DNA of 64,000 nucleotides from Desulfonema ishimotonii. Lineage in GTDB: Bacteria > Desulfobacterota > Desulfobacteria > Desulfobacterales > Desulfococcaceae. The DNA lies in contig NZ_BEXT01000001.1 of assembly GCF_003851005.1 (NCBI RefSeq), positions 6,246,996 to 6,310,995 on the forward strand, given 5' to 3'. A program made the translations under genes and the position numbers. Under the pieces are notes generated by a model, which made no database searches, was not told where the DNA came from, and saw only the letters and a program-made list of their open reading frames with translations. Below are positions 1 to 64,000 of this stretch, one piece after another; positions within the stretch are counted from its first letter, which is position 1; each line of letters begins with the position of its first letter.

Positions 1-1329
1 ATCACGTTCCTGTACGATTACATGGGCCGCCGGGTGCGAAAGCAGGTTTACAGCGGAACGCCGGGCAGTTGGAACGCATTGCCGGATGAAACCCGCGTGT
101 TTGTGTATGACGGGTGGAACCTGATCCGGGAGACGGTCACCGGAGCTGCCAGCGGTGAGACGTATTATGTGTGGGGCCTTGATCTCAGCCAGAGCACGCA
201 GGGTGCGGGCGGCATCGGCGGGCTGCTGTGCAGCGTGTCCGGCGGAGAGGTGCGTCAATACACATACGACGCCAACGGCAACGTGGGCCAGCTTGTGAAC
301 GAAGAGGGCGGGATTGTTGCGCATTATGAATACGATGCTTTTGGGAACCTGACGACCGGTTATGGCGGTGCTGTCGGGGGGAATGCGTTTCGGTTCAGTA
401 CGAAGTATTTTGATGGGGAGAGTGGGTTGTATTATTATGGGTATCGGTATTATTTGGCTGAGTTGGGGCGGTGGTTGAGTTGTGATCCGATTGGGGAATT
501 TATAGGAGGTCAGAATTTGACGGTGATGGTATGGAATAATCTTGTAAACCTGTTTGATATTTTGGGGTTGTGTGATTTTGAGAGAGAATCCTGGGAAATT
601 AAAAAAAAATGGGTACAAGAATCCTCTAATGAATTAGAATTTATCTCAAGACAAATTTCAAATTCTGAAGATGAGTTATGGGAATACCGAAAACTTCTTG
701 AAACAATAATAGATCCTAATGAAAGATTAGAAGCAGAAAAGCGAATGAAAGCATATGTATATGTAGCTCAAGCAAATTTACAAAAACATAAATTAAAAAA
801 GACTGAAATAGAACACCGCCTAAAAGGGGAAATTTTTGATGCTAAAAGAGCTTTTGAAAAATATGCTAACTGTATGGGAAAAAATGGTAATGTTGATTAT
901 ATATATTGTTGTTGTCCCAGTGGAGAATGGAAAATAGGAGGTTTTGGAGGAGGGGCTGGATTTATTGGAGGTTTTGAAATTAATAAATTTTGGGCAAGTT
1001 GCCGGGGCAAAGAGAAAATGAAGGCATCGTTTTGGTCAATTACATTTAAATTTGGTGCTATTGCACATATTGATGGCGGAGTTCAAGTAGGCGAAGTGAT
1101 ATATGCCAAAAATGTTGCAGACTTAAAAGGATGGGCTCTTGGAGACACATTTTCCGGCGGGATAGGTATTTGGGGAGCAGGAATAACACGAGAAAAAGGT
1201 TTAAGTGGTACTCCTATAGGTACTTCAATAAGTGGCGGCCCTGGATGGACTCATCCAGAATTTGGTATTGAAGCTGCCAAGACTGCTACTTATACATTTC
1301 TATTGGGTGTGGATGGATGTAGAAAGTAG
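1..1329 (+). CDS. Rhs/YD-repeat family protein, 3' end only (5' partial). YD repeats, the Rhs core-end motif (..YRYYLAELGRWLSCDPIGEFIGG) and an AT-rich C-terminal polymorphic toxin domain of unknown type.
   Basis: The reading frame is open from base 1 (ITFLYDYMGRRVRK...). YD-repeat motifs YDANGNVGQLV and YEYDAFGNL are followed by the DPxG junction. The downstream ~790 bp (540-1329) drops to roughly 30% GC and encodes Gly-zipper-like GGFGGGAGFIGG and GGIGIWGAGI motifs plus a CCC triplet. Confidence 0.8.
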   Translation: MTFLYDYMGRRVRKQVYSGTPGSWNALPDETRVFVYDGWNLIRETVTGAASGETYYVWGLDLSQSTQGAGGIGGLLCSVSGGEVRQYTYDANGNVGQLVNEEGGIVAHYEYDAFGNLTTGYGGAVGGNAFRFSTKYFDGESGLYYYGYRYYLAELGRWLSCDPIGEFIGGQNLTVMVWNNLVNLFDILGLCDFERESWEIKKKWVQESSNELEFISRQISNSEDELWEYRKLLETIIDPNERLEAEKRMKAYVYVAQANLQKHKLKKTEIEHRLKGEIFDAKRAFEKYANCMGKNGNVDYIYCCCPSGEWKIGGFGGGAGFIGGFEINKFWASCRGKEKMKASFWSITFKFGAIAHIDGGVQVGEVIYAKNVADLKGWALGDTFSGGIGIWGAGITREKGLSGTPIGTSISGGPGWTHPEFGIEAAKTATYTFLLGVDGCRK

Positions 1330-1464
1330 ATATATTTTAAGGGATAGCTGAATCAATTGAGATATATCATTGCTGTTTGTTACTTCTTAAATTCTAAACA
1401 AGATATTGGAATTTTATAAAAATTCAATTCGCACCTTTAACTGAAACGATGTATTACATCACAG

Positions 1465-1785
1465 TTGAAAATTTTCGGAGATAACGGTATGTTTATTCTT
1501 TCTATAATTTTTCTTATTATTGCTATAGCATGCGGCCTTGCAATACACTTTCTTAAATGGGAGGTATACTATAAGGTTTTGTATTTAAAAAAGGCACCAC
1601 CAAAAAAATGGTTAAGCAGATTTTATCATTTTAGTTACTGGAAATATATCGGTTCAATAGCTGAAACGAATGAAGGAAGACATTTACGTCCTTTAGTCAA
1701 TTTAAGTTGGATACTAACTTATATAGGATTAGTCTCCATGATTCTATACGCTATATTTGGCGGGTTGTGGTGGGCATATAGTTGA
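1465..1785 (+). CDS. Small multi-pass membrane protein; candidate cognate immunity protein for the Rhs toxin tip.
   Basis: 106-aa ORF with 2-3 hydrophobic helices. It lies in the same AT-rich block immediately 3' of the Rhs C-terminal domain, the typical toxin-immunity arrangement. The start could instead be the internal Met at 1489. Confidence 0.45.
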   Translation: MKIFGDNGMFILSIIFLIIAIACGLAIHFLKWEVYYKVLYLKKAPPKKWLSRFYHFSYWKYIGSIAETNEGRHLRPLVNLSWILTYIGLVSMILYAIFGGLWWAYS

Positions 1786-1811
1786 CTTTTCTAATAGCAA
1801 CATCCAGCAAT

Positions 1812-1912
1812 TAGGGTGCGTTAGCGAAGCGTAACGCACCGGAACAAGGATTGAAGATTTTTCTTTAATTGTCGCAGCAAGTAGGGTGCGTTAGCAAAGC
1901 GTAACGCACCGG
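1812..1912. repeat. Two tandem copies of a hairpin unit GGTGCGTTAGCGAAGCGTAACGCACCGGAA (9-bp stem, 7-nt loop).
   Basis: Perfect inverted repeats GGTGCGTTA / TAACGCACC at about 1815-1840 and about 1878-1903, directly after the immunity-like gene. No T-tract follows, so this is not a classic rho-independent terminator. Confidence 0.6.
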
Positions 1913-2575
1913 AAAAAAGGCTTACAGGGATTCTCCGTTCCGGTTTTGTACGGCGGCTGAAGATTTTTCCTTTAACTGCCGCAGATGAACGGGCGAACCG
2001 GGAATCGGAACCGCCCTTCCGCCCTGCAAAGACGCGGTCTGCAAAAACAAAAACCCCGGCCACGGAGCCGGGCAAAGAAACCGATTGACAGCACAGGGCG
2101 GCCCCCTGTAAGAAAAGAGAGGTATTCAGAAAATGAACAAGGCCATTCGGAGCTTCAGACCTCCGAATGACCTCTCTGCTCATTAACCCGACGGGTACAT
2201 CGTCAGGGCAAACGACTAAACAAAAACATTTAACACCTTTCTGATAGTCAGCCAGCCGGAAAAAGTCAAGTCCGGTTCCCGCCCTGCGCCGTACCCTCAC
2301 TTCCCACGGAGGTACGTTTACAAATGCAAGCTCCTGTTTCCCCAGCCAGAATCGTCGAAGCCCCTGTCTCACAGAAAAATTCGGAAAATCCGGAAAATTC
2401 CGCCCCGTCCCGCCCGGACGGACAAAAACCCGTCTCCCGGTCCCACACCGGACCCATGCACCCGGCCTGTGATATGCTGAAAAACGTCCGGTTCGCCGGT
2501 AACCTGATTCCGCACTCCTTCCACAGACACATCAGACGCGAAAGCGGCACTACCGATTTCGAGGGGGTGGGAATC

Positions 2576-2860
2576 ATGAGCGATATTCTCTACCATTACC
2601 GGCCCGCCGAAATCCGGGACAGAAAAACCGGACGGATCACCGGATACCGGCAGAGATTCCGGGGTGACAAATTTCAGATATCCTACCTGCAGTATGCCGA
2701 ACACTACGGCATCAGCAAGGGCCAGGTGACCACCGCCGTGAAAAACCCGGACCGCCTCGGCCTGGTCTTCCGGGAGATTCACGACGGATGCCCGTACCGG
2801 TGGGCACAACCCTACGAAATTCATAGCTGTTTTTGCATGAAAAATTGCAACCTGATATGA
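2576..2860 (+). CDS. Hypothetical protein with a possible helix-turn-helix (..ISYLQYAEHYGISKGQVTTAV..).
   Basis: ORF with balanced amino-acid composition upstream of the ORF6N gene. The longer track ORF 2324-2860 has a low-complexity N-terminus, so the internal start was chosen. There is no recognisable family. Confidence 0.25.
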   Translation: MSDILYHYRPAEIRDRKTGRITGYRQRFRGDKFQISYLQYAEHYGISKGQVTTAVKNPDRLGLVFREIHDGCPYRWAQPYEIHSCFCMKNCNLI

Positions 2861-2890
2861 AAACGAAACCAAATCATCAGGAGGAACATC

Positions 2891-3775
2891 ATGAATCATC
2901 AGGCCATCGAAATTTCCGGCACAGAGATTCCCGTCATCGAATACAGGAATGAGCGGGTGATTACCTTCAAAAATATTGACCGGGTGCATCAGCGGCCCGA
3001 AGGGACGGCAAGAAAGCGGTTCAATGATAATAAAAACAGATTTGTTGAAGGGGAAGCTTTTTTCAATGTGCCCTATGAGGAATGGTCAGAAATTCTGTGC
3101 GTCCGAAATTCGGACGCACAGAATAACAGGCGGAATTTTATACGTTTTGTTACAGAGCGCGGCTACCTGCTTCTGGTCAAATCCTTTACAGACGATCTTG
3201 CATGGGAAGTTCAAAAACGGCTCATTGACGGATATTTCCGTGCAAAAGCATACGAACAAACCCGGTCCGAATTTTCGGAATCGTCATCCGGCCTGAGCGG
3301 AGAGCTGTTTGACCGCAGTGTGGACCGGTTTGAAAAGGCACTGAAAGCGGTGACGCTCATGGGAATCAGCGGCAGACAGGAAGCCCTGCTCACAGCCAAC
3401 CGCATCACCAGGGAGACCACCGGCGTTGATCTGGCTGACATCATCCGGCCGGAGCTGAAGAAAAGCGCCCCGCTGAGAACCGGGAACCTCCCGTGCATCC
3501 CGTCCGTCACCGAATCCGAACTGATCAGATTTGCCGAGCTGTGGCATGCCGAATACGGCAGCCGCTCGGTGCTGACACGCCAGCTGTGCGAGCTGACCGA
3601 AGGTACGGATATTCAGATTCCCCCGGGCCGCTGCGACACGCGCTTTCAAAAGATAAAATTCGGCAAAATGCTCTCAAAACCGGACGGCCATCAGGTCGGC
3701 CATTACCGCATCACCGGAGCGGGCAAAAAAAGAAATCTGAGGCTCTGGCGGCTGAAACGGGCGGATGACAAATAG
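2891..3775 (+). CDS. ORF6N-domain protein (phage antirepressor-like N-terminal domain) with an uncharacterised C-terminal half.
   Basis: The N-terminal ~110 aa match the ORF6N pattern (IEISGTEIPVIEYRNERVITFKNIDRVHQRPEGTARKRFNDNKNRFVEGEAFFNV..YLLLV). A plausible Shine-Dalgarno GGAGGAAC lies upstream. Confidence 0.55.
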   Translation: MNHQAIEISGTEIPVIEYRNERVITFKNIDRVHQRPEGTARKRFNDNKNRFVEGEAFFNVPYEEWSEILCVRNSDAQNNRRNFIRFVTERGYLLLVKSFTDDLAWEVQKRLIDGYFRAKAYEQTRSEFSESSSGLSGELFDRSVDRFEKALKAVTLMGISGRQEALLTANRITRETTGVDLADIIRPELKKSAPLRTGNLPCIPSVTESELIRFAELWHAEYGSRSVLTRQLCELTEGTDIQIPPGRCDTRFQKIKFGKMLSKPDGHQVGHYRITGAGKKRNLRLWRLKRADDK

Positions 3776-4068
3776 AAGTTCACCTGCCTCTTCCCACGAT
3801 TCCGGTTTGCTCTCCTGAACAGCCCGCATTTTTCAACCATCCGAATCCGGCTATCCGATATCGCACAGCATAATCCTGTTCATCCCGAAATCATCCAGGA
3901 TATCCTGATTCAGAACACCGTATTACCGAGAACCGATGGGCATAAAAAAACGTGCCCACCCGACGCGCACCGCACCAATATCGGCGGCGGAAAATATCGC
4001 ACCGCAGGGTGGACACAACGCTTTATCGTGCCCACCGCACCAAGTTCATCATTTGCGGAGAAGCCTCA

Positions 4069-4959
4069 TCAGGCAGCGTACTCTTTTACGCAGGCGGGAT
4101 CGCTGAAAAAGGAGAGCCGGACCGGCCTGCTGATGATGTTTTCCCGGTGCAGGCCCTCGAAAAAACATTCCAGCCCCTCTGTCTGCAACGGCGAGAGGTT
4201 GTATTGCAGATGGTCATAATAGCAGCGGCACATCTTCTCATCAATGCCGAGCCGCCGGGAGGCGCGGGGGAGAATGCGGGAAATATTTCCGAGGCCCTCG
4301 CACCGGGAGCGGTGAAACTGCTCTGCCACCGCCGAAACCCGTTCCGGGTGCTTCTCGGCAAAGGCCCTGCGGACCGCCCACAGGGCAAAAACAAAAGGCA
4401 GTCCGGTCCGCGTCCGCCACATCTCGCCCAGATCCCAGACATGGCTGAATCCGCCGGCCCACTTTTCTCTGAGGGCTGCGTCACCGATCACCAGGGCCGC
4501 GTCCGCGTCATCGGGGAGATCACCGGCACACCGGACCCTGCCGGTTTCAATGCGGGGGCGGATGCCCCGTGAGGCGAACAGATACCGGGTCAGGGCTGCT
4601 GCCGTGGCCGAATCGCGGGTCAGGATGACGGTTCTGCCGGAGAGCTGATTAAAGGGGTGGCGGCTCACCAGCAGCACACTCATCACCTGTCCGAAGCACG
4701 AAATGGAGAGATCCGGCAGCAGCAGCCAGTCGTCCTGGTTCCGGGCGTAGGCTGCGGAAGAAACCGGGCTGATGTCGAGTCTGCCCTCTGCCAGCATGGT
4801 GTTCAGAATGGCGGGTGGGGCGCTGGCCAGCGCCATCCACCGGGGCCGGTCGCCGTTGTCCAGGCCGTAGTAAACCGGCGCGACATTCATGTAACTGATC
4901 TGCCCGACATTTACGGAAGGGCGTGTGTCCGGGGATTTCCCCTTATGCTGAGGATTCAT
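4069..4959 (-). CDS. mqnA: Chorismate dehydratase MqnA (futalosine-pathway menaquinone biosynthesis; MqnA/MqnD periplasmic-binding-like fold).
   Basis: N-terminal ISYMNVAPVYYGL motif and a length of 296 aa. It is operonic with two Mqn-type radical-SAM genes. Confidence 0.7.
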   Translation of the reverse strand: MNPQHKGKSPDTRPSVNVGQISYMNVAPVYYGLDNGDRPRWMALASAPPAILNTMLAEGRLDISPVSSAAYARNQDDWLLLPDLSISCFGQVMSVLLVSRHPFNQLSGRTVILTRDSATAAALTRYLFASRGIRPRIETGRVRCAGDLPDDADAALVIGDAALREKWAGGFSHVWDLGEMWRTRTGLPFVFALWAVRRAFAEKHPERVSAVAEQFHRSRCEGLGNISRILPRASRRLGIDEKMCRCYYDHLQYNLSPLQTEGLECFFEGLHRENIISRPVRLSFFSDPACVKEYAA

Positions 4960-6148
4960 GAATAATTGCCTCCGACAGGGTTGACGGCCCTGAAGCCGTT
5001 ACCGGTATGTAGATAAATTTACCGCGCTTTCCGGGGGTCAGCGTGCCGAAACGGTCTGCCAGCCCCAGGGCGCGCGCGCCGTTCAAAGTGGCCATGCCCA
5101 GCAGGGTCGCCGGTGAGACCGACGGAAATGCGCCGGCCGTAAACCGTATCTCATCGAACAGGCTCAGGGAATCCGCGCTGGCCAGGCTGTCCGTGCCGAC
5201 ACACGGGGCCAGTCCGGCCGCCAGCATTCCCGGCAGGTCCGGCAGGGCATTGTGCAGGTTGCTGTTGCTGCGGGGACAGAGACAGACCGACACCTGATGC
5301 GCTTTCAGCACCTCAAATTCCCCCTTCCGGGCGTGAATCAGATGAACGACCAGGGTCCGCCGGTCCAGAATGCCCATCCGGGCCGCATACAGGACCGGGC
5401 TTTTTACGGGCAGTCCCCAGTCGGAAAAATCAATTCCCCGCCGGGTGAGAAAGTCGGCCCAGGCCCCCTTTCCCGTTGTCAGAAATTCCACCTCATCTGC
5501 GGACTCGTCCAGATGAAGGGAAAAGGGCAGGCCCGCCGCGGATGTGGCGGCCCTGAGGGCGCGCAGCAGTTTCGGGCCGGTGGTGTGGGGCGCGTGACCG
5601 GCCAGGGCGTCGGAACAGCATTCCCCCGTCTCCGGACGCAGCCGCAGATCCGCCGGGAGTTCGCTCCCCAGATATTCCCTGAACCAGACGCCCGAAAGGC
5701 CGGAGACGTGAAGCATATCCCGCGTCAGCCCCAGGGTGGAGATCTCGCCCACGCCCACGCAGCCGGACTCTCTGAGCGCGCTGATCCCGGATTCGGCCCC
5801 CCGGACCAGCGCCTCATGTCCCAGGGATTCGCGGGTGATGAGCAGTTGCCGCACCCAGTCCTGAAATCCGTTTTCCAGGGAGAGCCTGCCGTGCAGGGCG
5901 CTCAGCTCCAGGTGGGTGTGGGCGTTGATCAGCCCCGGCATGAGCGTACCCGGTCCGTGGTCGGTCACCGGGCCGGAAAGGGTCGGTCTGCCGTGGCCCA
6001 CCTCGCGGATCACCCCGTTTTCCACCGCCACAAATCCGTCACGGAAGAGGGTCTGCGGCGTGGCCATCACCCAGCCTGCCCGGTGGATTTCAACTCCGGT
6101 CCCCGTGCTGACGGGTCTGATTCTCGGATGGGATGCGGTCATGGGCAT
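4943..6148 (-). CDS. Amidohydrolase-superfamily (COG0402-like) deaminase; putative aminodeoxyfutalosine deaminase.
   Basis: HxH metal motif GLINAHTHLELS and a later HLDE motif. It lies between mqnC/mqnE-like and mqnA genes, overlapping mqnA by 17 nt. Confidence 0.55.
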   Translation of the reverse strand: MPMTASHPRIRPVSTGTGVEIHRAGWVMATPQTLFRDGFVAVENGVIREVGHGRPTLSGPVTDHGPGTLMPGLINAHTHLELSALHGRLSLENGFQDWVRQLLITRESLGHEALVRGAESGISALRESGCVGVGEISTLGLTRDMLHVSGLSGVWFREYLGSELPADLRLRPETGECCSDALAGHAPHTTGPKLLRALRAATSAAGLPFSLHLDESADEVEFLTTGKGAWADFLTRRGIDFSDWGLPVKSPVLYAARMGILDRRTLVVHLIHARKGEFEVLKAHQVSVCLCPRSNSNLHNALPDLPGMLAAGLAPCVGTDSLASADSLSLFDEIRFTAGAFPSVSPATLLGMATLNGARALGLADRFGTLTPGKRGKFIYIPVTASGPSTLSEAIIHESSA

Positions 6149-7239
6149 CAGGTTTCGGTGTCGATTTCGGTTCTGAGGTGGTTGTAAAAGCAGTCCCGCT
6201 GCACCGCCCGGAACCCGGCCTGCCGGATCAGCCGGACCATCTCGGATTTGGGCAGGCGGAATTTGACGCCGGCAGCCGCCACCACGTTCTCCTCGATCAT
6301 GGTGCTGCCCAGGTCATTGGCCCCGAAGGAGAGCGCCACCTGTGCGATCTTGTCGCCCTGCGTCACCCAGGAGGCCTGCACGTTGTCCACATTGTCCAGC
6401 ACGATGCGCGACAGGGCCAGCACCCGCAGATATTCCACCGAGGTTCTGGGCGTCACCCGGATGCGGGTGTTGTCCGGCTGGAACGTCCAGGGGATAAAGG
6501 CTGTGAATCCGCCCGTCTCATCCTGAAGGTCGCGGATTTTCATCAGGTGTTCAATGATGTGTTCCGTTTTTTCCACATGGCCGAACATCATGGTGGCCGT
6601 GGTCCGCAGCCCCAGCCGGTGTGCCGTCCGCATCACCTCCAGCCACTGCCCGGCAGAACATTTGTTCGGGGAAATTTCCCGGCGGACCTCATCCACCAGG
6701 ATTTCCGCCCCGCCGCCGGGAACGGAGTTCAGCCCCGCAGCCATCAGCCGCTTCAGGGTTTCTTCAAGGGACAGGCCCGACTTTTCGGCCATGAAATGGA
6801 TTTCGGGCGGTGAAAACCCGTGAACGTGAATGTCAAAATTCTCGTGGATAAAGGTCAGCAGGTTTATGTAATAGTCGAGCCCCAGATCGGGGTGCATTCC
6901 GCCCTGAAGCAGAATCTGCGTCCCGCCCAGATCCAGGGTCTCCCGGATCTTCCGGCGGAGACTCTCCTCCGAGATGATATAGGCCTCTTCGTGGCCTGCG
7001 GATCGGTAAAAGGCGCAGAAGCGGCAGCCGGACATGCAGACGTTGGTGTAATTGATATTCCGGTCCACCACAAAAGTGACCAGCGGTTCCGGGTGGCGTT
7101 TCAGCCGGATGCGGTGGGCCAGACTCCCCAGAGTCAGCAGGCTGGCCTCACGGAGCAGCAGAAGCGCCTCATCTTCCGTCAGCCGCTTATGGGCCGACGC
7201 CTTTTCGATGACCTGTTCCATATTATCCATATTACCCAA
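6148..7239 (-). CDS. mqnC: Radical SAM enzyme of the MqnC/MqnE family; probably cyclic dehypoxanthine futalosine synthase MqnC.
   Basis: CxxxCxxC motif CMSGCRFCAFYR preceded by VTFVVDRNINYTNVC. 363 aa. The split between MqnC and MqnE is tentative. Confidence 0.6.
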   Translation of the reverse strand: MGNMDNMEQVIEKASAHKRLTEDEALLLLREASLLTLGSLAHRIRLKRHPEPLVTFVVDRNINYTNVCMSGCRFCAFYRSAGHEEAYIISEESLRRKIRETLDLGGTQILLQGGMHPDLGLDYYINLLTFIHENFDIHVHGFSPPEIHFMAEKSGLSLEETLKRLMAAGLNSVPGGGAEILVDEVRREISPNKCSAGQWLEVMRTAHRLGLRTTATMMFGHVEKTEHIIEHLMKIRDLQDETGGFTAFIPWTFQPDNTRIRVTPRTSVEYLRVLALSRIVLDNVDNVQASWVTQGDKIAQVALSFGANDLGSTMIEENVVAAAGVKFRLPKSEMVRLIRQAGFRAVQRDCFYNHLRTEIDTET

Positions 7240-8350
7240 GGGCCGCCTCCCTTTCGCCGTCCGGCCTCACCGGATTGTAAAAAGAATCCCGCTCCACCGG
7301 CGTGAACCCGGCGGACCGGATCAGGTGTTCCATCCGCTCACGGGTCAGCCCTTTGGGGGAGCTGGCCCCGGCCATGTGGGTGATCTTCTCCTCAACAATG
7401 GTGCCGTCGAGATCGTCCGCGCCGAAGCTGAGCGCCACCTGGGCCAGCTTTTCGCCGATCATCACCCAGTAGGCCTTGATGTGATCGAAATTGTCGAGCA
7501 TCAGGCGGGCCACGGCAACATTTTTCAGATCGTCCGTACCGGTCGTGGGCGGCAGATGGGAAAGCGTTGTGTTCCGGGAGTGAAAGGCGAGGGGGATAAA
7601 GGCCGAAAAGCCGCCGGTGCGATCCTGAAGCTCCCGCAGCCGGATCAGGTGCCGGACCCGTTCCTCTATGGTTTCAATGTGGCCGTAGAGCATGGTGGCG
7701 TTGGCGGTCAGCCCGGCCCGGTGAAGGTGTTCCATCACCTCCAGCCAGCGTTCGCTGTTGATCTTCCGGGGGAAAAGTTCGGCCCATATCCGGTCGTTCA
7801 TCACCTCGGCCCCGCCACCGGGGATCATCCCCAGCCCGGCGTCTTTAAGCGTGGCAATGGTTTTTTCCAGCGACAGGCCGGAGATCTGGGAGAGATAGTC
7901 GATCTCCACCGCCGTAAAGGCCTTGATGGTGGCCTGGGGGCGGATTTCCCGGACGATGCCGAGCAGGTCCAGGTAATATTCAAAGGGCAGGGCCGGGTTG
8001 AGGCCGCCCACGATGTGCAGTTCGCGGATCGGCTCGTCAATCCGCGCCATGAGCCGCTCCCGCACCTCGTCGAGCGAATAGGTGTATGCGCCGTTTTCGG
8101 CCTTGTCCCGCGCAAAGGCGCAGAAGCGGCAGCGGTTGATACAGACGTTGGTGTAGTTGATGTGCTGGTTGTAAACATAATACGCCGCCTGCCCGTGCTG
8201 TTCACGGCGCACCCGATCGGCCAGATAGCCCACCCCGATGAGGTCGGGGCTGTTGTAGAGCGCAAGGCCGTCTTCATAACCGAGACGCCGCCCGGATGAA
8301 ATTTTTTCTTTTATTTCATAAAGTTTTTGATCTATAAAGGTGATATCCAT
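7232..8350 (-). CDS. mqnE: Radical SAM enzyme of the MqnC/MqnE family; probably aminofutalosine synthase MqnE.
   Basis: CINRCRFCAFAR motif and an N-terminus EKISSGRRLGYEDGLALY typical of MqnE. An internal ATG at 8350 with the GGGGAA RBS was chosen; the track ORF extends to 8416. Confidence 0.6.
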   Translation of the reverse strand: MDITFIDQKLYEIKEKISSGRRLGYEDGLALYNSPDLIGVGYLADRVRREQHGQAAYYVYNQHINYTNVCINRCRFCAFARDKAENGAYTYSLDEVRERLMARIDEPIRELHIVGGLNPALPFEYYLDLLGIVREIRPQATIKAFTAVEIDYLSQISGLSLEKTIATLKDAGLGMIPGGGAEVMNDRIWAELFPRKINSERWLEVMEHLHRAGLTANATMLYGHIETIEERVRHLIRLRELQDRTGGFSAFIPLAFHSRNTTLSHLPPTTGTDDLKNVAVARLMLDNFDHIKAYWVMIGEKLAQVALSFGADDLDGTIVEEKITHMAGASSPKGLTRERMEHLIRSAGFTPVERDSFYNPVRPDGEREAALG

Positions 8351-9015
8351 TGATTCCCCGATGATACGGAACCGCATGTCTGAGCGGACATGCCCGACTC
8401 CGTTTTTTAGCGCCACTGGCGTTTGGGATTACCGGTTCAGTCACTTTTCCGTCTCTGCGGATATTGAACGCCGTGTTCCATCGCCGAACAGTGAGGATGC
8501 CGCCCGCACATCAACATGTGCAATTCCCGGCTTCGGCCCGTTCCCAGGCTCTGTCTCCGATACGCGGGACAGAAACCCCTGCAACGAGAACGCCGGGACT
8601 GACCGACCGTCCTGAATTACATCCGGATCGGACTTTCACAGGATCGGCGTTCGGGTAAAATTCGTTCCATAAACAAGGGGTTTCACTTCCGTATATCTGT
8701 TTTTCATGAAAAAGTGACCACATGGTCATATTAATCAAAACGGTTTTTCGTGGCAAGTGTTTTTTCGGAGATTCTGCTGCGCTGCTGAACCCGTAAATAT
8801 CGCTTTCCACTCTTTTCTGTTATTGCCGTGAACGCTGGCATCCTGTCTTTTCAAACGGTTACGGATTTTCGTTTTCACGGGAATGACGGAATTTATGACT
8901 TTTACAGGTTTGTCAGTTTTGAATCATTGACGATTTGTCGTAAACACACAGAAATTCGGAGCTGATGCAAATGAAATCCGATGGGTCAGAAACAAAACAC
9001 AGGGGCTGTTTTCTG

Positions 9016-9432
9016 ATGCGCCTCCTCTTTTTGATCCTGATCGCCTTGCCTGCAAAGGCTCAGGATACAGCCACAGAAACCGCCGGACCTGCCCCCCGCT
9101 ATCACCTTGAGATGGTTGCGGTGAAAAAGGTCTCCGGGAATGAGGAAAAGATCTATTTCATGTTTGACGGTCCCCGTCCGCCCAGAACCTTTTTTACGGA
9201 GACAGGGCCGTTGCGGGTGGTCTCTGTTTTCTCAGATACCCGTCCCGGCAGGGATGTGGCCATGCTTGACGAGGCCGACGGGCGGCTGGTGCAGACGGTC
9301 CGGGTCGGGCGGCATGATGAAGACGGGCCGGACGTGTGGGTGGTCCTGGACCTGGTTCCCGGACTGGAATACGAGCTGGAGCATATCTTCATGGAAGGGA
9401 AAATTTACCTGCTGATCGTTAAAAAGCGGTAA
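9016..9432 (+). CDS. Secreted or periplasmic protein with a signal peptide; possible AMIN-like beta domain.
   Basis: MRLLFLILIALPAKAQD signal peptide. The track ORF starts at 8965. Its last codons and stop lie inside a family C repeat copy. Confidence 0.45.
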   Translation: MRLLFLILIALPAKAQDTATETAGPAPRYHLEMVAVKKVSGNEEKIYFMFDGPRPPRTFFTETGPLRVVSVFSDTRPGRDVAMLDEADGRLVQTVRVGRHDEDGPDVWVVLDLVPGLEYELEHIFMEGKIYLLIVKKR

Positions 9433-9594
9433 GGGAATTTCGTAAGACTGCCCATGCCATCTGATGGCAGGGCGGGGTTACATCCACGCCGAAACGGTGT
9501 TCCCCCCAAATTTTCCCCATGTTACAAATCAGCGGTCATATCCGACGGGGCCGTAACCCCGTCCTACCGTTTTGAAGCGGGTCGTTTATTTCTG
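9424..9594 (+). repeat. Family C palindromic element, copy 1: GGCGGGGTTACGTCCCCGCC hairpin, ~60 bp conserved core, then inverted hairpin GACGGGG(C)CGTAACCCCGTC.
   Basis: Shares more than 80% identity with copies at 15000-15165 and 19503-19648. It begins in the last codons and stop of the upstream gene (AGCGGTAAGGGAATTTC). Confidence 0.7.
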
Positions 9595-9889
9595 CTGAAC
9601 TCCCTGATTCCGCCTTTCCGGGGAGCGCCGGATCAATTCTGCTTGACACCCTGTGATCTGTTTCCTACACTTCCGCCAGATACCGTTCGGGGTGGCCGGA
9701 AAGACCGGCCTGAGATGATACCCGCCGAACCTGATCCGGGTCATGCCGGCGCAGGGAAACAGAGAAGGGCCGCATACAAAGCAGCCCCGTGGCGTATCAC
9801 TGACGCCAGGCCGTTCCCCTGTGGAAACGGCTTTTTTTGTCAGGAAATTTTATGAGTGGGCCGTCAATTAAGTTTCCTGACATAAAACC

Positions 9890-10046
9890 ATGTCATTCCG
9901 AACGGATGTGAGGCGTCTGAAATTTCTCGCTCCGCCCGAAATGACAAAGGCTCATTTTATGACGGCAGGCAGTATATGTCATTCCGAACGGATGTGAGGA
10001 ATCTGTGTCCATGGCGCACAGATTTTTCGCTCCGCCCGAAATGACA
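9890..10046. repeat. Family A hairpin repeats, two tandem copies (GTCATTCCGAACGGATGTGAGG ... CTCGCTCCGCCCGAAATGAC).
   Basis: Two imperfect-palindrome units in the thiM 5' region. The second carries a nested AATCTGTG..CACAGATT hairpin. Related copies occur at 14238-14309 and 23826-23858. Confidence 0.65.
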
Positions 10047-10116
10047 CTCATATAAAAGAACTTAATTGACGGACCACTGAGTTCCCGTACTTTAATTTTA
10101 ATGAGGAAAATCGGAT

Positions 10117-10926
10117 ATGAACAGATTTGCAGACCGTGCCGCCGAAACCCTTGCCGCGGTGCGGGAGAACCGGCCACTGATTCACAATATCACCAATTTT
10201 GTGGTCATGAACTACACCGCAAACGCCCTGCTGGCAATGGGCGCATCACCGGTCATGGCCCACGGCATCAACGAAGTGGAGGAAATGGCGGCCCTGGCCG
10301 GTGCGCTGGTTCTCAACATCGGCACGCTGACCGAGGAATGGGTGGCCGCCATGATCCGGGCGGGGAAAAAGGCGTCGGAGCTGGGAAAACCGGTGGTTCT
10401 CGACCCGGTGGGGGCCGGTGCCACAAGGCTCAGAACCGCCTCGGCAAAACAGATTATCGAGCAGGTTCGCGTTCGCACCGTCCGGGGAAACGCCTCCGAA
10501 ATTCTGGCGCTTGAGACCCGTGACGCCACGACCCGCGGCGTGGATTCGGTTCATTCGGTTGAAGATGTGGCCGGGACCGGCAGTGCAATGGCCGATGCGC
10601 TGAAGACCACCCTGGCCATCACCGGGCCGACCGATTTTATTACCGATGGCAATCGCGTACTCCGGGTGGCCAACGGCCATCCCCTCATGGCGCGGATTAC
10701 CGGGACCGGCTGCACGGCCACAGCGATTGTCGGCGCGTTTTCAGCCATTGACGATGATCCGGTCTGTGCGGCGGCCTCCGCCCTGGCGTTTTTCGGGCTG
10801 GCCGGAGAGGTGGCCGCACAACACGCATCCGCGCCCGGCTCCTGCATGATTCAGCTACTGGACGCTCTTTATACGGTCACACCGGAAGACCTGAAGGCCG
10901 GGGCCAGAATCCGGGAAGCGCGGTAA
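10117..10926 (+). CDS. thiM: Hydroxyethylthiazole kinase ThiM.
   Basis: 269 aa with IHNITNFVVMNYTANALLAMGASPVMAHG and the downstream conserved ThiM core. Confidence 0.85.
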   Translation: MNRFADRAAETLAAVRENRPLIHNITNFVVMNYTANALLAMGASPVMAHGINEVEEMAALAGALVLNIGTLTEEWVAAMIRAGKKASELGKPVVLDPVGAGATRLRTASAKQIIEQVRVRTVRGNASEILALETRDATTRGVDSVHSVEDVAGTGSAMADALKTTLAITGPTDFITDGNRVLRVANGHPLMARITGTGCTATAIVGAFSAIDDDPVCAAASALAFFGLAGEVAAQHASAPGSCMIQLLDALYTVTPEDLKAGARIREAR

Positions 10927-11013
10927 ACACTGTGATTTCCCCATGCATACCTTTGCCCGATCCCGTTGAGGACGGGATCCGTCATCGGGAAAATTTAAAA
11001 TTGCGGAGGAGCG

Positions 11014-11607
11014 ATGGGGTCTGATTTTTATTCCGAACATGCGGCGCGTCTGGCCGCCCAATATGAGGGACTTGCCCCGGAGAAGATTCACGCGGGGTGG
11101 CGGCGTTTTATTCCGCCTCCCAAAGCCGTTATTCTGGATGTGGGGGCCGGGTCGGGCCGGGATGCGGTCTGGCTGGCCGGAATGGGACATGAGGTCTTTG
11201 CCGCAGAACCGGCGGACGGCCTGCGGGCCGAGGGAATGCGGCGTCATCCCCAAAGCCCCGTTCGCTGGATCAGCGACGAACTGCCGGAGCTGGCCCGGGT
11301 TCGCAGGATAAAGGCCGGATTTGACCTGATCCTGCTCAGCGCGGTGTGGATGCACCTTCCGCAGCCTGCCCGGTGTCCCGCCCTTGAAACCCTGGCCGGA
11401 CTGCTGAATCCCGGCGGGCATGTGGTCATCATCCTGCGCTGCGGCGCATCCCCGGACGCACGGGAGATGTATCCGGTTTCCGCCCCCGAACTGGGGCGAA
11501 TGGCCGTCTGCGTGGGCCTGGAAACCGTGCTGGCAGCCCGACCGGAACCGGACGGCTTCAACCGGGCCGGGGTTTCCTGGGAAACGGTGGTGCTGGGGAA
11601 CAGGTAG
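11014..11607 (+). CDS. Class I SAM-dependent methyltransferase.
   Basis: Motif I VLDVGAGSGRDAVWLA; 197 aa. Confidence 0.6.
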   Translation: MGSDFYSEHAARLAAQYEGLAPEKIHAGWRRFIPPPKAVILDVGAGSGRDAVWLAGMGHEVFAAEPADGLRAEGMRRHPQSPVRWISDELPELARVRRIKAGFDLILLSAVWMHLPQPARCPALETLAGLLNPGGHVVIILRCGASPDAREMYPVSAPELGRMAVCVGLETVLAARPEPDGFNRAGVSWETVVLGNR

Positions 11608-11625
11608 CCGTCCCGCATTTTCAGC

Positions 11626-11733
11626 CATCGTTCCGACGCTCTGCGTCGGAATGCCCGACCGGACGCTCCGCGTCCCGTCACACGACGCGGGAGCGTCGGG
11701 GGCACCCGTTCCAACGCAGAGCGTTGGAACGAT
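11626..11733. repeat. Family B palindromic repeat (CGTTCCAACGCTCTGCGTTGGAACG-type units).
   Basis: Hairpin units ATCGTTCCGACGCTCTGCGTCGGAATG ... GTTCCAACGCAGAGCGTTGGAACGAT. The same family occurs in 3-4 units at 33108-33357. Confidence 0.65.
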
Positions 11734-11963
11734 AGATTACGGATTTGCAGATACAAATTGGACGAAGCGTAATCCGGCATGGCCTTAAAATCAAATGGGT
11801 ATTCAGCAGATCCATCGCTTCCGGCTTTGTGATGCCGGGATCAGTCTGAGTTGACATGATTTGCCTCCTGCTGTAGATTCGGTTTCCTATTGAAACGGGA
11901 TATTGGGGCAGCTCATTTCCTACCAACAATACCCCTGAGCGAAAAGCAGGAAGGAATCGTATA

Positions 11964-12401
11964 TTGAAAACAGGAAAGATCATCACATCCGATGCGGAGA
12001 TCCGGCAGATCCTTGAGAGCTGTAAAACCATTGCCGTGCTGGGGGCCAGCCCCAAGCCTGCACGGGACTCCCACAAAGTGGCCCGCTATCTTCAGGCCGA
12101 AGGGTATAAAATCATCCCGGTCAGACCGGCCCAGAAGGAGATACTGGGCGAACCGGCCTGTCCGTCCCTCAGCGACATCGCCGGGCCGGTTGATATGGTG
12201 GATGCGTTCAGGAACGCCCGGCAGATCATGGCCCATGTGCCGGAGGTGATCCGGCTCAGTCCCGCAGTTTTCTGGATGCAGGTGGGGATAGAAAATCAGG
12301 AGGCTGCCGAACAACTGATCGCCGCAGGCATTGATGTGGTGATGAACCGGTGTACCAAGACAGAGCATATGAGACTGGTCAATGAGAAAATCATCTTATA
12401 G
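11964..12401 (+). CDS. CoA-binding domain protein (YccU/YneT family).
   Basis: KTIAVLGASPKPARDSHKVARYLQAEGYKIIPV is a Rossmann-like CoA-binding signature; 145 aa. Confidence 0.7.
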   Translation: MKTGKIITSDAEIRQILESCKTIAVLGASPKPARDSHKVARYLQAEGYKIIPVRPAQKEILGEPACPSLSDIAGPVDMVDAFRNARQIMAHVPEVIRLSPAVFWMQVGIENQEAAEQLIAAGIDVVMNRCTKTEHMRLVNEKIIL

Positions 12402-12594
12402 GGAGAAGCGCCGCCGGGCCAGACAGATCCCATGCCATTGCTGCGGCAGAACCACGGCGTTCAGCTGGCAGTGCCGGTGCGGATTTACCATATGCCAGGA
12501 CTGCATGAACGAAAGCGTCTGGGGGCTTTCCTGCAACGGCATTACCTGGGTCTGCCCGGACTGCGGCCAGTCAAACGGATTCGGCAATCAGTAG
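12382..12594 (+). CDS. Small Cys-rich (multi zinc-ribbon-like) protein.
   Basis: 70-aa ORF with about 10 Cys in CxxC-like pairs (CHCCG, CRCG, CQDC, CPDCG). It overlaps the upstream gene end by 20 nt. No family is assigned. Confidence 0.3.
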   Translation: MRKSSYREKRRRARQIPCHCCGRTTAFSWQCRCGFTICQDCMNESVWGLSCNGITWVCPDCGQSNGFGNQ

Positions 12595-12639
12595 CCGATG
12601 CCCCCCGGTGGCCCGCATTGACAAGCATTGTACAGGGCT

Positions 12640-12750
12640 TATACCGATTCTATGTTGAAAGTCATCATTGAAAAGCGATGTCTGAGCCTTTGAAAAAAAA
12701 GCGTTGGCATCTGTTTTAATGCGACATTTCAACTGTGAATCGGTATTACC
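12640..12750. repeat. Family D MITE-like element (TIR TATACCGATTC / GAATCGGTATTA, internal ..TTGAAA..GCCTTTGAAAA.. core).
   Basis: Inverted termini at 12639-12650 and 12737-12748. Related copies occur at 15935-16076, 42433-42515 and 45366-45440. Confidence 0.5.
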
Positions 12751-13004
12751 TGCCGGATTCGGCCACGCCGAACCGGGTCCGGGTCAGAGCTGCTGAGATG
12801 ATCGGCGATGTTGCGGAACCGGACGCCATTGATCCGCTGAGAAATCACAAATACGGCAATGATATTCTCCGTAAAAAGGTTGAAGAGGCGATCAGCCGGA
12901 TTCACGAAAAGAATTTCACACGGGAATGCCCTTTCTGTGCCGAAGTGGTCAAAATGCAGGCAAAGCTCTGCAAACACTGCGGGCAGGAGATCGCCGGTCA
13001 GTAG
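12735..13004 (+). CDS. Small protein with a HEAT/PBS-lyase-like repeat and a C-terminal zinc ribbon (CPFC...CKHCG).
   Basis: ORF with balanced composition. The track start (GTG, 12735) sits inside the family D TIR, so the true start is probably the internal ATG at 12798. Confidence 0.4.
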   Translation: MNRYYLPDSATPNRVRVRAAEMIGDVAEPDAIDPLRNHKYGNDILRKKVEEAISRIHEKNFTRECPFCAEVVKMQAKLCKHCGQEIAGQ

Positions 13005-13122
13005 CCCGTGGGCCGGAACTGTACTGAAACAGTGACGTTGTGGAAATGTAACAGGTTCATAACGTCACATTCTTATGTCCGATCGGACTTACGTTAACCT
13101 GAAATCCGGATGACCTGCTGTT

Positions 13123-14040
13123 ATGCTGATTTACGTTAAACTGCTTCTGACCGCCCTGTTCTGGGGCGGCACATTTGTTTCCGGAAGAATGCTTTCCGAT
13201 CATGTTGCCCCCTGCTCCGCAGCATTTCTGCGGTTTTCCGTTGCGGGCATTTCCCTTTTGCTGCTGACCTGGAAAACGGAAGGCCGCCTGCCGCCGCTGG
13301 AAAAGGAACAGTTGCTTCCGGTCATCCTTCTGGGGCTGACCGGCGTTTTTTCATACAACATCTTTTTCTTCAAAGGGCTGAAGCTCATCAGCGCAGGCCG
13401 GGCCTCCCTGATCATCGCCATCAATCCCGTCTTCATCACCCTGCTTTCCGCCTTTTTTTTCAGGGAACGGCTGAATGCCCTGAAACTTACGGGCATTTTC
13501 CTATCTGTGACCGGAGCCGTTGTTGTCATTTCCAGGGGTGATCTGTCCGGGATTATGGGCGGCGGACTGGGGTGGGGCGAGCTGATGATCTTCGGATGTG
13601 TCGCAAGCTGGGTGACCTTTTCCCTGATCGGAAAGACCGTACTCTCCGGCCTCTCCCCCCTGGTGTCGATCACTTATGCCGCAACAGTCGGGGCCGCCGC
13701 CCTCTTTGTTCCGGCCTATATGGAGGGGGTGACGGGCAACCTGTTTCATTACAGCGGCGCGGACTGGTTCAATATCGTGTATCTGGGGCTTTTCGGCACG
13801 GTGGCGGGATTTGTATGGTATTATCAGGGCATTAAATCCATCGGTCCGACCCGGGCCGGGCTGTTCATCAATTTTGTGCCCATCAGCGCCATTTTGCTGG
13901 CGTTTATCATTCTCAACGAGCCGGTGACGGCGTCCCTGTTTGTCGGGGCACTGCTGGTCAGCTCCGGGGTCTGGCTGACCAACACCAATTTTGAACGGAA
14001 GACAGCGCCGGTCACTTCGGAAAGAGAGGCGACGGGGTGA
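13123..14040 (+). CDS. EamA/DMT-superfamily transporter.
   Basis: 10-TM profile with two EamA halves and an LLTALFWGGTFVSGR N-terminus. Confidence 0.8.
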   Translation: MLIYVKLLLTALFWGGTFVSGRMLSDHVAPCSAAFLRFSVAGISLLLLTWKTEGRLPPLEKEQLLPVILLGLTGVFSYNIFFFKGLKLISAGRASLIIAINPVFITLLSAFFFRERLNALKLTGIFLSVTGAVVVISRGDLSGIMGGGLGWGELMIFGCVASWVTFSLIGKTVLSGLSPLVSITYAATVGAAALFVPAYMEGVTGNLFHYSGADWFNIVYLGLFGTVAGFVWYYQGIKSIGPTRAGLFINFVPISAILLAFIILNEPVTASLFVGALLVSSGVWLTNTNFERKTAPVTSEREATG

Positions 14041-14237
14041 GCCGGATTCTCTGTGAGTTCAGGCAGATTGAGCGTGCGGGGTTCCCCGGTGCGGAATCTC
14101 CGGTCAGGGAAACGTGAACGCCCCGCCCCTAAAATCAGTTGTTACGAAATACCGATGTCGTAAATCCGTTTTAGGAATGTCGAAACAAATACGTTACCTG
14201 CCAACCGGTATACTTGTTTTTTCAAAATCCCCGAAAT

Positions 14238-14309
14238 CATGTCATTCCGAACGAATGTGAGGACTCTGTGGTCATACAACACAGATTTCTCGCTTCGCTC
14301 GAAATGACA
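14238..14309. repeat. Family A hairpin repeat, single copy.
   Basis: ATGTCATTCCGAACGAATGTGAGG ... CGCTTCGCTCGAAATGACAC with an inner ACTCTGTG..CACAGATT palindrome. Confidence 0.6.
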
Positions 14310-14374
14310 CTTCGGTATTTTTATTTTTTCAAAGTCCCTTATATTCCCGCAGGAAAAATTAAGGAAATTCTCAC

Positions 14375-15007
14375 ATGGAAAACCAACTCTGGACCTATCT
14401 GATTGCCATTACCCTGCTGACCATGACGCCGGGGGTGGACACGTTGCTGATTATTCGGAACACCACCCGCGGCGGCCTGCGGGACGGGGCTGTGAGCAGC
14501 GTCGGCATCTGCACCGGCCTGTTTGTCCACGCCACGGTTTCAGCCGTCGGCATTTCCGTGATCCTGCTTCAGTCCGCACTCGCCTTCAGCGCCCTGAAAC
14601 TGGCCGGGGCCGGCTATCTGGTCTGGCTGGGACTGATCAGCCTGCGCAGCGCCCTGGGAAATAGCGATGCCCCTGACCTGACCCGTCAGAATTTTGTCCT
14701 CCGCCGCTTCAGCGCACGGCGTTCGCTGACCGAGGGCTTTCTGTCCAATGTGCTGAATCCGAAAACCATCGTCTTTTACATGGCCTTTCTGCCGCAGTTT
14801 ATCGACCCGTCGCGGTCGGCCCTGCAACAGTCCCTGTTTCTGGCCGGACTCCATTTTGCCATTGCAATGATCTGGCAGTGCCTGCTGGCGTCTGTCGTCG
14901 ATCAGGCCAGCGGCTGGCTCAGCCACCGCAGGGTCCGCCGGACAATGGACGGCCTGACCGGCTCCGTTATGATGGCACTCGGCATCCGGCTGGCGATGGA
15001 GCGGTAA
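14375..15007 (+). CDS. LysE/RhtB-family amino-acid exporter.
   Basis: ITLLTMTPGVDTLLII N-terminal signature; 210 aa with 6 TM helices. Confidence 0.8.
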   Translation: MENQLWTYLIAITLLTMTPGVDTLLIIRNTTRGGLRDGAVSSVGICTGLFVHATVSAVGISVILLQSALAFSALKLAGAGYLVWLGLISLRSALGNSDAPDLTRQNFVLRRFSARRSLTEGFLSNVLNPKTIVFYMAFLPQFIDPSRSALQQSLFLAGLHFAIAMIWQCLLASVVDQASGWLSHRRVRRTMDGLTGSVMMALGIRLAMER

Positions 15008-15165
15008 GGAATTTCTGCAAAATAAAACTACCCCCGCCATCTGACGGCAGGGCGGGGTTACGTCCCCGCCGAACTGCTGAATTTTCCTGACGCTGCAAAT
15101 CGGCGGTCATATCCGACGGGGACGTAACCCCGTCCTGCCGTTTTGAAACGGGTAATTGATTTGTG
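15000..15165 (+). repeat. Family C palindromic element, copy 2.
   Basis: Starts within the last codons and stop of the LysE gene (AGCGGTAAGGAATTTC), then CCATCTGACGGCAGGGCGGGGTTACGTCCCCGCC ... GACGGGGACGTAACCCCGTCCTGCCGTTTTGAAACGGG. Confidence 0.7.
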
Positions 15166-15209
15166 ATGAACTTTCTAAAAGATATCCCCCTCAACAGAAA
15201 GCCACGTCC

Positions 15210-15938
15210 ATGACAATAGCTTACGGCGGTCGGACCTGCTTCGGCCATGCCATCGGCATTATTATGCTGGATACCGTATTCCCCAGGATTCCCGGCGATA
15301 TCGGTAACGCGGCGACGTTTCCTTTTCCCGTACTCTACCGGATTGTCCGGGGCGCATCGCCCCAGCGGGTGGTGAAAGCTGCTGACCCGGCACTGCTTGG
15401 CCCGTTTATCGAAGCGGCCCGCGAACTGGAAAAAGAAGGCGTCAGCGCCATTGCCACCAGTTGCGGATTTCTGGCGGTTTTTCACCGGGAGCTGACCGAT
15501 GCCGTCCGCATCCCCGTCTTCACCTCAAGCCTTTTGCAGGCCCGGACCGCCTTTTCGGTCATCGGCAAAGACCGGAAGGTCGGCGTTCTCACCGCCCGGC
15601 GTCAGTCGCTGACAGAACAGCATCTGGCCGGGGTGGGCATTGAGGCGTTGCCCCTGGTTATTGAGGGCATGGAGACGGCTGACGAATTTACCGCTGTTTT
15701 CATTGAGGGGAAGACGGAACTGGATGTTGAAAAATGTGAAGGGGAAATGATCGCCGCAGCCGGTCGGCTGATCCGTGCCGCGCCTGAAACCGGGGCGATT
15801 GTCCTGGAATGCACCAACATGCCCCCCTTTGCCAGGGCTGTTCAGAGGGCGGTGAGACTGCCGGTGTTTGACGCCGTTACGATGGTGAAATATGCCCACG
15901 CCGTCGTATGTCAGCAGGCGTATCCGGCCCCGCTGTAA
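15210..15938 (+). CDS. Asp/Glu/hydantoin racemase superfamily protein (arylmalonate decarboxylase / maleate isomerase-like).
   Basis: IGIIMLDTVFPRIPGDIGNAATF and a second half with a conserved Cys (LECTNMPPF). The internal ATG at 15210 was chosen because the upstream part of the track ORF overlaps the family C repeat. Confidence 0.65.
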   Translation: MTIAYGGRTCFGHAIGIIMLDTVFPRIPGDIGNAATFPFPVLYRIVRGASPQRVVKAADPALLGPFIEAARELEKEGVSAIATSCGFLAVFHRELTDAVRIPVFTSSLLQARTAFSVIGKDRKVGVLTARRQSLTEQHLAGVGIEALPLVIEGMETADEFTAVFIEGKTELDVEKCEGEMIAAAGRLIRAAPETGAIVLECTNMPPFARAVQRAVRLPVFDAVTMVKYAHAVVCQQAYPAPL

Positions 15939-16076
15939 TACCGTTTCTATTTTGAAATACGCCATTATTCTGAATTTGAAGCCCGAATTCCTTTCAAAAC
16001 AGCATGTTCGGATTCAGAAGTTTCGTGTTTGCAATCCGAATAATGGCGGGATTCATCTCTGATCCGGTATGCCCCC
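15935..16076. repeat. Family D MITE-like element.
   Basis: GTAATACCGTTTCTATTTTGAAATA...CCTTTCAAAACAG with inverted repeats CGCCATTATTCTGAAT / ATTCGGATTGCAAACA..TAATGGCG and a terminal CCGGTATGC. Confidence 0.45.
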
Positions 16077-16466
16077 CTATTGAATATATTCAAAATAACA
16101 ATTCCGGTTCCATTCGGGCCGAGCGGATTGTCAGCAGCAGAATTTCCCCTGGGATCATGTCCGCCGGGGCTGAAAATCGGGAGATATCAATTTCTCAAAG
16201 GGTATGAGTCTGATGTGAAATCCGCCACCTGCAACGCCGGTTTTTCAGAGTTGAACTTTATTTCCTGTAAGACGCAACAGGTGAAAAAATTCCGTCTGCA
16301 AATAATCCTGTGATACGCACTGAATCCGATCTTCCGGCAATGTGAATGGTTGAATCGGCAGCAAACAGGCCGTCACAGAATTATTCACAGGTACAAAAAT
16401 CCGAAATCATCGGGTTGGAACGATGGGCAAAACAGGGAAGGGATTCTGCCAACGCGGCGGGAATTT

Positions 16467-18113
16467 CTATCCTTCGGGGATCTTGAGAACCTGTCCTGCG
16501 CGGATTTTACGGGAGTTCCTGATGGCATTCAGTTTTTTCAGGGATCTCAGGGAAATGCCGTACCTGTTTGCGATTTCCGACAGGGTCTCGCCCCGCTTCA
16601 CCCGGTGTTTTGTCGTGAGCTGAAGGCGGGTGGTCTCATCCGCCTTGGCCGCACTGACCGCCCTGGCCAGCGCCACATACCGGCCCGGCAGCTTCAGGCG
16701 CTGTCCCGGCCGGATACGGTTGGCGCTTCGGAGTCCGTTGAGGCGCATCAGGGTCCGGGCGGATACGTTATAGCGTCCGGCGATCTCCGAAAGGGTCTGC
16801 CCCCTTCGGACCCGATAGGTCTGTCCGCTTTTGACATAGCGGTATTTCAGGGTGTCGGGAATCGAGGCATAGGCATTTTCCACCTTTGCCCTGTCCGGCT
16901 GCATCAGGTTAAGGGCGTAGCCTTTGGGCACAAATCCCCCGGAAGCAAAGGCCCCGCTCAGGAGGGCCGGATTCAGGTCGCGGATCGACGAAACCGGCAG
17001 GCCACAGTATTCTGAAAGTACCCGGACCGATACATAGTCCGGCACCGTAAAGACCTCCGTCTCCAAGGGGGCTTCAATTTTCAGATCGTCGTAATACTGC
17101 TTATAGTTGACCCCCACATCCACCGCTGCCAGAAATTCCGGGTAGAAATTCCGGGAGGCAAATTCAAATCGGCTGCCGTCGTATTTCTCAATCACCCTGA
17201 CGATATTCTCCGATTTTACCTGCCGGGTCGCCGTTACCATCCCCTGAAGTCCGTGGTTGTAAGCTGTAATCGCCAGAGGCCATGACCTGAGAACCTCATA
17301 ATTGTGGGCCAGATGCCGTGCGGCCGCCTGTGTGGAAATAAACGGATCCTGCCGTTCGTCCACCAGATGATTCATCATCAGCCCGTATTGTCTGGCGGTT
17401 TGCCCCATGAGCTGCCACAGGCCTGCGGCATCGACATAGGAGCGGGCAAAGGGGTTGTATGCGGATTCGATGAGCGGAAGGTAGATCAGCTGGCGGGGGA
17501 GCCGGTGTTCGGCGAGAATCTTTTTCATCTTTTTCCTGTACCGGCCAGACCAGGCCACCCCTTTTCTGAAACTGTCCGCCTGCCCCCCCTGGGTGCGGAC
17601 CCGTGCCTGGGCATCTTTTATGTCAAAGCGGTCGGAGGGGCGAACCGCCTGAAACCGCCGGTAAAGCTTTCGGACTTCCGGGGTCATCCGCTCAGGCTGT
17701 TCCCAGTTTTCAGCCATCTGTTTCAGAAGATCTCTGTATGTTGTCACCCTGTCCTGAACCACCTGCCGGGGATTTTTTCCGGCCTCTTTCAGCGCCACCA
17801 CCTCGTAGATGACATCAAGATACCAGGCGTCATGGATCACCACCTGGGAACGGTCATACCGGGTGAATATTTTTTTCCAGAACTCAACCTGGGGGCGCAG
17901 GGCTTCGATCATGGGAAACGGATTGGGCATATCCGCCCCCCGGTCCGGCATGGAAAAGGGACCGACAACGGTTTTCGGCGGGGTCGGCAGATAGAGGCTG
18001 CCGGGCAGCAGCAGGAGCAGAAATAATAACAACACCACATCAGCACCGCGCCGGATGCGCGATATGCCGTCATGATGCGGGGTGTGGGGTGTCTCCGTTT
18101 TTTCTGATGCCAT
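16467..18113 (-). CDS. mltD: Membrane-bound lytic murein transglycosylase (MltD-like) with three C-terminal LysM domains.
   Basis: SLT catalytic region (..AESAYNPFARS..) and three LysM repeats (YRVRRGQTLSEIAGRY.., HRVKRGETLSEIANRYG..). The track ORF extends to 18275; the internal start was chosen ahead of the hydrophobic LLLFLLLLLPGS segment. Confidence 0.75.
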   Translation of the reverse strand: MASEKTETPHTPHHDGISRIRRGADVVLLLFLLLLLPGSLYLPTPPKTVVGPFSMPDRGADMPNPFPMIEALRPQVEFWKKIFTRYDRSQVVIHDAWYLDVIYEVVALKEAGKNPRQVVQDRVTTYRDLLKQMAENWEQPERMTPEVRKLYRRFQAVRPSDRFDIKDAQARVRTQGGQADSFRKGVAWSGRYRKKMKKILAEHRLPRQLIYLPLIESAYNPFARSYVDAAGLWQLMGQTARQYGLMMNHLVDERQDPFISTQAAARHLAHNYEVLRSWPLAITAYNHGLQGMVTATRQVKSENIVRVIEKYDGSRFEFASRNFYPEFLAAVDVGVNYKQYYDDLKIEAPLETEVFTVPDYVSVRVLSEYCGLPVSSIRDLNPALLSGAFASGGFVPKGYALNLMQPDRAKVENAYASIPDTLKYRYVKSGQTYRVRRGQTLSEIAGRYNVSARTLMRLNGLRSANRIRPGQRLKLPGRYVALARAVSAAKADETTRLQLTTKHRVKRGETLSEIANRYGISLRSLKKLNAIRNSRKIRAGQVLKIPEG

Positions 18114-18403
18114 TATAGATCCCCGGGGCCGGTCGGCAGGACGTCTGCCGGAAGCATTTCCTCCGATGGTTGACTGTAAAATCCGGTGCGGGCGGGTCGT
18201 CCGCCAAAGTGTATTGTCTCCGTATAGATGGATACTATATAAAGATTGTGCGGAATTGACAAGTATTATCGGCAAACTGAGACCGGGTGTTATGTCGCTC
18301 CGCTTCAGGCAGTAATTCGGGCCATATCGTCCTGAAAAACGGTCTTGACAAATCAGAAGTCATTTCGGAACATTTAATTATTTTGAAAAAAGGGAGGAAA
18401 AGG

Positions 18404-19474
18404 GTGCGGCAAATAAACAGACAGGATCGGTTCAGGGGCGTCATTCTCGGCACTGCCATCGGTGACGCCGTCGGATTGCCCGCCGAAGGGATCAGTCGGC
18501 GGCGTTCAGAGCGGCTTTTCAAAGGCCGATGGCATCACCGCCTGATCTTTGGCCGGGGAATGGTCAGTGATGATACAGAACACACGGTTTTCGTTGCCCA
18601 GAGTCTGCTGGCCCATCCGGCGTCGCCGGAACAGTTTGCCGGGCGGCTTTCCCGGTGCCTGAGATGGTGGCTGCTGTCTCTCCCTGCCGGTGTGGGGTGG
18701 GCCACGCTGCGGGCTCTCATCCGCCTGTGCGTCGGCATTTCACCCGGAAAAAGCGGGGTCTGGTCTGCCGGGAACGGCCCGGCCATGCGGGCGGCCCCCG
18801 TGGGGGCCTTTTTTGCGGAATCTCCCGACCTCCGGGATGCCTGTCTCCGGGCCGCCACCCGGATCACCCACACCGACCCCAGGGCCCTGACCGGGGCAAA
18901 GGCCGTGGCTGATATGGTCGCCCGGAGTATCCGGGAGGGCGGAACACAGCGGCCGGCGTGGCCTGAGTTTTTATCGCTTCTCAGATCCGCCGGTGAGGGA
19001 GACGGGGAGTGGCTGGCGCTGACAGAGCGCCTCACCGCCGCATGGGAAAAGGGGCTTGATGTGCGGGAATTTGCAGCGGAACTGGGGCTGGACCGAGGGG
19101 TCACGGGGTATGTCTACCATACCGTGCCCGTGGCCCTGTACGCCTGGTACCGGCATTTCGGAAATTTTTCAGAGACCCTGTGCGCGGTATGGGACTGCGG
19201 GGGGGATACGGATACAACCGGGGCCATTGCCGGGGCGCTGGCCGGGGCCGTGACCGGCGAATCGGGGATGCCGCACGACTGGGTTTCGGGGATACGGGAC
19301 TGGCCCCGAAGTCTGACGGTGCTGCGAAAAATCGCAGATGCCCTGGCGGCCAAAGGGGGGCAGCCGGATATCCGGCCCGTATCATACCCGGTGGTCGGTG
19401 TGCTGCCCCGCAACCTCCTTTTCCTGGTAATCGTCCTGCTGCACGGCATGAGACGGCTGCTGCCGCCGTATTAG
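18404..19474 (+). CDS. ADP-ribosylglycohydrolase family protein (DraG/ARH-like).
   Basis: RFRGVILGTAIGDAVGLPAEG signature and later DTDTTGAIAGALAGA. A GTG start at 18404 follows the AGGGAGG RBS at 18391-18397. The C-terminal tail is hydrophobic. Confidence 0.75.
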   Translation: MRQINRQDRFRGVILGTAIGDAVGLPAEGISRRRSERLFKGRWHHRLIFGRGMVSDDTEHTVFVAQSLLAHPASPEQFAGRLSRCLRWWLLSLPAGVGWATLRALIRLCVGISPGKSGVWSAGNGPAMRAAPVGAFFAESPDLRDACLRAATRITHTDPRALTGAKAVADMVARSIREGGTQRPAWPEFLSLLRSAGEGDGEWLALTERLTAAWEKGLDVREFAAELGLDRGVTGYVYHTVPVALYAWYRHFGNFSETLCAVWDCGGDTDTTGAIAGALAGAVTGESGMPHDWVSGIRDWPRSLTVLRKIADALAAKGGQPDIRPVSYPVVGVLPRNLLFLVIVLLHGMRRLLPPY

Positions 19475-19502
19475 TTCAGGAATTTTCGTGAAATAAAAAT
19501 AC

Positions 19503-19648
19503 CCATGGGACCGGTAGGGCGGGGTTACGTCCCCGCCGAAACGGTGCCCATCGCCGCTTGAATTTTCCAGACGTTACAAATCAGCGGTCATATCTGACGG
19601 GGACGTAACCCCGTCCTGCCGTCCTGAAAGGGGTAGTTTATTTATTCC
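19503..19648 (+). repeat. Family C palindromic element, copy 3.
   Basis: Begins about 30 nt after the ADP-ribosylglycohydrolase stop. GGGCGGGGTTACGTCCCCGCCGAAACGGTG...CAAATCAGCGGTCATATCTGACGGGGACGTAACCCCGTCCTGCCGT. Confidence 0.7.
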
Positions 19649-19656
19649 GAACGCCC

Positions 19657-21297
19657 TTACCTGTTTTGCATTACCCGGTTCAGCGTCTCCTCAAGTTCAC
19701 GGATATTGTAGGGTTTTTCAATGACCCCGCAAAAGCCGTGCTTCCTGAATCCGGTCATTTCCGGATCATTGGAATAGCCGCTGGAAACGATTCCCCGAAC
19801 GTCCGGATCGAGCTTCAGCAGCTCCCGGATGGCCTGACGGGCCCCCATGCCTGTTGTGACGTTCAGGTCAAGAATGACCACGTCAAAGGGGGTGCCGGAC
19901 GCCAGGGCCGTCTGATACCGGTCAATCGCCTCAGCCCCGTCCCCGGAGAGCCCGACCGTATAGCCGAGGGCCGTCAGCATCTGTCCGGCCACCGCCCTGA
20001 CGATCTTTTCGTCATCCATGATCAGCACCCGGCCCCTGGGCGTCACACGCCGGGGGCTGTGTTTTGCAGAAAGGCGTTTATCCGCTTCCGCAGCATCTGC
20101 TGCGGGCAGCCAGAGGGTGACCGTTGTCCGGTCCCCCTGTTTTGACACCACGTCAATATCGCCCCGGTGGTGCCGGACAATGGCGTAAATTTCCGCGAAA
20201 TCGAGACCCATGCCCCGCCCCCGCCCGTCTTTCAGGGAGACGTAGGGATCAAAGATCTGCCCCAGGTACTCTTCCGGGATACCGGCCCCCCGGTCTCTGA
20301 CCGTGATTCTGACATATCTGCCCGGGGGAACTTCCGTCTGCATTTCCGGGGAAATCACCATGTTCTCTGCGGAAATCTCAATGGTGTCGCCCGCATGCAT
20401 GGCGGCAGCGCTGTTTCGGATGAGACCGGTGAGGGCCTGCATCATCTGTTCCTCATCAAAGATTACCGGCCAGAGATCCACCGGTGCGGAAACCGCACAG
20501 CGAACGCCCGGTGTCTCCGGCGCGACACCGGCGGCCCTGCGAAGGGTGTCGGCCACAGAGCGGAGACGCATATCCGGTGGGACGGTATTGGCGATGCGGT
20601 TCAGCCGACCGATAAAGGCCCGGATCTTTTCACACCCGGCCCTGGCGGCGGACAGGCGCTTAAAGGCGTTGTTCCGGGCGGGAATGTCCCCGAAGGCCAG
20701 GTCGATGTTGCCGATGACGGGGGTGAACATGTTGTTCAGATCGTCTACGATACCGGCGGCCAGCGTTTCCAGAAACTGAAATTTCCGGGCGATCAGTTGC
20801 TTTTCCGCCCGCTGTTTCCGCCCGCTGATATCCCGTGCGAAAAAGAGGATTTCAGACGGCGCGCCGCCCGGGGGAAGGGCAATGGCGTTCACTTCGACCG
20901 GAATCAGGGCCAGCTCCCGGTTGATGAAATGAAATTCATGCAGCCGGATTTCCCCGGAACCGCTTCCGGGGGCATCAAAGAGTCTGGCCCGGATGGTTTC
21001 CAGCTCATCCGGGGGCAGGATATCGGCGATGTTCATCCCCGTCAGTTCCGCCTCGAGGTATCCGGTAATGCCGAGCCCCCCCTGATTGGCAAATGTGATC
21101 TGGCCGTCCATGTCAAATCTGAGGATAATTTCATGGGCCGCGTCAATCATGGCCCGATACGAACCCTCAGCGGCATCGGCCCGCCTTCCAGCCGGTTCGG
21201 TCGGTTTTTCCCGGTTTTCCTCTCCGTTTTGCATATGGAAATTCTCTCTGGTCTGGGGGTTGCGGTTTCCGGACTCCCGTCTTTGCAGGGCGGGCAA
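19657..21297 (-). CDS. Hybrid sensor histidine kinase (PAS - HisKA - HATPase_c - REC). The H-box phospho-acceptor His is replaced by Asp (..AAGIVDDLNNM..).
   Basis: PAS segment, an intact G-box (GRGMGLDF) and a C-terminal receiver (VLIMDDEK...VVILDLNV). The codon at 20743-20745 (GAC on the coding strand) sits at the conserved AHDFNN histidine position. Confidence 0.75.
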   Translation of the reverse strand: MPALQRRESGNRNPQTRENFHMQNGEENREKPTEPAGRRADAAEGSYRAMIDAAHEIILRFDMDGQITFANQGGLGITGYLEAELTGMNIADILPPDELETIRARLFDAPGSGSGEIRLHEFHFINRELALIPVEVNAIALPPGGAPSEILFFARDISGRKQRAEKQLIARKFQFLETLAAGIVDDLNNMFTPVIGNIDLAFGDIPARNNAFKRLSAARAGCEKIRAFIGRLNRIANTVPPDMRLRSVADTLRRAAGVAPETPGVRCAVSAPVDLWPVIFDEEQMMQALTGLIRNSAAAMHAGDTIEISAENMVISPEMQTEVPPGRYVRITVRDRGAGIPEEYLGQIFDPYVSLKDGRGRGMGLDFAEIYAIVRHHRGDIDVVSKQGDRTTVTLWLPAADAAEADKRLSAKHSPRRVTPRGRVLIMDDEKIVRAVAGQMLTALGYTVGLSGDGAEAIDRYQTALASGTPFDVVILDLNVTTGMGARQAIRELLKLDPDVRGIVSSGYSNDPEMTGFRKHGFCGVIEKPYNIRELEETLNRVMQNR

Positions 21298-21551
21298 CAG
21301 TAAAACCTTGACGCCGATAACGGGAATACGGTATCAGTAAGTATATCGTTTTTTTATACCTGATGCACCAAAAAAATCAGTTCACACGGCCCGGAAGACC
21401 TTTTCCGGGAACGCTGCCGGTTATCGGCATATCTCAGCCCCGCCTGATCCGATGCCGTGAATGAGACACCGGAAGGGGGGCGGTACATATTGTGACAGCC
21501 GATGCCTGTGCCGGGATTTTTTTCACATTTATGAGAAAAGGCGGTGTGCCC

Positions 21552-22346
21552 ATGTCTTTTAAAGAAAATCTGCTGAGGAAAATGGAGATTGATGCCCTGT
21601 CCGAAAGGGTGTGCGCCTCTGTCACCGCAGGCGAAGACGCCCGGCGGCTCGACAAAGAGGCCATCGGAAAGCTGCTGGAGATGGGAAATTACCAGTTCCT
21701 TCAGGAGCGGGATATGAATCTCTGCATCCTCGAAGCCGGTCCTGACAGGCAGAAAATACTGGTGCTGGACAACGACCTGGCGATTTATCATACGACCGTT
21801 GCGGATGTGGCCCTGCGCAAAAGTCCGACCGTCAAAGAGATGATCAGCATCCGCAACGCCATTAAAATACTGAGTGACAGCGATGTGGTGGTCAGCAAAA
21901 AGGCCGATTCGGTGCGGGCCATTCAGGCGGAATGTATCGGCGGCCTGGATCTCTATTTTGCCCTGGCCGATCTGGAAGAGATCGAAAAGGACGGTGTGGC
22001 CTCCCTGGAAAACGGCTATGGCGAAGGGGTCATCGAGGCCATAACACTTTTTTCCGAGCTTCTGGGCTATGTTCCGCCCCCCCGGGCCTTTCACCTGGCC
22101 CATCACGATATCCGGGGGCGAATCACCCGGGGGGAAAACGGAGAGACCCTGTTCGGCCCGATGATCGTATACAGCAGACAGCACAACACCCTGCAGATGA
22201 TTGACGCCGCCGTCAGCAGCCTGAAAAAGGACCGGATGGCGCGCATCGAGGCCGTCGTATCGGGCGATGCGGACGCGACACATGAGGGTGCGGAGGTGTT
22301 CGCAGTCCTCAAGACCGCTGTGATGGCCCACCGGGAGGAAGACTGA
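21552..22346 (+). CDS. Hypothetical protein of unknown function, probably co-transcribed with the downstream sigma-54 activator.
   Basis: Protein-like composition (MSFKENLLRKMEIDALSERV...). The antisense ORF is composition-biased junk. The stop lies 14 nt before the next gene. Confidence 0.45.
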   Translation: MSFKENLLRKMEIDALSERVCASVTAGEDARRLDKEAIGKLLEMGNYQFLQERDMNLCILEAGPDRQKILVLDNDLAIYHTTVADVALRKSPTVKEMISIRNAIKILSDSDVVVSKKADSVRAIQAECIGGLDLYFALADLEEIEKDGVASLENGYGEGVIEAITLFSELLGYVPPPRAFHLAHHDIRGRITRGENGETLFGPMIVYSRQHNTLQMIDAAVSSLKKDRMARIEAVVSGDADATHEGAEVFAVLKTAVMAHREED

Positions 22347-22359
22347 GCGCCCCCTGCAA

Positions 22360-23784
22360 ATGGTGACCCGACTGCTTCCGCAAATTCAGGGGCTCTTTTC
22401 GCCGACCATCGACCTGAAGCCCCTGCTGGACGAAATCCCTGTGGGCCTGCTGCTGCTGGATACCCGCAGGCGGGGCATACTGGTCAACCGGTCGCTTCAG
22501 GCCCTGACCGGGCTTTCGCCTGAAAATGTCGCAGGCATTCCCTGCTATCATCTGCTGAGAAGCCGAATCTGCGTGACCCGGTGTCCGGCCCTGGGGATGC
22601 TGCCGGATGATGAGGCGGTCTGCACGGAGAGCGACCTGATCAGCCGGGACCGGAACCTGATCCCCATCCGGATGACCCTGGGACCGCTGAAGGGGCCGGA
22701 CGGCCGGATTGTCGGATTTCTGGAGAGCGTCGAGGATCTCCGGCCCATTCGCGAGATTGACGCACGGGTCCACCAGGCCTATCGCTTTGCCGACATCATC
22801 GGCAGGAGCCCCCGGATGGAGCGGCTGTTCAAGATGCTGCCGGTCATTGCCCAGAGCGACTCCTCGGTGCTGATCACGGGGGAGACGGGCACGGGAAAGG
22901 ATATGGTGGCCGAGGCCGTTCACCGGGCTTCGGAGCGGTCCGGCGGACCGTTTATCAAGGTGAACTGCGGGGCGCTGCCGGAGACCCTGCTCGAATCCGA
23001 ACTGTTCGGTCATCAGAAGGGGGCCTTTACCGGCGCGGTGGAAAACAAGCCGGGGCGGTTCCGCCTGGCCCACAACGGCACGTTGTTCCTGACCGAAATC
23101 GGCGACCTCCCCCTCTCACTTCAGGTGAAGCTGCTCACCTTCCTGGACGACAAGATCGTCTACCCGCTGGGCAGCACCAAGGGGTTTCAGGCCAATGTCC
23201 GGGTCATTGCGGCCACCCATCGAGACCTGGCCGGAATGGTCCGTGAGCAGCGGTTCCGGGGCGACCTCCTCTTCAGGCTCAATGTTGTCCGGCTTCACCT
23301 GCCGCCGCTGCGGGAACGGGGGGCGGATATCCGGCTTCTGCTGGATCACTTTCTCAACACCTTTGCCCCGCATTTTCGCAAAAATATAAAAGGCTTCTCG
23401 CCAAAGTCCCTGGCGATTTTACAGCAATACCCCTATCCCGGCAATGTGCGGGAGCTGCGGAATATTGTCGAATATGCGGTCAATTTCTGTGACGACGGCA
23501 TCATTCACCGCCTCCATCTGCCCGCTTACATCACCGAGACCGGGACCGCTGAGCCGTTTCCGTCACCGGAGCCTGTCCCATTCATGCAGATGGGGGCGGC
23601 CACTGAGGTTGTTCCGCCCCGTGCGGTGACGGAAACCCGGACCTGGGAGGCGGTCGAGCGGCAGATGATTATGGACGCGCTGGTGAAAACCGGCGGCCGC
23701 CGGAGCCGGGCCGCCCATCTGCTGGGGTGGGGCAGAAGCACCCTCTGGCGGAAGATGAAACATCACGGGATAGACGGCTCATGA
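22360..23784 (+). CDS. Sigma-54-dependent transcriptional activator with an N-terminal PAS sensor (no receiver), an AAA+ sigma-54 interaction domain and a Fis-type HTH.
   Basis: [15 protein letters not shown] Walker [16 protein letters not shown] (GAFTGA) and C-terminal ..[18 protein letters not shown]. Confidence 0.85.
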
Positions 23785-23825
23785 GCGTCTATTCAAAAGT
23801 TCTCCGACTTTTGAGGAATCTTAAG

Positions 23826-23858
23826 ATTTCTCGATTCGCTCGAAATGACACTGTTGTA
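23826..23858. repeat. Family A repeat, right-half fragment only.
   Basis: TCTCGATTCGCTCGAAATGACACTG matches the 3' arm of the family A units. Confidence 0.4.
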
Positions 23859-24169
23859 TTTTTATTAAAAAATTATTGATGGAGTACTTAAGGGATGAGG
23901 AGGCATCGTTCGCAAACTTTCCGGGGAACAAAATCGGGTGTTCCTGCGCGAACAGGGCAGGCACAGGGGCCTGCCCCTACGGGAGAATTCAGGATAATAA
24001 GGTTCTTATTTCTGAACGTCAGCGCCTGCCCGGATCGCTGTGCCGCCGTGGCGGCGGGTTTCGCGGTGTTGTAAAAAATCCCCCCGGCCTTTTGAAAAGG
24101 GGGGAGAATTTTTCCTGACTTAATGCCCCTGGGAGGCAGCGCACAACACCGAATGCGTTCAGGCCGGAA

Positions 24170-24517
24170 GTGTCTATGAAAAAAATACTGATCCCTTTAT
24201 ACGGAAATGACGTGGCCCCCAGATTCGATCTGGCGACCGAGGTGCTGATCATCACCACAGACGATGCGGGAGAGGGCCGCGAGGAAAAAATCGTGGTCAT
24301 GCCCCAGGCATCGGCGGAGCAACTTTGTCACCTGGTGCTGACCGAGGGCATCGGGGTGGTGATCTGCGGCGGCATCGAGGAGGAGTACTATCAGTATCTG
24401 ACATGGAAACGGGTCGGGGTGTTCGATTCGGTCGTCGGCCCCTGGGAGCGTGTCTTTGAACGTTTTTGCAAAAATGAACTGCGTACCGGAAGTATTCTGT
24501 ACGGGCCGGTGCCGTAA
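24170..24517 (+). CDS. NifX/NifB-family (dinitrogenase FeMo-cofactor-binding-like, COG1433) small protein.
   Basis: MKKILIPLYGNDVAPRFDLATEVLII...GIGVVICGGIEEE; 115 aa. Confidence 0.5.
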   Translation: MSMKKILIPLYGNDVAPRFDLATEVLIITTDDAGEGREEKIVVMPQASAEQLCHLVLTEGIGVVICGGIEEEYYQYLTWKRVGVFDSVVGPWERVFERFCKNELRTGSILYGPVP

Positions 24518-24571
24518 AATACGCCGGGCTGACAGCAGCAGCCCGCTGTGGGCCCCGGGAGTTTTTTCAGG

Positions 24572-24958
24572 ATGAAAGAGTGTACCATTTTGCTGGTGGA
24601 TGATGAAAAAGAATTTAGCAATACCCTGTCAGAACGGCTGAAGTTCAGAGGGTTTCAGGTCCGAACCGCCTCATCCGGCGAGACGGCCATGACCCGCATC
24701 GAAGAAATCCGGCCTGCGGTGGTGCTGCTGGATGTCATGATGCCGGGGATGAACGGACTGGAGACGCTGCGGCGTATTAAGCGCCGATGGCCCGGGCTGC
24801 CCGTCATCCTGCTGACCGGTCAGGGAGAGACCCGCGAGGGGATGGCGGGGATGCGTCTGGGGGCTTTCGACTACCTGCTCAAGCCTGTCAACATTGAGGA
24901 GCTTATCGGGAAAACAGAGGAGGCCATTTTGCAGGCAGACCCGCCTGCCGACAGATGA
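24572..24958 (+). CDS. Single-domain CheY-like response regulator.
   Basis: ILLVDDEKEF...VVLLDVMMPGMNG...ILLTGQGE, with a conserved Asp and Thr/Lys pattern. Confidence 0.8.
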   Translation: MKECTILLVDDEKEFSNTLSERLKFRGFQVRTASSGETAMTRIEEIRPAVVLLDVMMPGMNGLETLRRIKRRWPGLPVILLTGQGETREGMAGMRLGAFDYLLKPVNIEELIGKTEEAILQADPPADR

Positions 24959-25007
24959 ACCGGGCGTGCCGGAGTATCCGTCCCTGTTTTCCGGCGGCGG
25001 CAGAGGG

Positions 25008-26035
25008 TTATTCCGCCTCGTCAATCCTGTTGACGCCCTCCATCAGCAGCCACATGAAATCCCCGATCGGCTCCTGATCCCTGTGCGTCTCGCACTGGCC
25101 GTGCATGAACTTAAACCGTCCCCGGTTTTCCCTGAGAATCTGAAAAAAGGCGTCCCTGTCTGTCAGTTTTCTGTATCGGGCGTGGATAATCTCCCCGTCT
25201 CTGAAACAGACCCGGGCCGTCCCCTCTCTCAGCTCCAGAACCAGAACGCCGGTTTTAAGGTTGCTGTTGAGGGTCTGGAAAAGCTCTGACGGGGGCATTT
25301 CGCTCAGCCGGCCGATCATGCCCGATGAAAACTCCTCAGCCCTGGCGAGGTTGATATTGGTCAGCCGACGGGTCAGAAGCCGGGTGAAATACATCTGGAG
25401 GGCGGCATACTTATTGAGCATCTGCCTGAAATCCCTGGCGCTGATATATAAAATGCCGGACGGTTTCACAGCCCGGACATCCGCCCCGGTGGGATCTCCG
25501 CTGAGCAGGCTCATCTCGCCGAAAACCTCCCCCGGCTTTAAGAGGGCAATGCGGAGCCGGTCATTCCCCAGCACCTCCACCTTTCCCGAAGCGACGATGT
25601 AGAAGTTCCGGCCATACTCCCCCGCCGGATAATCATCTCCCCGGCATCGTATTTTTTCAGCCGGACCAGCCGGACCACCTCCCCAACCTGATCCCCTTCC
25701 AGGCTGCGGAAGAACTCAAATCTGTTCAGCAGCCCGGTGATGGTTGCCAGCTCCGCATCCGACTTCCTGGGCGGCGGCAGGGTAAAAGAGAGATCGCGCC
25801 GATATTCGAGCCGGACCCGTCCGGTACAGCCGCTGCAACGGAACTGCCCTTTGGAGCCGAGCCCCGGCGTTCCGAAAAGATCGGTGATATCTTTGACCAG
25901 GATCAGGCAGACCGCCTTGTCCGGGGGCATCAGGAGGGCGGTGCCGCATACGTTGAACTCATCGCCCAGCTTGTACATCGGGCAATTGTTTTCCTCTGTG
26001 ATGTCGATAATGGTATCCGGAAAATTCATTGGCAT
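25008..26035 (-). pseudogene. Paralog of the downstream 26067-27134 gene (Cys-rich N-domain + cNMP-binding + DUF4388-like C-domain), split by a -1 frameshift in a G5/C5 run at about 25618-25623.
   Basis: The two track ORFs (25538-26035 and 25008-25580) align end-to-end with the intact paralog (..EMIIRRG | EYGRNFYIVASGKVEVLGND..). Adding one G restores the frame. Confidence 0.6.
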
Positions 26036-26066
26036 GGCCTACTCTCTTCTCCGGTCTCTTATGATG

Positions 26067-27134
26067 TTATGTAACATGGTCCTCATCCATTCTTCTGATC
26101 CCCTCCATTAAAAGCCACATAAATTCGCCCATCTCCGGGGCACCGGCCTCTTCGGGCGACAGGTTCGGGCTGAACCGGAACCGCCCCTCTTTCGCTTTCA
26201 GAATTTCAAAAAAGGCATCGGGTCCGTTTTTTCCTTTATATTCGGCCCATACCGGCTCACCCTGCCTGAAACAGACCCGCGCGTTGCCCCCGGACAGTGC
26301 CAGGTCGGCCCCGCCGGTCTTCTGGTTGACGTTCAGGGTCTGAAACAGCTCGGAGGGCGGGACTTCGGAGAGCTTCCCGGCCATCCCGGAGGAGAAATCT
26401 TCAGACCGGGCCATGTTGGTGGCCGCGAGCCGCTGGGCCAGCAACCGGGCAAAGTACATCTGGAGGGTGGGATACCGGCTCAGAATTTTCCCGAAATCCC
26501 GTCCCTTCATGTATAACAGGCGGACCGGTTCGACAACCTTTATTGTCGCGCCCACCGGCTCCCCGCTGATAAGACTCATCTCTCCGAACACCTCCCCCCT
26601 GCCCAGCCAGGCAATGCGCATGGCATCATCGCCGATCACCTCCACCTTTCCGGCGGCGATGATGAAGAGGTTGACCCCCGGCGTGCCCTTTTTGATGATC
26701 ACCGTTCCCCTGGGAAGCTGGCTGTATTTCAGATATCGGCCCAGGTCTCTGAGCTGCCCGTCGTCCAGCCCCTGAAAGATGGGGAAACGGGCCAGCACGT
26801 TAATAATCGCCCTGATTTTTTCGGCCTTTTCCCCGTCCGCCGGCAGGGCTGCGGTATCGGGGGGCAGCCGGTATTCCATGCGGATCGACCCTGTGCAGTC
26901 TGTCACCGGGCCGCTGCAGTTAAATTGGTACACCGGACAATTGTTCTGCCGGATGTCCTCTGTATAGCGCCCCGTGGTCAGGGCTGTTTTAATATCTTCC
27001 GCAAGGACCATGCAGGCCGGTTTGCCGGGGGGAAGGGTCAGGACGCGGCCTGACAGCCTGAACGCATCGCCCGCTTTATATATGGGGCAGTGGTTATCCT
27101 TAATGATTTCCAGTATCGTGTCCGGCATATTCAT
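26067..27134 (-). CDS. Signal-transduction protein: N-terminal Cys-rich domain (HCPIY...NNCPVYQFNCSG...DCTG), cyclic-nucleotide-binding domain and a C-terminal DUF4388-like domain.
   Basis: cNMP-binding signature GEVFGEMSLISGEPVGATIKVVEPVRLLYM; C-terminal PPSELFQTLNVNQKTG...VCFRQGEPVWAEY. RBS GAAGGAG lies 6 nt before the ATG at 27134. Confidence 0.7.
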   Translation of the reverse strand: MNMPDTILEIIKDNHCPIYKAGDAFRLSGRVLTLPPGKPACMVLAEDIKTALTTGRYTEDIRQNNCPVYQFNCSGPVTDCTGSIRMEYRLPPDTAALPADGEKAEKIRAIINVLARFPIFQGLDDGQLRDLGRYLKYSQLPRGTVIIKKGTPGVNLFIIAAGKVEVIGDDAMRIAWLGRGEVFGEMSLISGEPVGATIKVVEPVRLLYMKGRDFGKILSRYPTLQMYFARLLAQRLAATNMARSEDFSSGMAGKLSEVPPSELFQTLNVNQKTGGADLALSGGNARVCFRQGEPVWAEYKGKNGPDAFFEILKAKEGRFRFSPNLSPEEAGAPEMGEFMWLLMEGIRRMDEDHVT

Positions 27135-27353
27135 TGTTTTCTCCTTCACATTCGGAAAGTTCCTGAACCTTAGCCGTTTCTGATGTCACCGTCACGGGGA
27201 TATGCACGGCAATGGTATTCCGGTGAACCGGGTAAGATGCGGCATTTTCGGAAGGTTTATAATACATTTTACCCGTCTGAATCCACGAAAGATTGTACAA
27301 AATTCGGGGACCGGGGTCAAACAGATACACATCGGCGCGTCCCCGGCGGTCCG

Positions 27354-27929
27354 GCTAGTCTATGCACACAAGTTATCTCGTTCCCAGGCTCTGCCTCAAT
27401 GCCATTAAGTTAAGCGGATTTTTTTGGGAAAATCCGCTTTTCTCAGAACCGGGGGCCGTCGCGGCAAATCCCGCCGCCTCGCCGGGGAATGAATTCCCCG
27501 GCTGAATCCCTGAAACCCGCTTAAAAGCTGTTTTTTTAATTTTTTTCGGAGTGCAAAAGTTAAGTCCCGAAAGGGACGATCTTTTGCAAAATTTGCGAAA
27601 AACCGGCCTCCGGCCTTAATTTTCGCACTCCGTTTCTGAGTCGCCGGTATTTTTAAAGCAGCTTCTAAGGCGGGTTGGCCGGGGATGCCAACAGGCTTCA
27701 GCCTGTTTTGCGGTTTCAGCCCCGGAATTCATTCCGGGGTGTGGCGGCAGATTCCGCTGTTCCCTAACTTAATGGCATTGAGGCTCTGCCTGGGAATGCG
27801 GTCCCGGAGGCTCTGCCTCCTTCCACGCGAGGCGAAGCCTCGTAACGAGATTCCGGGTATCTTACCCCGCTTTCCCGACATTCCCGAAAGCTGGTCCGTC
27901 TGTATCTGACTTATGTGCATAGACTAGTG
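27354..27929. mobile_element. ~575-bp non-coding nested palindromic element (MITE-like or structured RNA). Outer TIRs CTAGTCTATGCACACAAGT / CTTATGTGCATAGACTAG, inner 30-bp inverted repeats and several internal perfect palindromes.
   Basis: Outer inverted repeats at 27354-27372 and 27911-27929. Inner IR TTCCCAGGCTCTGCCTCAATGCCATTAAGTTA (27381-27412) against TAACTTAATGGCATTGAGGCTCTGCCTGGGAA (27765-27796). Paired palindromes CCGGGGAATGAATTCCCCGG and CCCCGGAATTCATTCCGGGG, and CGGAGTGCAAAAG against TTTTCGCACTCCG. There is no credible ORF. Confidence 0.55.
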
Positions 27930-28077
27930 CTTTGTCATCGCTTAATTTTAGAATCAGCGGATTTCAATTTGTACCGGTGTCAGCAGGTTGCATTATGCCC
28001 AACCCTGATTTTTAGCTTTGACTATGCACTAGGGCGGTCCGGGGGGGAAAAACAGGATATGGCTGGTGCCGAAAAGG

Positions 28078-28106
28078 TTGACCTGATGTGATAAATCCTG
28101 CATTAT
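28078..28106 (+). promoter_or_regulatory. Candidate sigma-70 promoter (TTGACC -17 nt- CATTAT) for the 28172 gene.
   Basis: -35 at 28078-28083 and -10 at 28101-28106. Sequence match only. Confidence 0.25.
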
Positions 28107-28171
28107 CTGAAGACAGGGAGACCGGGCTGCCGCCCCATCGGAAAAACATTTGACGCCGCGATCATAACGAT

Positions 28172-28450
28172 ATGGATATCAGAGCCGCCATTCTACTCTT
28201 TCTTATCTTTCATTTCGCCTACTATGATTTTTTTCACCTGTCGGCGGAAATAAAACTTGCGCTGATCCTGACGGTCCTTTTTTCCGAATCTGTCTACCGG
28301 CTGCTGGCCCAGAAACCGCCCCCGCCGCCCCCGCCGAGTATAGATGATAGCCAGAAGCTTCTGGAAACCATATTGGACAGCAGAGCGCCGATCGAGGACA
28401 AAAAAAAGGCGGGCGTTTTGCTGGATCAGATCGACAGGCTGGAGAAGTAA
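28172..28450 (+). CDS. Small membrane protein with a poly-proline tract (PPPPPPP).
   Basis: 92 aa with an N-terminal hydrophobic helix, immediately upstream of the multi-rubredoxin gene. Confidence 0.4.
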   Translation: MDIRAAILLFLIFHFAYYDFFHLSAEIKLALILTVLFSESVYRLLAQKPPPPPPPSIDDSQKLLETILDSRAPIEDKKKAGVLLDQIDRLEK

Positions 28451-28623
28451 TGGCCTGTACAGAAGATGCGCATATAATTTTTATGGTATGCTGCGTCTGC
28501 TTTGAAGCGTCATACCTGCGAAGGCAGGCATCCCGTGAAAGCGTCTGTGAATTTCCGTTTTCGCGGGAAAAACTTCGGTTCTCAAACTGGACGGCGTGTC
28601 ATGTATTAGATTTGATATTTTTT

Positions 28624-28640
28624 TTCGGAATTTTTCCGAA
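28624..28640. promoter_or_regulatory. Perfect palindrome TTCGGAA-TTT-TTCCGAA, candidate operator about 35 nt upstream of the rubredoxin-array gene start.
   Basis: 7-3-7 inverted repeat in an AT-rich promoter region between 28450 and 28674. Confidence 0.35.
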
Positions 28641-28673
28641 TTTTAACCCCACAAAATGTTCAGGAGAATATGT

Positions 28674-29873
28674 ATGCGGAAATGGAAATGTACGGTGTGT
28701 GGCTACATCCACACCGGAAACGAACCGCCGGAAAAATGCCCGGTCTGCGGCGCGGATAAAAGCCTCTTTGAGCCGGTTGGCGAAAGCGCTGAGGCAGCGG
28801 CGCAGGCCGGGACTGAAACCGCTGCAAAGTGGCGATGCACGGTGTGCGGCTACATCCACACCGGAAACGAACCGCCGGAAAAATGCCCGGTCTGCGGCGC
28901 GGATAAAAGCCTCTTTGAGCCGGTTGGCGAAAGCGCTGAGGCAGCGGCGCAGGCCGGGACTGAAACCGCTGCAAAGTGGCGATGCACAGTGTGCGGCTAC
29001 ATCCACACCGGAAACGAACCGCCGGAAAAATGCCCGGTCTGCGGCGCGGATAAAAGCCTCTTTGAGCCGGTTGGCGAAAGCGCTGAGGCAGCGGCGCAGG
29101 CCGGGACTGAAACCGCTGCAAAGTGGCGCTGCACAGTGTGCGGCTACATCCACACCGGCGACGAGCCGCCGGACAAATGCCCGGTCTGCGGCGCGGATAA
29201 AAGCCTCTTTGAGCCGATGGCTGAGACTGCCGCTGAAACAGAATCGCCTGCCGGAACCGAATCCGTCGCAAAGTGGCGCTGCACGGTGTGCGGCTACATC
29301 CACACCGGCGACGAGCCGCCGAAAAAATGCCCGGTCTGCGGCGCGGACAAAAGCCTCTTCGAGGCGCTCTCCGAAACCGCCGCGCCTGAAAAGTCCGCAG
29401 ACGCGGAAACCGCACCCCGTTCCTCCCGTGGCCGGATATATGACATGCTCATTGAGCAGATGCTGAAGCATCACGCCCATCCCGTCTCGGTCCATATTCC
29501 CAACGGGGTGATCCCCATGAACGTTCTGTTTATTCTCATGGCCCTGCTGTTTCACATGGGCAGCCTTGAACTGGCCGCCTTCTGCAACACGGTCTTTGTT
29601 GTGCTGACCATGCCGTTTATCGTGTTCTCCGGGTATATCGAGTGGCAGAAGCGGTATGGCGGGCATCTGACGAACATTTTCGTTATCAAGATTCTCTGTG
29701 CCACGGTGGTGGCGGCGTCGGCTGTCGGGATCATGATCTGGTGGATCATTGATCCGAACGTGGCGGACGCCACCTCGCCCAACCGGTGGCTTTTTTTTCT
29801 GGTCAACCTGATGATGCTGGGGGCCGCAGCCGTTGCCGGGTTTATCGGCGGAAGATTTGTTTTCAAGGATTAA
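28674..29873 (+). CDS. Protein with five tandem rubredoxin domains (W[RK][10 protein letters not shown][ND]EPP[EDK][13 protein letters not shown]) joined by Ala/Glu/Thr-rich linkers and fused to a C-terminal ~4-TM membrane domain.
   Basis: Five CxxCG...CPxCG rubredoxin knuckle pairs. The C-terminal 150 aa are hydrophobic with conserved His ([11 protein letters not shown]). RBS AGGAG lies 6 nt before the ATG at 28674. Confidence 0.8.
28683..29417 (+). repeat. Tandem 147-bp coding repeats (5 units), one per rubredoxin domain. Units 2 and 3 differ by a single nucleotide.
   Basis: Unit boundaries are at about 28830, 28977, 29124 and 29271. Units 1-3 are near-identical; units 4-5 have diverged (GDEPPDKC and GDEPPKKC). 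Confidence 0.8.
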
Positions 29874-30286
29874 TTCCACGTTGTCAGATTAACTAAATCA
29901 GAGGGCAGGCCCCTGTGCCTGCCCTCCGGTTCCCGGAGCCGCCGTTTCCCGCCAATCGGGCGTTTCACAGTCGAAAATCCCAGAAAAGCCTTATGTGGCA
30001 AGGGTTTGCATAATTTTTTGTGGAAAAACGTTCGGATGAAATAAATGTTTTTATTTTGAAAATCAGAGTATTGAATCATAATCATGAAAATGTGTTAAGA
30101 TTGCATTCGAATGCGATTTTGTCCGCTCATATTTTTCGGACCTGAAGTATAAAAAGTGGTAATCTGACCTTCACCCCATATTAAATTTGATCGAAACTGA
30201 TGGGTTTCAAAGACAGTTCAGGCTAAGGATCTTCGGAACCGGCAGGCACCCGGAGCAGATTTCCGAACATAAAAAAAGGAGAACCG

Positions 30287-30898
30287 ATGCTTGATTTTTT
30301 TCAGGAGGCCATATCGCCCTTAAACCTTCCATTTACGATTTTACTGGGCCTGATGATCCTCTACTGGCTGGTCGTCATCATGGGCGCTGCCGATGCGGAC
30401 TGGATGCCCGATCTCGACCTGGATGCCGATGACGGTGGGGGACTCCTCGCCTCTTTTTTTCAGTTCCTCAGCCTTGGCGACGTGCCGGTCACGGTGGTCG
30501 TAAGCGTCATGATTTTCAGCGCCTGGTGTTTTTCCATGCTGGCCAACCACTTTCTGAACCCCGGCGGTTCGATTTTTATCGGCACCACCCTCCTCTTTAT
30601 CAATATGCTGCTGGGGCTTTTTGCCACAGCCCTTTTTACCCGCGTCATGCTCAGGATTTTCGGACCGCTGCACGGCGAGGACACGGAGGATCAGCAAATC
30701 CTCTATCGGGTCGGCACGGTTATCACCAGCCGGGTGGATGCGGACTTCGGTCAGGTGGAGATCGAAACCAAAGGCGCGCCCATTACCGTCAACGCCCGCG
30801 CTGTGGATGACAGAATTTTTACGAAAGGGGAGAAGGTGCTGATATTTGACGAAGATGAGGAGAAAGGGATCTTCTTTGTGGATAAATACGAGGCATAA
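30287..30898 (+). CDS. NfeD-like / YqiJ-family (DUF1449) inner-membrane protein with a C-terminal OB-fold; partner of the downstream flotillin.
   Basis: N-terminal TM segments, an acidic loop (DLDLDADDGGG) and C-terminal GTVITSRVDADFGQVEIETKGAPITVNARAV...GEKVLIF resembling the NfeD beta-barrel. Preceded by an AT-rich region with a GCATTCGAATGC palindrome (30103-30114). Confidence 0.65.
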   Translation: MLDFFQEAISPLNLPFTILLGLMILYWLVVIMGAADADWMPDLDLDADDGGGLLASFFQFLSLGDVPVTVVVSVMIFSAWCFSMLANHFLNPGGSIFIGTTLLFINMLLGLFATALFTRVMLRIFGPLHGEDTEDQQILYRVGTVITSRVDADFGQVEIETKGAPITVNARAVDDRIFTKGEKVLIFDEDEEKGIFFVDKYEA

Positions 30899-30947
30899 CC
30901 CGGCGTCTTTCCCGAAAAACGGACATAAAAAATAACGGAGGTGACCG

Positions 30948-33053
30948 ATGGAGCTTCTCGCAGGACTGGGGTTTACAGGAATTGTTGTCTTATTTGTCAT
31001 CGGCCTCGGCTTTATTACGCTGCTGGCCAAATTTTACCGCAAGGTCGAACAGGGACACGCCCTGGTGCGCAACGGCATCGGCGGCACAAAGGTGAGCTTT
31101 TCCGGCACAGTGGTCGTTCCGATTCTTCACAAGGCTGAAGAGATGGATATCTCCGTCAAGCGGGTTATCATCGACCGCCACGGCAGCGAGGGGCTGATCT
31201 GCCGGGACAATATGCGGGCGGATATCAAGGTCGTCTTTTTCGTCCGGGTCAACAAGACCTCCCAGGATGTCCTCAAGGTGGCCCAGGCCGTCGGCTGCGA
31301 ACGGGCCTCCCATCCCAAGGCGCTTCAGGAGCTGTTTGAGGCCAAGTTTTCCGAAGCCCTCAAGACCGTGGGCAAGCAGTTTGAGTTTGTGGAACTGTAT
31401 AACTCCCGCGAACAGTTCAAGGAAGAGATGCTCAAGGTGATCGGCACTGACCTGAACGGCTTTGTCATGGACGATGCTGCCATCGACTATCTGGAACAGA
31501 CGCCCCTTGAGATGCTCAACGCCGACAATATTCTCGATTCACAGGGCATCAAAAAGATCACCGAACTCACGTCCGACCAGAAAATCCTGGCCAATAAAAT
31601 TGACCGGGACCGGGAAAAAACCATTACCCGCCAGGATGTGGAGGCCAAAGAGGCGGTGCTGGAGCTGAACCGCCAGCTGGCCGAGGCTGAAAGCCGTCAG
31701 AAACGGGAAGTGGAGATCATTCAGGCCCGCGAGACGGCTGAAACCGTCAAGGTTCAGCAGGAGGAGCGTCTCAAGGCCGAATCTGCGCGGATTTCCTCGG
31801 AAGAGGAGATTCAGGTGGCCGAAGAGAACAAGGATCGTCAGATCATCGTGGCCCGCAAGAACAAGGAACGCACCGATGCCATTGAATCCGAGCGCCTGGA
31901 AAAAGACCGGATGATCGAGGCCACCGAGCGGGAGCGGATTGTGGCCCTGACCCAGATCGAAAAGAACAAGGCCATCGAGGTGGAGCGGAAGAACATTCAG
32001 GATGTGATCCGCGAACGGGTCAAGGTGGAAAAGACGGTAGTGGAGGAACAGCAGCGCATCAAAGACACCGAGGCCTTTGCCGAGGCCGATCGGGAAAAAC
32101 GGGTCGCCATCACCCAGGCGGAAAAGTCGGCAGAGGAGACAGAGGTCGTAAAGGTCAAGGGGGCCGAGGCCGCCCGGCAGGTGGCGGCCCTGAAGGCCGA
32201 AGAGGATATGCTCCGCACGGTAAAGGATGCCGAAGCCGCCCAGAAGGCATCGGATTTCAAGGCCCGGCAGGCCGAGATTGAGGCCGGGGCGTTTTTCCAC
32301 AAGGCGGAAAAGGAGGCGGCCGCCAAGAAGATGCTGGCCGAGGCCGATGCGGCGGAAAAGGCAGCCCAGGGCATGAGCGATGTCCAGGTGATGGAGGCGC
32401 GGGCGGCGGCCATTGAAAAAGAGGGCGCGGCCCAGTCCAAGGTCATGGATCTGAAATATCAGGCCGAATCCGGCGGGATTGAGAAAAAGGGCACGGCCGA
32501 GGCCAAGGTACAGTCCCTGAAATTCCAGGCGGAGGCCAAGGGCATTGAGCAGAAGGCCAACGCCATGAAACTGCTGGACGGCGTGGGACGCGAACATGAG
32601 GAGTTCAAGCTGCGGCTCCATAAGGAAAAGGATGTGGAAATTGCCGAAATCCGGAACCGGGGGGAAGTGGCCCGGTATCAGGCCGACATTCTGGCCCAGG
32701 CCCTCAGATCGGCCAAAATCGATATTGTGGGCGGCGAGGCCACCTTCTTTGACCGGATCGTCAACGCCATCAGCACCGGCAAGGCCGTGGACCGGTATGT
32801 GGATAACAGCAAAACCCTGACCGACGTGAAAGAGACCTTTTTCAATTCCGACCCGGAGTATTTTCAGTCCCAGCTGAAGCACTTTTTCAAGCAGTTCGGC
32901 ATCACGTCGGAAGATGTGAAAAACCTCACGGTGTCGGCGGTGCTGGGGCAACTTGTCTCCCTGGCGGACAAACCCGAGGACCGGAGTGCCCTGTACGAGC
33001 TTTTGTCCATGGCCGAACGGTCCGGCATGGCCAAAAAGGTGCTGGGGAAATAG
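30948..33053 (+). CDS. Flotillin-family SPFH/band-7 protein (YqiK/FloT-like) with an N-terminal TM helix and a long Glu/Ala/Lys-rich coiled coil.
   Basis: SPFH core (GHALVRNGIGGTKVSF...VRVNKTSQDVLKVAQAVG) followed by ~300 aa of heptad-like EA/KA-rich sequence; 701 aa. Confidence 0.85.
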   Translation: MELLAGLGFTGIVVLFVIGLGFITLLAKFYRKVEQGHALVRNGIGGTKVSFSGTVVVPILHKAEEMDISVKRVIIDRHGSEGLICRDNMRADIKVVFFVRVNKTSQDVLKVAQAVGCERASHPKALQELFEAKFSEALKTVGKQFEFVELYNSREQFKEEMLKVIGTDLNGFVMDDAAIDYLEQTPLEMLNADNILDSQGIKKITELTSDQKILANKIDRDREKTITRQDVEAKEAVLELNRQLAEAESRQKREVEIIQARETAETVKVQQEERLKAESARISSEEEIQVAEENKDRQIIVARKNKERTDAIESERLEKDRMIEATERERIVALTQIEKNKAIEVERKNIQDVIRERVKVEKTVVEEQQRIKDTEAFAEADREKRVAITQAEKSAEETEVVKVKGAEAARQVAALKAEEDMLRTVKDAEAAQKASDFKARQAEIEAGAFFHKAEKEAAAKKMLAEADAAEKAAQGMSDVQVMEARAAAIEKEGAAQSKVMDLKYQAESGGIEKKGTAEAKVQSLKFQAEAKGIEQKANAMKLLDGVGREHEEFKLRLHKEKDVEIAEIRNRGEVARYQADILAQALRSAKIDIVGGEATFFDRIVNAISTGKAVDRYVDNSKTLTDVKETFFNSDPEYFQSQLKHFFKQFGITSEDVKNLTVSAVLGQLVSLADKPEDRSALYELLSMAERSGMAKKVLGK

Positions 33054-33063
33054 GATGCGGTAG

Positions 33064-33089
33064 GGTGGGCACGTCTTTTTGTGCCCACC
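33064..33089 (+). terminator. Hairpin GGTGGGCAC-GTCTTTTT-GTGCCCACC immediately after the flotillin stop; possible terminator or attenuator.
   Basis: 9-bp perfect stem with a T-rich loop and no clear downstream U-tract. Confidence 0.3.
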
Positions 33090-33107
33090 GATTCCCGGCA
33101 TCTTCAA

Positions 33108-33357
33108 ATTGCGCATCGTTCCAACGCTCTGCGTTGGAATGTCCGACCGGACGCTCTGCATCCCGTCACGCGACGCAGGAGCGTCGGAACGATGAATAAA
33201 TCTCAGCGCCGGTGTAGCAGCAGATCGGGTTGGCGAAGCGTAACCCGACATCGTTCCAACGCTCTGCGTTGGAATGCCTGACCGGACGCTCTGCGTCCCG
33301 TCACGCGACGCGGGAGCGTCGGAGTTACTCGTTCCAACGCAGAGCGTTGGAACGATG
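33108..33357. repeat. Family B palindromic repeats, 3-4 tandem hairpin units (GTTCCAACGCTCTGCGTTGGAAC / GACGCTCCCGCGTCGCGTGACGGGACGCAGAGCGTC).
   Basis: Same units as at 11626-11733. They occupy the intergenic space between the flotillin gene and the giant ORF. Confidence 0.7.
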
Positions 33358-33495
33358 AAATGAAACAGCAGGGGGGCACAGAAGCGTGTGCCCCCCTGCC
33401 TGGCTGATTCAATCCTAAAACGGATGTTGCATACTTTTTATGAAGATTGTTTGCCATCATCCATCTGACGGCAAAAAAGAGGAGGAGATTGTCCC

Positions 33496-36400
33496 ATGGC
33501 TCAAACGGAACACTCCGCTGAGAAAACCGGGGCGGACGCCACGCTGGAAGGCGGAACCTATGAGATCATACGCAACCGTCTGCTGAATCACGGCAAGGCC
33601 CTGCGGGAACGGCTGGAAAAACTGGACGGGTCGCGCAGGGAAATCTTCGGGGCCATTGAACAGACCCTGCTCGCCACCGAGCGGATCACCACCCGCCACA
33701 ACTGCGTGCCCCGTGACATGGTCTCCGTTAACGGAACCCGTTTCGTATTCGGCTATAACGTTCACATGGGCCTCAAGACCGAAATTCAGATTTCGGATGT
33801 CTTTTCGGTCTACCAATACAAAGAGCGCCAGTTCCGCCAGTTGCCCTGGGAGGTGCTTGACTCCGGGCGCTTTGAGGAAGACCTGAAAAATCTTTATAAA
33901 TATTACAAAGATACGCGGTTTATCAAATTTTCGGTGATCGGGCCGCACCTCTACATGGTTTTCCGGGTGAGCAAATCCTCCAGGGATATCAAGGCCTTCA
34001 AATGGCTGATTCAGGACAGCACCCTGACCTATATGGACAACCGGAGCGACCATGAGGTCCGGTTTCCGGGGCAGCACGATTTTGAGTGGACCCGCACCAC
34101 CCGTGACGATCACAGGCCCGGCAGTCATCCCCATGTCTCCGTCCGGGACCGGGTGTTTGTGGAAACCGTGGGCGGCGATATCACCTTCAAGGTGGAGGAC
34201 AACACCGAGATCGGCCAGGGGATTTACGCCGAACCGGTGGAAAATCCGGATCAGACTCTGGACGACGCCGAGATCGCCTATGCCGTGATGGGCCACATCA
34301 TCCTGGTCAGAATCCGGCCTTACCAGGAGGCGCGATTCCGCTATTTCATCTACAATGACAAGACCCGGACGGTCTGCCGGGCCGATGATATGGAACAGGC
34401 CTGCGTACAACTGCCCGACGATCAGGGCCTGATCTTCTCCAACGGCTACTATCTTGAGAGCGGTGAACTCCGGCGGTTTGAAAGCGGCATGCGCGACATG
34501 ATGTTTGAGAGCCGCATTGCCTCCCCCAACGGCGAGGATTTTCTCTATGTGTTTTATGATCAGGAATCGGGGAATTATGCCCTGCTCTCCTACAACCTGA
34601 TCCGCCAGCAGGTGGAAACGCCCCTGCCGTGCAACGGTTTTTCCCTCTTCGACTCCGGCGAGATGATCCTGTTCCGGGCCGACCGGGAGCCGGTCCGTCA
34701 TCATGTGATCCAGGTCTGGCAGACGCCCTACATGAGCGGAGAGCACGCCTTTGCCGAGAAGAGCGACGCCTTTCTCTACAAGGTGGGCAACCCGGATATC
34801 GTGCGCTGCATGGCCGAATGCAACACCCTGATCCGCCTGATCAACCGCGAAGACCTCTATGCCGCGCTTTACGTGGATATGGTCAAAAAGGCCAGGGATA
34901 TCGCGGATGCGTATTTCTGGATCGACAACCCGGAGGCCTTCAATCTCAGAGAAGTGCTGTCGGAGATTCGGAAGGCCGCCTCCGGGGCTGTGGACGAGTT
35001 TGAAAAGGTCGTCCGGTTGAAGAAAAGTACGGCCGATGCCGTGGCCCGCGTGACCGACCGGTCCCGCGAGATCCTTGACCGGGCCGCGCCGGAGTACATG
35101 GAGAGCATCGACGATTTCGTCAGGGGCCTGGCCGCGCTGCGGGGGGTGCGGGGAGAAATCATCTCCCTCGGCGAGCTGCGCCATGTGGATACGGAGGCCG
35201 TGGCGCGTCTGGACCGGGAGGTCTCCGAAGCGGTGGACAGAATGTCCGGCCTCTGCGTGGAATTTCTTCTGAAGCCGGAGGCCCTTGGGCCATATGAGGC
35301 CCGCGTGGCCGAGGCCGGAGAGCAGGTGGAATCGCTGAGCCGGGTCACGGACGCCAGTGCGCTTCAGGAAAAAACGGAAGCGGCATCGGAGGCGCTGGAG
35401 ATGCTCATCGAAATCGTGAGCAACCTGAAGATCGAAGATGCGACCCAGACCACGCGGATTATCGACAACATCTCGGCCATCTATTCCCGGCTCAATCAGG
35501 TTCGGGCCGCGCTGAAAAATAAGAAGAAGCGCCTGCAAAGCATCGAAGGCGTGGCCCAGTTCAACGCACAGATGAAGCTCCTCAGCCAGAGCGTGATCAA
35601 CTATATCGACATTTGTGACACGCCGGAAAAGTGCGACGAATACCTCACCAAAATCATGATTTCGGTGGAGGAGCTGGAGGGCCGGTTTGCCGACTTTGAC
35701 GAGTTCATCGGGCAGATCTCCGAAAAACGGGACGAGGTTTACGCCGCCTTTGAATCGAAAAAACTGGCCCTGGCCGAGGCCCGTAACCGGCGGGCCACCG
35801 CACTCATGGACGCGGCGGAGCGCATCCTCAGAGGCGTACAAAACCGGGTGGCGACCCTGGAGGAGGTCAGCGCCATCAACGCCTATTTCGCCTCGGACCT
35901 GATGATCGAAAAGGTCCGGGATATCGTGACACAGCTTCTGGAGATCAGCGACACGGTCAAAGCCGATGACATTCAGTCCCGCCTCAAAACCATCCGTGAG
36001 GACACGGTCCGGCAGCTGAAAGACCGCAAAGAGCTGTACGCGGAGGGTGAGAACATTATCCGGTTCGGGAACCACAGTTTTTCCGTCAACACCCAGCCCC
36101 TGGACCTGACAATGGTGCTGCGGGACGGCGTCCGGATGTTTCATCTCACCGGCACCGATTTTTTTGAGCCGGTGGCCGACGCGGCCTTCGAGGCCACCAG
36201 ACCGGTCTGGGACATGGCGGTGATTTCAGAGGACAAAACCGTATACCGGGGCGAATATCTCGCCTTTCAGATGCTCCGGGCCTTTGAAGCGGAGGACGGG
36301 GAGACGCGCACCCGCTTCGGGGCGTTTTCGGATGCGGAGTGGGAGGAACACACCCGGACCTTCATGGGCCAGCGCTATGCCGAGGGATATGTCAAAGGGG

Positions 36401-39021
36401 TCCACGACCGGGACGCCGCAAAGTTATGCAGCGCCCTGGTCGCCATGCACGGCAAAATCGGCCTGCTGCGCTTCTCCCCCCGTGCCCGCGCGCTGGCCCG
36501 GCTCTTCTGGCACATCTACTTTCAGGCGTGGTCGGATGAAACCGCCCGGAACCTGATGGCCGACAAGCTGGCGGCCTTCGGGGCCATGACCCAGATCTTT
36601 CCCGGACCGGGGCAACAGGAAAATTATGTGGCAGAGCTGGAGACGATGCTCGCCGATTTTGCGGAAAAGGTTCCGCTCTTCCCGGATGCGCCCGTGCCGG
36701 AGGCGGCCCGCTACCTCTTCTGCGAGCTGAGCGGCTTTGAGACCGATGCCGGGGATGAGTTTGTGATCAGCACGGGGGCCTGGGCGGTGGCCGAGGGGCT
36801 GCTCAGCCATCTCCGGGCGGAAGGGTGTGCCGAATCGCTGGAAAAGGCGCGGGAAAAGGTGGCCCGGATTCCGGCCTCCGAGTTTGAGCTGGTGCGGGAC
36901 TGGGTGGCCGGATACGCCGCCACCCTGCCTGCGGAAAAGGATCTGAGCGACTATGTTGACGAGGCGTCCGTGCTGATCTTCACCCGGAACGCCCGGCGCA
37001 TGAACATGCCGGAGGTCTCCGTCTCTGCGGATATTGAGGGCATGGCCGGGGATCATCCGGTGATCCGGGAGGGCCGGTATCATCTCAACTACAACCGGTT
37101 TTCGGAAAAGCTCTCCTGGTACGAGGGGAACGTGGTCCCCCGGTTCAGGGAATATACGGCCCTCAGAAAGCAACTGACCGATGAGATGCGGGAGACGCTG
37201 CGGCTGTCGGAATTCAAACCCCGCGTGCTGACCTCCTTTGTCCGAAACAGGCTCATCGACCAGGTCTACCTGCCCCTTGTGGGCGACAATCTCGCCAAGC
37301 AGATCGGCGTGGCCGGGGAGGGCAAGCGCACCGACCGCATGGGGATGCTGCTGCTCATCTCGCCGCCCGGCTACGGCAAGACCACCCTGATGGAGTATAT
37401 CTCCAACCGGCTGGGCATTATTTTTATGAAGATCAACGGCCCGGCCATCGGATATCAGGTCACCTCCCTCGACCCGGCAGAGGCCCCCAATGCCAGCGCC
37501 CGCGAGGAGGTGGAAAAAATCAGTCTCGCCCTGGAGATGGGCGACAACGTGATGATCTATCTCGACGATATCCAGCACTGCAACCCGGAACTGCTGCAAA
37601 AATTCATCTCCCTCTGCGATGCCCAGCGCAAAATCGAAGGGGTGTACAAGGGGCGGACCCGGACCTATGACCTGCGGGGCAAAAAGGTGGCCGTGGTCAT
37701 GGCCGGGAACCCCTATACCGAAAGCGGCGAAAAGTTCAGAATCCCCGATATGCTCGCCAACCGGGCCGACACTTACAATCTGGGCGACATCATCGGCGAC
37801 ACGGCAGAGGCCTTTAAGCTGAGCTATCTGGAGAACGCCCTCACCTCCAATCCGGTACTCAGTCCCCTGACCAGCCGGAGCCGGAAGGATATCCACAGCA
37901 TCATGAGGATCGCCGAATCCGGGGACCGCGAGGGGATCGAGTTTGACGGCAACTATTCGGCCGAGGAGCTGAACGAGATGGTGTCGGTGATGGAAAAGCT
38001 GATCACCGTGCGCGAGGTGATTCTCAGGGTGAACCTGGAATATATCCGCTCCGCAGCCCAGGCCGACGAATACCGCACCGAACCGCCCTTCCGGTTGCAG
38101 GGGTCGTACCGGAACATGAACCGCCTTGCCGAAAGGATCGTGCCCATCATGAACCCGGAGGAGGTGAAGACCCTGCTCCTGTCCCATTATGAAAATGAGG
38201 CGCAGACCCTGACCACCGGGGCCGAGGCCAACCTGCTCAAATTTAAAAAACTGACCGGGTGGATGGACGCTGCCGAAACGGCGCGGTGGGCGGAGATCTG
38301 CCGGATGTTTAAAAAGAATCAGTTGCTCCGGGGCATGGATGATCGTGATCCGGTCACGCAGGTGGTGGGGCAGTTGTCGGCCTTTTATGACGGGCTGGAG
38401 GGCATCCGGGGGGTGCTGGCATCCGCCATGAAACAGACCGACCGGGGCATGACGCGGATCGCCTTTGCCGAGGAAACCCTGGGGCAGTTGGCGGGGCTGG
38501 TGTCGGCGGTCAGAGCGGTGGCCGCTTCATCCGCCAAAGCGGAGAAAGAGGAGACGCCCGCCGATCCGGTGCTGCCCCCGAAACTGGAGGTGGTGAACCG
38601 GATGCCCGACGGATATCTGGAACTGGTGAAGGCCCAGTTTGAAATGATGGACGCCTGGATGGAGCCAACGTTCAAGGCCACCCGGCAGCAGGCCGGGGTA
38701 CTTCAGAAACTGGGGCAGGAGATCGGAAATCTCAAGGCGGTCTATCAGGAGATCATCCATGCCCGGCAGGAGGGGGGCTGGCAGGATATCGAGAAGTTCG
38801 ACGTGGCGCTCAGGGTCAATCCCAAGGACCACAAGTCCTATTACAAGCGCGGGCTGGCGTGGTACAATAAAAACAAGGTCAGCCGGGCGCTGAGCGATTT
38901 CAAAAACGCCCTCGATCTTCAGCCCAAAAACAAAAAATACCAGCGGATCGTGGCCCATCTGGAGGCGGAGCTGACCACCGATAAGGGAGAGGGAGAGAAT
39001 TACAAATCGACGATCTGGTAG
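33496..39021 (+). CDS. Giant 1841-aa multidomain protein of unknown function. It has a beta-rich N-terminal ~470 aa, a long alpha-helical/coiled-coil middle, a MoxR/McrB/dynein-like AAA+ P-loop module (Walker A ISPPGYGKTT, Walker B VMIYLDDIQH, sensor-1 AGNPY) at about aa 1280-1450, and C-terminal helical repeats ending in TPR.
   Basis: Single uninterrupted ORF with RBS AGGAGG 9 nt upstream. Walker A is at nt ~37369-37386 and Walker B at ~37555-37580. TPR-like KSYYKRGLAWYNKNKVSRALSDFKNALDLQP lies at the C-terminus. Confidence 0.85.
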   Translation: MAQTEHSAEKTGADATLEGGTYEIIRNRLLNHGKALRERLEKLDGSRREIFGAIEQTLLATERITTRHNCVPRDMVSVNGTRFVFGYNVHMGLKTEIQISDVFSVYQYKERQFRQLPWEVLDSGRFEEDLKNLYKYYKDTRFIKFSVIGPHLYMVFRVSKSSRDIKAFKWLIQDSTLTYMDNRSDHEVRFPGQHDFEWTRTTRDDHRPGSHPHVSVRDRVFVETVGGDITFKVEDNTEIGQGIYAEPVENPDQTLDDAEIAYAVMGHIILVRIRPYQEARFRYFIYNDKTRTVCRADDMEQACVQLPDDQGLIFSNGYYLESGELRRFESGMRDMMFESRIASPNGEDFLYVFYDQESGNYALLSYNLIRQQVETPLPCNGFSLFDSGEMILFRADREPVRHHVIQVWQTPYMSGEHAFAEKSDAFLYKVGNPDIVRCMAECNTLIRLINREDLYAALYVDMVKKARDIADAYFWIDNPEAFNLREVLSEIRKAASGAVDEFEKVVRLKKSTADAVARVTDRSREILDRAAPEYMESIDDFVRGLAALRGVRGEIISLGELRHVDTEAVARLDREVSEAVDRMSGLCVEFLLKPEALGPYEARVAEAGEQVESLSRVTDASALQEKTEAASEALEMLIEIVSNLKIEDATQTTRIIDNISAIYSRLNQVRAALKNKKKRLQSIEGVAQFNAQMKLLSQSVINYIDICDTPEKCDEYLTKIMISVEELEGRFADFDEFIGQISEKRDEVYAAFESKKLALAEARNRRATALMDAAERILRGVQNRVATLEEVSAINAYFASDLMIEKVRDIVTQLLEISDTVKADDIQSRLKTIREDTVRQLKDRKELYAEGENIIRFGNHSFSVNTQPLDLTMVLRDGVRMFHLTGTDFFEPVADAAFEATRPVWDMAVISEDKTVYRGEYLAFQMLRAFEAEDGETRTRFGAFSDAEWEEHTRTFMGQRYAEGYVKGVHDRDAAKLCSALVAMHGKIGLLRFSPRARALARLFWHIYFQAWSDETARNLMADKLAAFGAMTQIFPGPGQQENYVAELETMLADFAEKVPLFPDAPVPEAARYLFCELSGFETDAGDEFVISTGAWAVAEGLLSHLRAEGCAESLEKAREKVARIPASEFELVRDWVAGYAATLPAEKDLSDYVDEASVLIFTRNARRMNMPEVSVSADIEGMAGDHPVIREGRYHLNYNRFSEKLSWYEGNVVPRFREYTALRKQLTDEMRETLRLSEFKPRVLTSFVRNRLIDQVYLPLVGDNLAKQIGVAGEGKRTDRMGMLLLISPPGYGKTTLMEYISNRLGIIFMKINGPAIGYQVTSLDPAEAPNASAREEVEKISLALEMGDNVMIYLDDIQHCNPELLQKFISLCDAQRKIEGVYKGRTRTYDLRGKKVAVVMAGNPYTESGEKFRIPDMLANRADTYNLGDIIGDTAEAFKLSYLENALTSNPVLSPLTSRSRKDIHSIMRIAESGDREGIEFDGNYSAEELNEMVSVMEKLITVREVILRVNLEYIRSAAQADEYRTEPPFRLQGSYRNMNRLAERIVPIMNPEEVKTLLLSHYENEAQTLTTGAEANLLKFKKLTGWMDAAETARWAEICRMFKKNQLLRGMDDRDPVTQVVGQLSAFYDGLEGIRGVLASAMKQTDRGMTRIAFAEETLGQLAGLVSAVRAVAASSAKAEKEETPADPVLPPKLEVVNRMPDGYLELVKAQFEMMDAWMEPTFKATRQQAGVLQKLGQEIGNLKAVYQEIIHARQEGGWQDIEKFDVALRVNPKDHKSYYKRGLAWYNKNKVSRALSDFKNALDLQPKNKKYQRIVAHLEAELTTDKGEGENYKSTIW

Positions 39022-39043
39022 GGAGGCATGAAATTGTTTTCCT

Positions 39044-39180
39044 GACGACAGGGCGGGGCCACATTCCCGCCGAAAACTGCCGCCTCCCCCGAAAGCGCCG
39101 CCGTGGAAGGCGGCACTACCGTCATGTCGGAAACCGACGGTAGCGCGGGGTTCCATCCCCGCGAAAACGGCTATTTCCCC
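39044..39180 (+). repeat. Family C palindromic element, divergent copy 4, directly after the giant ORF stop.
   Basis: GACAGGGCGGGGCCACATTCCCGCCGAAAAC ... GACGGTAGCGCGGGGTTCCATCCCCGCGAAAACGG. It keeps the paired-hairpin architecture at the same ~25-nt spacing from the stop as the other copies. Confidence 0.55.
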
Positions 39181-39860
39181 GAATCGCCCCTCCCGCCCAG
39201 ATATCCCCCCCGCAGTTTGCCGGAAATGACCGGAAGCGTATCGGGCGGAGGGGGCCGGAAGCCGAAGGCGATCTCTAAAAAGGTCATCACAATCCGAAAG
39301 GTCGCCCCCCACAACACCTCGCTTTCCGCGCCGGCTTCGTACCGGAAACACGGGAAATCCTGTGAGGCCCGGTTCAGTTTTCTTCGGATCCGGGCGTCGT
39401 ATTGAACCCGGTAGCAGGCGTAGTGGGCCGGTTCCAGCAGTGATTTCAACGGAATATAGACAACGCGGTCCACTTCCCGGTTGGGGTGAAAATGCTTTTG
39501 CCGGGAGACCCAGCCGACCAGGGGATAGATCACCCGTCGGAATATCCGAAGCCGCTCCGGGGGAAGGGGGCCGATCAGCTTCACCCCGAAGGGGTTGAGG
39601 CGCATCTCCTCAAAGCCCTCCCGCAGGCCGGTGGCGAAAAAAAGCGACAGGCGGCGGGCGGCTGCCGGATGATGGCGTTGCCAGTGGGACCAGTGGGGCC
39701 AGCGGGTCATGGGAAATCCCGGCAGGGTGATCATTCTGGAGAGACAGGTATCGAGCCGGGGGTCAGGCTGCCACCCGGACAGCAGAGGTCTCCGGGCTGG
39801 GGGACGTTCCCGGAGCGCTTGTTGAGGATCAGGCAGGGACCGGTCCCGTTTGTGCCACAC
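39171..39860 (-). CDS. Divergent Nudix-family protein resembling CoA pyrophosphatase (NudL) with a degenerate Nudix box.
   Basis: ATGLREGFEEMRLNPFGVKLIGPLPPERLRIF..VIYPLVGWV aligns with NudL [23 protein letters not shown]...PVVG. The N-terminal NuCoA motif is poorly conserved and the start is uncertain (alternatives at 39734 and 39710). Confidence 0.4.
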   Translation of the reverse strand: MWHKRDRSLPDPQQALRERPPARRPLLSGWQPDPRLDTCLSRMITLPGFPMTRWPHWSHWQRHHPAAARRLSLFFATGLREGFEEMRLNPFGVKLIGPLPPERLRIFRRVIYPLVGWVSRQKHFHPNREVDRVVYIPLKSLLEPAHYACYRVQYDARIRRKLNRASQDFPCFRYEAGAESEVLWGATFRIVMTFLEIAFGFRPPPPDTLPVISGKLRGGYLGGRGDSGK

Positions 39861-40313
39861 TGCTGCCCCAGCAGCAGCAGCACCGCAGAGAGGGTGGCCG
39901 GATCAGACGGGTCCGGGGGAAAAGCCGGTCACGGGGCTTCTGTTCGTGAAGGGCATGGGATAAATACCGGACCAGACGGGCCGGTTCTCCGGTCAAAAGC
40001 GGAAATTTCGATTCTGTCTTCAATGCTTGTTCCTGTCTGTGGGTTGCCCAGTGCCGATGCGTAATGGGCATCAGCATATTCAGTTATACGCCGTCTGCTT
40101 TGGAAACTGTGGTTTTTCCAAAACCGCGTCATGCCTGCAAAAGCAGGTATCTCATCAGAGCGTCCATGTATTTCCGCTTTCACGGGAATGACGGTCGGGA
40201 TAAAAACCCCGGTTTTCAACGTGAACACAGTATATAAAACAAAAAAGGCCGCTTGCACAAGCGGCCTGAGACGGGCAGGGAAAAATTCCCGGTCCGCAAT
40301 CGTCCGGTCTGTC

Positions 40314-40892
40314 TTACCGGTGGGTCGCCTCAATCTCGATATGAATGGTGATCTCCTCGCCGACCACATCACCGCCCGTGCCCCAGTTGATCCCGAAATC
40401 CCTTCTGCTGATCTTCGTGGTGGCGGTAAAGGCCGTCCGGAAATTGCCCCACGGATCTTTGATGCTGCCCCCGTGTTCGGCATCCAGCACCACCTCACGG
40501 GTAACGCCGTGAAGTGTCAGATCGCCCGCCAGCCTGAACTGCTGCCCGCTGACCTCCCGGACGGCCCTGCTTTTGAATGTCATTTTCGGATACCGGGCCG
40601 CGTCAAAAAACTCCTCGGATTTCAGATGGCGGTCCCGCTTTTCCACATCGGTGTTCAGGCTATTGATGTCGATTTCGGCCTCGGCCCTGAGATCGCTGAG
40701 CTGTTTTCCGTCAAACTGAATGGTGCCGGTCACGCCCGGAAACCGTCCGGTGATCCGGCTGATGCCGAGATGCCGGACCCTGAAAAGGGCCTGGCTGTGG
40801 GACGTGTCAATGGTGTACGTTTCCGCATGAACGCCCGAAACGGTGAGCGCAACCAGTGCTATCGTAAAAATAACGGATTTATATTGCAGCAT
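40314..40892 (-). CDS. YceI-family periplasmic polyisoprenoid-binding protein.
   Basis: Signal peptide MLQYKSVIFTIALVALTVSGVHA, then YTIDTSHSQALFRVRHLGISRITGRF, typical of YceI. Confidence 0.8.
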   Translation of the reverse strand: MLQYKSVIFTIALVALTVSGVHAETYTIDTSHSQALFRVRHLGISRITGRFPGVTGTIQFDGKQLSDLRAEAEIDINSLNTDVEKRDRHLKSEEFFDAARYPKMTFKSRAVREVSGQQFRLAGDLTLHGVTREVVLDAEHGGSIKDPWGNFRTAFTATTKISRRDFGINWGTGGDVVGEEITIHIEIEATHR

Positions 40893-41152
40893 ATCTGCCT
40901 CCGTTTGTGTGGTGTTAAAGAATCCCCGCGCCCTGTCCTGAGCGATTTTTTTCTGCCGGTCAGACCTGATGAACGCATCAGCCGCAGGCGGCACCGCTTT
41001 TCGGCGGCCTGATGGATGAGGCATCGGGGCGGGTGCCTCATCCATCAGGCCTCATTCCCGCAGAATCAGGAATCCATAAGCCTTTGGAATAAAATATTGT
41101 TGCTTTCAATTAAACGGCAGGAAATGAATGAAACGGACTTTTTGTGACGCCA

Positions 41153-41980
41153 TCAGGCTTTATGTTCGTATATGTGGACATCCCGCTGGGGATAGGGGAT
41201 ATTGATGCCCGCCCCATCAAAGCGTTTTTTAACCACTTCGTTCAGGTCAAACATGACCCCCCAGTAATCTTCTGCCCGGACCCAGGGCCTGACTACAAAA
41301 TTGACGCTGCTGTCCGCCAGTTCGGATACGGCGATCTGAGGGGCAGGCGTTTCCAGGATACGCGGTTCACTGGCAATGATATCGTTTATGATATCCCGCG
41401 CCTTATCGATATCGTCCCCGTATCCGATGCCCATCACCATATCCACGCGCCGGGTGCCTTTGGCGGAGTAGTTGACGATATTGTCATCGGTCACTTTGGC
41501 GTTGGGGATGATGATGGTTTTGTTGTCCGGGGTTTTCAACTGCGTGGTGAAGATCTGAATCTCCTCCACGGTCCCCGTCACCCCGGCCGCCTCGATGATA
41601 TCCCCGACCTTGAAGGGCCGGAAGATAATCATCAGCACGCCTGCGGCAAAGTTGGAGAGCGAGCCCTGGAGCGCGAGACCTACGGCCAGACCGGCGGCAC
41701 CGATGATCGCAATGAAGGAGGCGGTCTGTATCCCGAGCTGGTTGAGGGCGGCCAGGACCACAAAGGTCATCAGGGCCACATAGGTCAGGTTGGTGATAAA
41801 GGTGATAAGGGTCTGATCAACCTTGCCCTTTTCCATCATCCGCCGAACAACATGTCTCAGAATTTTGGCGATCCAGCGTCCGATAATCAGCACCGCCAGG
41901 GCGCCGATCACCTTCAGGCCGTAAATGGTGCAGATTTGCCATACTTTTTCGAGCAGCACTTCGATCCGGTCAATATCCAT
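41153..41980 (-). CDS. Small-conductance mechanosensitive channel (MscS family).
   Basis: Three N-terminal TM helices and the conserved pore helix and beta domain (AAGVLMIIFRPFKVGDIIEAAGVTGTVEEIQIFTTQLKT). Confidence 0.85.
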   Translation of the reverse strand: MDIDRIEVLLEKVWQICTIYGLKVIGALAVLIIGRWIAKILRHVVRRMMEKGKVDQTLITFITNLTYVALMTFVVLAALNQLGIQTASFIAIIGAAGLAVGLALQGSLSNFAAGVLMIIFRPFKVGDIIEAAGVTGTVEEIQIFTTQLKTPDNKTIIIPNAKVTDDNIVNYSAKGTRRVDMVMGIGYGDDIDKARDIINDIIASEPRILETPAPQIAVSELADSSVNFVVRPWVRAEDYWGVMFDLNEVVKKRFDGAGINIPYPQRDVHIYEHKA

Positions 41981-42149
41981 GACGAATTTCCTTTCCTTTC
42001 ATCAGACGTTAAATGTTAGGGGAAACGCTTTAACCCGGACAGGGCTTGCAAAAAAGAATTGTAATGGGGTACGGGGTTTCAGAAGACGGGGCCTGTGCAG
42101 CGTCCGCCTGCCATATGCCGCGCCGACCTGAAACCATACATCTGACAAT

Positions 42150-42365
42150 TAACGAATTTCGGCTCTTTGGGAATTCGCGGGGTAGTAAAACTGATGTATT
42201 CCGATAATATGTCTGAATAACGAGCTGTTATGTCCGATAAGGCTTCGAAATCCCGAACACATTGAAAAATGACCTCATTTTATTAAAGTTCAATACTTAA
42301 AGGCTGTTACACTGATAACCATATTTTACTACCCCGCAAGATCCCAAAGAGCCCGAATTTCTTTC
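42150..42365. mobile_element. ~215-bp MITE with ~38-bp terminal inverted repeats (..GGCTCTTTGGGAATTCGCGGGGTAGTAAAA / TTTTACTACCCCGCAAGATCCCAAAGAGCC..) and an AT-rich core.
   Basis: Perfect 14-bp core TIR GCGGGGTAGTAAAA at 42177-42190 against TTTTACTACCCCGC at 42325-42338, extended by imperfect flanking inverted repeats. No ORF. Confidence 0.55.
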
Positions 42366-42432
42366 AAAAATAATAATCCGTTTCTCATCAAGTGCAACAG
42401 GGGGAATGCAATTTTACCCCTTCCAGGTCCGG

Positions 42433-42515
42433 CCTTATATCGTTTCTGTTTTGAACATATTTCATTATCCGGCGTTCAGACTTTAAGCCCGAACGCCTTT
42501 GAAAACAATACGTTC
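42433..42515. repeat. Family D repeat copy (..ATCGTTTCTGTTTTGAACATA...GAACGCCTTTGAAAACAATACG).
   Basis: Shares the TTTTGAAA.../GAACGCCTTTGAAAA core with the 12640, 15935 and 45366 copies. Confidence 0.4.
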
Positions 42516-42580
42516 CGACACCGGAACTTCATTCCGCCAATTCGAGCAAGGGACGTTGAAAAAATAAGAATACCGATATC

Positions 42581-42625
42581 CGTCAACGGTAGGACGGGGT
42601 TACGCCCCCGTCAGCGCTGTCGGCA
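42581..42625. repeat. Family C element fragment (single hairpin arm).
   Basis: GGTAGGACGGGGTTACGCCCCCGTCAGCG matches the terminal hairpin of family C. Confidence 0.4.
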
Positions 42626-42667
42626 GGTTCGACATCCCTGATGGCGAATCTCATCTGTGATTCAGTA

Positions 42668-44461
42668 TTACACATCGAAGGTCAGGTCGTCGGGCCATTC
42701 CCGGTCATGGCCGTCCATCGGCCCCTTTTTGCACGCATCAATAACGGCCTGATCCCCCTCTGTCATCAGGTCGCGGCCCGGATCAACATTGTTGAACAGC
42801 TTCCAGAGCATGAGCGATGCGTCGTTCAGGTCGATCCCCTTATCAAAGAGAAGGATAATATTGAACATCTCCAGGGCCGGCAGCCTGAAGAGCATGGCCG
42901 CAAAATCCCTGCCCCCCCGCCCGGCCTCTTTTTCCACGGTCATGGTCAGTATCCGGTTGCGCGCCCCCTCCCGGGCCGAGAGTTCGGGGAAGAGGTGGCG
43001 GCATGACACCGCACCGGGGATGCTGGTCTGCATGAGCGCGGAAAGGCCGTCCGGGGAAGGAGCCTCTCTGAAGGCCGCCGGTTTCCTTCTGGGCGGTTCG
43101 CCGCTGAACCGCGTGGTCAGATCCAGGCCGATCTTGTTGCCGAAATTGGGAAAGGGGGACGAGTGGTCCAGCACATCCAGCACCCCTTTGGAGAGGGTGA
43201 TATCCGAGTGAATATCGAGTTTCATGAGCAGCTCCCGGAGTACCTGTTCGGAATCCTGGGGAGGAATATCCTTATCCACCACGGTGATGGCCTTGCAGAA
43301 GCTCATCTGCCCCTGTCCCCACAGGCCGCTCATAATTTTCTGGGCGTGGCCGGGATATTCCTTGTCGATGGACACCACCACGATATTGTGAAACACCCCC
43401 TCCCAGGGCAGCCAGTAGTCCTGTATCTCCGGGATCACCGCCTGAAGCATGGGCAGGAACAGGCGTTCCGTCGCCTTGGCCAGATAACAGTCCTCCATGG
43501 GCGGGCGGCCCACCAGGGTGGCGTTGTAAACCGGGTTGCGCCGATGGGTCAGGGCGGTGACATGGAACACCGGGTAGTGATCGGCCAGGGAATAATATCC
43601 GGTGTGATCCCCGAAGGGCCCCTCGGTCCTCAGCTCATCCGGGTCCACATAGCCCTCCAGCACAAACTCGGCCTCGGCCGGCACCTCCAGGTCCACGGAA
43701 ACGCATTTTGCCATTGTCACCGGTTTTTTGCGGATAAACCCGGCCAGCAGCATCTCATCCACGCCTCTGGGCATGGGGGCCGTGGCCGCAAAGGTGGTGG
43801 CCGGGTCCGCGCCGATGGCGACCGCGACCGGCATCCGTTTTCCGGCCCGTCGGTATTCGTTATAATAGTGGGAACCGTCCTTGTGGATGTGCCAGTGCAT
43901 TCCGGTGGTGTTCCGGTCGAAGATCTGCAACCGGTACATTCCCACATTCCGCTTTCCCGTCTCAGGGCTTCGGGTGAACACCAGGGGAAGCGTCACAAAG
44001 GGGCCGCCGTCATGGGGCCAGCAGTGCAGGACCGGCAGCCGGGTCAGATCGACCTGATCGCCGGTCAGGACAACCTCCTGGCAGGGCGGTTTTTTTCCCC
44101 GGAAGGTGCGGGGGAAGAATTGCGTCACGCCCACCGCCAGCGGGATGATGTTGAGGGCCTCTTTCAGATTTTTGGGCGGGTTGAATTCGATATATGCCCG
44201 GATCCGGTCCGCCAGGTCGTCCAGATGCCGGACGCCCATGGCCATGCAGATCCGTTTCGGGCTGCCGAAGATGTTGGTGGCAACCGGAAAGGACGAGCCG
44301 CTGACCTTTTCAAAGAAAAGCGCCTTGCCGCCGTCCCTGCTTTTGGACTCACGGTCCGTGTATTTGCTGATTTCCAGGTGCGGTGAGACCTCTTTCCTGA
44401 TATATCTGATCTCTCCGGCCTTATCGAGGGCATTCAGAAATTCTCTCAGATTTTTATACAA
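42668..44461 (-). CDS. ubiD: UbiD-family (prFMN-dependent) decarboxylase, probably the futalosine-pathway late-step MqnL-like / menaquinone decarboxylase.
   Basis: 597 aa with an N-terminus MYKNLREFLNALDKAGEIRYIRKEVSPHLEIS typical of UbiD; paired with ubiX. Confidence 0.85.
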   Translation of the reverse strand: MYKNLREFLNALDKAGEIRYIRKEVSPHLEISKYTDRESKSRDGGKALFFEKVSGSSFPVATNIFGSPKRICMAMGVRHLDDLADRIRAYIEFNPPKNLKEALNIIPLAVGVTQFFPRTFRGKKPPCQEVVLTGDQVDLTRLPVLHCWPHDGGPFVTLPLVFTRSPETGKRNVGMYRLQIFDRNTTGMHWHIHKDGSHYYNEYRRAGKRMPVAVAIGADPATTFAATAPMPRGVDEMLLAGFIRKKPVTMAKCVSVDLEVPAEAEFVLEGYVDPDELRTEGPFGDHTGYYSLADHYPVFHVTALTHRRNPVYNATLVGRPPMEDCYLAKATERLFLPMLQAVIPEIQDYWLPWEGVFHNIVVVSIDKEYPGHAQKIMSGLWGQGQMSFCKAITVVDKDIPPQDSEQVLRELLMKLDIHSDITLSKGVLDVLDHSSPFPNFGNKIGLDLTTRFSGEPPRRKPAAFREAPSPDGLSALMQTSIPGAVSCRHLFPELSAREGARNRILTMTVEKEAGRGGRDFAAMLFRLPALEMFNIILLFDKGIDLNDASLMLWKLFNNVDPGRDLMTEGDQAVIDACKKGPMDGHDREWPDDLTFDV

Positions 44462-45062
44462 GATCTTTGTCTCCCCATCGTCTGATCAGATCGGTTTCAA
44501 TACCGAGTTGGTCCAGCGCCCTGGTAACAGTGCCGTCCACAATATCGGCAAGGGTCCGGGGGCGGGTGTAAAATCCCGGGCAGGGCGGCATGATGGTGGC
44601 CCCGGCCCGGACGGCCTTCTGCATGTTTTCGAGGTGGATCAGGCTGAGGGGTGTCTCGCGGGTCAGCAGCACCAGAGGCCGCCGCTCCTTGAGGCAGACA
44701 TCGGCGGCCCGGTGAATCAGATCATCGGCGATCCCGGCGGCAATGGCCCCCAGCGTTTTCATGGAACAGGGTGCGATGATCATGCCGTGGTGGCGGAATG
44801 ACCCGCTGGCCGGGGGGGCGAACAGATCGTCCGGCTCATAAACACGGAGCCGGGCTTCCGGGTGCGGCACAATGCCCTCGCTTTTCAGAAAGGCCTCCGG
44901 CGATCCGCCGGTATAGGCGGTTTCATGAACCATGACCTTTTTTCCGGCGGCGGATACGGACAGAAACACCTCCGTCGGCATGTTCAGAAGGGCCTTCAGC
45001 AGCCGGATCCCGTATATGGAACCGGACGCGCCGCAGATGGCGACCACTATTTTTTTTTTCAT
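44454..45062 (-). CDS. ubiX: Flavin prenyltransferase UbiX (prFMN synthase).
   Basis: MKKKIVVAICGASGSIYGIRLLKALL; start at the internal ATG 45062 (the track ORF runs to 45161). Overlaps ubiD by 8 nt. Confidence 0.85.
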   Translation of the reverse strand: MKKKIVVAICGASGSIYGIRLLKALLNMPTEVFLSVSAAGKKVMVHETAYTGGSPEAFLKSEGIVPHPEARLRVYEPDDLFAPPASGSFRHHGMIIAPCSMKTLGAIAAGIADDLIHRAADVCLKERRPLVLLTRETPLSLIHLENMQKAVRAGATIMPPCPGFYTRPRTLADIVDGTVTRALDQLGIETDLIRRWGDKDLV

Positions 45063-45365
45063 ACGGTTATCCTGTCTGGAATTAGCCACTGCCTCCGCAG
45101 GGCTGTTGGATGATGCCCGTGTGAAGCGCAGTGCCGTGGTGGAATCATCAGAACCGGGCACTGATTCTGGTTAAGGGATTATGTTGAAAATAATCCGCCC
45201 GTTTTTTGCGCCGGGTTACGCGTTGCTAAACCGATCTGCCTGGGCATATTATTTTTTTTCTGATACCCTGCCCGGTTACTGACTGCTGTTAACGGATCAG
45301 CCGGATGCCTTTTGTGGACAAAAACGGCTTTCTTATTGATCAATATCCTGATATATAACGATGCT

Positions 45366-45440
45366 GTTATACCGTTTCCATTTTGAAATAGACTTCAAGT
45401 CTGAACGCCTTTGAAAATAATCTGTGATTCGGTATTACAG
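45366..45440. repeat. Family D repeat copy (GTTATACCGTTTCCATTTTGAAATAGACTTCAAGTCTGAACGCCTTTGAAAATAAT...CGGTATTACAG).
   Basis: Inverted termini ..GTTATACCG / CGGTATTAC.. and a core shared with the other family D copies. Confidence 0.45.
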
Positions 45441-45711
45441 CTGTATAATAGCCCAGGTTGCCACTGACCTGCTGATTTCCCCTTCGACAAAATCCGGTGC
45501 GCTGTGTAACTGCCTGATGCTGGTCGGACAGGCAGCAACCTGAATTATAATATATTACGCCTGACAAATGGCGTAAACACCTGTCGTTACATCTATCATG
45601 GTCTGCATTTTTTGCGTAGCGTTTTCTGACCTTCTCCCCGGACCGCCCGATCAGCGACCTCCGGGGAAAAGCGCCGTTTGCATAAAGTGCGGTGTCCGGA
45701 GAAAGAAAAAT

Positions 45712-46422
45712 ATGCAATTCACATTTGAGCCGGTCGGCGTGGTTCACTCCTGTTTCAGGGAGAAGTTCGGGATTCCCCGGCAGGCTGGAATCGTCCCAGA
45801 CGCCACGGCGGTACTCGAAATTCTGCCCCCCTTTGACCGGGACGAGGCCTTCAGGGGGCTGGAAGAATTTTCGCACATCTGGCTGACCTTCGTGTTCCAC
45901 GCCTGTATGCGGGAGCTGTGGAAGCCCACGGTCCGGCCCCCGCGTCTCGGGGGAAACCGCCGGATCGGCGTCTTTGCCACCCGCTCCGATTTCAGGCCCA
46001 ATCCCATCGGCCTGTCTGCGGTGGCGCTGGCGGGCATCACCAGAGAGGGGGGCAAACTGCTGCTGCGCCTCGGAGGCGTTGATCTGCTGGATGGGACGCC
46101 TGTGCTGGATATCAAGCCCTACATCCCCTATGCGGACGCCATCCCGGGGGCAAAGGGCGGATTTGCCGCCGAGCGCCCCCGGGACGATATTCCCGTGACC
46201 TTCAGCCCGGAGGCCCTGGCCGTCTGCCGGGAAAAGGCGACACCGGCGTGGCCGGACCCGGAACGGCTGATCCGGCAGATGCTGCAAACCGATCCCCGAC
46301 CGGCCTATTATGGTAAAAATCCCCGGAAATCCGCTTTCGGAATCCGGATTTTCGACGTTGATGTGAAGTGGTCATTCCGGGAGGGTGGAATTCACGTTCT
46401 TTCCGTTGAGGATGTGGCATAG
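45712..46422 (+). CDS. trmO: tRNA (m6t6A37) methyltransferase TrmO (TsaA/YaeB family).
   Basis: MQFTFEPVGVVHSCFREKFGIPRQ...IGVFATRSDFRPNPIGLS...LDGTPVLDIKPYIPY. Start at 45712 with a GGAGA RBS. Confidence 0.8.
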   Translation: MQFTFEPVGVVHSCFREKFGIPRQAGIVPDATAVLEILPPFDRDEAFRGLEEFSHIWLTFVFHACMRELWKPTVRPPRLGGNRRIGVFATRSDFRPNPIGLSAVALAGITREGGKLLLRLGGVDLLDGTPVLDIKPYIPYADAIPGAKGGFAAERPRDDIPVTFSPEALAVCREKATPAWPDPERLIRQMLQTDPRPAYYGKNPRKSAFGIRIFDVDVKWSFREGGIHVLSVEDVA

Positions 46423-46653
46423 CACATCGACCCAAAAATTTGTCCCCTCCCTTTGGTGAACATCATATTGTATGTGGTAGCGTATTGCAATACGCCCCTG
46501 CATGCGAGGAGGGATGAACTTAAAAAGTTGGATACAGTCGATGTATGAAAGCTGAGGCTGTGACGTCCGGCCCTGTAAGATGACAAATGATCAGCCCCGG
46601 TACAGGGAGTGCATGAGCCTTGCTCATGCACTCCGAACGACGAAAAGGAGATT

Positions 46654-48021
46654 ATGGACGACAAAATTATCATCATTGATGACGATATGGATTATCTGGA
46701 TGTGCTGTGGAGTCGTCTCTCTTCGGGCGGATTTAAAAATGTTCACATCGAAGACCTGCCCCTCAGGGCTGCGGAACAGTTCCGGTCGGGCGAGCGGTTC
46801 ACCCTCGCGCTGATCGACATGTCCATGCCGGACATGGACGGCATGGAATTGCTGGAAATCATCCGAAGCAACAGCCCCGGCACCGAATGCATTATGATCA
46901 CCGCCGTCAATGACGCCAAGATCGCAGTGGAGTGCATCAAAAAAGGGGCCTATGACTACCTGCTCAAGCCCGTGCCCCAGGGCGAGCTTCTGCTGTCGGT
47001 CCACCGGGCACTGGAGCGCCGGAACCTGCTGGATCTTCTGGAGATCGACAAACGGAAAACCCTGCCAGAGCTGACCTGCAAGACCGCGTTTGAGCCGATT
47101 GTCACCCGCTCCCGCAACATGCTCAAGGTGCTGAAAGAGGCGGAACTTCATGCCCGGAGCGATGTGCCCATCCTCATCACCGGCGAGAGCGGCACGGGAA
47201 AGGAGCTGCTGGCGCGGGCTGTCCATGCGGCCAGCCTCCGTGCCCGAAAGCCGCTGACCCCCGTCAATATGGCGGCCCTCACCGGCAGCCTGTTTGATTC
47301 GGAGTTCTTCGGCCACACCCGGGGCGCATTCACGGGCGCTGACCGGGAGCGGACCGGCTATCTGGAAAATACCCACGGCGGCACCCTCTTTCTGGACGAG
47401 ATCGGCATCATGCCTCTGGAACTTCAGGGCAAACTGCTGCGGGTGCTTCAGGACGGCGAATTTATCAAGGTCGGGGCCAGCACCCCCCGGACGGCAGACG
47501 TCCGCATTATCTCCGCCACCAACGAGGATATGGAGCAATTGGTGGCCCAGCGGAAATTCCGGTGTGATCTCTATTACCGGCTCAGAGGCGGCTGGCTTCA
47601 CCTGCCGCCCCTGCGGGAACGGAAGGCGGATATCCCGCTGCTGATCAGCGAATTTCTGAGGGAATTCTGCAATGACAACCGGTGCCGGATTGACGTCAAG
47701 GCCATGGCCCTGCTGATGGGGTACAATTATCCCGGCAACATCCGGGAGCTGAAGTCTGTTATTCAGTCTGCGGTCAACCTGGCCCAGGGACAGCCGGTCA
47801 CCGTAAACTGCCTGCCGGAACATGTCCGGGTACGGAAAAAAGGGGTGCCGGACGTGGCGGATGACGCGACGGACGCGATCCTTCCCCTTGCCCAGGTTGA
47901 AAAAAATCATATTCTCAAAATTTATAAACAGTTAAAAGGGAATAAATCCAGGACAGCCAGGGAACTGGGAATCGGCCTGAACACCCTGCGCCGGAAACTG
48001 GTGGCCTATGGCGTGAAATGA
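46654..48021 (+). CDS. Sigma-54-dependent two-component response regulator (NtrC family: REC - AAA+ - Fis HTH).
   Basis: Receiver with LALIDMSMPDMDG; Walker A GESGTGKELLARAVH; GAFTGA present (TRGAFTGAD); C-terminal SRTARELGIGLNTLRRKL. Confidence 0.85.
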   Translation: MDDKIIIIDDDMDYLDVLWSRLSSGGFKNVHIEDLPLRAAEQFRSGERFTLALIDMSMPDMDGMELLEIIRSNSPGTECIMITAVNDAKIAVECIKKGAYDYLLKPVPQGELLLSVHRALERRNLLDLLEIDKRKTLPELTCKTAFEPIVTRSRNMLKVLKEAELHARSDVPILITGESGTGKELLARAVHAASLRARKPLTPVNMAALTGSLFDSEFFGHTRGAFTGADRERTGYLENTHGGTLFLDEIGIMPLELQGKLLRVLQDGEFIKVGASTPRTADVRIISATNEDMEQLVAQRKFRCDLYYRLRGGWLHLPPLRERKADIPLLISEFLREFCNDNRCRIDVKAMALLMGYNYPGNIRELKSVIQSAVNLAQGQPVTVNCLPEHVRVRKKGVPDVADDATDAILPLAQVEKNHILKIYKQLKGNKSRTARELGIGLNTLRRKLVAYGVK

Positions 48022-48293
48022 TTACAAGGCGTGCATCGTGTTTCATGCCACCTGATGTTGCGCGTTCAGCCAGATTCGGAGTGCGGGGTTCGCCAGCGCG
48101 TATTCACCAGCAGGAAAACCCTGCATGCCTTAAACGCAACAGTATATGAACCGGATCAGATCGGAAGACGCCGGGAAAGTATGCTGACAGCGCTTTTGCT
48201 TCGACCGCTATTCCGGCAGAAGCAGGCGTGACAGCGTTTGAAAAAAACATGAGGCCTGCTGACCTCAGCATAACGAATCGGAAAGACGATACC

Positions 48294-49095
48294 ATGAAAA
48301 TTTACATCTCAGCGGACATTGAGGGCATCGGGTGTGTGGTGCGGGGCGAACATGCCTCGACTTCGGGACGGGACTATGACACGGCCCGGCGGCTGATGAC
48401 ACAGGAGGTCAACGCGGCCATACGGGGCGCATTTGACGCCGGGGCAAGGGAGGTAACGGTCTGTGACGCCCATAACACAGGGCCGAATCTGCTTCCCGAA
48501 TCCCTTGATAAACGGGCAGTGCTGGTCATGGGCGGCTCCCGTCGAGGGTATTGATCAGGGGGCTGATGCCGCCTTTTTCATCGGCTACCACGCCATGGCA
48601 GGCACTCCGGACGCCACCATCGCCCACACCTTTACGGGCCGGATTGCGGCGGTCCGAATCAACGGTTTAAAAATCGGGGAGATTGGGTTGAACGCCATGC
48701 TGGCCGGATATTTCGGCGTTCCGGTCGTCCTGGTTTCCGGTGACGAAGCCGGTGCGTCAGAGGCGGGCGAGCTGCTGGGGCATGTGGAAACCGTTTCGGT
48801 CAAAAAGGGCATTGGCGCATACTGCCTTCACCCTGAAAGGTGCTGCCAGCAGATTTACGATGGCGCACAAAAGGCCATGGCCCGCCCGGATGGCTGGAGA
48901 TCTTTCCGTGTGGACGCGCCCACAACGCTGACGGTACAATTCACCACCGCGTCCGGGGCAGACCGGGTATTGCGAATGCCCGGCACTGAGCGCACCAACG
49001 GTACCACCGTGTGCTGGCGCGGGGAAAACGGTCTGGAGGTGTTCAGGGCCTTCAACACCATGTCTGATCTGGTGGAACTGGTTCCGTTTATTTAG
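48294..49095 (+). pseudogene. dppA: D-aminopeptidase DppA (peptidase M55) interrupted by a frameshift near 48535-48545 (CTCCCGTCG, a 3-C run).
   Basis: N-terminal fragment (MKIYISADIEGIGCVV...LVMGGS, stop at 48554) and the remainder in the +1 frame (..VEGIDQGADAAFFIGYHAMAG.. to 49095) together align to full-length DppA. Deleting one C restores GGSVEGID. Confidence 0.65.
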
Positions 49096-49174
49096 AACAT
49101 CGGGGGATAATATTCCCGGGCTCCGGTCTGGGAATGTCGGGAGGGGTGGAGAAAAAAGCGGAGAGGGCAGAACG

Positions 49175-49630
49175 CTATACCCCGGTATGACCGAAGCCGC
49201 CGGTATTGCGCTCCGTTTCGTCAAGCCGGGGGACGACATTCAGCCGGACTTGGCAGATTTGGTTGATCACCATCTGGGCGATCCGCTCTCCCCGCCGGAC
49301 CGTAAACAGTGTCCGACCCAGGTTGATGAGAGGCACCATCACCTCGCCCCGGTAATCGGCGTCAATGGTGCCCGGTGCGTTGATCAGCGTGATGCCGTGA
49401 CGCAGTGCCAGCCCGCTCCGGGGGCGAATCTGGGCCTCATATTCCGGGGGCACGGCTACGGCAAAACCGGTGGGAATCAGAACAATGTCGCCCGGCCCCA
49501 TATCCACCGGTTCGGGAACGGCCGCGCAGATATCCATGCCGGCCGCGTGGGGCGTCATGTAGCGGGGCAGGGGAATATCCGAATCCCTGTCCGCCCTCAT
49601 ATAGCGGATTTTCACCACCGGTGCGGCCAT
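49175..49630 (-). CDS. dut: dUTP diphosphatase (dUTPase).
   Basis: [29 protein letters not shown] and GERIAQMVI motifs. The true start may be the internal Met at 49600. Confidence 0.85.
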
Positions 49631-50892
49631 CTAAAATTCCTCCAGCAGGGCTGCGTAAGGCGCTGCGTCCGTTACCGGCCCCAGGATCGTCAGGGTCAGG
49701 GGATCGGGCCGGTACAGTTCCTGTGCCAGGCGGAGTATATCGTCTGCCGTCACCGCCTCCACCTGTGACACAATGTCGTCCAGGGGCATGTATCTGCCCA
49801 GATGAATTTCGTCCCGGGCCAGCCGGACCATCTGGTTGTCCACACTTTCCGACGCCAGCATCATGTTGCCTTTTGTGTATTCCCTGGCATCCCGCAGTTC
49901 ATCCGCGTCAACCGGCATTTCCCTCAGCCGCCGGAGCGCTCTGAGGATCAGCCTTACGGACTCGGCCCCGTTGTCAGGCCCGGTCCCCACATAGACCCCG
50001 GAGACGCCGGTATCCGTGTAGGAAGACATGAAGGAGTAGACGGAATAGGCGAGCCCCCGGCGCTCACGGATCTCCTGAAAAATGCGGGAGCTCATGTTGC
50101 CCCCAGCACCGTGTTGAGGAGGGAGGCCGCATACCGGCGGGGATCGGTGATGGAAACGCCCCGGGTTTCCAGGCAGATATGGGCCTGTCCCAGATCCCTG
50201 GGGTGCGGAAAGACCCCTGATCGTCCCTGATGCGCCGTCCGCTCCGGAAATCCGTTTCCGGGCCGGATGGCCTCAAATGCGTCCCCCATCAGTCCGACGA
50301 AGTGATCATGGTCCAGATTGCCGGCAGCTGAAATAACGATGCGCTCCGGCTGATAGAGGCGGTGAAAAAACGCCCGGATCGCAGCCGCGTCGAAGTTCAG
50401 GATATTGTCACGGGTGCCGAAGATCGGACGGCCCAGCGGATGGTCTCCCCAGTAGGCCGCTTCCGAGAGCATATGGATATAGTCCTCCGGGCTGTCCTCC
50501 ACCATTTCGATCTCCTGAAGGATCACCGGCCGCTCCCGTTCGAATTCATCGGGCGCAAAGACGGAATTCAGAAAAATATCCGACAGGATATCGGTCATGG
50601 TTTCCAGATGGGTATCCGTCACCCGGGCATGGTAACAGGTGGTTTCCATACCGGTGAAGGCGTTGGTGTAGCCGCCGATGGCGTCAAACGCCCGCGCGAT
50701 CTGGAAGGCGGTGCGTCGGGTTGTCCCTTTGAAGATCATATGTTCGATCAGGTGGGACAGCCCGCTCTCCCGGGCGGATTCGTCTCTGGCCCCCACATTG
50801 ACCCACACGCCCATTGAAACCGAACGGACATGGGGGATGCGGCGGGTCAGAATACGGATTCCGTTGTTTAAAACGGTCTTATTTGCGGCCAT
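49631..50892 (-). pseudogene. M16-family zinc peptidase (insulinase/PqqL-like) split by a frameshift in a C5/G5 run at about 50096-50100.
   Basis: The N-terminal ORF carries HLIEHMIFKGT (HxxEH zinc site) and ends ..LLNTVLGAT*. The C-terminal ORF starts MSSRIFQEIRERRGLAYSVYS. Adding one G gives a continuous ..VLGGNMSSRIFQE.. of 266+154 aa, a canonical length. Confidence 0.7.
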
Positions 50893-52975
50893 TTTCCTCT
50901 TCCAGGACCGCCTTATGGCTTAACCGGATTTTGCCGTCTCTGTTAATTTCAAGAACCTTGACCCGGAGGGTGTCGCCCTCTTTGACCACGTCGGTCACCT
51001 TTTTCACCCGCTGGGTGGCAAGCTGTGAGATATGGACCAGCCCGTCCGTGCCCGGCAGGATCTGAACAAACGCCCCGAAGTCGGTCGTTTTGACAACGGT
51101 ACCCTCGTACACGGTGCCGATTTCCGGCTCAAGGGTGATCTCGTTGACCCGTGCCAGGGCCGCATCGCCTTCCTCCTTGGAAAATGCGGAGATCTTGACC
51201 ATGCCGGAGTCCTCGATTTCGATACGGGTGTTGGTATCCGTCTGAATTGCCCGGATCACCTTGCCGCCCGGGCCGATTACGTCGCGGATTTTGTCCGGAT
51301 TGATTTTGATGGTCAGCACCTTGGGCGCATAGGGAGAAATCTCCTCACGCGGTTCACTGAGGGCCTCCAGCATCTTGTCCAGGATAAACCGGCGGCCTTC
51401 ACGGGCCTGCACCAGGGCTTTTCCCATAATATCCCTGGACAGTTCCAGGATTTTGATGTCCATCTGAAGGGCGGTGACGCCGTCGCGGGTTCCGGTGACC
51501 TTGAAGTCCATGTCCCCGGTGTGATCCTCGTCTCCCAGGATATCGGTCAGGATCACCACCTGATCGCCTTCCTTGACCAGCCCCATGGCAATGCCGGAAA
51601 CCGGTGCTTTGATGGGGACACCGCCGTCCATGAGGGCCAGGGTGCCGGAGCAGACCGTTCCCATTGAGGAGGAGCCGTTCGATTCCAGCACTTCGGAAAC
51701 CAGCCGGAGCGTATAGTCGAATTCCTCTGCCGGCGGCAGCACCCTTTCCAGGGCGCGGGCGGAGAGTCCGCCGTGGCCGATGTCCCGGCGGCTGGGACCG
51801 CCCATGCGCTTCACCTCTCCCACGGAAAAGGGCGGGAAGTTGTAATGAAGCATAAACCGGCGGGTTTCGTCGCCGTAGAGGGTTTCAAGGCGCTGTTCAT
51901 CCCGGCCCGATCCGATGGTCAGTACGGCCAGCACCTGGGTTTCTCCGCGGGTAAAGAGGGCGCTGCCGTGGGGTCTCGGCAGAACGCCGGCCTCACAGGC
52001 AATGGGCCGGACCTCATCGAACTTTCTGCCGTCAATCCGGCGGCCCTCTTTCAGGATCAGGTTCCGGCTGGCGGTCTTCTGAAGGCTGCTCAGAATGTCA
52101 TAGACCTCGCCTTTGCGGTCGGCATATTCCTCTCCCAGCCCCTCGAAAATTTCGGCCTTCAGCGCTCTGAGTGCCGCGTAACGCGGCATTTTTTCGGGGA
52201 TAACGATGGTTTCCCGAATCCGGTCCGCCGCAAGGGTTCCCAGCTTTTCAATCAGCGCCTCATCCTTCGGGGGCGGCTCATGGGCCTTTTTGGGCTTGCC
52301 GACGGTCGCCTTCATCTTCTCCTGAAGGTCAATGAGGGGCTGCATCGCCTCATGGCCGAAGAAGATGGCGTCCAGCATATCGGCCTCGCTCACCTCGTTG
52401 CCGCCGCCCTCGACCATGACCACGCCGGTCCGGGAACCGGCCACGATGATATTGATATCGCATTTTTCCAGCTCATCCAGAGAGGGGTTGGCCCTGAGTT
52501 CGCCGTCGATCCTTCCGACGCGGACACATGCGATGGGGCCGGCAAAGGGAATATCCGAAATCTCAAGGGCTGCCGACGCGCCGACCATGGCCAGGACATC
52601 GGGGTCGTTCTCCTGATCCATCGACAGCACTGTGGCGATCACCTGGAGTTCATTGAAATATTCCTTGGGAAAAAGGGGGCGGATGGGCCGGTCGATCAGA
52701 CGGGCGGTCAGCGTCTCCTTCTCACTGGGGCGGCCGATTTCGCGTCGGTGATAGTTCCCCGGAATCCGGCCTGCCGCGTATATCTTTTCCTGGTATTCCA
52801 CGGACAGGGGCAGAAAGCCCGCATTGGCTCTTGGCTCGTCCGAGGCGACCACTGTCACCAGAACAATGGTCTCTCCGTACTGGACAACGACCGATCCGGA
52901 GGCCTGTTTGGCGACCTTGCCGGTCTCGATGCTCAGGGACTTGCCCCCCACATCTGCTGTAAGTGTTAACTCCAT
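50879..52975 (-). CDS. pnp: Polyribonucleotide nucleotidyltransferase (PNPase).
   Basis: Two RNase PH domains, KH and S1 (..[14 protein letters not shown]..; C-terminal S1 [20 protein letters not shown]). Start at 52975 with AGGAG 8 nt upstream (the track ORF runs to 53008). Confidence 0.9.
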
Positions 52976-53137
52976 AAAATTTTCTCCTAAAAAAAAAAGC
53001 GGCTCCACGCCTGTAACCGGGCAGTAAGCCGCAAAAAAATCTGCGGGATCGGCGTTCGGAAGCCGTCAGGGACGGCACCGTATCCGACATGCAGGCGCAA
53101 TCCGGGTGTGAGGCTTGCGCGTGAACCGAAGACAGAG

Positions 53138-53159
53138 GACGGGTAAGATTTACCGTCTC
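53138..53159 (-). promoter_or_regulatory. Hairpin GACGGTAAATCTTACCCGTC overlapping the rpsO stop codon; putative rpsO terminator / pnp leader processing stem.
   Basis: 8-9-bp stem at the rpsO-pnp junction, analogous in position to the E. coli rpsO terminator and pnp RNase III site. Sequence observation only. Confidence 0.35.
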
Positions 53160-53419
53160 AGCCCCAGTGTTTCGATGATGGTCCGGTAGCGCTGCACATC
53201 CTTGCTCTTGACATAGTTGAGCAGTCGGCGCCGTTTACCGACCAGCATCAGCAGACCTCTTCTGGAATGATGGTCCTTCTTATGCACCTTCAGATGCTCT
53301 GTCAGATAAGAGATACGGTGTGTCAGAAGCCCGATCTGGACTTCCGGGGAACCGGTGTCGGTATCGTGCAGTTTAAACTTGTCAACGAGTTGTTTTTTAT
53401 CTTCTGCTGTGAAAACCAC
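53150..53419 (-). CDS. rpsO: 30S ribosomal protein S15.
   Basis: 89 aa with [48 protein letters not shown]. Confidence 0.9.
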
Positions 53420-53476
53420 TTTTTTTCTGCCTCCTGTCTCTATTTCTTCAATACGTTACGTTACCGTTAAAGCTCT

Positions 53477-54391
53477 TCATATATTCACGTTACTGTTAAA
53501 AACACAACAGTAATTATACGTGTCGCTCTCTTTTTTATGGCTTAAAACCGCCAGCAGGCGGTTGGCGCTGTCTGTCACCCGGAGATACCCCTCCGGGAGG
53601 TTTGCCGGGATGTCGGACCGGGCGATCGTATTGCCGTACATGATCTTACGCATCAGCCGGTGATCGGCCTGATGATCCGGCATATGTGTCAGGGCATCGG
53701 ACAGGGAGACCAGGCGGTCACCGATCCTGCCGGCTGCGGCCAGATCCCCCAGTTCCGCCAGCGTTACCGCATCTTTCAGGGCAAAGTGGCTGCTGCCGGT
53801 CCGTCTCAGGGCCTTCAGATGGGCCCCGCACCCCAGGGCGCGTCCGATATCGGCGGCCAGGGTTCTGATATACGTCCCGCCGGAGCAGGACACTGCAAAC
53901 CGGACCTCCGGCAGGGCGATCTCCAGAATTTCAAGCCGGGAAATCAGAACCGTCCGGGGGGGCTTCTGAACCGGTTTGCCCTGGCGCGCCAGTTTGTAGA
54001 GCGGCACGCCGTTGTGTTTCAGGGCCGAATACACCGGCGGCTGCTGTTCGATCCGGCCCTCAAATGGCGCAAAGGCCGCCCGCACCTCCTCATCGGAAAA
54101 ACAGAGGTTTTCGCAGGTGGAAAGGACAGATCCGGTGAGATCCTGGGTATCGGTTTCGACGCCCAGCAACAAGGTGGCCTCATAGGATTTATCGCCGTGG
54201 AGGAAGAACCGGGAGAGTTTGGTGGCCTGATTGACACAGCAGACCAGAACGCCGGTGGCAAAGGGGTCCAGGGTGCCGGTATGGCCTGCCTTTCTGACGC
54301 CGGTCGCCTTCTTAACGCAGGCCAGTGCCCGGGCCGAACTCATCTCTTCCGGCTTGTCGATGATCAGGATGCCGTTTAACGGGGATTGCAT
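53477..54391 (-). CDS. truB: tRNA pseudouridine(55) synthase TruB.
   Basis: GILIIDKPEEMSSARALACVKK..GHTGTLDPFATGVLVCCVNQATKL, including the catalytic Asp motif. Confidence 0.9.
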   Translation of the reverse strand: MQSPLNGILIIDKPEEMSSARALACVKKATGVRKAGHTGTLDPFATGVLVCCVNQATKLSRFFLHGDKSYEATLLLGVETDTQDLTGSVLSTCENLCFSDEEVRAAFAPFEGRIEQQPPVYSALKHNGVPLYKLARQGKPVQKPPRTVLISRLEILEIALPEVRFAVSCSGGTYIRTLAADIGRALGCGAHLKALRRTGSSHFALKDAVTLAELGDLAAAGRIGDRLVSLSDALTHMPDHQADHRLMRKIMYGNTIARSDIPANLPEGYLRVTDSANRLLAVLSHKKESDTYNYCCVFNSNVNI

Positions 54392-55371
54392 GGTGCTGCA
54401 TCACACTTTCTGACCCCGTCCAGAATGTCGCCCTTGAGGCCGGACAGGGTGGTATTAACGGTAAAGCCGGCAGCCCGGTAGTGACCGCCGCCGCCGAATG
54501 TGCTGGCCAGGGCCCCCACGTCAATGCTCCCGTCCGAACGGAGGCTGACATGAAAGCGGTGATGTCCGGGACGCTGCGGTGCCTCATCCGGCTGCTCCTG
54601 AATAAGTACTGCCACCCGCACATCCTCTATCCCTCTGGCGTAATTGATCATGCCGTCGATATCTTCGGTACGGGTACCGGTCTCATCGAGCATGTCACGG
54701 GTCAGGGTCATCACGGAGATCTGACCGTTGTTGAGGATCTCAATGGAGTCAAGGGCCAGATTCAGGAGTTTGATGCGGCCCAGGGAATAGGTGCCGTATA
54801 CATGCCGGGCCACCACATACGGCTCCACCCCCTGTGCCACCATTTCATTGCAGATGGAAAAGGCGGCGTTGTTGGTGTTGGCAAACCGGAATGACCCGGT
54901 ATCTGTAAATATTCCCGTATAGATGGCCGTGGCAATGGCTGTGGTGACAGGCGTTTTCAGGGCGCGGACAAACCGGTATACGATTTCAGCGGTCGCACAC
55001 GCGGCAGTGTCAATATCGTTCAGATGCCCGAAACGGGTATTGGTCATATGATGGTCAATATTGATCACCACGGGGATGCGGTGAATTTCACCGGCAAGCC
55101 CCCCGATTCGCCCGATATCACCGCAATCCAGAACCACCGCCGCATCATATGTTTCCAGAGGGTCGGTGTGCGCCACAATGCGCCCGGCCGAGGGCAGGAA
55201 ACGGTAGACTGCGGGAATCGGGCTTTCGTTGTAGAGCGTCACCGTCTTTCCCATCTGCTCCAGAGAGAGTCCCATGGCGATCAGGGCTCCGATCGCATCG
55301 CCATCGGGATTGATGTGGGAGGTGACGAGGATGCGGTCAGCCTGTTTCAGTTGGCGTATGATCATTTCCAT
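54376..55371 (-). CDS. nrnA: DHH/DHHA1 phosphoesterase NrnA (bifunctional oligoribonuclease / pAp phosphatase).
   Basis: ILVTSHINPDGDAIGALIAM, DHH motif (NIDHHM) and the C-terminal DHHA1 GGGHYRAAG. Confidence 0.8.
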   Translation of the reverse strand: MEMIIRQLKQADRILVTSHINPDGDAIGALIAMGLSLEQMGKTVTLYNESPIPAVYRFLPSAGRIVAHTDPLETYDAAVVLDCGDIGRIGGLAGEIHRIPVVINIDHHMTNTRFGHLNDIDTAACATAEIVYRFVRALKTPVTTAIATAIYTGIFTDTGSFRFANTNNAAFSICNEMVAQGVEPYVVARHVYGTYSLGRIKLLNLALDSIEILNNGQISVMTLTRDMLDETGTRTEDIDGMINYARGIEDVRVAVLIQEQPDEAPQRPGHHRFHVSLRSDGSIDVGALASTFGGGGHYRAAGFTVNTTLSGLKGDILDGVRKCDAAPCNPR

Positions 55372-55714
55372 CGGTATCTATCGATTTGAGCAGACGGTCA
55401 ATATGTGTGCCATAATCAAAGGATTCGTCATAGAAAAACTTGAGACTGGGCATATAGCGCAGATCCAGCTCTGCGGAAAGCTCCCGCTTGATGAACCCCT
55501 GTGCGCTCTCAAATCCCTTCAGCGCCCCCGCGACCTTTTCCGGTCCGCCGGAAATGCAGAAATAAATCCGGGCGTTCTTCAGGTCTTTGGCCATTCTGAC
55601 GCCTGTGATGGTCGCCATTTTAAGCCGGGGATCCTTGATGTGTTTTCTCAGAATGTCGCCCAGGGTCTGCTGAATCAGGGCGCTGACCCTGTCTGAGCGT
55701 GAAAAAGGCTTCAT
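55337..55714 (-). CDS. rbfA: Ribosome-binding factor A.
   Basis: RSDRVSALIQQTLGDIL...ITGVRMAKDLKNARIYF...RYMPSLKFFYDES. Confidence 0.85.
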   Translation of the reverse strand: MKPFSRSDRVSALIQQTLGDILRKHIKDPRLKMATITGVRMAKDLKNARIYFCISGGPEKVAGALKGFESAQGFIKRELSAELDLRYMPSLKFFYDESFDYGTHIDRLLKSIDTDGNDHTPTETG

Positions 55715-56001
55715 CATAGGTTTATTATCTCCATTTCGGTATCAATAATCTCCGCAAGTCCCAGCGACTCCGCCATATTGAAAATTTTGTCAATTTTGGA
55801 GTTGATGACCTGGCGGTCGTTTCCCACCATGGAAAACCCCACCTCGGCCCGCTGCCAGATATCATTGGCGCCCACCTCGGCAGCAGATACATTGAAGTGG
55901 TTCCGTATCTGTGCGATAACGGATTTCACGACCTTCCGCTTGCCCTTGAGGGAGCGGCAGTCATGCAGCCTGAATACGATGATTCCGATGCCTACGACCA
56001 T
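55714..56001 (-). CDS. DUF503 family protein (YlxP-like), conserved between infB and rbfA.
   Basis: 95 aa, MVVGIGIIVFRLHDCRSLKGKRKVVKSV..., with ATGA overlap to rbfA. Confidence 0.7.
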   Translation of the reverse strand: MVVGIGIIVFRLHDCRSLKGKRKVVKSVIAQIRNHFNVSAAEVGANDIWQRAEVGFSMVGNDRQVINSKIDKIFNMAESLGLAEIIDTEMEIINL

Positions 56002-56118
56002 ATTTTTTTAATAACCGGTTTTTGCGGGTGCGCAGCGTTCGCCCTGAAACCGGACGCGCAAAGAGGTATTCCCCTCCGAACCCCCGGTTTCAAAGCTGAC
56101 AGAGCAACCGCCTGCCTG

Positions 56119-58986
56119 TTACGCCAGCTCCGGTTTGATTTCCTCAAGATAGTAACACTCAATGATGTCGCCGACCTTGATATCGTTATACCGCTCAATG
56201 CCGATACCGCACTCGTAGCCGCTCTGCACCTCTTTCACATCGTCCTTGAACCGTCTCAGGGAGGCGATATTCCCCTCGTGGATCACCACGCCGTCGCGGA
56301 CCAGGCGGATGCGTTTCCCCCGCTGAATGTTTCCGTCCGTGACATAGCAGCCGGCAATTGTCCCCACCTTGGGTACATGAAAGACCTCCCGGGTCTCGGC
56401 ACGGCCCAGAACCCGTTCCTCAAAGGTGGACTCCATCATGCCGAGGATGGCGTCTTTCACATCCTTGATGACGTTGTAAATGACGTTGTAGAAGCGCATA
56501 TCCACATGCTCTTCATTGGCAAACGTCTGCACTTTGGGTGTGGGACGGACGTTAAAGCCGATAATGATGGCATTGGACACGGCGGCCAGCGAAATATCGG
56601 ATTCACTCACAGTGCCGGTCGCTGCGTGGATGATGTTAATGGAGACCTCGTCGTTGGACAGCTTGACCAGAGACTCGCTCATGGCCTCAAGTGAGCCGTG
56701 AACATCGGCCTTGAGAATGACGTTCAGATCCTTGACCTCACCCTCCTGCATCCGCTCAAAGAGCTTTTCCAGGCTGATGCGGCTGGTCTTGGCCAGGCCG
56801 ATGGAGCGCTGCTTCTGGAGCCGGTGCTCACTGACCTGCTTGGCGCTCTTGTCGTCATCCAGGACGATCATCTCGTCACCGGCGTTGGGCACACCCGAAA
56901 GCCCCAGCACCTCCACCGGCTCTGACGGACCTGCCGATTCGACCTGCTGGCCCCGGTCATTGAGCATGGCGCGGATTTTTCCATGATGAACCCCGCATAC
57001 AACCGGATCTCCGGCACGGAGCGTTCCCTCCTGAACCAGGATGGTGGCCACAGGGCCGCGGCCGGCGTCCAGTTTGGATTCCACCACATAGCCCTTGGCA
57101 TGTTTATCCGGATTGGCTTTGAGTTCCAGCACCTCGGCCTGGAGCAGTATCATCTCCAGCAGCGCATCAATCCCCTGATTCTGTTTGGCGGACACCTTGA
57201 CAAAAATGGTATCGCCCCCCCAGTCTTCGGGCATCAGGTTATGCTCGGAAAGCTCCCGTGTCACCCGGTCGGGATCGGCGCCGTCCTTGTCCATCTTGTT
57301 GATGGCCACAATAATGGGAACATTGGCGGCCTTGGAGTGGTTGATGGCCTCAATGGTCTGGGGCATCACCCCGTCATCGGCAGCGACAACGAGAACAACG
57401 ATGTCGGTCACGATGGCCCCGCGGGCGCGCATGGCCGTAAAGGCCTCATGTCCGGGGGTATCCAGAAACGTCACCTGTCCGCCCGATGTCTTGACACTGT
57501 AGGCACCGATATGCTGCGTAATCCCGCCCGCCTCAATTTCGGTAATCCGGGTCTTGCGGATCACGTCCAGCAGGGAGGTTTTCCCGTGATCCACATGGCC
57601 CATAATGGTGACCACAGGGGATCTGCCGACCATAGCTCCGGGGGTGCTTTCCTCTTCGATATGCAGAAAGGTATCTTCTTCAAAGGCGGCTTTTTCCACC
57701 TCGTACCCGAACTCCGATGCGACCAGGACCGCCGTATCAAAGTCGATGGTCTGGTTGACGGTTACCATCACGCCCAGCATCATCAGCTTCTTGATCATCT
57801 CGCTGGCCTTGATCCCCATCCGTTTGGCCAGATCCGCCAGGACAATCGTATCATCAATCTTCACCCGGCGTTTGATGGCCTTGGGGGTCGTGATCTGGGT
57901 CTTCTGGGCTTTCACCGCCCTGGCCTTGCCCCGTTTTCCCCGTTTCCCCTTGCCATACAGTGCGGCACCTTCCACGACCTCCTTACGCCTGAAGGGGGTT
58001 TTCTTTTTGCCCCGGCGGGTCTCTTCCCCGGCGGACGGGGTGACCTCCCCTTTTTTCTTATGGAATTTTTTCTTCCGGTCTCTGACCGGCAACTCCCCGG
58101 CTGTTGTTTTCTCATTGCCACCCGCAGCCTGCTCCGTACTTCTCGCAGGCTTACTCTTCGCAGGCGAACTCTTTTCTGACGGGGGCGCGGCAACCTTCGG
58201 CGGCAGTTTGATAATCCGTGCGGGCGTATCTTTTTTATTCGCCCGCTTCTTTTTCTTTCTTTTTTCCGGCTTTTTATCCGCTTTCTCAGGTGTCTCGGGC
58301 TGATCGGTCGAGGTTTCTGCGGCGCCAGACGGTTCGGCCGTTGAAGCGTCCGCATCCCGCTGCCTCCGCGTTGTTGTCTTCTCACTGTTCATAGGCTTTT
58401 CTCCAACCTCGGCAGGCCCGGCCGGTTCCTGTTCAACCGCCGACACAGCAGGTGCTTCGATGGGATCGGATTCCGCTTTGGGCGGGGTATCCGAAGGGGT
58501 TTGAATTATTTTGGCCGGGGCGTCTTTCGCCTTTTTGGCCTTTTTCGCCTTTTTCTTTCCGGTTCCCGGCTTCTCATCAGAGGAGGGTATTACAGCCTGA
58601 TCGTTATCCGGTTCAGGCGTTCCGGCGTCGGCAGATTCTTTTTCCGGTTCAGGGGGGGCGTCCTGTTCTATTTCTGTTGTATCGGAACGGTCTTCTGTCT
58701 CCGGTGCCGCGTCCGTATCAGCAGTCATCTCTTCAGGCGCTGTGTCTTCGGTTTCCGCTGAAGTCCGTTTTTTTCGTTTTCGGATAACGGTTGGCTTTAC
58801 GCGGGTAACCTCCGCTGCCCCTTTCTTTTTTCCAAGAATATTCGCCTTGATGTTCGCTACAGTCTCGTCATCCAGAGAACTCATGTGGCTGCTTACGGCA
58901 ATATTCATATCGCTCATTTTATCCAGGAGCGCCTTATTTTTCATGTTCAGAACTCTGGCAAGCTCATATACTCTGATCTTTGCCAT
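56119..58986 (-). CDS. infB: Translation initiation factor IF-2.
   Basis: Lys/Ala/Glu/Pro-rich N-terminal region, G domain ([24 protein letters not shown]) and the C-terminal beta-barrel domains; 955 aa. Confidence 0.9.
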
Positions 58987-59053
58987 TCATACCCCCCTAA
59001 AACTCTGTTTTGTGCGACAGGCGGCATATCATCCGACGCCTGCCTCTATTCAT

Positions 59054-60715
59054 TTAAATTTCATGGGCTGCCGCCGTATCATCTGGTGTGTTGTCCTTTT
59101 TAAGGGGGGCATCATTTCCACCCCTTTCTTCTACCTCATCTCTGGAATCCGGTGCATCGGCCTCCCCGTCATCAACCCTGACAGCAGGTGCGGGCGGCGT
59201 TTCTCCGACCGTCTCCGCAGGCCCTTCCTGAACCGGTACGGGCGGCGTTTCTCCGACCGTCTCCGCAGGCCCTTCCTGAACCGTTGCGGGCGGCGTTTCT
59301 CCGACCGTCTCCGCAGGCGTTTCCTGAACCGTTGCGGGCGGCGCTTCTCCGACCGTCTCCGCAGGCGTTTCCTGAACCGTTGCGGGCGGCACATCTCCGA
59401 CCGTCTCCGCAGGCCCTTCCTGAACCGTTGCGGACGGCGCTTCTCCGGCGTCACCGGTCGCTTTTTTCGGTTTACGGGGCCCCGCCAATGCAGTCGTCGC
59501 CGCACGAATCAGCTCTTCTGCCTGCTCGTCCGTCATTCCCGGAATCTGGAGCAATTCTTCAACCGAGCTTTCCGCGATCTCTTCAACGGAGAAGAGCCCC
59601 TTTCCAGAGAGGGCATCTGCAAGGCCGATGTTTACCTCCGGCAGGGACAGGAGGGAGTCGTATCCTCTCTTCATATCCGAGCTGTACTTGGACTCGCTCT
59701 TTACATCCAGACGCCATCGGGTGAGTTTGGATGCAAGGCGGACGTTTTGCCCGTTCCGTCCGATGGCAACCGAGAGTTTTTCATCCGGCACAATCACCTC
59801 CATCGAGCGGTTTTCCTCGTCGATCACGACCCGCACAATCTCGGCGGGTGCCAGGGCATTGCACACAAATTTTGCGGGGTCCACATGCCAGGAGATGATA
59901 TCAATTTTTTCACCCTGAAGCTCCTGTACCACATTCTGAACCCGGCTTCCCTTCATCCCGACACAGGCGCCGACCGGATCGATATCCGAATCGTTCGAGG
60001 CCACGGCAATCTTGCCCCGGATTCCCGGCTCCCGGGCAGCCGTCATGATGGAGACAACCCCCTCACTCACCTCCGGCACCTCTGTTCTGAAGAGGCTGAT
60101 CAGAAAGTCGGTGTGGGTTCGGGAGAGGATGACCTGGGGGCCATGGGTATCATTCCGGACGTCCAGAATATAGGCCCGGATACGATCCCCCCTCCGATAT
60201 TTCTCCTTGGAGACCTGTTCCCGAACCGGCAGGACGCCCTCGGTCTGGCCCAGGTTGACGATGAGGTTATGGCGCTCAAACCGCTGGACAATGCCGTTGA
60301 TGATCTCGCCTTTGCGGTTGACATAGCTGTTGTAAATCGCCTCCCGTTCGGCATCCTTCATCTTCTGTATGATCACCTGCTTGGCGGACTGGGCGGCAAT
60401 GCGCCCGAAGGTGGTCGTGTCCATTTTGGTGCCGAGGCAGTCGCCGATTTCACAGTCCGGGTCCATTACGATCCCCTCTTCCATGCTGAGCTGCGTATCC
60501 GGATCGGTAATATCTTCTACCACCTCTTTGAATTGAAAGACCTCTATCTCGCCTGCGGCCTCGTTGTACTTGACCTCAATATCAAGCCTGTTTCCGAATC
60601 GCTTTCTGGCAGCAGATTTCAGCGCCTCCTCAAGTGCCCTGATAAGGATTTCGCTGTCAATGCCCTTGTCCCGGCTCACCTGTTCGATGACACGCTTTAT
60701 ATCTGTAATCAGCAT
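59054..60715 (-). CDS. nusA: Transcription termination/antitermination factor NusA with a C-terminal low-complexity tandem-repeat extension.
   Basis: N-terminal domain, S1 and two KH domains (..RVQNVVQELQGEKIDII..). C-terminal repeats PPATVQE[GT]PAETVGE[TA] x ~5 are encoded by 60-bp DNA repeats at about 59200-59500 (plus-strand coordinates). Confidence 0.9.
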   Translation of the reverse strand: MLITDIKRVIEQVSRDKGIDSEILIRALEEALKSAARKRFGNRLDIEVKYNEAAGEIEVFQFKEVVEDITDPDTQLSMEEGIVMDPDCEIGDCLGTKMDTTTFGRIAAQSAKQVIIQKMKDAEREAIYNSYVNRKGEIINGIVQRFERHNLIVNLGQTEGVLPVREQVSKEKYRRGDRIRAYILDVRNDTHGPQVILSRTHTDFLISLFRTEVPEVSEGVVSIMTAAREPGIRGKIAVASNDSDIDPVGACVGMKGSRVQNVVQELQGEKIDIISWHVDPAKFVCNALAPAEIVRVVIDEENRSMEVIVPDEKLSVAIGRNGQNVRLASKLTRWRLDVKSESKYSSDMKRGYDSLLSLPEVNIGLADALSGKGLFSVEEIAESSVEELLQIPGMTDEQAEELIRAATTALAGPRKPKKATGDAGEAPSATVQEGPAETVGDVPPATVQETPAETVGEAPPATVQETPAETVGETPPATVQEGPAETVGETPPVPVQEGPAETVGETPPAPAVRVDDGEADAPDSRDEVEERGGNDAPLKKDNTPDDTAAAHEI

Positions 60716-61251
60716 CCGTCTTCTCCGTTATAATTGACAAGTCGTGCCCGGCTGATCTCTTGAAAAGGAACCTGGACTGTCTGCCCTTCAACGATAATCC
60801 CAATCCGCCCGTCTGAAACATCGGCCAGCGGACCCTTGAATTTTTTCTTCCCGCTGATGGGCGTTATGGTTCTGATTTCTGCCATGTGACCTTGAAATTT
60901 TATAAAATCAGATTCTCTGGCTAACGGGCGATCCGGCCCGGGCGAGGAGACTTCAAGATGATAGGCTTCTCTGAGATCCATGCTCACATCCAGAATATCT
61001 CCCATCTGGCGGCTGACAGAAACACAATTATCCAGCGTCACCCCGCCGGGTCTGTCAATGTAAATTCTCATGATCCGCCCACGCGCTTCCTGCTGATATT
61101 CCACATGAACCAGTTCCAGCCCATCTGTCTCACACAGGGGTTCGGCCAGATTCCTGACCCGGTCTGCGATCTTTCTATCCCTTTCGGGAGAACATTTCCG
61201 GGGACTGACACCCCTTTTTTCGGAGTCCGATTTTCTTCTTTTTTTGCTCAT
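60709..61251 (-). CDS. rimP: Ribosome maturation factor RimP, with an N-terminal Lys/Arg-rich extension.
   Basis: ..GLELVHVEYQQEARGRIMRIYIDRPGGVTLDNCVSVSRQMGDILD..HLEVSSPG..; 180 aa against about 150 typical. Confidence 0.8.
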   Translation of the reverse strand: MSKKRRKSDSEKRGVSPRKCSPERDRKIADRVRNLAEPLCETDGLELVHVEYQQEARGRIMRIYIDRPGGVTLDNCVSVSRQMGDILDVSMDLREAYHLEVSSPGPDRPLARESDFIKFQGHMAEIRTITPISGKKKFKGPLADVSDGRIGIIVEGQTVQVPFQEISRARLVNYNGEDGC

Positions 61252-61451
61252 TTGCCTTTACATCCACGTCTCAGACAATAAAAAAACGGGCTGCCGCCCG
61301 TTTTATGCCAATGTAGACCTTTTATTTTTAGTGGATGTCGAAAAAATTAATTGTTCATAATCTGCGCATAAGAAAAAAACATGTCCGAACCACAATCCCC
61401 TGATAAAAGGCCTACCTCTTATCTGTAACCAAAAGGCGGACTTATCAAAAT

Positions 61452-61527
61452 GGAGCGGGCAACGAGATTCGAACTCGCGACACCAAGCTTGGGAAGCTTG
61501 TACTCTACCAGCTGAGCTATGCCCGCT
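61452..61527 (-). tRNA. tRNA-Gly (anticodon CCC), 76 nt with an encoded CCA.
   Basis: Reverse complement reads GCGGGCATAGCTCAGCTGGTAGAGTACAAGCTTCCCAAGCTTGGTGTCGCGAGTTCGAATCTCGTTGCCCGCTCCA. It has a 7-bp acceptor stem, a D-arm, anticodon loop TTCCCAA, T-loop TTCGAAT and discriminator U. Confidence 0.9.
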
Positions 61528-61633
61528 CAATCGAAACGTTAATTTACGACAGTGACTTTCTTTTGTCAATATTTTTATTTATATCCGAATTTTTCTGTAA
61601 CCATCCGTTCCCGTACAGCGGCACTTCATAAAA

Positions 61634-62251
61634 TCAGGCGGTTGTACGAAAACAGCACGACGGATCCGGCGTTTCGGCGGATCTGCCGGATCTTTTTTTC
61701 TCACATCCGCAGATCAGAACTGCCGCCTCATACAGGTTCGCCACAATATGGTCCGGCCGGATATTTTTGTGTTCCAGGATCTTTTCCGACGCCCTCCCAT
61801 TGCCGGTCCGTACCAGAATACTTCTGGCGCAGCCTGCATTTCGGGCGCACTCGATATCCTTGGCGCTGTCGCCGACCATACAGGCCGTTGCCGGATCAAT
61901 GCCATATATCGCCTGTGCCTTTCGGATCAGGCCCGGAGCCGGTTTTCGGCACCCGCATCCTTCATCCGGCCTGTGCGGACAGAAAAAGATGTCGGTAATT
62001 CTGCCGCCTGCGGCCTCCACCGCCAGCCGCATCATGGTGTGCATATGCTCAAGGGTCTGCCGGGTGATCATCCCCCGGTTCACGGCAGACTGGTTGGTGA
62101 TGAGTATTACCGCAAAACCGTGTTCGGTCAGGCACCGGATCGCCTCGGTGCTGCCGGGAATAAAGCGGAATTCGTCCCAGCTTCTGATATAGTCGGGCGA
62201 ATCCTCATTAATCACTCCGTCCCGATCCAGGAACACCACATCCCGCAGCAT
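61634..62251 (-). CDS. gmhB: D-glycero-D-manno-heptose 1,7-bisphosphate 7-phosphatase (HAD-IIIA, GmhB).
   Basis: VVFLDRDGVINED, ILITNQSAVNRG and MVGDSAKDIECARNAG motifs. Internal start at 62251 (the track ORF runs to 62410), 7 nt after the rlpA stop. Confidence 0.75.
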   Translation of the reverse strand: MLRDVVFLDRDGVINEDSPDYIRSWDEFRFIPGSTEAIRCLTEHGFAVILITNQSAVNRGMITRQTLEHMHTMMRLAVEAAGGRITDIFFCPHRPDEGCGCRKPAPGLIRKAQAIYGIDPATACMVGDSAKDIECARNAGCARSILVRTGNGRASEKILEHKNIRPDHIVANLYEAAVLICGCEKKRSGRSAETPDPSCCFRTTA

Positions 62252-62258
62252 GTCTGAA

Positions 62259-63107
62259 TTATTCTGCAATGGCAAATGCCCCCCTGAACCCTTTTTCCTG
62301 TAACACCCGTTCGTACTTCTCCGCCTGTGCCAGCGACGAACACCGCCCCACCAGCACCCGGTAAAGGGTTTTCTGACTGTGATGGCTGTAGGTTTCCCGG
62401 ATATGGGCATTCCTGTAGAAACGGTTCAGATCCCTGATCAGCTGTTCGGCATTTTTTCTGTCGCCAAAGGCACCGATCTGTATGGTGAAGTTCCCCTGCG
62501 TGTAATCCACCGGTTTATAAGCGGACCCGGTATGGATTGCAGACGGCATCACCGTCCCCAGGGCGATCACCTCCACGGGCGCGGTTCCGGGGCCGATCAT
62601 GCCAAGGTGTCTGGCCGCGCCGTAGGAGAGATCAATGACCCTGCCGGGGATAAACGGCCCCCGGTCATTGATCCTCAGGTCAATGGTTTTGCCGTTTTTC
62701 AGATTTCTGACCCGCACATGGGTTCCCAGGGGCAGAATCTTATGGGCGGCGGAAATGCCGTACATATTGTAGACCTCGCCGTTGGAGGTTTTCCTGCCGT
62801 GAAACGCCTTGCCATACCATGAGGCGACCCCCTGCTGTTTGAACCCGTGGGCATGGGCCAGGGGATAATACCATTTATCGCCGATTTTGTAAGGTTTGGG
62901 CCGGGGGGTGCCGGGCAGATGGTAATAGTCTGGCTCGCCTGCCTGCGGGGCCTCTGTGGCGGCAGGCTTTTTCGCCACCGCCACAGGCGGGGGCGCCGGT
63001 GTTCTCAATGCAGAGCCGCACCCGCTGGTCAGCGCCATAAAAAATAAGCATCCGGCAATAATGGCATACTCCGGAAGCTGTCTGATGGTCTGTCCGGTTG
63101 TCCGCAA
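62259..63107 (-). CDS. rlpA: Septal ring lytic transglycosylase RlpA-like lipoprotein (DPBB domain + C-terminal SPOR domain).
   Basis: Lipobox LTSGC; DPBB (GVASWYGKAFHGRKTSNGEVYNMYGISAAHKILPLGTHVRVRNLKNGKTIDLRINDRGPF); C-terminal SPOR (FTIQIGAFGDRKNAEQL...YRVLVGRCSSLAQAE). Confidence 0.8.
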   Translation of the reverse strand: MRTTGQTIRQLPEYAIIAGCLFFMALTSGCGSALRTPAPPPVAVAKKPAATEAPQAGEPDYYHLPGTPRPKPYKIGDKWYYPLAHAHGFKQQGVASWYGKAFHGRKTSNGEVYNMYGISAAHKILPLGTHVRVRNLKNGKTIDLRINDRGPFIPGRVIDLSYGAARHLGMIGPGTAPVEVIALGTVMPSAIHTGSAYKPVDYTQGNFTIQIGAFGDRKNAEQLIRDLNRFYRNAHIRETYSHHSQKTLYRVLVGRCSSLAQAEKYERVLQEKGFRGAFAIAE

Positions 63108-63130
63108 CCTGTTGTTCCTCCCGCGTATCT

Positions 63131-64000
63131 CTATTTGGGCAGCGCGATATGAATCACATCCAGCATCTTGCTGACAAAGTGAAACCGGATCTCCCGCTGC
63201 ACTTTTTTGGGAATATCCTCTATATCCTTTTCATTCAATTTGGGCAGGATCAGCGTCCTGATTCCCGCTCTGTGGGCGGCCAGCACCTTGTCCTTGACGC
63301 CGCCGACCGGCAGCACCATGCCCCGCAGGGTGATCTCACCGGTCATGGCCAGATCCTGCCGGATGGTCCGGTTGGTGGCCAGAGAGGTGAGGGCGGTCAG
63401 CATCGTGACCCCGGCGGACGGCCCGTCTTTGGGAATGGCCCCGGCCGGTATGTGGATGTGAATATCGTGTTTTTCAAAAAAATCCCCGGCCACGCCCAGC
63501 TTTTCGGAATTGGCGCGGATAAAGCTGAGGGCCGCCGTGGCGGATTCTTTCATGACATCCCCGAGCTGTCCCGTCAGGATCAGGCCTTTCTGCCCCTTCA
63601 TGGCCGTGGCCTCGATGAACAGGATCTCGCCCCCGGCCTGGGTCCAGGCCAGCCCGATGGCAACCCCCGGGGTGGAGATGCGTTCCTTGGTGTCGGAGGT
63701 CAGGCGTACCGGACCGAGGTATTTGGAGATGTTGACGACCTTGACGGTCACCGACTCCGCCTCATCGGATACAATGCGGGTCGCCACCCCCCGGCAGACC
63801 GATGCAATCTCCCGCTCCAGGTTCCGCAGGCCGGCCTCGCGGGTGTAGCCGCTGATGATCAGTTTGATGGCGCCCCGGGTGAAGGAGATCTGATCGGCTC
63901 TGAGGCCGTGGGCCTTCCTCTGGCGGGGGATGAGATAGCGGTTGGCGATCCGGATCTTGTCATCCTCGGTGTAGCCGAGCATCTCGATCACCTCCATCCG
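63131..64000 (-). CDS. lon: ATP-dependent Lon protease, C-terminal proteolytic domain and part of the AAA+ domain (the 5' end lies beyond the window).
   Basis: ..DGPSAGVTMLTALTSLATNRTIRQDLAMTGEITLRGMVLPVGGVKDKVLAAHRAGI.. contains the catalytic Ser-Lys dyad region. The ORF is open to the window edge. Confidence 0.85.
   Translation of the reverse strand, partial: RMEVIEMLGYTEDDKIRIANRYLIPRQRKAHGLRADQISFTRGAIKLIISGYTREAGLRNLEREIASVCRGVATRIVSDEAESVTVKVVNISKYLGPVRLTSDTKERISTPGVAIGLAWTQAGGEILFIEATAMKGQKGLILTGQLGDVMKESATAALSFIRANSEKLGVAGDFFEKHDIHIHIPAGAIPKDGPSAGVTMLTALTSLATNRTIRQDLAMTGEITLRGMVLPVGGVKDKVLAAHRAGIRTLILPKLNEKDIEDIPKKVQREIRFHFVSKMLDVIHIALPK

Follow-up and report, generated by a model that had tools for sequence, protein, structure and literature searches.

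The Desulfonema ishimotonii sequence analyzed here, a stretch of 64,000 nucleotides referred to as the window, carries a hairpin-bearing repeat, Family C, whose copies lie at the ends of genes. This arrangement raises the question whether the repeat is a terminator or another regulatory module of the 3' untranslated region, or a mobile element, and what brings its copies so close to stop codons. In our assessment, Family C is very probably a REPIN, in which two mutually inverted REP hairpins, each with a GTAG tag, point their tags outward, and it belongs to the REPs served by a RAYT transposase of D. ishimotonii.

Copies and Limits of the Repeat

The repeat contains the hairpin GGCGGGGTTACGTCCCCGCC together with an inverted counterpart, GACGGGGACGTAACCCCGTC (Table 1). 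The 20-mer hairpin has seven matches in the window at ≤3 mismatches, and the core CAAATCAGCGGTCATATCCGACGG occurs three times with zero or one mismatch; by chance, zero matches are expected in either case. Related hairpins inverted around a conserved core, as described in the initial sequence-only reading, are present at all three full copies, far above chance, and all REP hairpins in the window (9/9) are intergenic. An HMM profile built from the three full copies and searched over both strands of the window matched positions 9423-9609, 14997-15180, and 19469-19662 with 202-208 bits each, all on the + strand; each full copy also produced an opposite-strand match of 40-62 bits, since the unit is an imperfect palindrome. 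The pairwise identity of the three copies is approximately 81%, with 14-18 indel columns per pair, and declines from the REP arms (89-96%) through the spacer (77-85%) to the outer arms (66-77%). The limits initially assigned to the copies had cut off the outer arms, most severely in copy 3, and are corrected to the approximate limits given in Table 1.

Of the four full copies originally proposed, only these three are real. The fourth, at 39044-39180, lacks the core and consists of two diverged REP singlets that start approximately 20 nt past the TAG stop (39019-39021) of a gene for a 1841-aa DUF3686/AAA protein; the second singlet hairpin has kept its stem via a compensatory change from G:C to C:G. 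The supposed fragment at 42581-42625 is half of an element with a longer real span. Its best match is to the right arm, read on the minus strand, and the UbiD stop (minus-strand gene 42668-44461) precedes it by 38 nt. Orientation is set by the asymmetric spacer core; the shared orientation claimed for four copies applies to the three real ones, but three copies would agree in orientation by chance with a probability of 0.25. Open reading frames that run across the element, such as 9454-9855, are spurious.

Table 1. Features of Family C in the window, with element ends and stop-codon junctions.
Feature	Positions	Strand	Remarks
Copy 1, predicted REPIN (composite REP doublet), partly decayed	9432..9605	+	Profile 207.5 bits
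Copy 1 hairpins	9471-9490; 9544-9563		Left REP (2 stem mismatches); right inverted REP
Copy 2, best-preserved predicted REPIN	15007..15176	+	Left REP 15051-15070, right inverted REP 15115-15134
Copy 3, predicted REPIN	19474..19657	+	REP hairpins 19518-19537 and 19596-19615
Spacer core, asymmetric, AATTTTCC..CAAATCRGCGGTCATATCY	15080..15114	+	Equivalents 9509-9543, 19561-19595
Two diverged REP singlets, direct orientation	39041..39184	+	Hairpins 39052-39071, 39144-39163; profile 17-20 bits
Half element, right arm and one REP hairpin	42554..42630	-	Hairpin 42593-42612, GACGGGGTTACGCCCCCGTC; 26.6 bits, model positions 111-186
End base, copy 1 left	9432	+	Common to left-end AGG and TAA of AMIN-like gene (8965-9432)
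End base, copy 2 left	15007	+	Common to copy 2 left end and TAA of LysE (14375-15007)
End base, copy 3 left	19474	+	TAG 19472-19474 of ADP-ribosylglycohydrolase, via GTTC...GAAC pairing
End base, copy 3 right	19657	-	TAA 19657-19659 of convergent PAS histidine kinase
Junction heptamer GGTAAGG with stop codon	9428..9434	+	
Junction heptamer GGTAAGG with stop codon	15003-15009	+	
Junction heptamer GGTAAGG with stop codon	19655-19661	-	

Hairpin Architecture and Folding

Each element consists of an outer arm (AGGRAATTTC..AAATAAAAnTACCC), the tag GGYAG, a hairpin, the spacer, an inverted hairpin with its tag, and an inverted outer arm that closes with ..GAACnnnCT; the right, inverted hairpin reads GACGGGG..CCCCGTC. 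The spacer measures 42-62 nt, its right part being conserved and asymmetric, and the outer arms extend for approximately 40 nt each; the spacer core and flanks are common to the three full copies, all from this one genome. The individual REP hairpin pairs over a 7-bp stem, closes in a 6-nt loop, and has an unpaired GGTAG or GGCAG tag on its 5' side; when folded as single-stranded DNA (-7.3 to -9.5 kcal/mol), the tag was unpaired every time. Over 134 REP occurrences, GGTAG was counted 94 times and GGCAG 14 times. A REPIN is a REP doublet that forms a hairpin (PMC3116915), and binding by the Escherichia coli RAYT requires both the GTAG tag and the hairpin (PMC3479197).

The REPIN arms of 24-28 nt are 92-93% complementary; in copy 2, the 28-nt arms (15044-15071 and 15114-15141) reach 93%. 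The minimum-free-energy folds of copy 2 (-81.5 kcal/mol, z -6.7) and copy 3 (-84 kcal/mol, z -6.4) each form one long hairpin. Copy 1, with a mutated stem, folds at -64.7 kcal/mol (z -2.4) and is decaying. The right hairpins in the window differ from the left ones by a compensatory G:C to A:T change, and other REP members have T:A (contig L067) or C:G (39144, L067) as outer pairs; these compensatory changes keep the stem, which is therefore under selection. All REP doublets found in other genomes (23/23) are arranged in +- orientation with the tags outward, and the window copies have the same geometry. A scan against Rfam returned no match at gathering thresholds, and relaxed thresholds added only matches to generic hairpins (miRNA precursor) below threshold. 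The core (ATGACCGCTGATTTGTAA, minus strand) was also read as an IHF site and as a mini-ORF; both readings were dropped, because neither is conserved in copy 2.

Link to RAYT Transposases

The REP hairpin, though not the entire element, recurs elsewhere. In a scan for the exact 20-mer, with one genome per species, it was found on 58 stretches of other genomes: approximately 45 in a MAG labelled Magnetococcales (CAYFNE01), approximately 14 in MAGs labelled Desulfatirhabdium butyrativorans, and others in the Deltaproteobacteria MAG CSMAG_2959. REP-flanked genes also break metagenome assemblies. On the CSMAG_2959 contig (L036), the exact REP brackets, with one + and one - copy, an ORF that scores 84.2 bits on the NCBIfam model NF047646, REP_Tyr_transpos (cutoff 80). 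In the Desulfobacteraceae bacterium IS3 (L060), a RAYT homolog likewise has a + REP upstream and - REPs downstream, and the same bracketing recurs on three JGI contigs (L064-66), on the ENA contig L067, and, with a one-base loop variant of the REP, in GCA_017881795.1 (L068). In total, a RAYT gene with inverted REP flanks was found in five related contig sets. Some database RAYT entries carry N-termini, such as MVGRGYVPAE, that are translated REP sequence. The REP is nearly invariant across RAYTs of only 50-70% identity and also in the MAG labelled Magnetococcales; among the best 120 RAYT relatives from the profile search, none bears the name Magnetococcales.

Within the window, a tblastn search found no RAYT gene (best E-value 0.55, noise). 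The D. ishimotonii genome encodes a RAYT ortholog of 146 aa (P0125) that is 69% identical to the L036 protein and scores 117.7 bits against the same cutoff of 80; it is intact and retains the HUH histidines and the catalytic tyrosine. Within D. ishimotonii, the putative cognate link between the REP (GGTAGGGCGGGGTTACGTCCCCGCC) and P0125 is drawn by orthology only. The GTAG-tagged 7-bp hairpin, the RAYT-flanking REPs of the relatives, and the RAYT ortholog of the source genome together indicate that Family C belongs to a REP family. The repeat had been described as resembling a mobile element at gene ends, which stands, and had been contrasted with random REP scatter; this contrast fails, since the repeat is itself of REP type.

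A metagenome scan with the spacer core yielded a single match, a chance hit inside a histidine-kinase coding region, and the full-element profile, searched over the fetched loci of other genomes, matched REP arms only, at ≤49 bits; since only the REP arms match elsewhere, the composite unit is specific to D. ishimotonii among the genomes compared. With the combination of spacer and outer arms found nowhere else, Family C would represent a lineage-specific REPIN variant. One argument against a plain REPIN is that the repeated unit runs approximately 40 nt past the GTAG tags, for which the canonical REPIN definition has no need; these outer arms could point to another route of mobilization.

Placement at Stop Codons

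The proximity to stop codons reported initially is confirmed: each of the three full copies directly adjoins a stop codon (9430-9432, 15005-15007, and 19472-19474). Of the six element ends, four share a single nucleotide with a stop codon (Table 1), and copy 3 fills the entire gap between two convergent stop codons. The sequence AGCGGTAAGG(G)AATTTC is common to copies 1 and 2 and overlaps their stop codons, as had been noticed. The heptamer GGTAAGG occurs four times in the window (128 kb, counting both strands), and three of these four occurrences lie exactly at element ends, a regularity at three ends that exceeds what selection alone predicts.

The further proposal that the insertion had supplied the C-terminus of the LysE and AMIN-like proteins did not survive comparison with homologs. 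The LysE protein of the window is 100% identical to a D. ishimotonii protein. Of 16 LysE homologs of 210-211 aa, 14 end in R, as does the window protein; the two nearest relatives (75-78% amino acid identity) terminate in ..GAT CGG TAG and ..ACG CGA TAA, and no REP was found anywhere on their contigs. The homologs of the AMIN-like protein end in ..KKR, ..KKV, or ..RKI at the same alignment column. In both families the last codons and the stop position are therefore ancestral, and the palindrome shares no more than the final base of the stop codon. A 36-nt spacer downstream of LysE on contig L062 (AGGAAT...TTTGTGATGGAC) was considered as a relative of the copy 2 outer arm; its alignment is ambiguous, and it is therefore counted neither as an empty site nor as a remnant.

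Little native intergenic DNA remains around the copies (0-37 nt). Beyond copy 3 there is none (0 nt); the right end of copy 2 lies 33 nt from the ATG of the racemase gene (15210), and that of copy 1 lies 37 nt from the -35 box of a promoter (9643-9671) that drives a TPP riboswitch (9678-9774). In spacers as short as these, an insertion can leave the ribosome-binding site or promoter downstream intact only by lying against the stop codon. The census of gene-end and orientation bias that had been proposed for these repeats was run in crude form on fetched loci of other genomes with ORF-based gene calls, and is indicative only: a mild 3' bias was evident, but no orientation bias. The 43 REP sites comprise 26 in tandem, 10 in convergent, and 7 in divergent contexts, with a median distance of 82 nt to 3' ends vs. 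124 nt to 5' ends; REP singlets in the relatives run with transcription in seven cases and against it in eight. According to PMC3733652, REPs lie mostly ≤20 bp from 3' ends, and GTAG REP termini frequently supply the stop codon; between convergent genes they lie ≤20 bp from both 3' ends, and between co-directional genes near the upstream 3' end (PMC3733652). For repeats of this kind, a location like that of Family C, immediately past stop codons, is already known; it does not amount to a novel regulatory device.

Alternative Explanations

The repeat could be interpreted as a host-selected 3'-UTR module, acting as terminator, mRNA stabilizer, or translation modulator, whose REP ancestry is incidental; we consider this improbable, although several observations speak for it. 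A very stable RNA hairpin would form directly past the stop codon, the long stem runs into TTTT in two copies (1 and 2), compensatory changes have preserved the hairpin, and REP effects on mRNA turnover are reported in two studies (PMC3479197, PMC3733652). Such changes are no specific sign of an RNA role, since the RAYT depends equally on this stem for recognition. The terminator suggested by the sequence-only reading was not recovered: the consensus scan found no + strand terminator-like site at the REP hairpins and nothing beyond weak stems of 5 bp (9567-9580, 19542-19556); the GC hairpin with an immediate U-tract that marks an intrinsic terminator is not seen in Family C, and copy 3 has lost its T run. 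Further points against a host-selected module are the decay of copy 1, the evenly divided orientation of the singlets in relatives, and the unrelated functions of the upstream genes (AMIN-like, LysE, ADP-ribosylglycohydrolase). By analogy with other REPs, an effect of Family C on mRNA 3'-end stability is plausible.

A different explanation keeps the RAYT and attributes the placement to insertion chemistry instead of selection, with site-specific integration at a GGTA(A/G)-type sequence that often includes a stop codon. In its specific form, the RAYT would insert the composite REPIN between GGTA and AGG, at a site like the REP tag region CGGTAGG and often embedding a TAA or TAG stop; we regard this as a doubtful proposition. 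It gains from the heptamers located exactly at element ends, from the single-nucleotide overlaps with stop codons, from the resemblance of the junction CGGTAAGG to the tag region CGGTAGGG of the REP, and from the native CGG-TAx of LysE, which implies that a candidate target, in this part of the heptamer, was there before the insertion. Relatives of the IS200/IS605 type integrate 3' of a specific 4-5-nt target, and the E. coli RAYT cleaves at CT, as which all three right ends (3/3) read (..CT). On the other side, the sample comprises three copies only, copy 3 has no heptamer at its left end (TTAGTTCAGG), and the right ends of copies 1 and 2 lie away from stop codons; in other genomes the same REP has only a mild 3' bias, by the median distances given above, and 7 of 43 sites are divergent. 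The AGG of the heptamer also opens the inverted repeat at the element's termini (AGG...CCT), and the motif is therefore in part element sequence; as a general account of the placement, stop-directed insertion appears unlikely. Inverted termini of this kind would also suit a MITE that stems from an insertion sequence of the DDE type and has long inverted repeats at its ends, a TNA target duplication, and REP-like sequence merely lying inside. The entire unit of 170-185 nt is indeed an imperfect palindrome from AGG to CCT, and T-N-A occurs at each end (TAA/TGA, TAA/TAA, TCA/TTA); yet just one of the three copies has the same triplet on both sides, the window holds no partner insertion sequence with such ends, and the REP arms, not the termini, are best conserved and are tied to RAYT genes in five independent contig sets. 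Since the triplets match in a single copy and the conserved parts are RAYT-linked REPs, a MITE is very unlikely. Finally, imperfect palindromes of 100-180 nt in one orientation, directly past the stops of co-oriented genes, recall the attC sites that close the gene cassettes of a chromosomal integron. The copies are 4.3-5.5 kb apart, however, and separated by multi-gene stretches on two strands (including a promoter with the TPP riboswitch and thiM, EamA, a lytic transglycosylase, a histidine kinase); the same REP is dispersed over approximately 45 contigs of another genome, and it flanks RAYT genes, not intI. The attC interpretation was rejected on the gene content between the copies and is almost certainly wrong.

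Proposed Origin and Implications

In the REPIN interpretation that we favor, the RAYT would bind the tagged hairpin in single-stranded DNA and, as has been suggested for other REPINs, copy the whole doublet as one unit. A single lineage-specific master that already contained the spacer core and the outer arms may have given rise to all three window copies, and copies would survive only where they are harmless, flush against stop codons in tight intergenic regions; survival at stops would then account for the seemingly constant distance of 38-43 nt between stop and first hairpin. Once transcribed within a 3' UTR, a hairpin of -80 kcal/mol probably impedes 3'-exonucleases or weakly attenuates read-through, an RNA-level effect that would be a by-product and not the reason why the element exists.

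A conspicuous repeat of D. ishimotonii and of several related uncultured Desulfobacterales would in this manner be explained as a REP/REPIN-RAYT system; the two published REP surveys consulted (PMC3733652, PMC3116915) contain no mention of Desulfobacterota. The near-invariant REP, shared across divergent RAYTs and by bacteria labelled as different phyla, bears on how tightly REPs and RAYTs co-evolve and on possible horizontal movement of the system. The junction of GGTAAGG and stop codon could reveal a target rule for REPINs. If stop-directed insertion were true, copies of this REPIN lineage would be directed to the final base of stop codons, in the first documented target-site rule for a REPIN, and a mechanism would exist that sets a strong hairpin exactly where 3' UTRs start.

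Comparison With Known Repeat Systems

Family C is most readily compared to the GTAG REPs and REPINs with their RAYTs, such as GI-GIII of Pseudomonas fluorescens SBW25 and the REP/BIME of E. coli with TnpA-REP. The 20-nt hairpin with its unpaired 5' GTAG-type tag, the inverted doublets that fold into one hairpin with tags outward, the apparently extragenic, multi-copy distribution, the RAYT gene bracketed by inverted REPs, the preference for 3' ends, and the overlap with stop codons are the same. In contrast to these REPINs, the host of Family C belongs to the Desulfobacterota, a phylum without mention in the 2013 GTAG survey; the element has a conserved, asymmetric core within its 42-62-nt spacer and a unit that extends approximately 40 nt past each tag, and its REP hardly varies among RAYTs of only 50-70% identity.

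The BIMEs of E. coli are REP pairs with defined internal motifs, some of them IHF-binding. They share with Family C the two inverted REPs around a conserved internal motif and the location at the ends of transcription units; the Family C core, inspected by eye, is not a convincing IHF site, and the outer arms are extra. Recruitment of IHF is mentioned in PMC3479197. Elements of the IS200/IS605 type resemble the system in the HUH/Y1 transposase fold (PF01797 match of the L036 ORF), the subterminal hairpin with a guide tetranucleotide, and the absence of a target duplication, but the transposase scores on the RAYT equivalog, with 21 bits against an IS200 cutoff of 55, and the repeats occur without the gene. 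The Correia/NEMIS and ERIC/IRU MITEs are intergenic imperfect palindromes of 100-180 nt, often located in 3' UTRs, that can alter mRNA stability; they are thought to be mobilized by DDE transposases and have TA duplications. Family C stands apart from them in that its conserved parts are REPs of the RAYT type.

Repeats and Regulatory Elements in the Window

Between the TPP riboswitch and the start of thiM lie two copies (9891–9946 and 9977–10046) of the repeat ATGTCATTCCGAACG..GAAATGACA, which is distinct from Family C, the REPIN of this window; both copies are enclosed by a 20-nt inverted repeat (9855–9874 and 10059–10078). Given these two nested copies, the riboswitch and the gene that it controls are separated by inserted repeats. 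The two copies belong to the ATGTCATTCCGAACG..CGAAATGACA repeats, a second, MITE-like family in intergenic DNA with more members elsewhere in the window, and a related stretch occurs in two Desulfatirhabdium MAG loci (L018 and L031); the third family, built on a perfect palindrome, also occurs in Desulfatirhabdium MAG loci (L020, L035, L042, and L049).

Positions of repeats and regulatory elements in the window
Feature	Position	Remarks
Promoter-like site, TTGACA-17-TACACT	9643–9671	Drives TPP riboswitch
TPP riboswitch	9678–9774	
Terminator-like platform, hairpin and T7	about 9812–9840	3' of TPP riboswitch
thiM start	10117	
ATGTCATTCCGAACG..CGAAATGACA family	9885–10062; 14239–14311; 23824–23866	Intergenic
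Third family, perfect palindrome CATCGTTCCAACGCTCTGCGTTGGAA as base	11626–11733; 33114–33139; 33249–33357	Inverted-repeat pairs I3, I4, I7
Long inverted repeat, 52-nt arms, 75% complementarity	27473–27748	Intergenic
Long inverted repeat, 36-nt arms, 86% complementarity	42155–42359	Intergenic; Family C half element just downstream
Tandem repeat, period 147 nt, 5 copies	28640–29380	Within long ORF
Tandem repeat, period 48 nt, 6 copies	59141–59495	Within long ORF

The ORFs that contain the 147-nt and 48-nt tandem repeats probably encode repeat proteins. The gene for an 1841-aa protein (33496–39021) with DUF3686 ("ATPase involved in DNA repair," E = 3e-187), DUF7902, an AAA_5 ATPase domain, and TPR repeats is followed, directly after its stop codon, by two diverged REPs.

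REPs and Gene Calls

A 133-aa ORF (9454–9855) that extends across both the TPP riboswitch and copy 1 of Family C is almost certainly spurious, an example of the false gene calls that arise from repeats of this kind. Database proteins of the REP-associated tyrosine transposase (RAYT) family that start with MVGRGYVPAE (P0121 and P0123) have a mis-called start; their N-terminus is the translated upstream REP. REPs also disrupt RAYT genes of related genomes: in GCA_017881795.1 (L068, 3001–3582) the RAYT ORF is interrupted by an inserted REP, which accounts for the extra segment of P0128, and in another locus (L036, 1801–2186) a REP cuts the RAYT gene short at its 3' end.

Possible Occurrence in a Second Phylum

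In a MAG that bears the label Magnetococcales (CAYFNE01 contigs, among loci L001–L058), the identical REP of 28–29 nt (GGTAGGGCGGGGTTACGTCCCCGCC) was found on approximately 45 stretches, for the most part as tight doublets with a 17-nt loop within a larger conserved unit. One locus of this MAG (L033, 4961–5337) carries four direct REPs at a spacing of 101 nt, N-masked in part, as components of a larger unit that is repeated in tandem. REP-RAYT systems have been described as mostly vertically inherited; the apparent sharing of one REP between two phyla, the second of them assigned by its MAG label, is therefore unexpected for systems of this type.

What the first reader, a model, noticed from the sequence alone, without database searches (positions are those of the whole stretch)
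27354..27929. ~580-bp ORF-less nested palindrome with terminal inverted repeats
The element has outer TIRs (CTAGTCTATGCACA.. / ..TGTGCATAGACTAG), a second 30-bp inverted-repeat pair (TTCCCAGGCTCTGCCTCAATGCCATTAAGTTA / its complement) and mirrored internal palindromes (CCGGGGAATGAATTCCCCGG vs CCCCGGAATTCATTCCGGGG; CGGAGTGCAAAAG vs TTTTCGCACTCCG). Together they would let the whole region fold as one long imperfect hairpin. It sits between two divergently arranged genes and contains no credible ORF. A degenerate third copy of the terminal motif lies at about 28018-28034. It could be a large MITE, a structured ncRNA, or a replication or recombination site.
Basis: seen in the sequence. Interest (0 to 1): 0.6.

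Follow-up and report, generated by a model that had tools for sequence, protein, structure and literature searches.

The report
Nest of miniature transposons (MITEs)
The 580-bp "nested palindrome" is real, but it is a stack of small defective transposons inserted one inside another between two genes of Desulfonema ishimotonii, which is ordinary mobile-DNA debris rather than a new RNA or a replication site.

Summary
Window 27355-27927 is a strong imperfect palindrome: the DNA fold has z = -16 against shuffles, there is no credible ORF, and it lies between divergent genes.

It is not one element. Terminal inverted repeats (TIRs) plus flush target-site duplications (TSDs) split it into nested non-autonomous transposons.
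- **A** (27355-27926 plus G28032): 19-bp Tn5/IS50-like ends, TSD GGCGGTCCGG.
- **C** (27397-27780): E. coli IS4-like ends CAATGCCATTAAGTTAAG, 11-bp TSD AGGCTCTGCCT. It sits on the dyad of a hairpin inside A.
- **B** (27927-28029): TA duplication, inserted into A's terminal CTAG.
- **D** (27488-27733): a candidate fourth layer with CCGGGG flanks, supported only by internal evidence.

The ends of A and C each occur at more than 120 places in public genomes or metagenomes, with TSD modes of 9 bp (A) and 11-12 bp (C). Full-length copies encode IS4-family transposases. Family C is the published "hupL MITE" of Candidatus Thiomargarita nelsonii, whose parent IS the authors could not find.

The palindrome arises because each insertion landed on the symmetry axis of an older hairpin. 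Rfam matches, DnaA boxes and a GC-skew switch are all absent. Novelty is low, and the copy number in the host genome could not be tested.

The parts
27345..27354 (.). Left copy of the target-site duplication of element A (GGCGGTCCGG)
   Evidence: It is identical to 28033-28042 (D20) and abuts A's left end. Family A makes 9-10 bp duplications.
27355..27926 (.). Element A: a Tn5/IS50-like (IS4-family) MITE. Its last base is displaced to 28032. It is 178 bp once C and one C duplication are removed.
   Evidence: The 19-bp ends are CTAGTCTATGCACACAAGT (27355-27373) and its complement (27909-27926 plus 28032), matching 18 of 19. The same ends gave more than 120 exact hits in metagenomes. Among 61 non-redundant pairs, the TSD mode is 9 bp. 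Copies of about 1.5 kb encode an IS4-family transposase (NF033590, 275 bits) that is homologous to Tn5 transposase.
27379..27396 (.). Left half of the REP-like hairpin inside A (CGTTCCCAGGC-TCT-GCCTGGGAA) that C split. The right half is 27792-27803.
   Evidence: Removing C and one duplication reconstructs the hairpin. Family C also hit the same kind of hairpin in L033, L039, L101 and L010.
27386..27396 (.). Left copy of the target-site duplication of element C (AGGCTCTGCCT)
   Evidence: It is identical to 27781-27791 in direct orientation (D4).
27397..27780 (.). Element C: an IS4-like MITE of the 'hupL MITE' family, 384 bp (132 bp without D)
   Evidence: The TIRs are CAATGCCATTAAGTTAAG (27397-27414) and CCTAACTTAATGGCATTG (27763-27780), matching 17 of 18. 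There are 96 non-redundant TIR pairs in other genomes, with 11-12 bp TSDs. The E. coli IS4 ends match at 15 of 19 positions. The full-length copy L093 and Flood's family-325 both encode IS4-family transposases.
27482..27487 (.). Left copy of the candidate duplication of element D (CCGGGG)
   Evidence: It is identical to 27734-27739 and lies flush with a 19-nt inverted repeat.
27488..27733 (.). Candidate element D: a 246-bp foldback element inside C. This layer is inferred.
   Evidence: The TIR is AATGAATTCCCCGGCTGAA / TTCAGCCCCGGAATTCATT, with 6-bp flanking direct repeats. Removing D leaves C at 132 bp, within the family's usual 113-146 bp. No other copy was found in the loci or in viral contigs.
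27547..27593 (-). Central hairpin unit, left copy (CGGAGTGCAAAAG...CTTTTGCAAAA). It is a diverged inverted relative of the right unit.
   Evidence: (I3). It has the same architecture as the right unit but different stems.
27594..27632 (+). Central 39-nt REP-like hairpin unit TGCGAAAAACCGGCCTCCGGCCTTAATTTTCGCACTCCG
   Evidence: It is 92-97% identical to three copies in Desulfobacteraceae MAG S08.Bin136 (L010 141-179, L010 6681-6720, L087 7557-7594), each with different flanks.
27734..27739 (.). Right copy of the candidate D duplication (CCGGGG)
27781..27791 (.). Right copy of the C target-site duplication (AGGCTCTGCCT)
27925..27926 (.). Left TA of the 2-bp duplication made by element B, lying within A's terminal CTAG
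   Evidence: Removing B and one TA restores A's complete end directly next to A's duplication.
27927..28029 (.). Element B: a 103-bp MITE flanked by a TA duplication (IS630/Tc1-like behaviour)
   Evidence: The TIRs are GTGCTTTGTCATCGCTTAATTT and the reverse complement GTGCATAGTCAAAGCTAAAAAT. Homologous copies are L076 1625-1732 (77% over 108 nt, E 2e-16) and L010 1719-1965, and both are flanked by TA.
28030..28032 (.). Right TA of B's duplication (28030-28031), plus G28032, the displaced last base of A's right end
28033..28042 (.). Right copy of A's target-site duplication (GGCGGTCCGG)
   Evidence: The reconstructed empty site GTCCCC-GGCGGTCCGG-GGGGGA fits family A's CCC...GGG target profile.

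Best explanation
The region is a transposon nest: several non-autonomous DNA transposons (MITEs) stacked in one intergenic spot of the Desulfonema ishimotonii chromosome.

Proposed order of events:
1. A 178-bp MITE with Tn5/IS50-like 19-bp ends (A) inserted into a small GC hairpin (CCCCGG-CGGT-CCGGGG) and duplicated GGCGGTCCGG.
2. A 132-bp MITE with E. coli IS4-like ends (C, the 'hupL MITE' family) inserted on the dyad of a REP-like hairpin inside A (TTCCCAGGC-TCT-GCCTGGGAA) and duplicated AGGCTCTGCCT.
3. Probably, a 246-bp foldback element (D) inserted in the central hairpin loop of C and duplicated CCGGGG.
4. A 103-bp TA-duplicating MITE (B) inserted into the terminal CTAG of A, pushing A's right-hand duplication 105 bp away.

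The window encodes no transposase. Movement must have been driven in trans by IS4-family (A, C) and presumably IS630-like (B) transposases encoded elsewhere. That step is inferred.

The concentric palindrome is a by-product. These transposases favour two-fold symmetric targets, and hairpins inside older MITEs are such targets. Each newcomer therefore lands on the old symmetry axis and adds its own inverted ends around it.

What is shown: the TIRs, the flush TSDs, the family membership, and the parent ISs found in other genomes. What is inferred: the order of events, the trans-mobilisation, layer D, and the dyad-targeting rule as the cause of the nesting.
For: **Exact flush duplications in the window.**
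- A: 10 of 10 identical once B is removed.
- C: 11 of 11.
- B: TA on both sides.
- D: 6 of 6.

**Family C.** The 20-mer GCCTCAATGCCATTAAGTTA hit more than 120 genome stretches: Thiomargarita, Parabeggiatoa, Thiotrichaceae, Marithrix, Desulfobacterales MAGs, Methylomonas, Legionella and others.
- There are 99 head-to-head pairs, mostly 100-200 bp.
- 54 of 96 non-redundant pairs carry an exact 10-13 bp TSD. In shuffled flank pairings scored at up to one mismatch, 90% show none.
- The E. coli K-12 IS4 ends TAATGCCGATCAGTTAAGG match at 15 of 19 positions and carry a 12-bp TSD.
- L093 1278-2562 has these TIRs and an 11-bp TSD, and encodes an IS4-family transposase (NF033592, E 6.5e-32; PF01609).
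- Flood et al. 2016 (PMC4853749) show the hupL MITE with the same ends and an 11-bp flank. Their family-325 consensus (1847 bp, same TIRs) encodes a transposase 47-52% identical to L093's.

**Family A.** There were more than 120 exact hits in metagenomes. Among 61 non-redundant pairs the TSD mode is 9 bp, and the target profile is CCC-N-GGG. Copies of about 1.5 kb encode NF033590 transposases at 275 bits against a cutoff of 160. They match Tn5 transposase structures at E 4e-21.

**Family B.** Homologues in L076 and L010 have TA flanks.

**Size and position.** Without D, C is 132 bp, the typical family size. Promoter-like sites for both flanking genes lie outside the stack.
Against: - Copy number and cognate transposases in D. 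ishimotonii itself could not be checked. The window holds only this one copy of each end and no transposase. The 120 closest of 1542 relatives of the L159 A-type transposase (E <= 1e-40) include none labelled Desulfonema, although most carry no source name.
- Layer D rests on a 6-bp repeat (roughly p = 0.01-0.02 after allowing for about 50 candidate boundaries) and a size argument. No second copy was found.
- The innermost pair of hairpin units is not explained as an insertion event.
- Only one other nested A/C case (L106) was seen among about 240 loci. The dyad-targeting rule is therefore supported by target profiles and the events in this window, not by many independent nests.
- L093's NF033592 score (110.9) is just under the curated cutoff of 115, because an N-run masks its N-terminus.
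Confidence: 0.88

Rival explanations
1. It is one large foldback MITE: a single element of about 575 bp with one pair of terminal repeats and a long internal hairpin, moved as one unit.
For: The outer 19-bp ends are near-perfect, and the whole region folds as one hairpin. Once assembled, the composite could in principle have moved as a unit, because A's ends are intact.
Against: The internal pairs have their own flush direct duplications, 11 bp and 6 bp, which a single element would not carry. The inner ends belong to a different, independently widespread family with its own parent IS. Family A members are usually 79-315 bp.
Confidence: 0.05
2. The inner palindrome (27415-27762) arose by inverted duplication of one arm followed by divergence, with local hairpins preserved by selection or hairpin-templated repair. 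It did not arise by further nested insertions.
For: The arms align over about 170 nt at roughly 70-75% identity, with local hairpins kept in both arms. No second copy of D was found.
Against: The CCGGGG direct repeats flush with a 19-nt TIR explain the 'compensatory' CCGGGG/CCCCGG swap without invoking selection. The right central unit is 92-97% identical to copies in another genome but much less similar to its partner in the left arm. That argues for separate family members rather than an old duplication. C minus D has the canonical family size.
Confidence: 0.2
3. It is a structured non-coding RNA, or a convergent/divergent pair of such RNAs, and the conserved hairpins act at the RNA level.
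For: There are many short GC hairpins with small loops. Hairpins are retained in both arms despite sequence differences. One terminator-like hairpin is present.
Against: No Rfam family reaches threshold, and the best hits are noise. The conserved blocks are transposon ends with TSDs, and their flanks and interiors differ from copy to copy. Conservation is at the DNA termini, not across a folded core.
Confidence: 0.03
4. It is a replication origin, an invertible promoter switch, or another site-specific recombination site.
For: It is a large palindrome in a 1-kb intergenic region between divergent genes. Inverted repeats flanking about 535 bp resemble an inverton.
Against: There are no DnaA boxes within 27000-28100 and no GC-skew turning point there. 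No recombinase, invertase or replication gene appears among the ten neighbouring ORFs scanned with Pfam. A palindromic segment would read nearly the same after inversion. The inverted repeats are explained as transposon ends.
Confidence: 0.02

Closest known systems
'hupL MITE' family of Candidatus Thiomargarita nelsonii (Flood et al. 2016, PMC4853749)
   Same: The terminal repeat is identical (CAATGCCATTAAGTTAAG / CTTAACTTAATGGCATTG). The flanking direct repeat has the same length: ATCCAAACAGT in their supplement and AGGCTCTGCCT here. Both are small, hairpin-rich, non-coding and multicopy. Element C is a member of this family.
   Different: The host is a sulfate reducer (Desulfobacterota), not a gammaproteobacterial sulfur oxidiser. 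The interior sequence is unrelated and longer (384 bp, with a probable nested insert). The authors reported no parental IS. Here the ends are matched to E. coli IS4 and to full-length IS4-family elements, including their own RepeatModeler family-325.
IS4 of Escherichia coli K-12 (insG; IS4 family, IS4 group)
   Same: The ends match at 15 of 19 positions, and both make a long duplication (12 bp in K-12; 11-12 bp in family C). The transposase of the full-length relatives carries DDE_Tnp_1 and hits NCBIfam IS4-family models.
   Different: The transposases are only about 25% identical over 208 aa. The window copy has no transposase at all.
IS50/Tn5 (IS4 family)
   Same: Element A has 19-bp ends. 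Its family makes 9-bp duplications at symmetric targets. Its full-length relatives encode a transposase that matches Tn5 transposase structures (E 4e-21). From memory, the Tn5 outside end CTGACTCTTATACACAAGT shares the terminal CT and the inner ACACAAGT with CTAGTCTATGCACACAAGT.
   Different: A is a 178-bp non-autonomous derivative. The duplication here reads as 10 identical bases (9 plus 1 coincidental, or a true 10). The parent ISs seen are from metagenomes and Bacteroidota, not from this host.
IS630/Tc1-mariner-derived MITEs (TA duplication)
   Same: Element B is about 100 bp with 22-nt imperfect TIRs, and TA flanks all three copies seen. It inserted into CTAG. From memory, CTAG is the preferred IS630 target.
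   Different: No autonomous partner was identified, so family assignment rests on the TA duplication alone.
Mosaic repeat clusters such as E. coli BIMEs/REPs and Neisseria NIMEs with dRS3 repeats (from memory)
   Same: The intergenic DNA is built from short GC-rich hairpin modules (for example TTCCC-N-GGGAA type). These modules recur in many arrangements and serve as insertion targets for other elements.
   Different: No RAYT or other dedicated enzyme was examined here. Sequence homology to those families was not tested. The resemblance is architectural only.

Membership tests
MITE (non-autonomous DNA transposon), applied to elements A, B and C | Small size (under about 600 bp) with no transposase gene | tested here: met
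   A is 178 bp, C is 132-384 bp and B is 103 bp. The internal ORFs are at most 74 aa with no significant Pfam hit. tblastn with both transposases finds nothing in the window.
MITE (non-autonomous DNA transposon), applied to elements A, B and C | Terminal inverted repeats | tested here: met
   A matches 18 of 19, C 17 of 18 and B 17 of 22.
MITE (non-autonomous DNA transposon), applied to elements A, B and C | Target-site duplication flush with the ends | tested here: met
   A: GGCGGTCCGG on both sides. C: AGGCTCTGCCT on both sides. B: TA on both sides. Family-wide TSD modes are 9 bp (A) and 11-12 bp (C), against about 90% without a TSD in shuffled flank pairings scored at up to one mismatch.
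MITE (non-autonomous DNA transposon), applied to elements A, B and C | Multiple dispersed copies in the same genome | not testable with these tools
   The 64-kb window holds only one copy of each. Multicopy status is shown only for other genomes, for example dozens of copies in Thiotrichaceae S06.Bin195.
MITE (non-autonomous DNA transposon), applied to elements A, B and C | An autonomous IS with the same ends exists | tested here: met
   C: L093 1278-2562 and Flood's family-325. A: L134, L159, L180 and L219, about 1.5 kb each. B: not found.
IS4 family, IS4-like group (element C) | Ends resembling IS4, a long (11-13 bp) duplication, and a DDE_Tnp_1 transposase in full-length members | tested here: met
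   The ends match E. coli IS4 at 15 of 19 positions, and IS4 has a 12-bp TSD in K-12. Family C's TSD is 11-12 bp. PF01609 hits at E 3.5e-10. NF033592 hits at E 6.5e-32, with 110.9 bits against a cutoff of 115 on a protein truncated by an N-run.
IS4 family, IS50/Tn5-like group (element A) | 19-bp ends, a 9-bp duplication, and a Tn5-type transposase in full-length members | tested here: met
   NF033590, 275 bits against a cutoff of 160; Tn5 transposase PDB chains, E about 4e-21.
IS630/Tc1-mariner derived MITE (element B) | TA duplication | tested here: met
   All three copies are flanked by TA. Removing B plus one TA restores A's end next to A's duplication.
IS630/Tc1-mariner derived MITE (element B) | Ends shared with an IS630-family transposase-encoding element | not tested
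Structured non-coding RNA | Match to a curated RNA family, or covariation-supported structure across orthologues | tested here: not met
   There are no Rfam hits at gathering threshold, and only noise at E <= 10. The nearest protein homologue of the flanking gene is 61% identical, so no orthologous intergenic alignment could be made.
Chromosomal replication origin | DnaA-box cluster and a GC-skew switch | tested here: not met
   None of the nine TTWTNCACA matches in the window lies in 27000-28100. Cumulative GC skew rises smoothly through 27-28 kb.
Invertible DNA switch (inverton) | Inverted repeats with an adjacent invertase or recombinase, and two orientations in reads | tested here: inconclusive
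   No recombinase domain was found among the ten neighbouring ORFs scanned with Pfam, spread over 21.5-30.9 kb. Read data were not available. The repeats are fully explained as transposon ends.

The most novel reading that the evidence does not exclude
IS4-family transposases, and the small REP-like hairpin modules around them, systematically target the dyad axis of existing hairpins. On this reading MITE-rich genomes (Desulfonema, Beggiatoaceae) build self-reinforcing concentric palindromes. The same MITE families move between Desulfobacterota and giant sulfur-oxidising Gammaproteobacteria, and so act as markers and possibly vehicles of the cross-phylum gene exchange already proposed for these filamentous bacteria.
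Probability: 0.3. Interest if true: 0.4.

Novelty: new member of a known kind. Interest (0 to 1): 0.2.

Why it matters
Mostly this is a clean-up result. It removes a candidate 'novel structured element' and shows how nested MITEs can mimic a designed long hairpin.

Three modest points go beyond that.
1. The published hupL-MITE family of Thiomargarita, for which no parent IS was found, can be tied to IS4-like elements through its ends, its duplication length and full-length copies.
2. The same two MITE families occur in Desulfonema ishimotonii and in Beggiatoaceae. This fits, and gives DNA-level markers for, the horizontal exchange among filamentous gliding bacteria proposed by Watanabe et al. 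2019 (PMC6390638).
3. Dyad-centred insertion offers a simple explanation for the concentric palindromes that repeat finders report in such genomes.

Tried and rejected
- **Rfam**, on the whole window at gathering threshold and on 27100-28300 at E <= 10: only noise at the locus.
- **tRNA/tmRNA scan:** nothing near the locus.
- **Self-BLAST and a TIR search in the window:** no second copy.
- **The look-up of encoding contigs for the flanking protein**, given as a DNA reference and as P0001: not on record, so the source genome could not be fetched.
- **Literature search by sequence strings:** no relevant hit.
- **attC/integron idea:** rejected. The core-site order is inverted relative to attC, and the 20-bp arms pair perfectly with no extrahelical bases.
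- **XerC/D dif-like idea:** rejected as a weak half-site resemblance only.
- **Promoter idea for the outer 19-mer:** dropped once paired copies with 9-bp duplications were seen.
- **L006 1902-bp pair:** it has no transposase ORF, so it is not an autonomous copy.
- **Search for a nested A/C precedent:** only L106.
- **Viral-contig scans for D's ends and the 39-nt unit:** zero hits.
- **Homologue search with an A-type transposase,** to find a Desulfonema copy: none among the top 120, most of which carry no source name.
- **DnaA boxes:** none at the locus.
Full report
**1. What is there**

The window is from the Desulfonema ishimotonii chromosome. The flanking cNMP-binding/DUF4388 protein (26067-27134, minus strand) is 100% identical to a protein of that species on a 6.6-Mb contig.

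The intergenic space between this gene and the plus-strand ORFs at 28172 and 28656 is about 1 kb.
- 27355-27373 / 27909-27927 (18 of 19 complementary)
- 27381-27412 / 27765-27796 (29 of 32)
- 27473-27524 / 27697-27748 (52 nt, 75%)
- 27547-27570 / 27609-27632 (24 nt, 83%)

As single-stranded DNA, 27340-27945 folds at -158.5 kcal/mol. Shuffles give -89.3 +/- 4.3 kcal/mol, so z = -16. The internal ORFs are at most 74 aa and have no significant Pfam match.

**2. First clue: some of the 'palindrome' is really direct repeat**

I aligned the left arm with the reverse complement of the right arm. The mismatches in the 32-nt pair turned out to be the loop TCT, which reads the same on the plus strand on both sides. 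AGGCTCTGCCT is thus a direct repeat (27386-27396 and 27781-27791), sitting immediately outside CAATGCCATTAAGTTAAG…CCTAACTTAATGGCATTG. That is the signature of a transposon with an 11-bp target-site duplication, inserted into a hairpin TTCCCAGGC-TCT-GCCTGGGAA.

**3. Element C (27397-27780) belongs to a large, widespread MITE family derived from IS4-like elements**

The hits included Thiomargarita, Parabeggiatoa, a Thiotrichaceae MAG with dozens of copies, Marithrix, Desulfobacterales MAGs, Methylomonas, Legionella, Thiosymbion and others.

In those loci the core occurs 148 times forward and 142 times reverse. It forms 99 head-to-head pairs, mostly 100-200 bp apart, with variable hairpin-rich interiors. 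Of 96 non-redundant pairs, 54 have an exact flush direct repeat of 10-13 bp (mode 11-12). With flanks paired at random and up to one mismatch allowed, 90% have none. The preferred target is a two-fold symmetric AGGCT-WW-AGCC.

The ends of E. coli K-12 IS4, read from the annotated element, are TAATGCCAGTCAGTTAAGC and TAATGCCGATCAGTTAAGG, with a 12-bp duplication. They match the MITE end at 15 of 19 positions.

A full-length copy in a Competibacteraceae MAG (L093 1278-2562) has the same TIRs and an 11-bp duplication with one mismatch. It encodes a DDE transposase that hits PF01609 and the NCBIfam IS4-family model NF033592 (E 6.5e-32). It is 25% identical to IS4 InsG.

The family is already in the literature as the 'hupL MITE' of Candidatus Thiomargarita nelsonii. 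That MITE was hit on 260 of 439 contigs of that genome, and the authors found no parental IS in ISfinder (PMC4853749). Their supplement shows ATCCAAACAGT|CAATGCCATTAAGTTAAG…CTTAACTTAATGGCATTG|ATCCAAACAGT. Their RepeatModeler family-325 consensus (1847 bp) starts and ends with the same TIRs. It encodes a transposase 47-52% identical to L093's. The parent IS therefore exists in that genome too.

**4. Element A (27355-27926 plus G28032) is a second IS4-family MITE, of the Tn5/IS50 type**

The 19-mer CTASTCTATGCACACAAGT gave more than 120 exact hits in metagenome contigs. It also occurs, with 1-2 mismatches, in Thiomargarita loci fetched for family C. I found 61 non-redundant inverted pairs of 79-584 bp. 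Their flush duplications have a mode of 9 bp (24 pairs at 9, 12 at 10). The target profile is C-rich on the left and G-rich on the right.

Four copies of about 1.5 kb encode 400-aa proteins that score 275 bits on NF033590 (IS4-family transposase, cutoff 160). They match Tn5 transposase structures at E about 4e-21. From memory, the Tn5 outside end is CTGACTCTTATACACAAGT, which shares the terminal CT and the inner ACACAAGT with A's end.

In the window A's left end abuts GGCGGTCCGG (27345-27354). The same 10-mer lies at 28033-42, that is 105 bp beyond A's right end.

**5.

Positions 27927-28029 form a 103-bp element with 22-nt imperfect TIRs. It has homologues in a Desulfobacteraceae MAG: L076 1625-1732 (77% over 108 nt, E 2e-16) and L010 1719-1965. 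All three copies are flanked by TA.

Removing B plus one TA from the window restores A's complete right end (CTAGTCTATGCACATAAGT, 18 of 19) directly next to GGCGGTCCGG. So A inserted first, into the hairpin GTCCCC-GGCGGTCCGG-GGGGGA, which fits its family's target profile. B then inserted into the TA of A's terminal CTAG. TA duplication at CTAG is IS630-like behaviour, from memory. No autonomous partner of B was sought.

**6. The interior of C**

A systematic search inside C for inverted ends with flush direct repeats gave one clear candidate. This is 27488-27733 (246 bp), with 19-nt ends AATGAATTCCCCGGCTGAA / TTCAGCCCCGGAATTCATT and CCGGGG on both sides.

Three things follow from it:
- It turns the apparently compensatory hairpins (CCGGGG…CCCCGG on the left, CCCCGG…CCGGGG on the right) into duplication plus TIR.
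- It places the insertion in the loop of a hairpin GCCGCC…GGCGGC.
- It leaves C at 132 bp, squarely within the family's usual 113-146 bp.

No second copy of D was found in the roughly 240 fetched loci or in viral contigs, so I call D probable, not shown.

At the centre sit two inverted hairpin units. The right one (27594-27632) is a discrete 39-nt repeat, 92-97% identical to three copies with different flanks in Desulfobacteraceae MAG S08.Bin136. The left one is a diverged relative. They therefore look like separate members of a REP-like family rather than an old duplication.

The sizes add up: 178 (A) + 11 + 132 (C) + 6 + 246 (D) = 573 bp, which equals 27355-27927.

**7. How it works**

The palindrome is a by-product of repeated insertion at symmetry axes. 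All the resolvable events in the window hit the centre of a short hairpin, and the family-wide target profiles are two-fold symmetric. Each newcomer brings its own inverted ends, so the structure grows concentrically.

The window contains no transposase, so mobilisation must be in trans. Whether D. ishimotonii encodes the cognate enzymes is unknown. The homologue search with the L159 A-type transposase returned only unnamed metagenomic proteins and four named ones, all from Bacteroidota, in its top 120. The near-perfect TIRs and perfect duplications suggest fairly recent events; this is an inference.

The promoter-like sites for both flanking genes (27320→27292 on the minus strand, 28078-28106 on the plus strand) lie outside the stack. 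The likely effect is only to push the divergent promoters about 690 bp apart.

**8. Rivals**

- **A single foldback MITE** is contradicted by the internal duplications and by the independent family membership of the inner ends.
- **A structured RNA** has no Rfam support. Conservation lies at transposon termini, with interchangeable interiors.
- **An origin or recombination site** lacks DnaA boxes at the locus, a GC-skew switch and any recombinase among the ten neighbouring ORFs scanned.
- **For the innermost layers only**, inverted duplication followed by divergence remains a live alternative.

**9. Known or new**

MITEs, nested MITEs and IS4-family parents are textbook. Family C is published, and this copy is a new member in a new host.

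The minor additions are these:
- the IS4-type parentage of the hupL-MITE family;
- a second, Tn5-like MITE family that co-occurs with it (23 fetched loci carry both kinds of end);
- their presence in both Desulfonema and Beggiatoaceae, which matches the gene sharing reported for D. ishimotonii (PMC6390638).

**10. Limits**

The genome-collection and metagenome scans are exact-match, single-use, and stopped at 120 rows. The host genome outside the window could not be read, and no expression data exist here.

**Verdict:** real feature, ordinary explanation, low novelty.

Noticed in passing
window 9678-9774 (+): TPP riboswitch at 71 bits, above the Rfam gathering score.
   Followed up: no
window 61451-61526 (-): tRNA-Gly(CCC), the only tRNA in the window.
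   Followed up: no
window 28656-29873 (+): This 405-aa ORF has five near-identical tandem rubredoxin-like (RUBY_RBDX) repeats, about 49 aa each, followed by a membrane domain. The DNA repeats generate long spurious ORFs in other frames and on the opposite strand.
   Followed up: no
window 25008-26035 (-): A paralogue of the adjacent cNMP-binding/DUF4388 gene appears split into two overlapping ORFs (25538-26035 and 25008-25580). The cNMP domain is truncated at the junction. This may be a frameshift or pseudogene, or a sequencing error.
   Followed up: no
window 1-2000 and 58001-59000: Composition outliers. The first 2 kb have 38-44% GC with GC skew +0.2 to +0.35. The 58-59 kb bin has AT skew -0.46.
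   Followed up: no
window, whole; e.g. 30019-32923: The DnaA-box-like pattern TTWTNCACA occurs 9 times against 2.3 expected, and no shuffle reached 9. Five of the matches lie in 30.0-32.9 kb, mostly inside coding sequence. None is at the palindrome.
   Followed up: no
L010 125-470 and 6660-6860; L087 7535-7960 (Desulfobacteraceae MAG S08.Bin136): There are recurrent intergenic arrays of GC hairpins with 3-nt loops (GTTCCCGGGC-TCC-GCCCGGGAAC, TGAGGC-TCT-GCCTCA, CCGGAGGC-GGA-GCCTCCGG). Each array is headed by the 39-nt unit TGCGAAAAACCGGCC…TTTTCGCACTCCG and bracketed by TATATGAAAGT-like repeats. Family C MITEs are inserted into these hairpins. They look like a REP/BIME-type system with no enzyme identified.
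   Followed up: partly
L243-L257 and L242 (IMG/VR viral contigs): The family A 19-mer end occurs in 15 viral contigs, several from human-microbiome samples. The family C end occurs in one. Phage-borne copies could be a route for spread between phyla.
   Followed up: no
PMC4853749 main text versus its supplementary file 2: The paper states that no RepeatModeler consensus shares motifs with the hupL MITE. Yet its families 176 and 325 both carry the hupL-MITE terminal repeat, and family 325 is a full-length IS4-family element.
   Followed up: yes
L006 437-487: A 51-bp family C member consists of little more than two back-to-back terminal repeats. It may be the minimal MITE into which host-specific hairpin repeats later insert.
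   Followed up: no

Follow-up and report, generated by a model that had tools for sequence, protein, structure and literature searches.

Three genes lie on the forward strand of the 64-kb Desulfonema ishimotonii window (the whole stretch of DNA that was analysed, in which open reading frames and quoted motifs were checked in the sequence), at exactly the coordinates given in the preliminary description. They encode a predicted YqiJ-type NfeD-like inner-membrane protein (30287..30898; 203 aa), a predicted YqiK/FloT-type SPFH (flotillin-like) scaffold protein (30948..33053; 701 aa) and a giant AAA+ ATPase predicted to be cytoplasmic (33496..39021; 1841 aa). The second and third genes are separated by an intergenic spacer enlarged by REP-like palindromic elements (33054..33495), and two GC-rich hairpin repeats lie 3' of the stop codon of the giant (39047..39172).

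The small protein has three hydrophobic segments in a transmembrane (TM) scan, at about residues 11-38, 57-88 and 93-125, with an Asp-rich loop joining TM1 to TM2 and an OB-like domain at the C-terminus (about 140-200). Pfam gave only a weak YqiJ_N match for the full-length protein (E 0.006), and the NfeD label given to it earlier is backed by tests at the family level: YqiJ_N matches 18 of 28 operon orthologues (best E 5.9e-7), the NfeD C-terminal domain matches 2 of the 28, and hhalign of the family profile with E. coli YqiJ returns a probability of 96.8% and E 2.9e-10 over 176 columns. The top PDB profile match of residues 140-197 is the OB domain of YuaF (2K14, E 0.12). These comparisons point to a YqiJ-type NfeD-like membrane protein.

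The flotillin-like protein is predicted to consist of an N-terminal TM anchor (residues 1-31; nt 30948-31040), which is its single TM segment, a Band_7/SPFH domain (PF01145; residues 32-172; nt 31041-31463), a coiled-coil region rich in Glu, Ala and Lys (about 205-560; nt 31560-32627) and a conserved C-terminal domain (561-701; nt 32628-33050). No Pfam match is found with the full-length 701-residue sequence because the coiled coil suppresses the match to Band_7, which is detected above the gathering score (E 2e-10) in the N-terminal 244 residues. Together with an alignment to E. coli YqiK through the TM segment, SPFH domain and coiled coil (29% identity over 421 aa; E 8e-43), this backs the flotillin label; the profile also matches the coiled-coil wall of QmcA (E 9.5e-5). 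The protein is of the YqiK/FloT type, with its bulk in the cytoplasm. Its C-terminal ~280 aa do not align to E. coli YqiK, and it is ~150 aa longer than the flotillins of the E. coli YqiJ-YqiK and B. subtilis YuaF-FloT pairs, with a distinct conserved C-terminal domain. When loci were sampled in reverse through this domain alone, a DUF3686 gene lay immediately downstream in all four long contigs, and the domain appears to be specific to the giant-linked subfamily and to co-occur with the giant.

The giant, which is 100% identical to a database protein of Desulfonema ishimotonii, has Pfam matches to DUF3686 (residues 36-474; E 3e-187), DUF7902 (595-678; E 8e-28), AAA_5 (1285-1409, Walker A through sensor 1; E 6e-6) and TPR (1765-1818). 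A long helix (residues 19-51; 33550-33648) precedes a divergent, 7-blade-like propeller domain (57-409; 33664..34722), whose count of ~28 strands is consistent with a 7-blade beta-propeller. The helical scaffold that follows (426-1163; 34771..36984) contains ~800 residues of helical bundles, with spectrin-like or coiled-coil bundles that enclose DUF7902 (426-847), a small beta domain of five strands (854-892) and, last, an all-alpha domain (918-1163). Beyond the single AAA+ module (1240-1480; 37213..37935), the chain continues with a C-terminal helical domain that is conserved (1489-1640), a linker with little conservation (1641-1759) and a TPR tail (1760-1828), spanning 37960..38979 in all. 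The tail varies by lineage: most relatives are tail-less, and precomputed Pfam assignments place TPR tails in homologues P0005, P0006 and P0012 and ankyrin repeats in P0007, P0008, P0010, P0011, P0013, P0014 and P0020. No TM segment is found in the giant (maximum 19-residue Kyte-Doolittle score 1.24), and it is predicted to be cytoplasmic and soluble.

Within the AAA+ module, Walker A is GPPGYGKTT at 1289-1297 (GYGKTT at 1292-1297), and Walker B is YLDD with D1357 and D1358, within LDDIQH at 1356-1361. A beta-hairpin insert (1379-1392) lies ahead of sensor 1, which is N1405 within AGNPY (1403-1407), and a conserved Arg (R1423 in NRAD) is followed by the lid domain. These motifs are invariant across 42 homologues, with a column identity of ~90% in the region, and conservation along the giant peaks in the ATPase core. 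The best Foldseek matches are RuvB (E 6e-5), spastin, NorQ/CbbQ (MoxR; TM-target about 0.5) and FtsH, none of them placing the module close to a solved family. The module is a pre-sensor-1-hairpin AAA+ of the MoxR/RuvB-like kind, as the AAA_5 match also indicates, and the earlier MoxR-type assignment holds. The MoxR-type proteins (NorQ, CbbQ, RavA) and RuvB, its best structural and profile matches, share the beta-hairpin before sensor 1 and the NP...R motif after it. However, identities to them are just 12-16%, Walker B differs in being DD, the module sits ~1290 residues into the giant, and neither a VWA/MIDAS partner, as in MoxR systems, nor a RuvA/DNA-binding winged helix, as with RuvB, is present. 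Two features, Asp-Asp in place of Asp-Glu in Walker B and the lack of a conserved aromatic pore loop, hint that the giant works not as a processive unfoldase but as a slow, switch-like or remodelling ATPase.

The giant has more than 4500 homologues with E<1e-10, and its sequence is very highly conserved, with 52-68% identity over about 1,650 residues (~88-99% of the protein) in comparisons between phyla. Outside generic AAA+ and TPR matches it has no solved relative, and homology searches yield no known housekeeping function. The architecture read from the sequence at the outset is confirmed: the N-terminus is rich in beta structure, the middle is long and helical, there is one AAA+ module, and a TPR lies at the C-terminus. 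A literature search found no papers on DUF3686 or PF12458 and no experiment on any member of the giant family. Database entries carry the names 'DNA repair ATPase' or 'AAA family ATPase'.

The flotillin-giant spacer is 443 nt long, compared with a median of ~130 nt in orthologous loci. It contains two hairpins, one at 33061-33090 and a GC hairpin at 33367-33400, and between them a palindromic repeat in 2.5 copies (33114-33357; units at 33114-33188 and 33249-33323, inverted arm at 33332-33357). The giant ATG at 33496 is preceded by the ribosome binding site GGAGGAG. The predicted RNA fold has an energy of -230 kcal/mol (z = -11.9 relative to shuffles). The hairpin and repeat block reported earlier are present, and they may be a local insertion that lowers read-through into the giant gene. 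The preliminary description also took the cassette to be bracketed by MITE-like repeats, but no repeat occurs 5' of nfeD (29880-30286). Copies of the spacer elements recur at 11626-11733 and 3926-3964, and since the same families occupy unrelated intergenic spacers of the window (3926-3964, 9443-9657, 11626-11733, 15023-15176, 19513-19657 and 42565-42629), the repeats are part of a dispersed, genome-wide REP-like population and not element ends. Of the 'family C' element said to follow the giant, the hairpins themselves exist (39047-39080 and 39139-39172; family D6), but their identity to copies at 9466, 15046 and 19513 is just 71-76%, which makes them outlying members of a dispersed REP-like family.

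Gene order was compared in 80 loci of other species, a locus being informative where enough upstream DNA was available. In 57 of 60 informative loci the gene next upstream of the giant is that of the flotillin, and in 52 of 55 the NfeD-like gene is upstream as well. The trio spans at least five phyla, among them Planctomycetota, Verrucomicrobiota, Bacteroidota, Myxococcota and Calditrichota, and distant plasmid and chromosomal copies (37-42% identity) in pQBR103 (Pseudomonas), Streptomyces and Proteus have the same order; no other neighbour is conserved in the sampled loci. The pairwise distances among giants correlate with those among flotillins (Pearson 0.88, Spearman 0.54, Mantel p 0.001). 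Solitary giants make up about 5% of the total and include that of the closest informative relative (L003), so adjacent partners are not needed for the giant to persist. Judged by order and co-divergence, the trio is one conserved operon inherited together across phyla; the alternative raised earlier, that the genes never co-occur elsewhere, is decisively refuted, and the conserved order supports a functionally linked, membrane-scaffold-associated system.

The system was first thought to be undescribed, but exactly this gene set, with or without a CesT/Tir-PspA dyad, was reported by Ravi et al. (bioRxiv 10.1101/2020.09.24.301986; mSystems 2024, PMC11237479). Their comparative genomics defines a PspA-linked operon type (phage-shock membrane-stress), exemplified by the Dokdonia donghaensis ANH61663.1 neighbourhood, together with widespread abbreviated PspA-less forms, to which one sentence is given, and proposes a chaperone-like role or one in membrane dynamics. 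The window copy is an abbreviated PspA-less form of this Band-7/flotillin, YqiJ/YuaF and beta-propeller-AAA+ system. It differs from the versions of Ravi et al. in the absence of the CesT/Tir-PspA dyad and of the phospholipase D gene that some possess, and in having a TPR tail and a flotillin-giant spacer into which REP-like elements have been inserted. CesT/Tir and PspA/IM30 genes lie directly upstream of the trio in Hymenobacter, Roseivirga and Rufibacter, the giant of the Hymenobacter plasmid copy being 51.6% identical to that of the window; PspA is adjacent in about 4 of 82 loci, and a search of the 64-kb window, a weak test, finds none. The E. coli YqiJ-YqiK and B. subtilis YuaF(NfeD2)-FloT(YuaG) pairs are of the same type as the first two window genes but have no AAA+ partner gene; in E. 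coli, sib/ibs loci rather than a giant come after yqiK, and a blastn search of 5,426 E. coli genomes with 1.6 kb of Proteus DNA found no homologue of the conserved AAA+/C-terminal segment of the giant.

We favour, with moderate confidence, a role for the trio as an operon for a membrane-scaffold machine, in which the giant would provide ATP-driven scaffold assembly or remodelling under envelope stress. Solved structures of HflK/C, QmcA-YbbJ and flotillin (see PMC13086221 for a summary of SPFH-NfeD cages) provide the model: the SPFH protein and its NfeD partner would likewise build an oligomeric cage or microdomain against the cytoplasmic side of the inner membrane. The giant could attach to this scaffold by its propeller, its repeat tail or both, perhaps at the subfamily-specific flotillin C-terminal domain. 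Through ATP binding and hydrolysis it would build up, remodel or take apart the scaffold or its clients when the envelope or membrane is under stress, perhaps in cooperation with a PspA/IM30 protein encoded elsewhere. Besides the copies with PspA upstream, a membrane-stress setting is suggested by the neighbours of two distant copies: a YjfL/DUF1190/DUF2491/GspS-like polyamine module upstream of the trio in pQBR103 and a LemA+TPM pair next to it in Proteus. An SPFH oligomeric scaffold functionally coupled, at the membrane, to an AAA+ ATPase is the theme shared with HflK/C-FtsH and prohibitin-mAAA. FtsH, however, is a membrane-anchored member of the classical AAA clade with an M41 protease, whereas the giant has no TM segment or protease domain, is a pre-sensor-1-hairpin AAA+ and is encoded in the same operon as its scaffold. 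ESCRT-III/PspA with Vps4-like AAA+ proteins has an analogous logic of a membrane-bound polymer and a dedicated remodelling ATPase, and PspA is a genomic neighbour of the trio operon in some Bacteroidota, but here the polymer family is SPFH, the ATPase belongs to another clade and there is no MIT domain.

The giant might instead be a structural membrane coat or cytoskeletal scaffold, its propeller and long helical region forming a protocoatomer- or spectrin-type lattice that shapes membrane domains with flotillin, while the AAA+ module is only a nucleotide-gated oligomerisation switch and no remodeller. N-terminal Foldseek matches include the propeller and helical coat-type proteins IFT-A, clathrin heavy chain, Vps18 and nucleoporin, the Walker B and pore-loop features would suit such a switch, and the family is abundant in Planctomycetota. 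We consider this unlikely: the coat-protein matches are confined to the propeller (8-12% identity, high rmsd), the helical part is made of bundles or coiled coil and not alpha-solenoid, phyla that lack internal membranes have the family equally, and the strong conservation of the ATPase core argues that catalysis matters. A DNA-repair ATPase, with flotillin adjacency incidental or regulatory, is barely credible. That reading draws on the Pfam title of DUF3686 ('ATPase involved in DNA repair'), on the many records so named, on RuvB appearing among the top matches, themselves weak, when the P-loop region is compared by structure and by sequence, and on the rise in spontaneous mutation after knock-out of a Shewanella YqiK homologue (PMC1468410). 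The name has no evidence behind it, with no paper in its support; nothing like a DNA-binding, nuclease or SMC hinge/head feature was found, the RuvB likeness is confined to the generic AAA+ core, and the only conserved partners are two membrane proteins. The Shewanella locus has no giant gene, and its authors put the mutation rise down to oxidative stress (PMC1468410).

Anti-phage defence or abortive infection, with flotillin and NfeD sensing phage envelope perturbation and the giant as sensor or effector, seems to us quite improbable. It would account for the patchy distribution and the plasmid-borne copies (Hymenobacter, pQBR103, Deinococcus megaplasmids and Streptomyces linear plasmids), the variable C-terminal repeat tail, and the neighbours of two solitary giants, a STAND NTPase+TPR pair and integrase beside L003 and an AbiEii fragment beside L076. 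But PADLOC gives no significant match (LmuB at 20 bits, in the coiled coil; mad8 at E 0.013), searches for effector domains (nuclease, protease, NADase, pore or other) detected none, and no phage-encoded copy was found. Conservation across phyla and in the ATPase core is also unlike that of diversifying immune proteins. The flanks in the window are housekeeping genes (Nudix, YceI, MscS, menaquinone decarboxylase and cNMP-binding proteins), and the Symmachiella copy is surrounded by metabolic genes. With no repeat 5' of the cassette either, the suggestion that it is accessory or defence-island cargo is not sustained.

The cassette comprises three co-directional open reading frames on the forward strand, encoding an NfeD-like protein of the YqiJ type (30287–30898, 203 aa), an SPFH flotillin of the YqiK/FloT type (30948–33053, 701 aa) and a giant AAA+ ATPase (33496–39021, 1841 aa), with coordinates exactly as in the preliminary description. 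The giant protein is 100% identical to a D. ishimotonii database entry named 'AAA family ATPase'. A scan of one genome per species recovered at least 594 relatives, and clustering of the ORFs across the 80 loci kept yields three conserved genes only. The order nfeD–flotillin–giant, put forward initially as something to be checked in other genomes, is conserved: the giant gene is immediately preceded, on the same strand, by the flotillin gene in 57 of the 60 loci with enough upstream DNA, and an NfeD-like gene precedes the flotillin gene in 52 of 55 informative loci. The loci represent Planctomycetota, Verrucomicrobiota, Bacteroidota, Polyangia and Calditrichia, and the order is kept at 37–42% identity in the Pseudomonas fluorescens plasmid pQBR103, a Streptomyces linear plasmid and the Proteus mirabilis chromosome. 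Pairwise distances among giant proteins and among flotillins are correlated (Pearson 0.88, Spearman 0.54, Mantel p 0.001). Reverse sampling was seeded with the C-terminal 157 aa of the flotillin; almost all matches were gene fragments and four contexts were examined, and in all four of these long contigs, chosen through the flotillin C-terminal domain only, a gene for DUF3686, the N-terminal family of the giant protein, follows immediately downstream. The adjacency of the three genes is thus meaningful, and they very probably form a conserved functional trio of a published type.

Solitary giant genes account for about 5% (loci L003, L061 and L076), and these have no flotillin or NfeD gene within 6–8 kb. 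L003, which at 68% identity is the nearest of the relatives whose upstream sequence is long enough for this test, adjoins a STAND NTPase and TPR pair and an integrase; the L061 gene adjoins a CHASE2-adenylate cyclase and atpI/atpB, and that of L076 an AbiEii fragment. No homologue of the giant gene was detectable in E. coli by blastn with a 1.6-kb Proteus DNA query against 5,426 genomes. A giant homologue of 1711 aa (P0109, 57% identity) is present in the eukaryotic protein set EukProt, and is either contamination or a real eukaryotic gene.

Although the system was initially presented as a candidate undescribed one, the operon had already been reported by Ravi et al. (bioRxiv 10.1101/2020.09.24.301986; mSystems 2024, PMC11237479), who describe three other proteins joined to a CesT/Tir-PspA dyad. 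Their Table S3 includes a Dokdonia donghaensis neighborhood with exactly the same gene order, including a 'Betapropeller+Coiled-coil+AAA-ATPase', and they note that abbreviated forms, in which the dyad is missing, have a wider distribution and may act together with a PspA encoded at another locus (PMC11237479). A Hymenobacter plasmid encodes Tir, PspA/IM30, DUF1449, flotillin and a 'DNA repair ATPase' that is 51.6% identical to the giant protein described here, and Tir and PspA are likewise present at Roseivirga and Rufibacter loci. In the 64-kb window, tblastn with the Hymenobacter proteins finds no PspA or Tir homologue and the upstream genes are unrelated, so that, compared with the full form of Ravi et al., this operon lacks the CesT/Tir-PspA dyad and matches the abbreviated form. 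No sigma-54 promoter, which might have indicated a PspF-type link, was found upstream of nfeD, and matches across the window are fewer than expected by chance. Literature searches found no paper on DUF3686 or PF12458 and none linking 'DNA repair ATPase' with flotillin. The operon was recognized earlier, by comparative genomics (2020/2024), and the D. ishimotonii copy is an ordinary member with REP insertions and no new class.

In the NfeD-like protein, three hydrophobic segments are accompanied by an Asp-rich loop and a beta-rich tail. Its own Pfam match is weak (YqiJ_N, E 0.006), and among 28 operon orthologues YqiJ_N is matched in 18 and the NfeD C-terminal domain in two. E. coli YqiJ aligns with the family profile (hhalign probability 96.8%, E 2.9e-10) and the top PDB match is to YuaF of B. 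subtilis, in its OB domain; the NfeD-like protein is a membrane protein with three transmembrane segments, of the YqiJ/YuaF type, as in the operon of Ravi et al. In an alignment of 28 proteins (30287–30895 and 27 orthologues) the Asp-rich loop (DxDxD...) between TM1 and TM2 is predicted to be cytoplasmic and is very variable in length, from about 10 to more than 60 residues. The loop of these YqiJ-type proteins may bind cations or polyamines, since polyamine genes adjoin related PspA operons.

The flotillin gene directly adjoins the NfeD-family gene in the same orientation, as an SPFH–NfeD operon pair, with a gap of 49 nt compared with a median of about 4 nt in 57 orthologous loci. Its product has a single, N-terminal transmembrane segment, and its first 244 residues match Band_7/SPFH in Pfam (E 2e-10); a Pfam scan with the full-length 701-aa protein gives no match because of its long E/A/K-rich coiled coil. 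It shares 29% identity with E. coli YqiK across the transmembrane segment, SPFH domain and coiled coil (E 8e-43), whereas the final ~280 residues, which members of the operon family conserve, have no alignable counterpart in YqiK. Pfam yields no separate 'Flot' domain match, and the sole flotillin-family profile match is to NCBIfam FloT (E 9e-5), at 21.7 bits far below the 700-bit cut-off. The protein nonetheless corresponds to the flotillin component of the Ravi et al. operon.

The giant protein has no transmembrane segment, and Pfam identifies DUF3686 (residues 36–474, E 3e-187), DUF7902 (595–678), a single AAA module and TPR repeats at about 1765–1818, the last in agreement with the C-terminal TPR originally proposed. 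DUF3686 is found solely at the N-terminus of proteins of 1600–1930 aa, shorter entries being fragments, and forms 766 clusters at 50% identity. Two AlphaFold2 models, built from 42 homologues, span the whole chain (mean pLDDT 85.7 and 76.6), and predict a long helix (19–51), a beta domain of about 28 strands (57–409), helical bundles (426–847), a small beta domain (854–892), an all-alpha domain (918–1163), an AAA+ module with a beta-hairpin inserted before sensor 1 (about 1240–1480) and a conserved helical domain (1489–1640), C-terminal to which are a poorly conserved linker and the TPR tail. The N-terminal beta domain returns propellers in structure searches, and the modeled protein has the beta-propeller, coiled-coil and AAA+ composition published for the ATPase of the Ravi et al. 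operon. The tail varies by lineage, with TPR here, ankyrin repeats in some relatives and no tail in most. Conservation is highest in the ATPase core, where column identity is about 90% and Walker A, the Asp-Asp Walker B, the sensor-1 Asn and an Arg downstream of it are invariant, and the ATPase motifs quoted in the preliminary description are present (GYGKTT at 1292–1297, LDDIQH at 1356–1361 and AGNPY at 1403–1407). Both Pfam and Foldseek place the module in the AAA+ class, bearing out the view that the protein is not a STAND ATPase.

The flotillin and giant genes are separated by a 443-nt spacer that contains, as first noted, a hairpin and a repeat block, the latter comprising 2.5 copies of a palindromic unit; a second GC hairpin is also present, and it folds far better than shuffled sequence (z = -11.9). 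Several GC-rich palindromic REP-like families occupy intergenic spacers across the window, with copies within and after the cassette and in other spacers at 3926–3964, 9443–9657, 11626–11733, 15023–15176, 19513–19657 and 42565–42629. No repeat lies 5' of the first cassette gene (upstream of 30287), and neither terminal inverted repeats nor matching element copies occur at both cassette ends. The proposal that the cassette is bracketed by MITE-like repeats is rejected, because the families are dispersed in unrelated spacers and none is 5', and a composite mobile element is not supported; the repeats are dispersed REP-like hairpins rather than element termini. As the median of this spacer in orthologous loci is about 130 nt, they represent a local insertion into the operon spacer. 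At the Pontibacter virosus locus (L070, 6584–7916) a gene resembling DMP19 (PF14300, a family of DNA-mimic proteins) and an ORF of 186 aa lie between flotillin and giant genes, and this gap is likewise enlarged, to 646–1470 nt, in the other five Pontibacter loci (L071, L072, L073, L079 and L080).

A role in anti-phage defence, as cargo of a defence island, was suggested initially but is improbable given the evidence from context, PADLOC, phages, effectors and conservation taken together. PADLOC matches within the trio, to LmuB (E 7e-5, 20 bits, in the coiled coil) and mad8 (E 0.013), are not significant, and the flanking ORFs give no defence match apart from a cNMP-binding domain. No giant homologue was found in phage genomes and no effector-type domain anywhere in the giant protein, and conservation across phyla is very high. 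The Symmachiella copy is surrounded by metabolic genes, and membrane-stress modules adjoin some others: the pQBR103 copy adjoins a YjfL/DUF1190/DUF2491/GspS-like polyamine set, and the Proteus mirabilis copy (L083, NZ_OL790812.1) a divergent LemA and TPM-domain pair, which is a membrane-associated module. The L083 record, listed as a 'plasmid' in PLSDB, is 4.09 Mb in length and evidently a chromosome.

The database name of the giant protein implies a DNA repair ATPase related to SMC, RecN or RuvB, and RuvB does give the best E-value (6e-5) in structure searches with the AAA+ module. These searches return generic AAA+ cores only, however, and the RuvB Foldseek match is confined to that generic module (about 290 aligned columns, TM-target about 0.35). 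Sequence matches to RuvB or p97 are P-loop stretches of only 40–70 residues, PDB sequence and profile searches give TPR and generic P-loop matches only, and Pfam, NCBIfam and fold searches reveal no DNA-binding, nuclease or other nucleic-acid related domain beyond P-loop matches and no SMC head–hinge architecture; the name is probably wrong. The best target coverage among the module matches is that of NorQ/CbbQ, of the MoxR type, but the resemblance is limited to the core fold: MoxR systems are built on stand-alone AAA+ proteins of roughly 300 aa with a VWA/MIDAS partner, whereas this module is embedded in 1841 aa, and no VWA gene is a conserved neighbor among the loci. HflK/C–FtsH differs in that its AAA+ component is membrane-anchored and carries a protease, whereas the giant protein lacks a transmembrane segment and has no peptidase domain in Pfam, NCBIfam or fold searches.

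The components, topology and co-inheritance of the trio are established, and its mechanism may be approached by analogy with AAA+ remodelers and with SPFH–NfeD cages, of which HflK/C, QmcA–YbbJ and flotillin are known (summarized in PMC13086221). The flotillin and its NfeD partner would form a cage or microdomain at the cytoplasmic face of the membrane. The soluble giant protein would bind there by its propeller, its repeat tail or both, perhaps at the subfamily-specific C-terminal domain of the flotillin. Under envelope stress the docked protein would then spend ATP on assembling, remodeling or recycling the scaffold or its clients, a specific mode of action to which we give slightly less than an even chance. 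The Asp-Asp Walker B motif, and the fact that no aromatic pore loop is conserved, suggest a slow or switch-like ATPase. A more elaborate proposal, which we regard as rather doubtful, is that the trio is a self-contained ATP-powered flotillin machine, in which a hexameric giant protein sits on the cap that a cage of YqiK-type flotillin and NfeD presents to the cytoplasm, held by its propeller or repeat tail at the flotillin's own C-terminal domain, and loads, opens or recycles the cage. If true, the machine would parallel, among bacterial SPFH systems, ESCRT-III/Vps4 or SNARE/NSF, and a flotillin would for the first time have a known dedicated regulator that consumes energy; we know of no dedicated ATPase for flotillins.

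The assembly, regulation and recycling of flotillin/SPFH scaffolds is an open question in bacteria and eukaryotes. In hundreds of species of many phyla the operon pairs flotillin and NfeD with an AAA+ protein that is both very large and very conserved, and tractable carriers include Proteus mirabilis, Pseudomonas fluorescens pQBR103, Streptomyces, Pontibacter and Gimesia. It thus offers a direct and testable way into energy-dependent control of membrane microdomains and into the wider phage-shock (PspA) network. The operon is real and biologically interesting, is known from comparative genomics alone, and its largest protein is probably mis-named in the databases.

Upstream of the cassette are a sigma-54 activator, two cNMP-binding/DUF4388 proteins and a rubredoxin-repeat protein, and downstream on the opposite strand are a Nudix hydrolase, YceI, MscS and menaquinone decarboxylase. 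The cNMP-binding and DUF4388 proteins are paralogous (25008–25580 and 26067–27149, both on the reverse strand); a Pycsar assignment for the latter was rejected, as the PADLOC 'PycTIR/Pycsar' matches cover the cNMP-binding domain only. The ORF directly upstream of the cassette (28656–29873, forward strand) contains five tandem 147-nt (49-aa) repeats at 28640–29380 that are 84–98% identical. Each repeat specifies a zinc ribbon resembling rubredoxin, with five PF21349 matches in all, and the ORF therefore encodes a Cys-rich repeat protein. At 59141–59495, six tandem 48-nt repeats (16-aa period) lie inside a long ORF, either 59054–60715 (reverse) or 58742–60733 (forward). The window also includes a TPP riboswitch at 9678–9774 on the forward strand (RF00059, 71 bits) and a tRNA-Gly(CCC) at 61451–61526 on the reverse strand.
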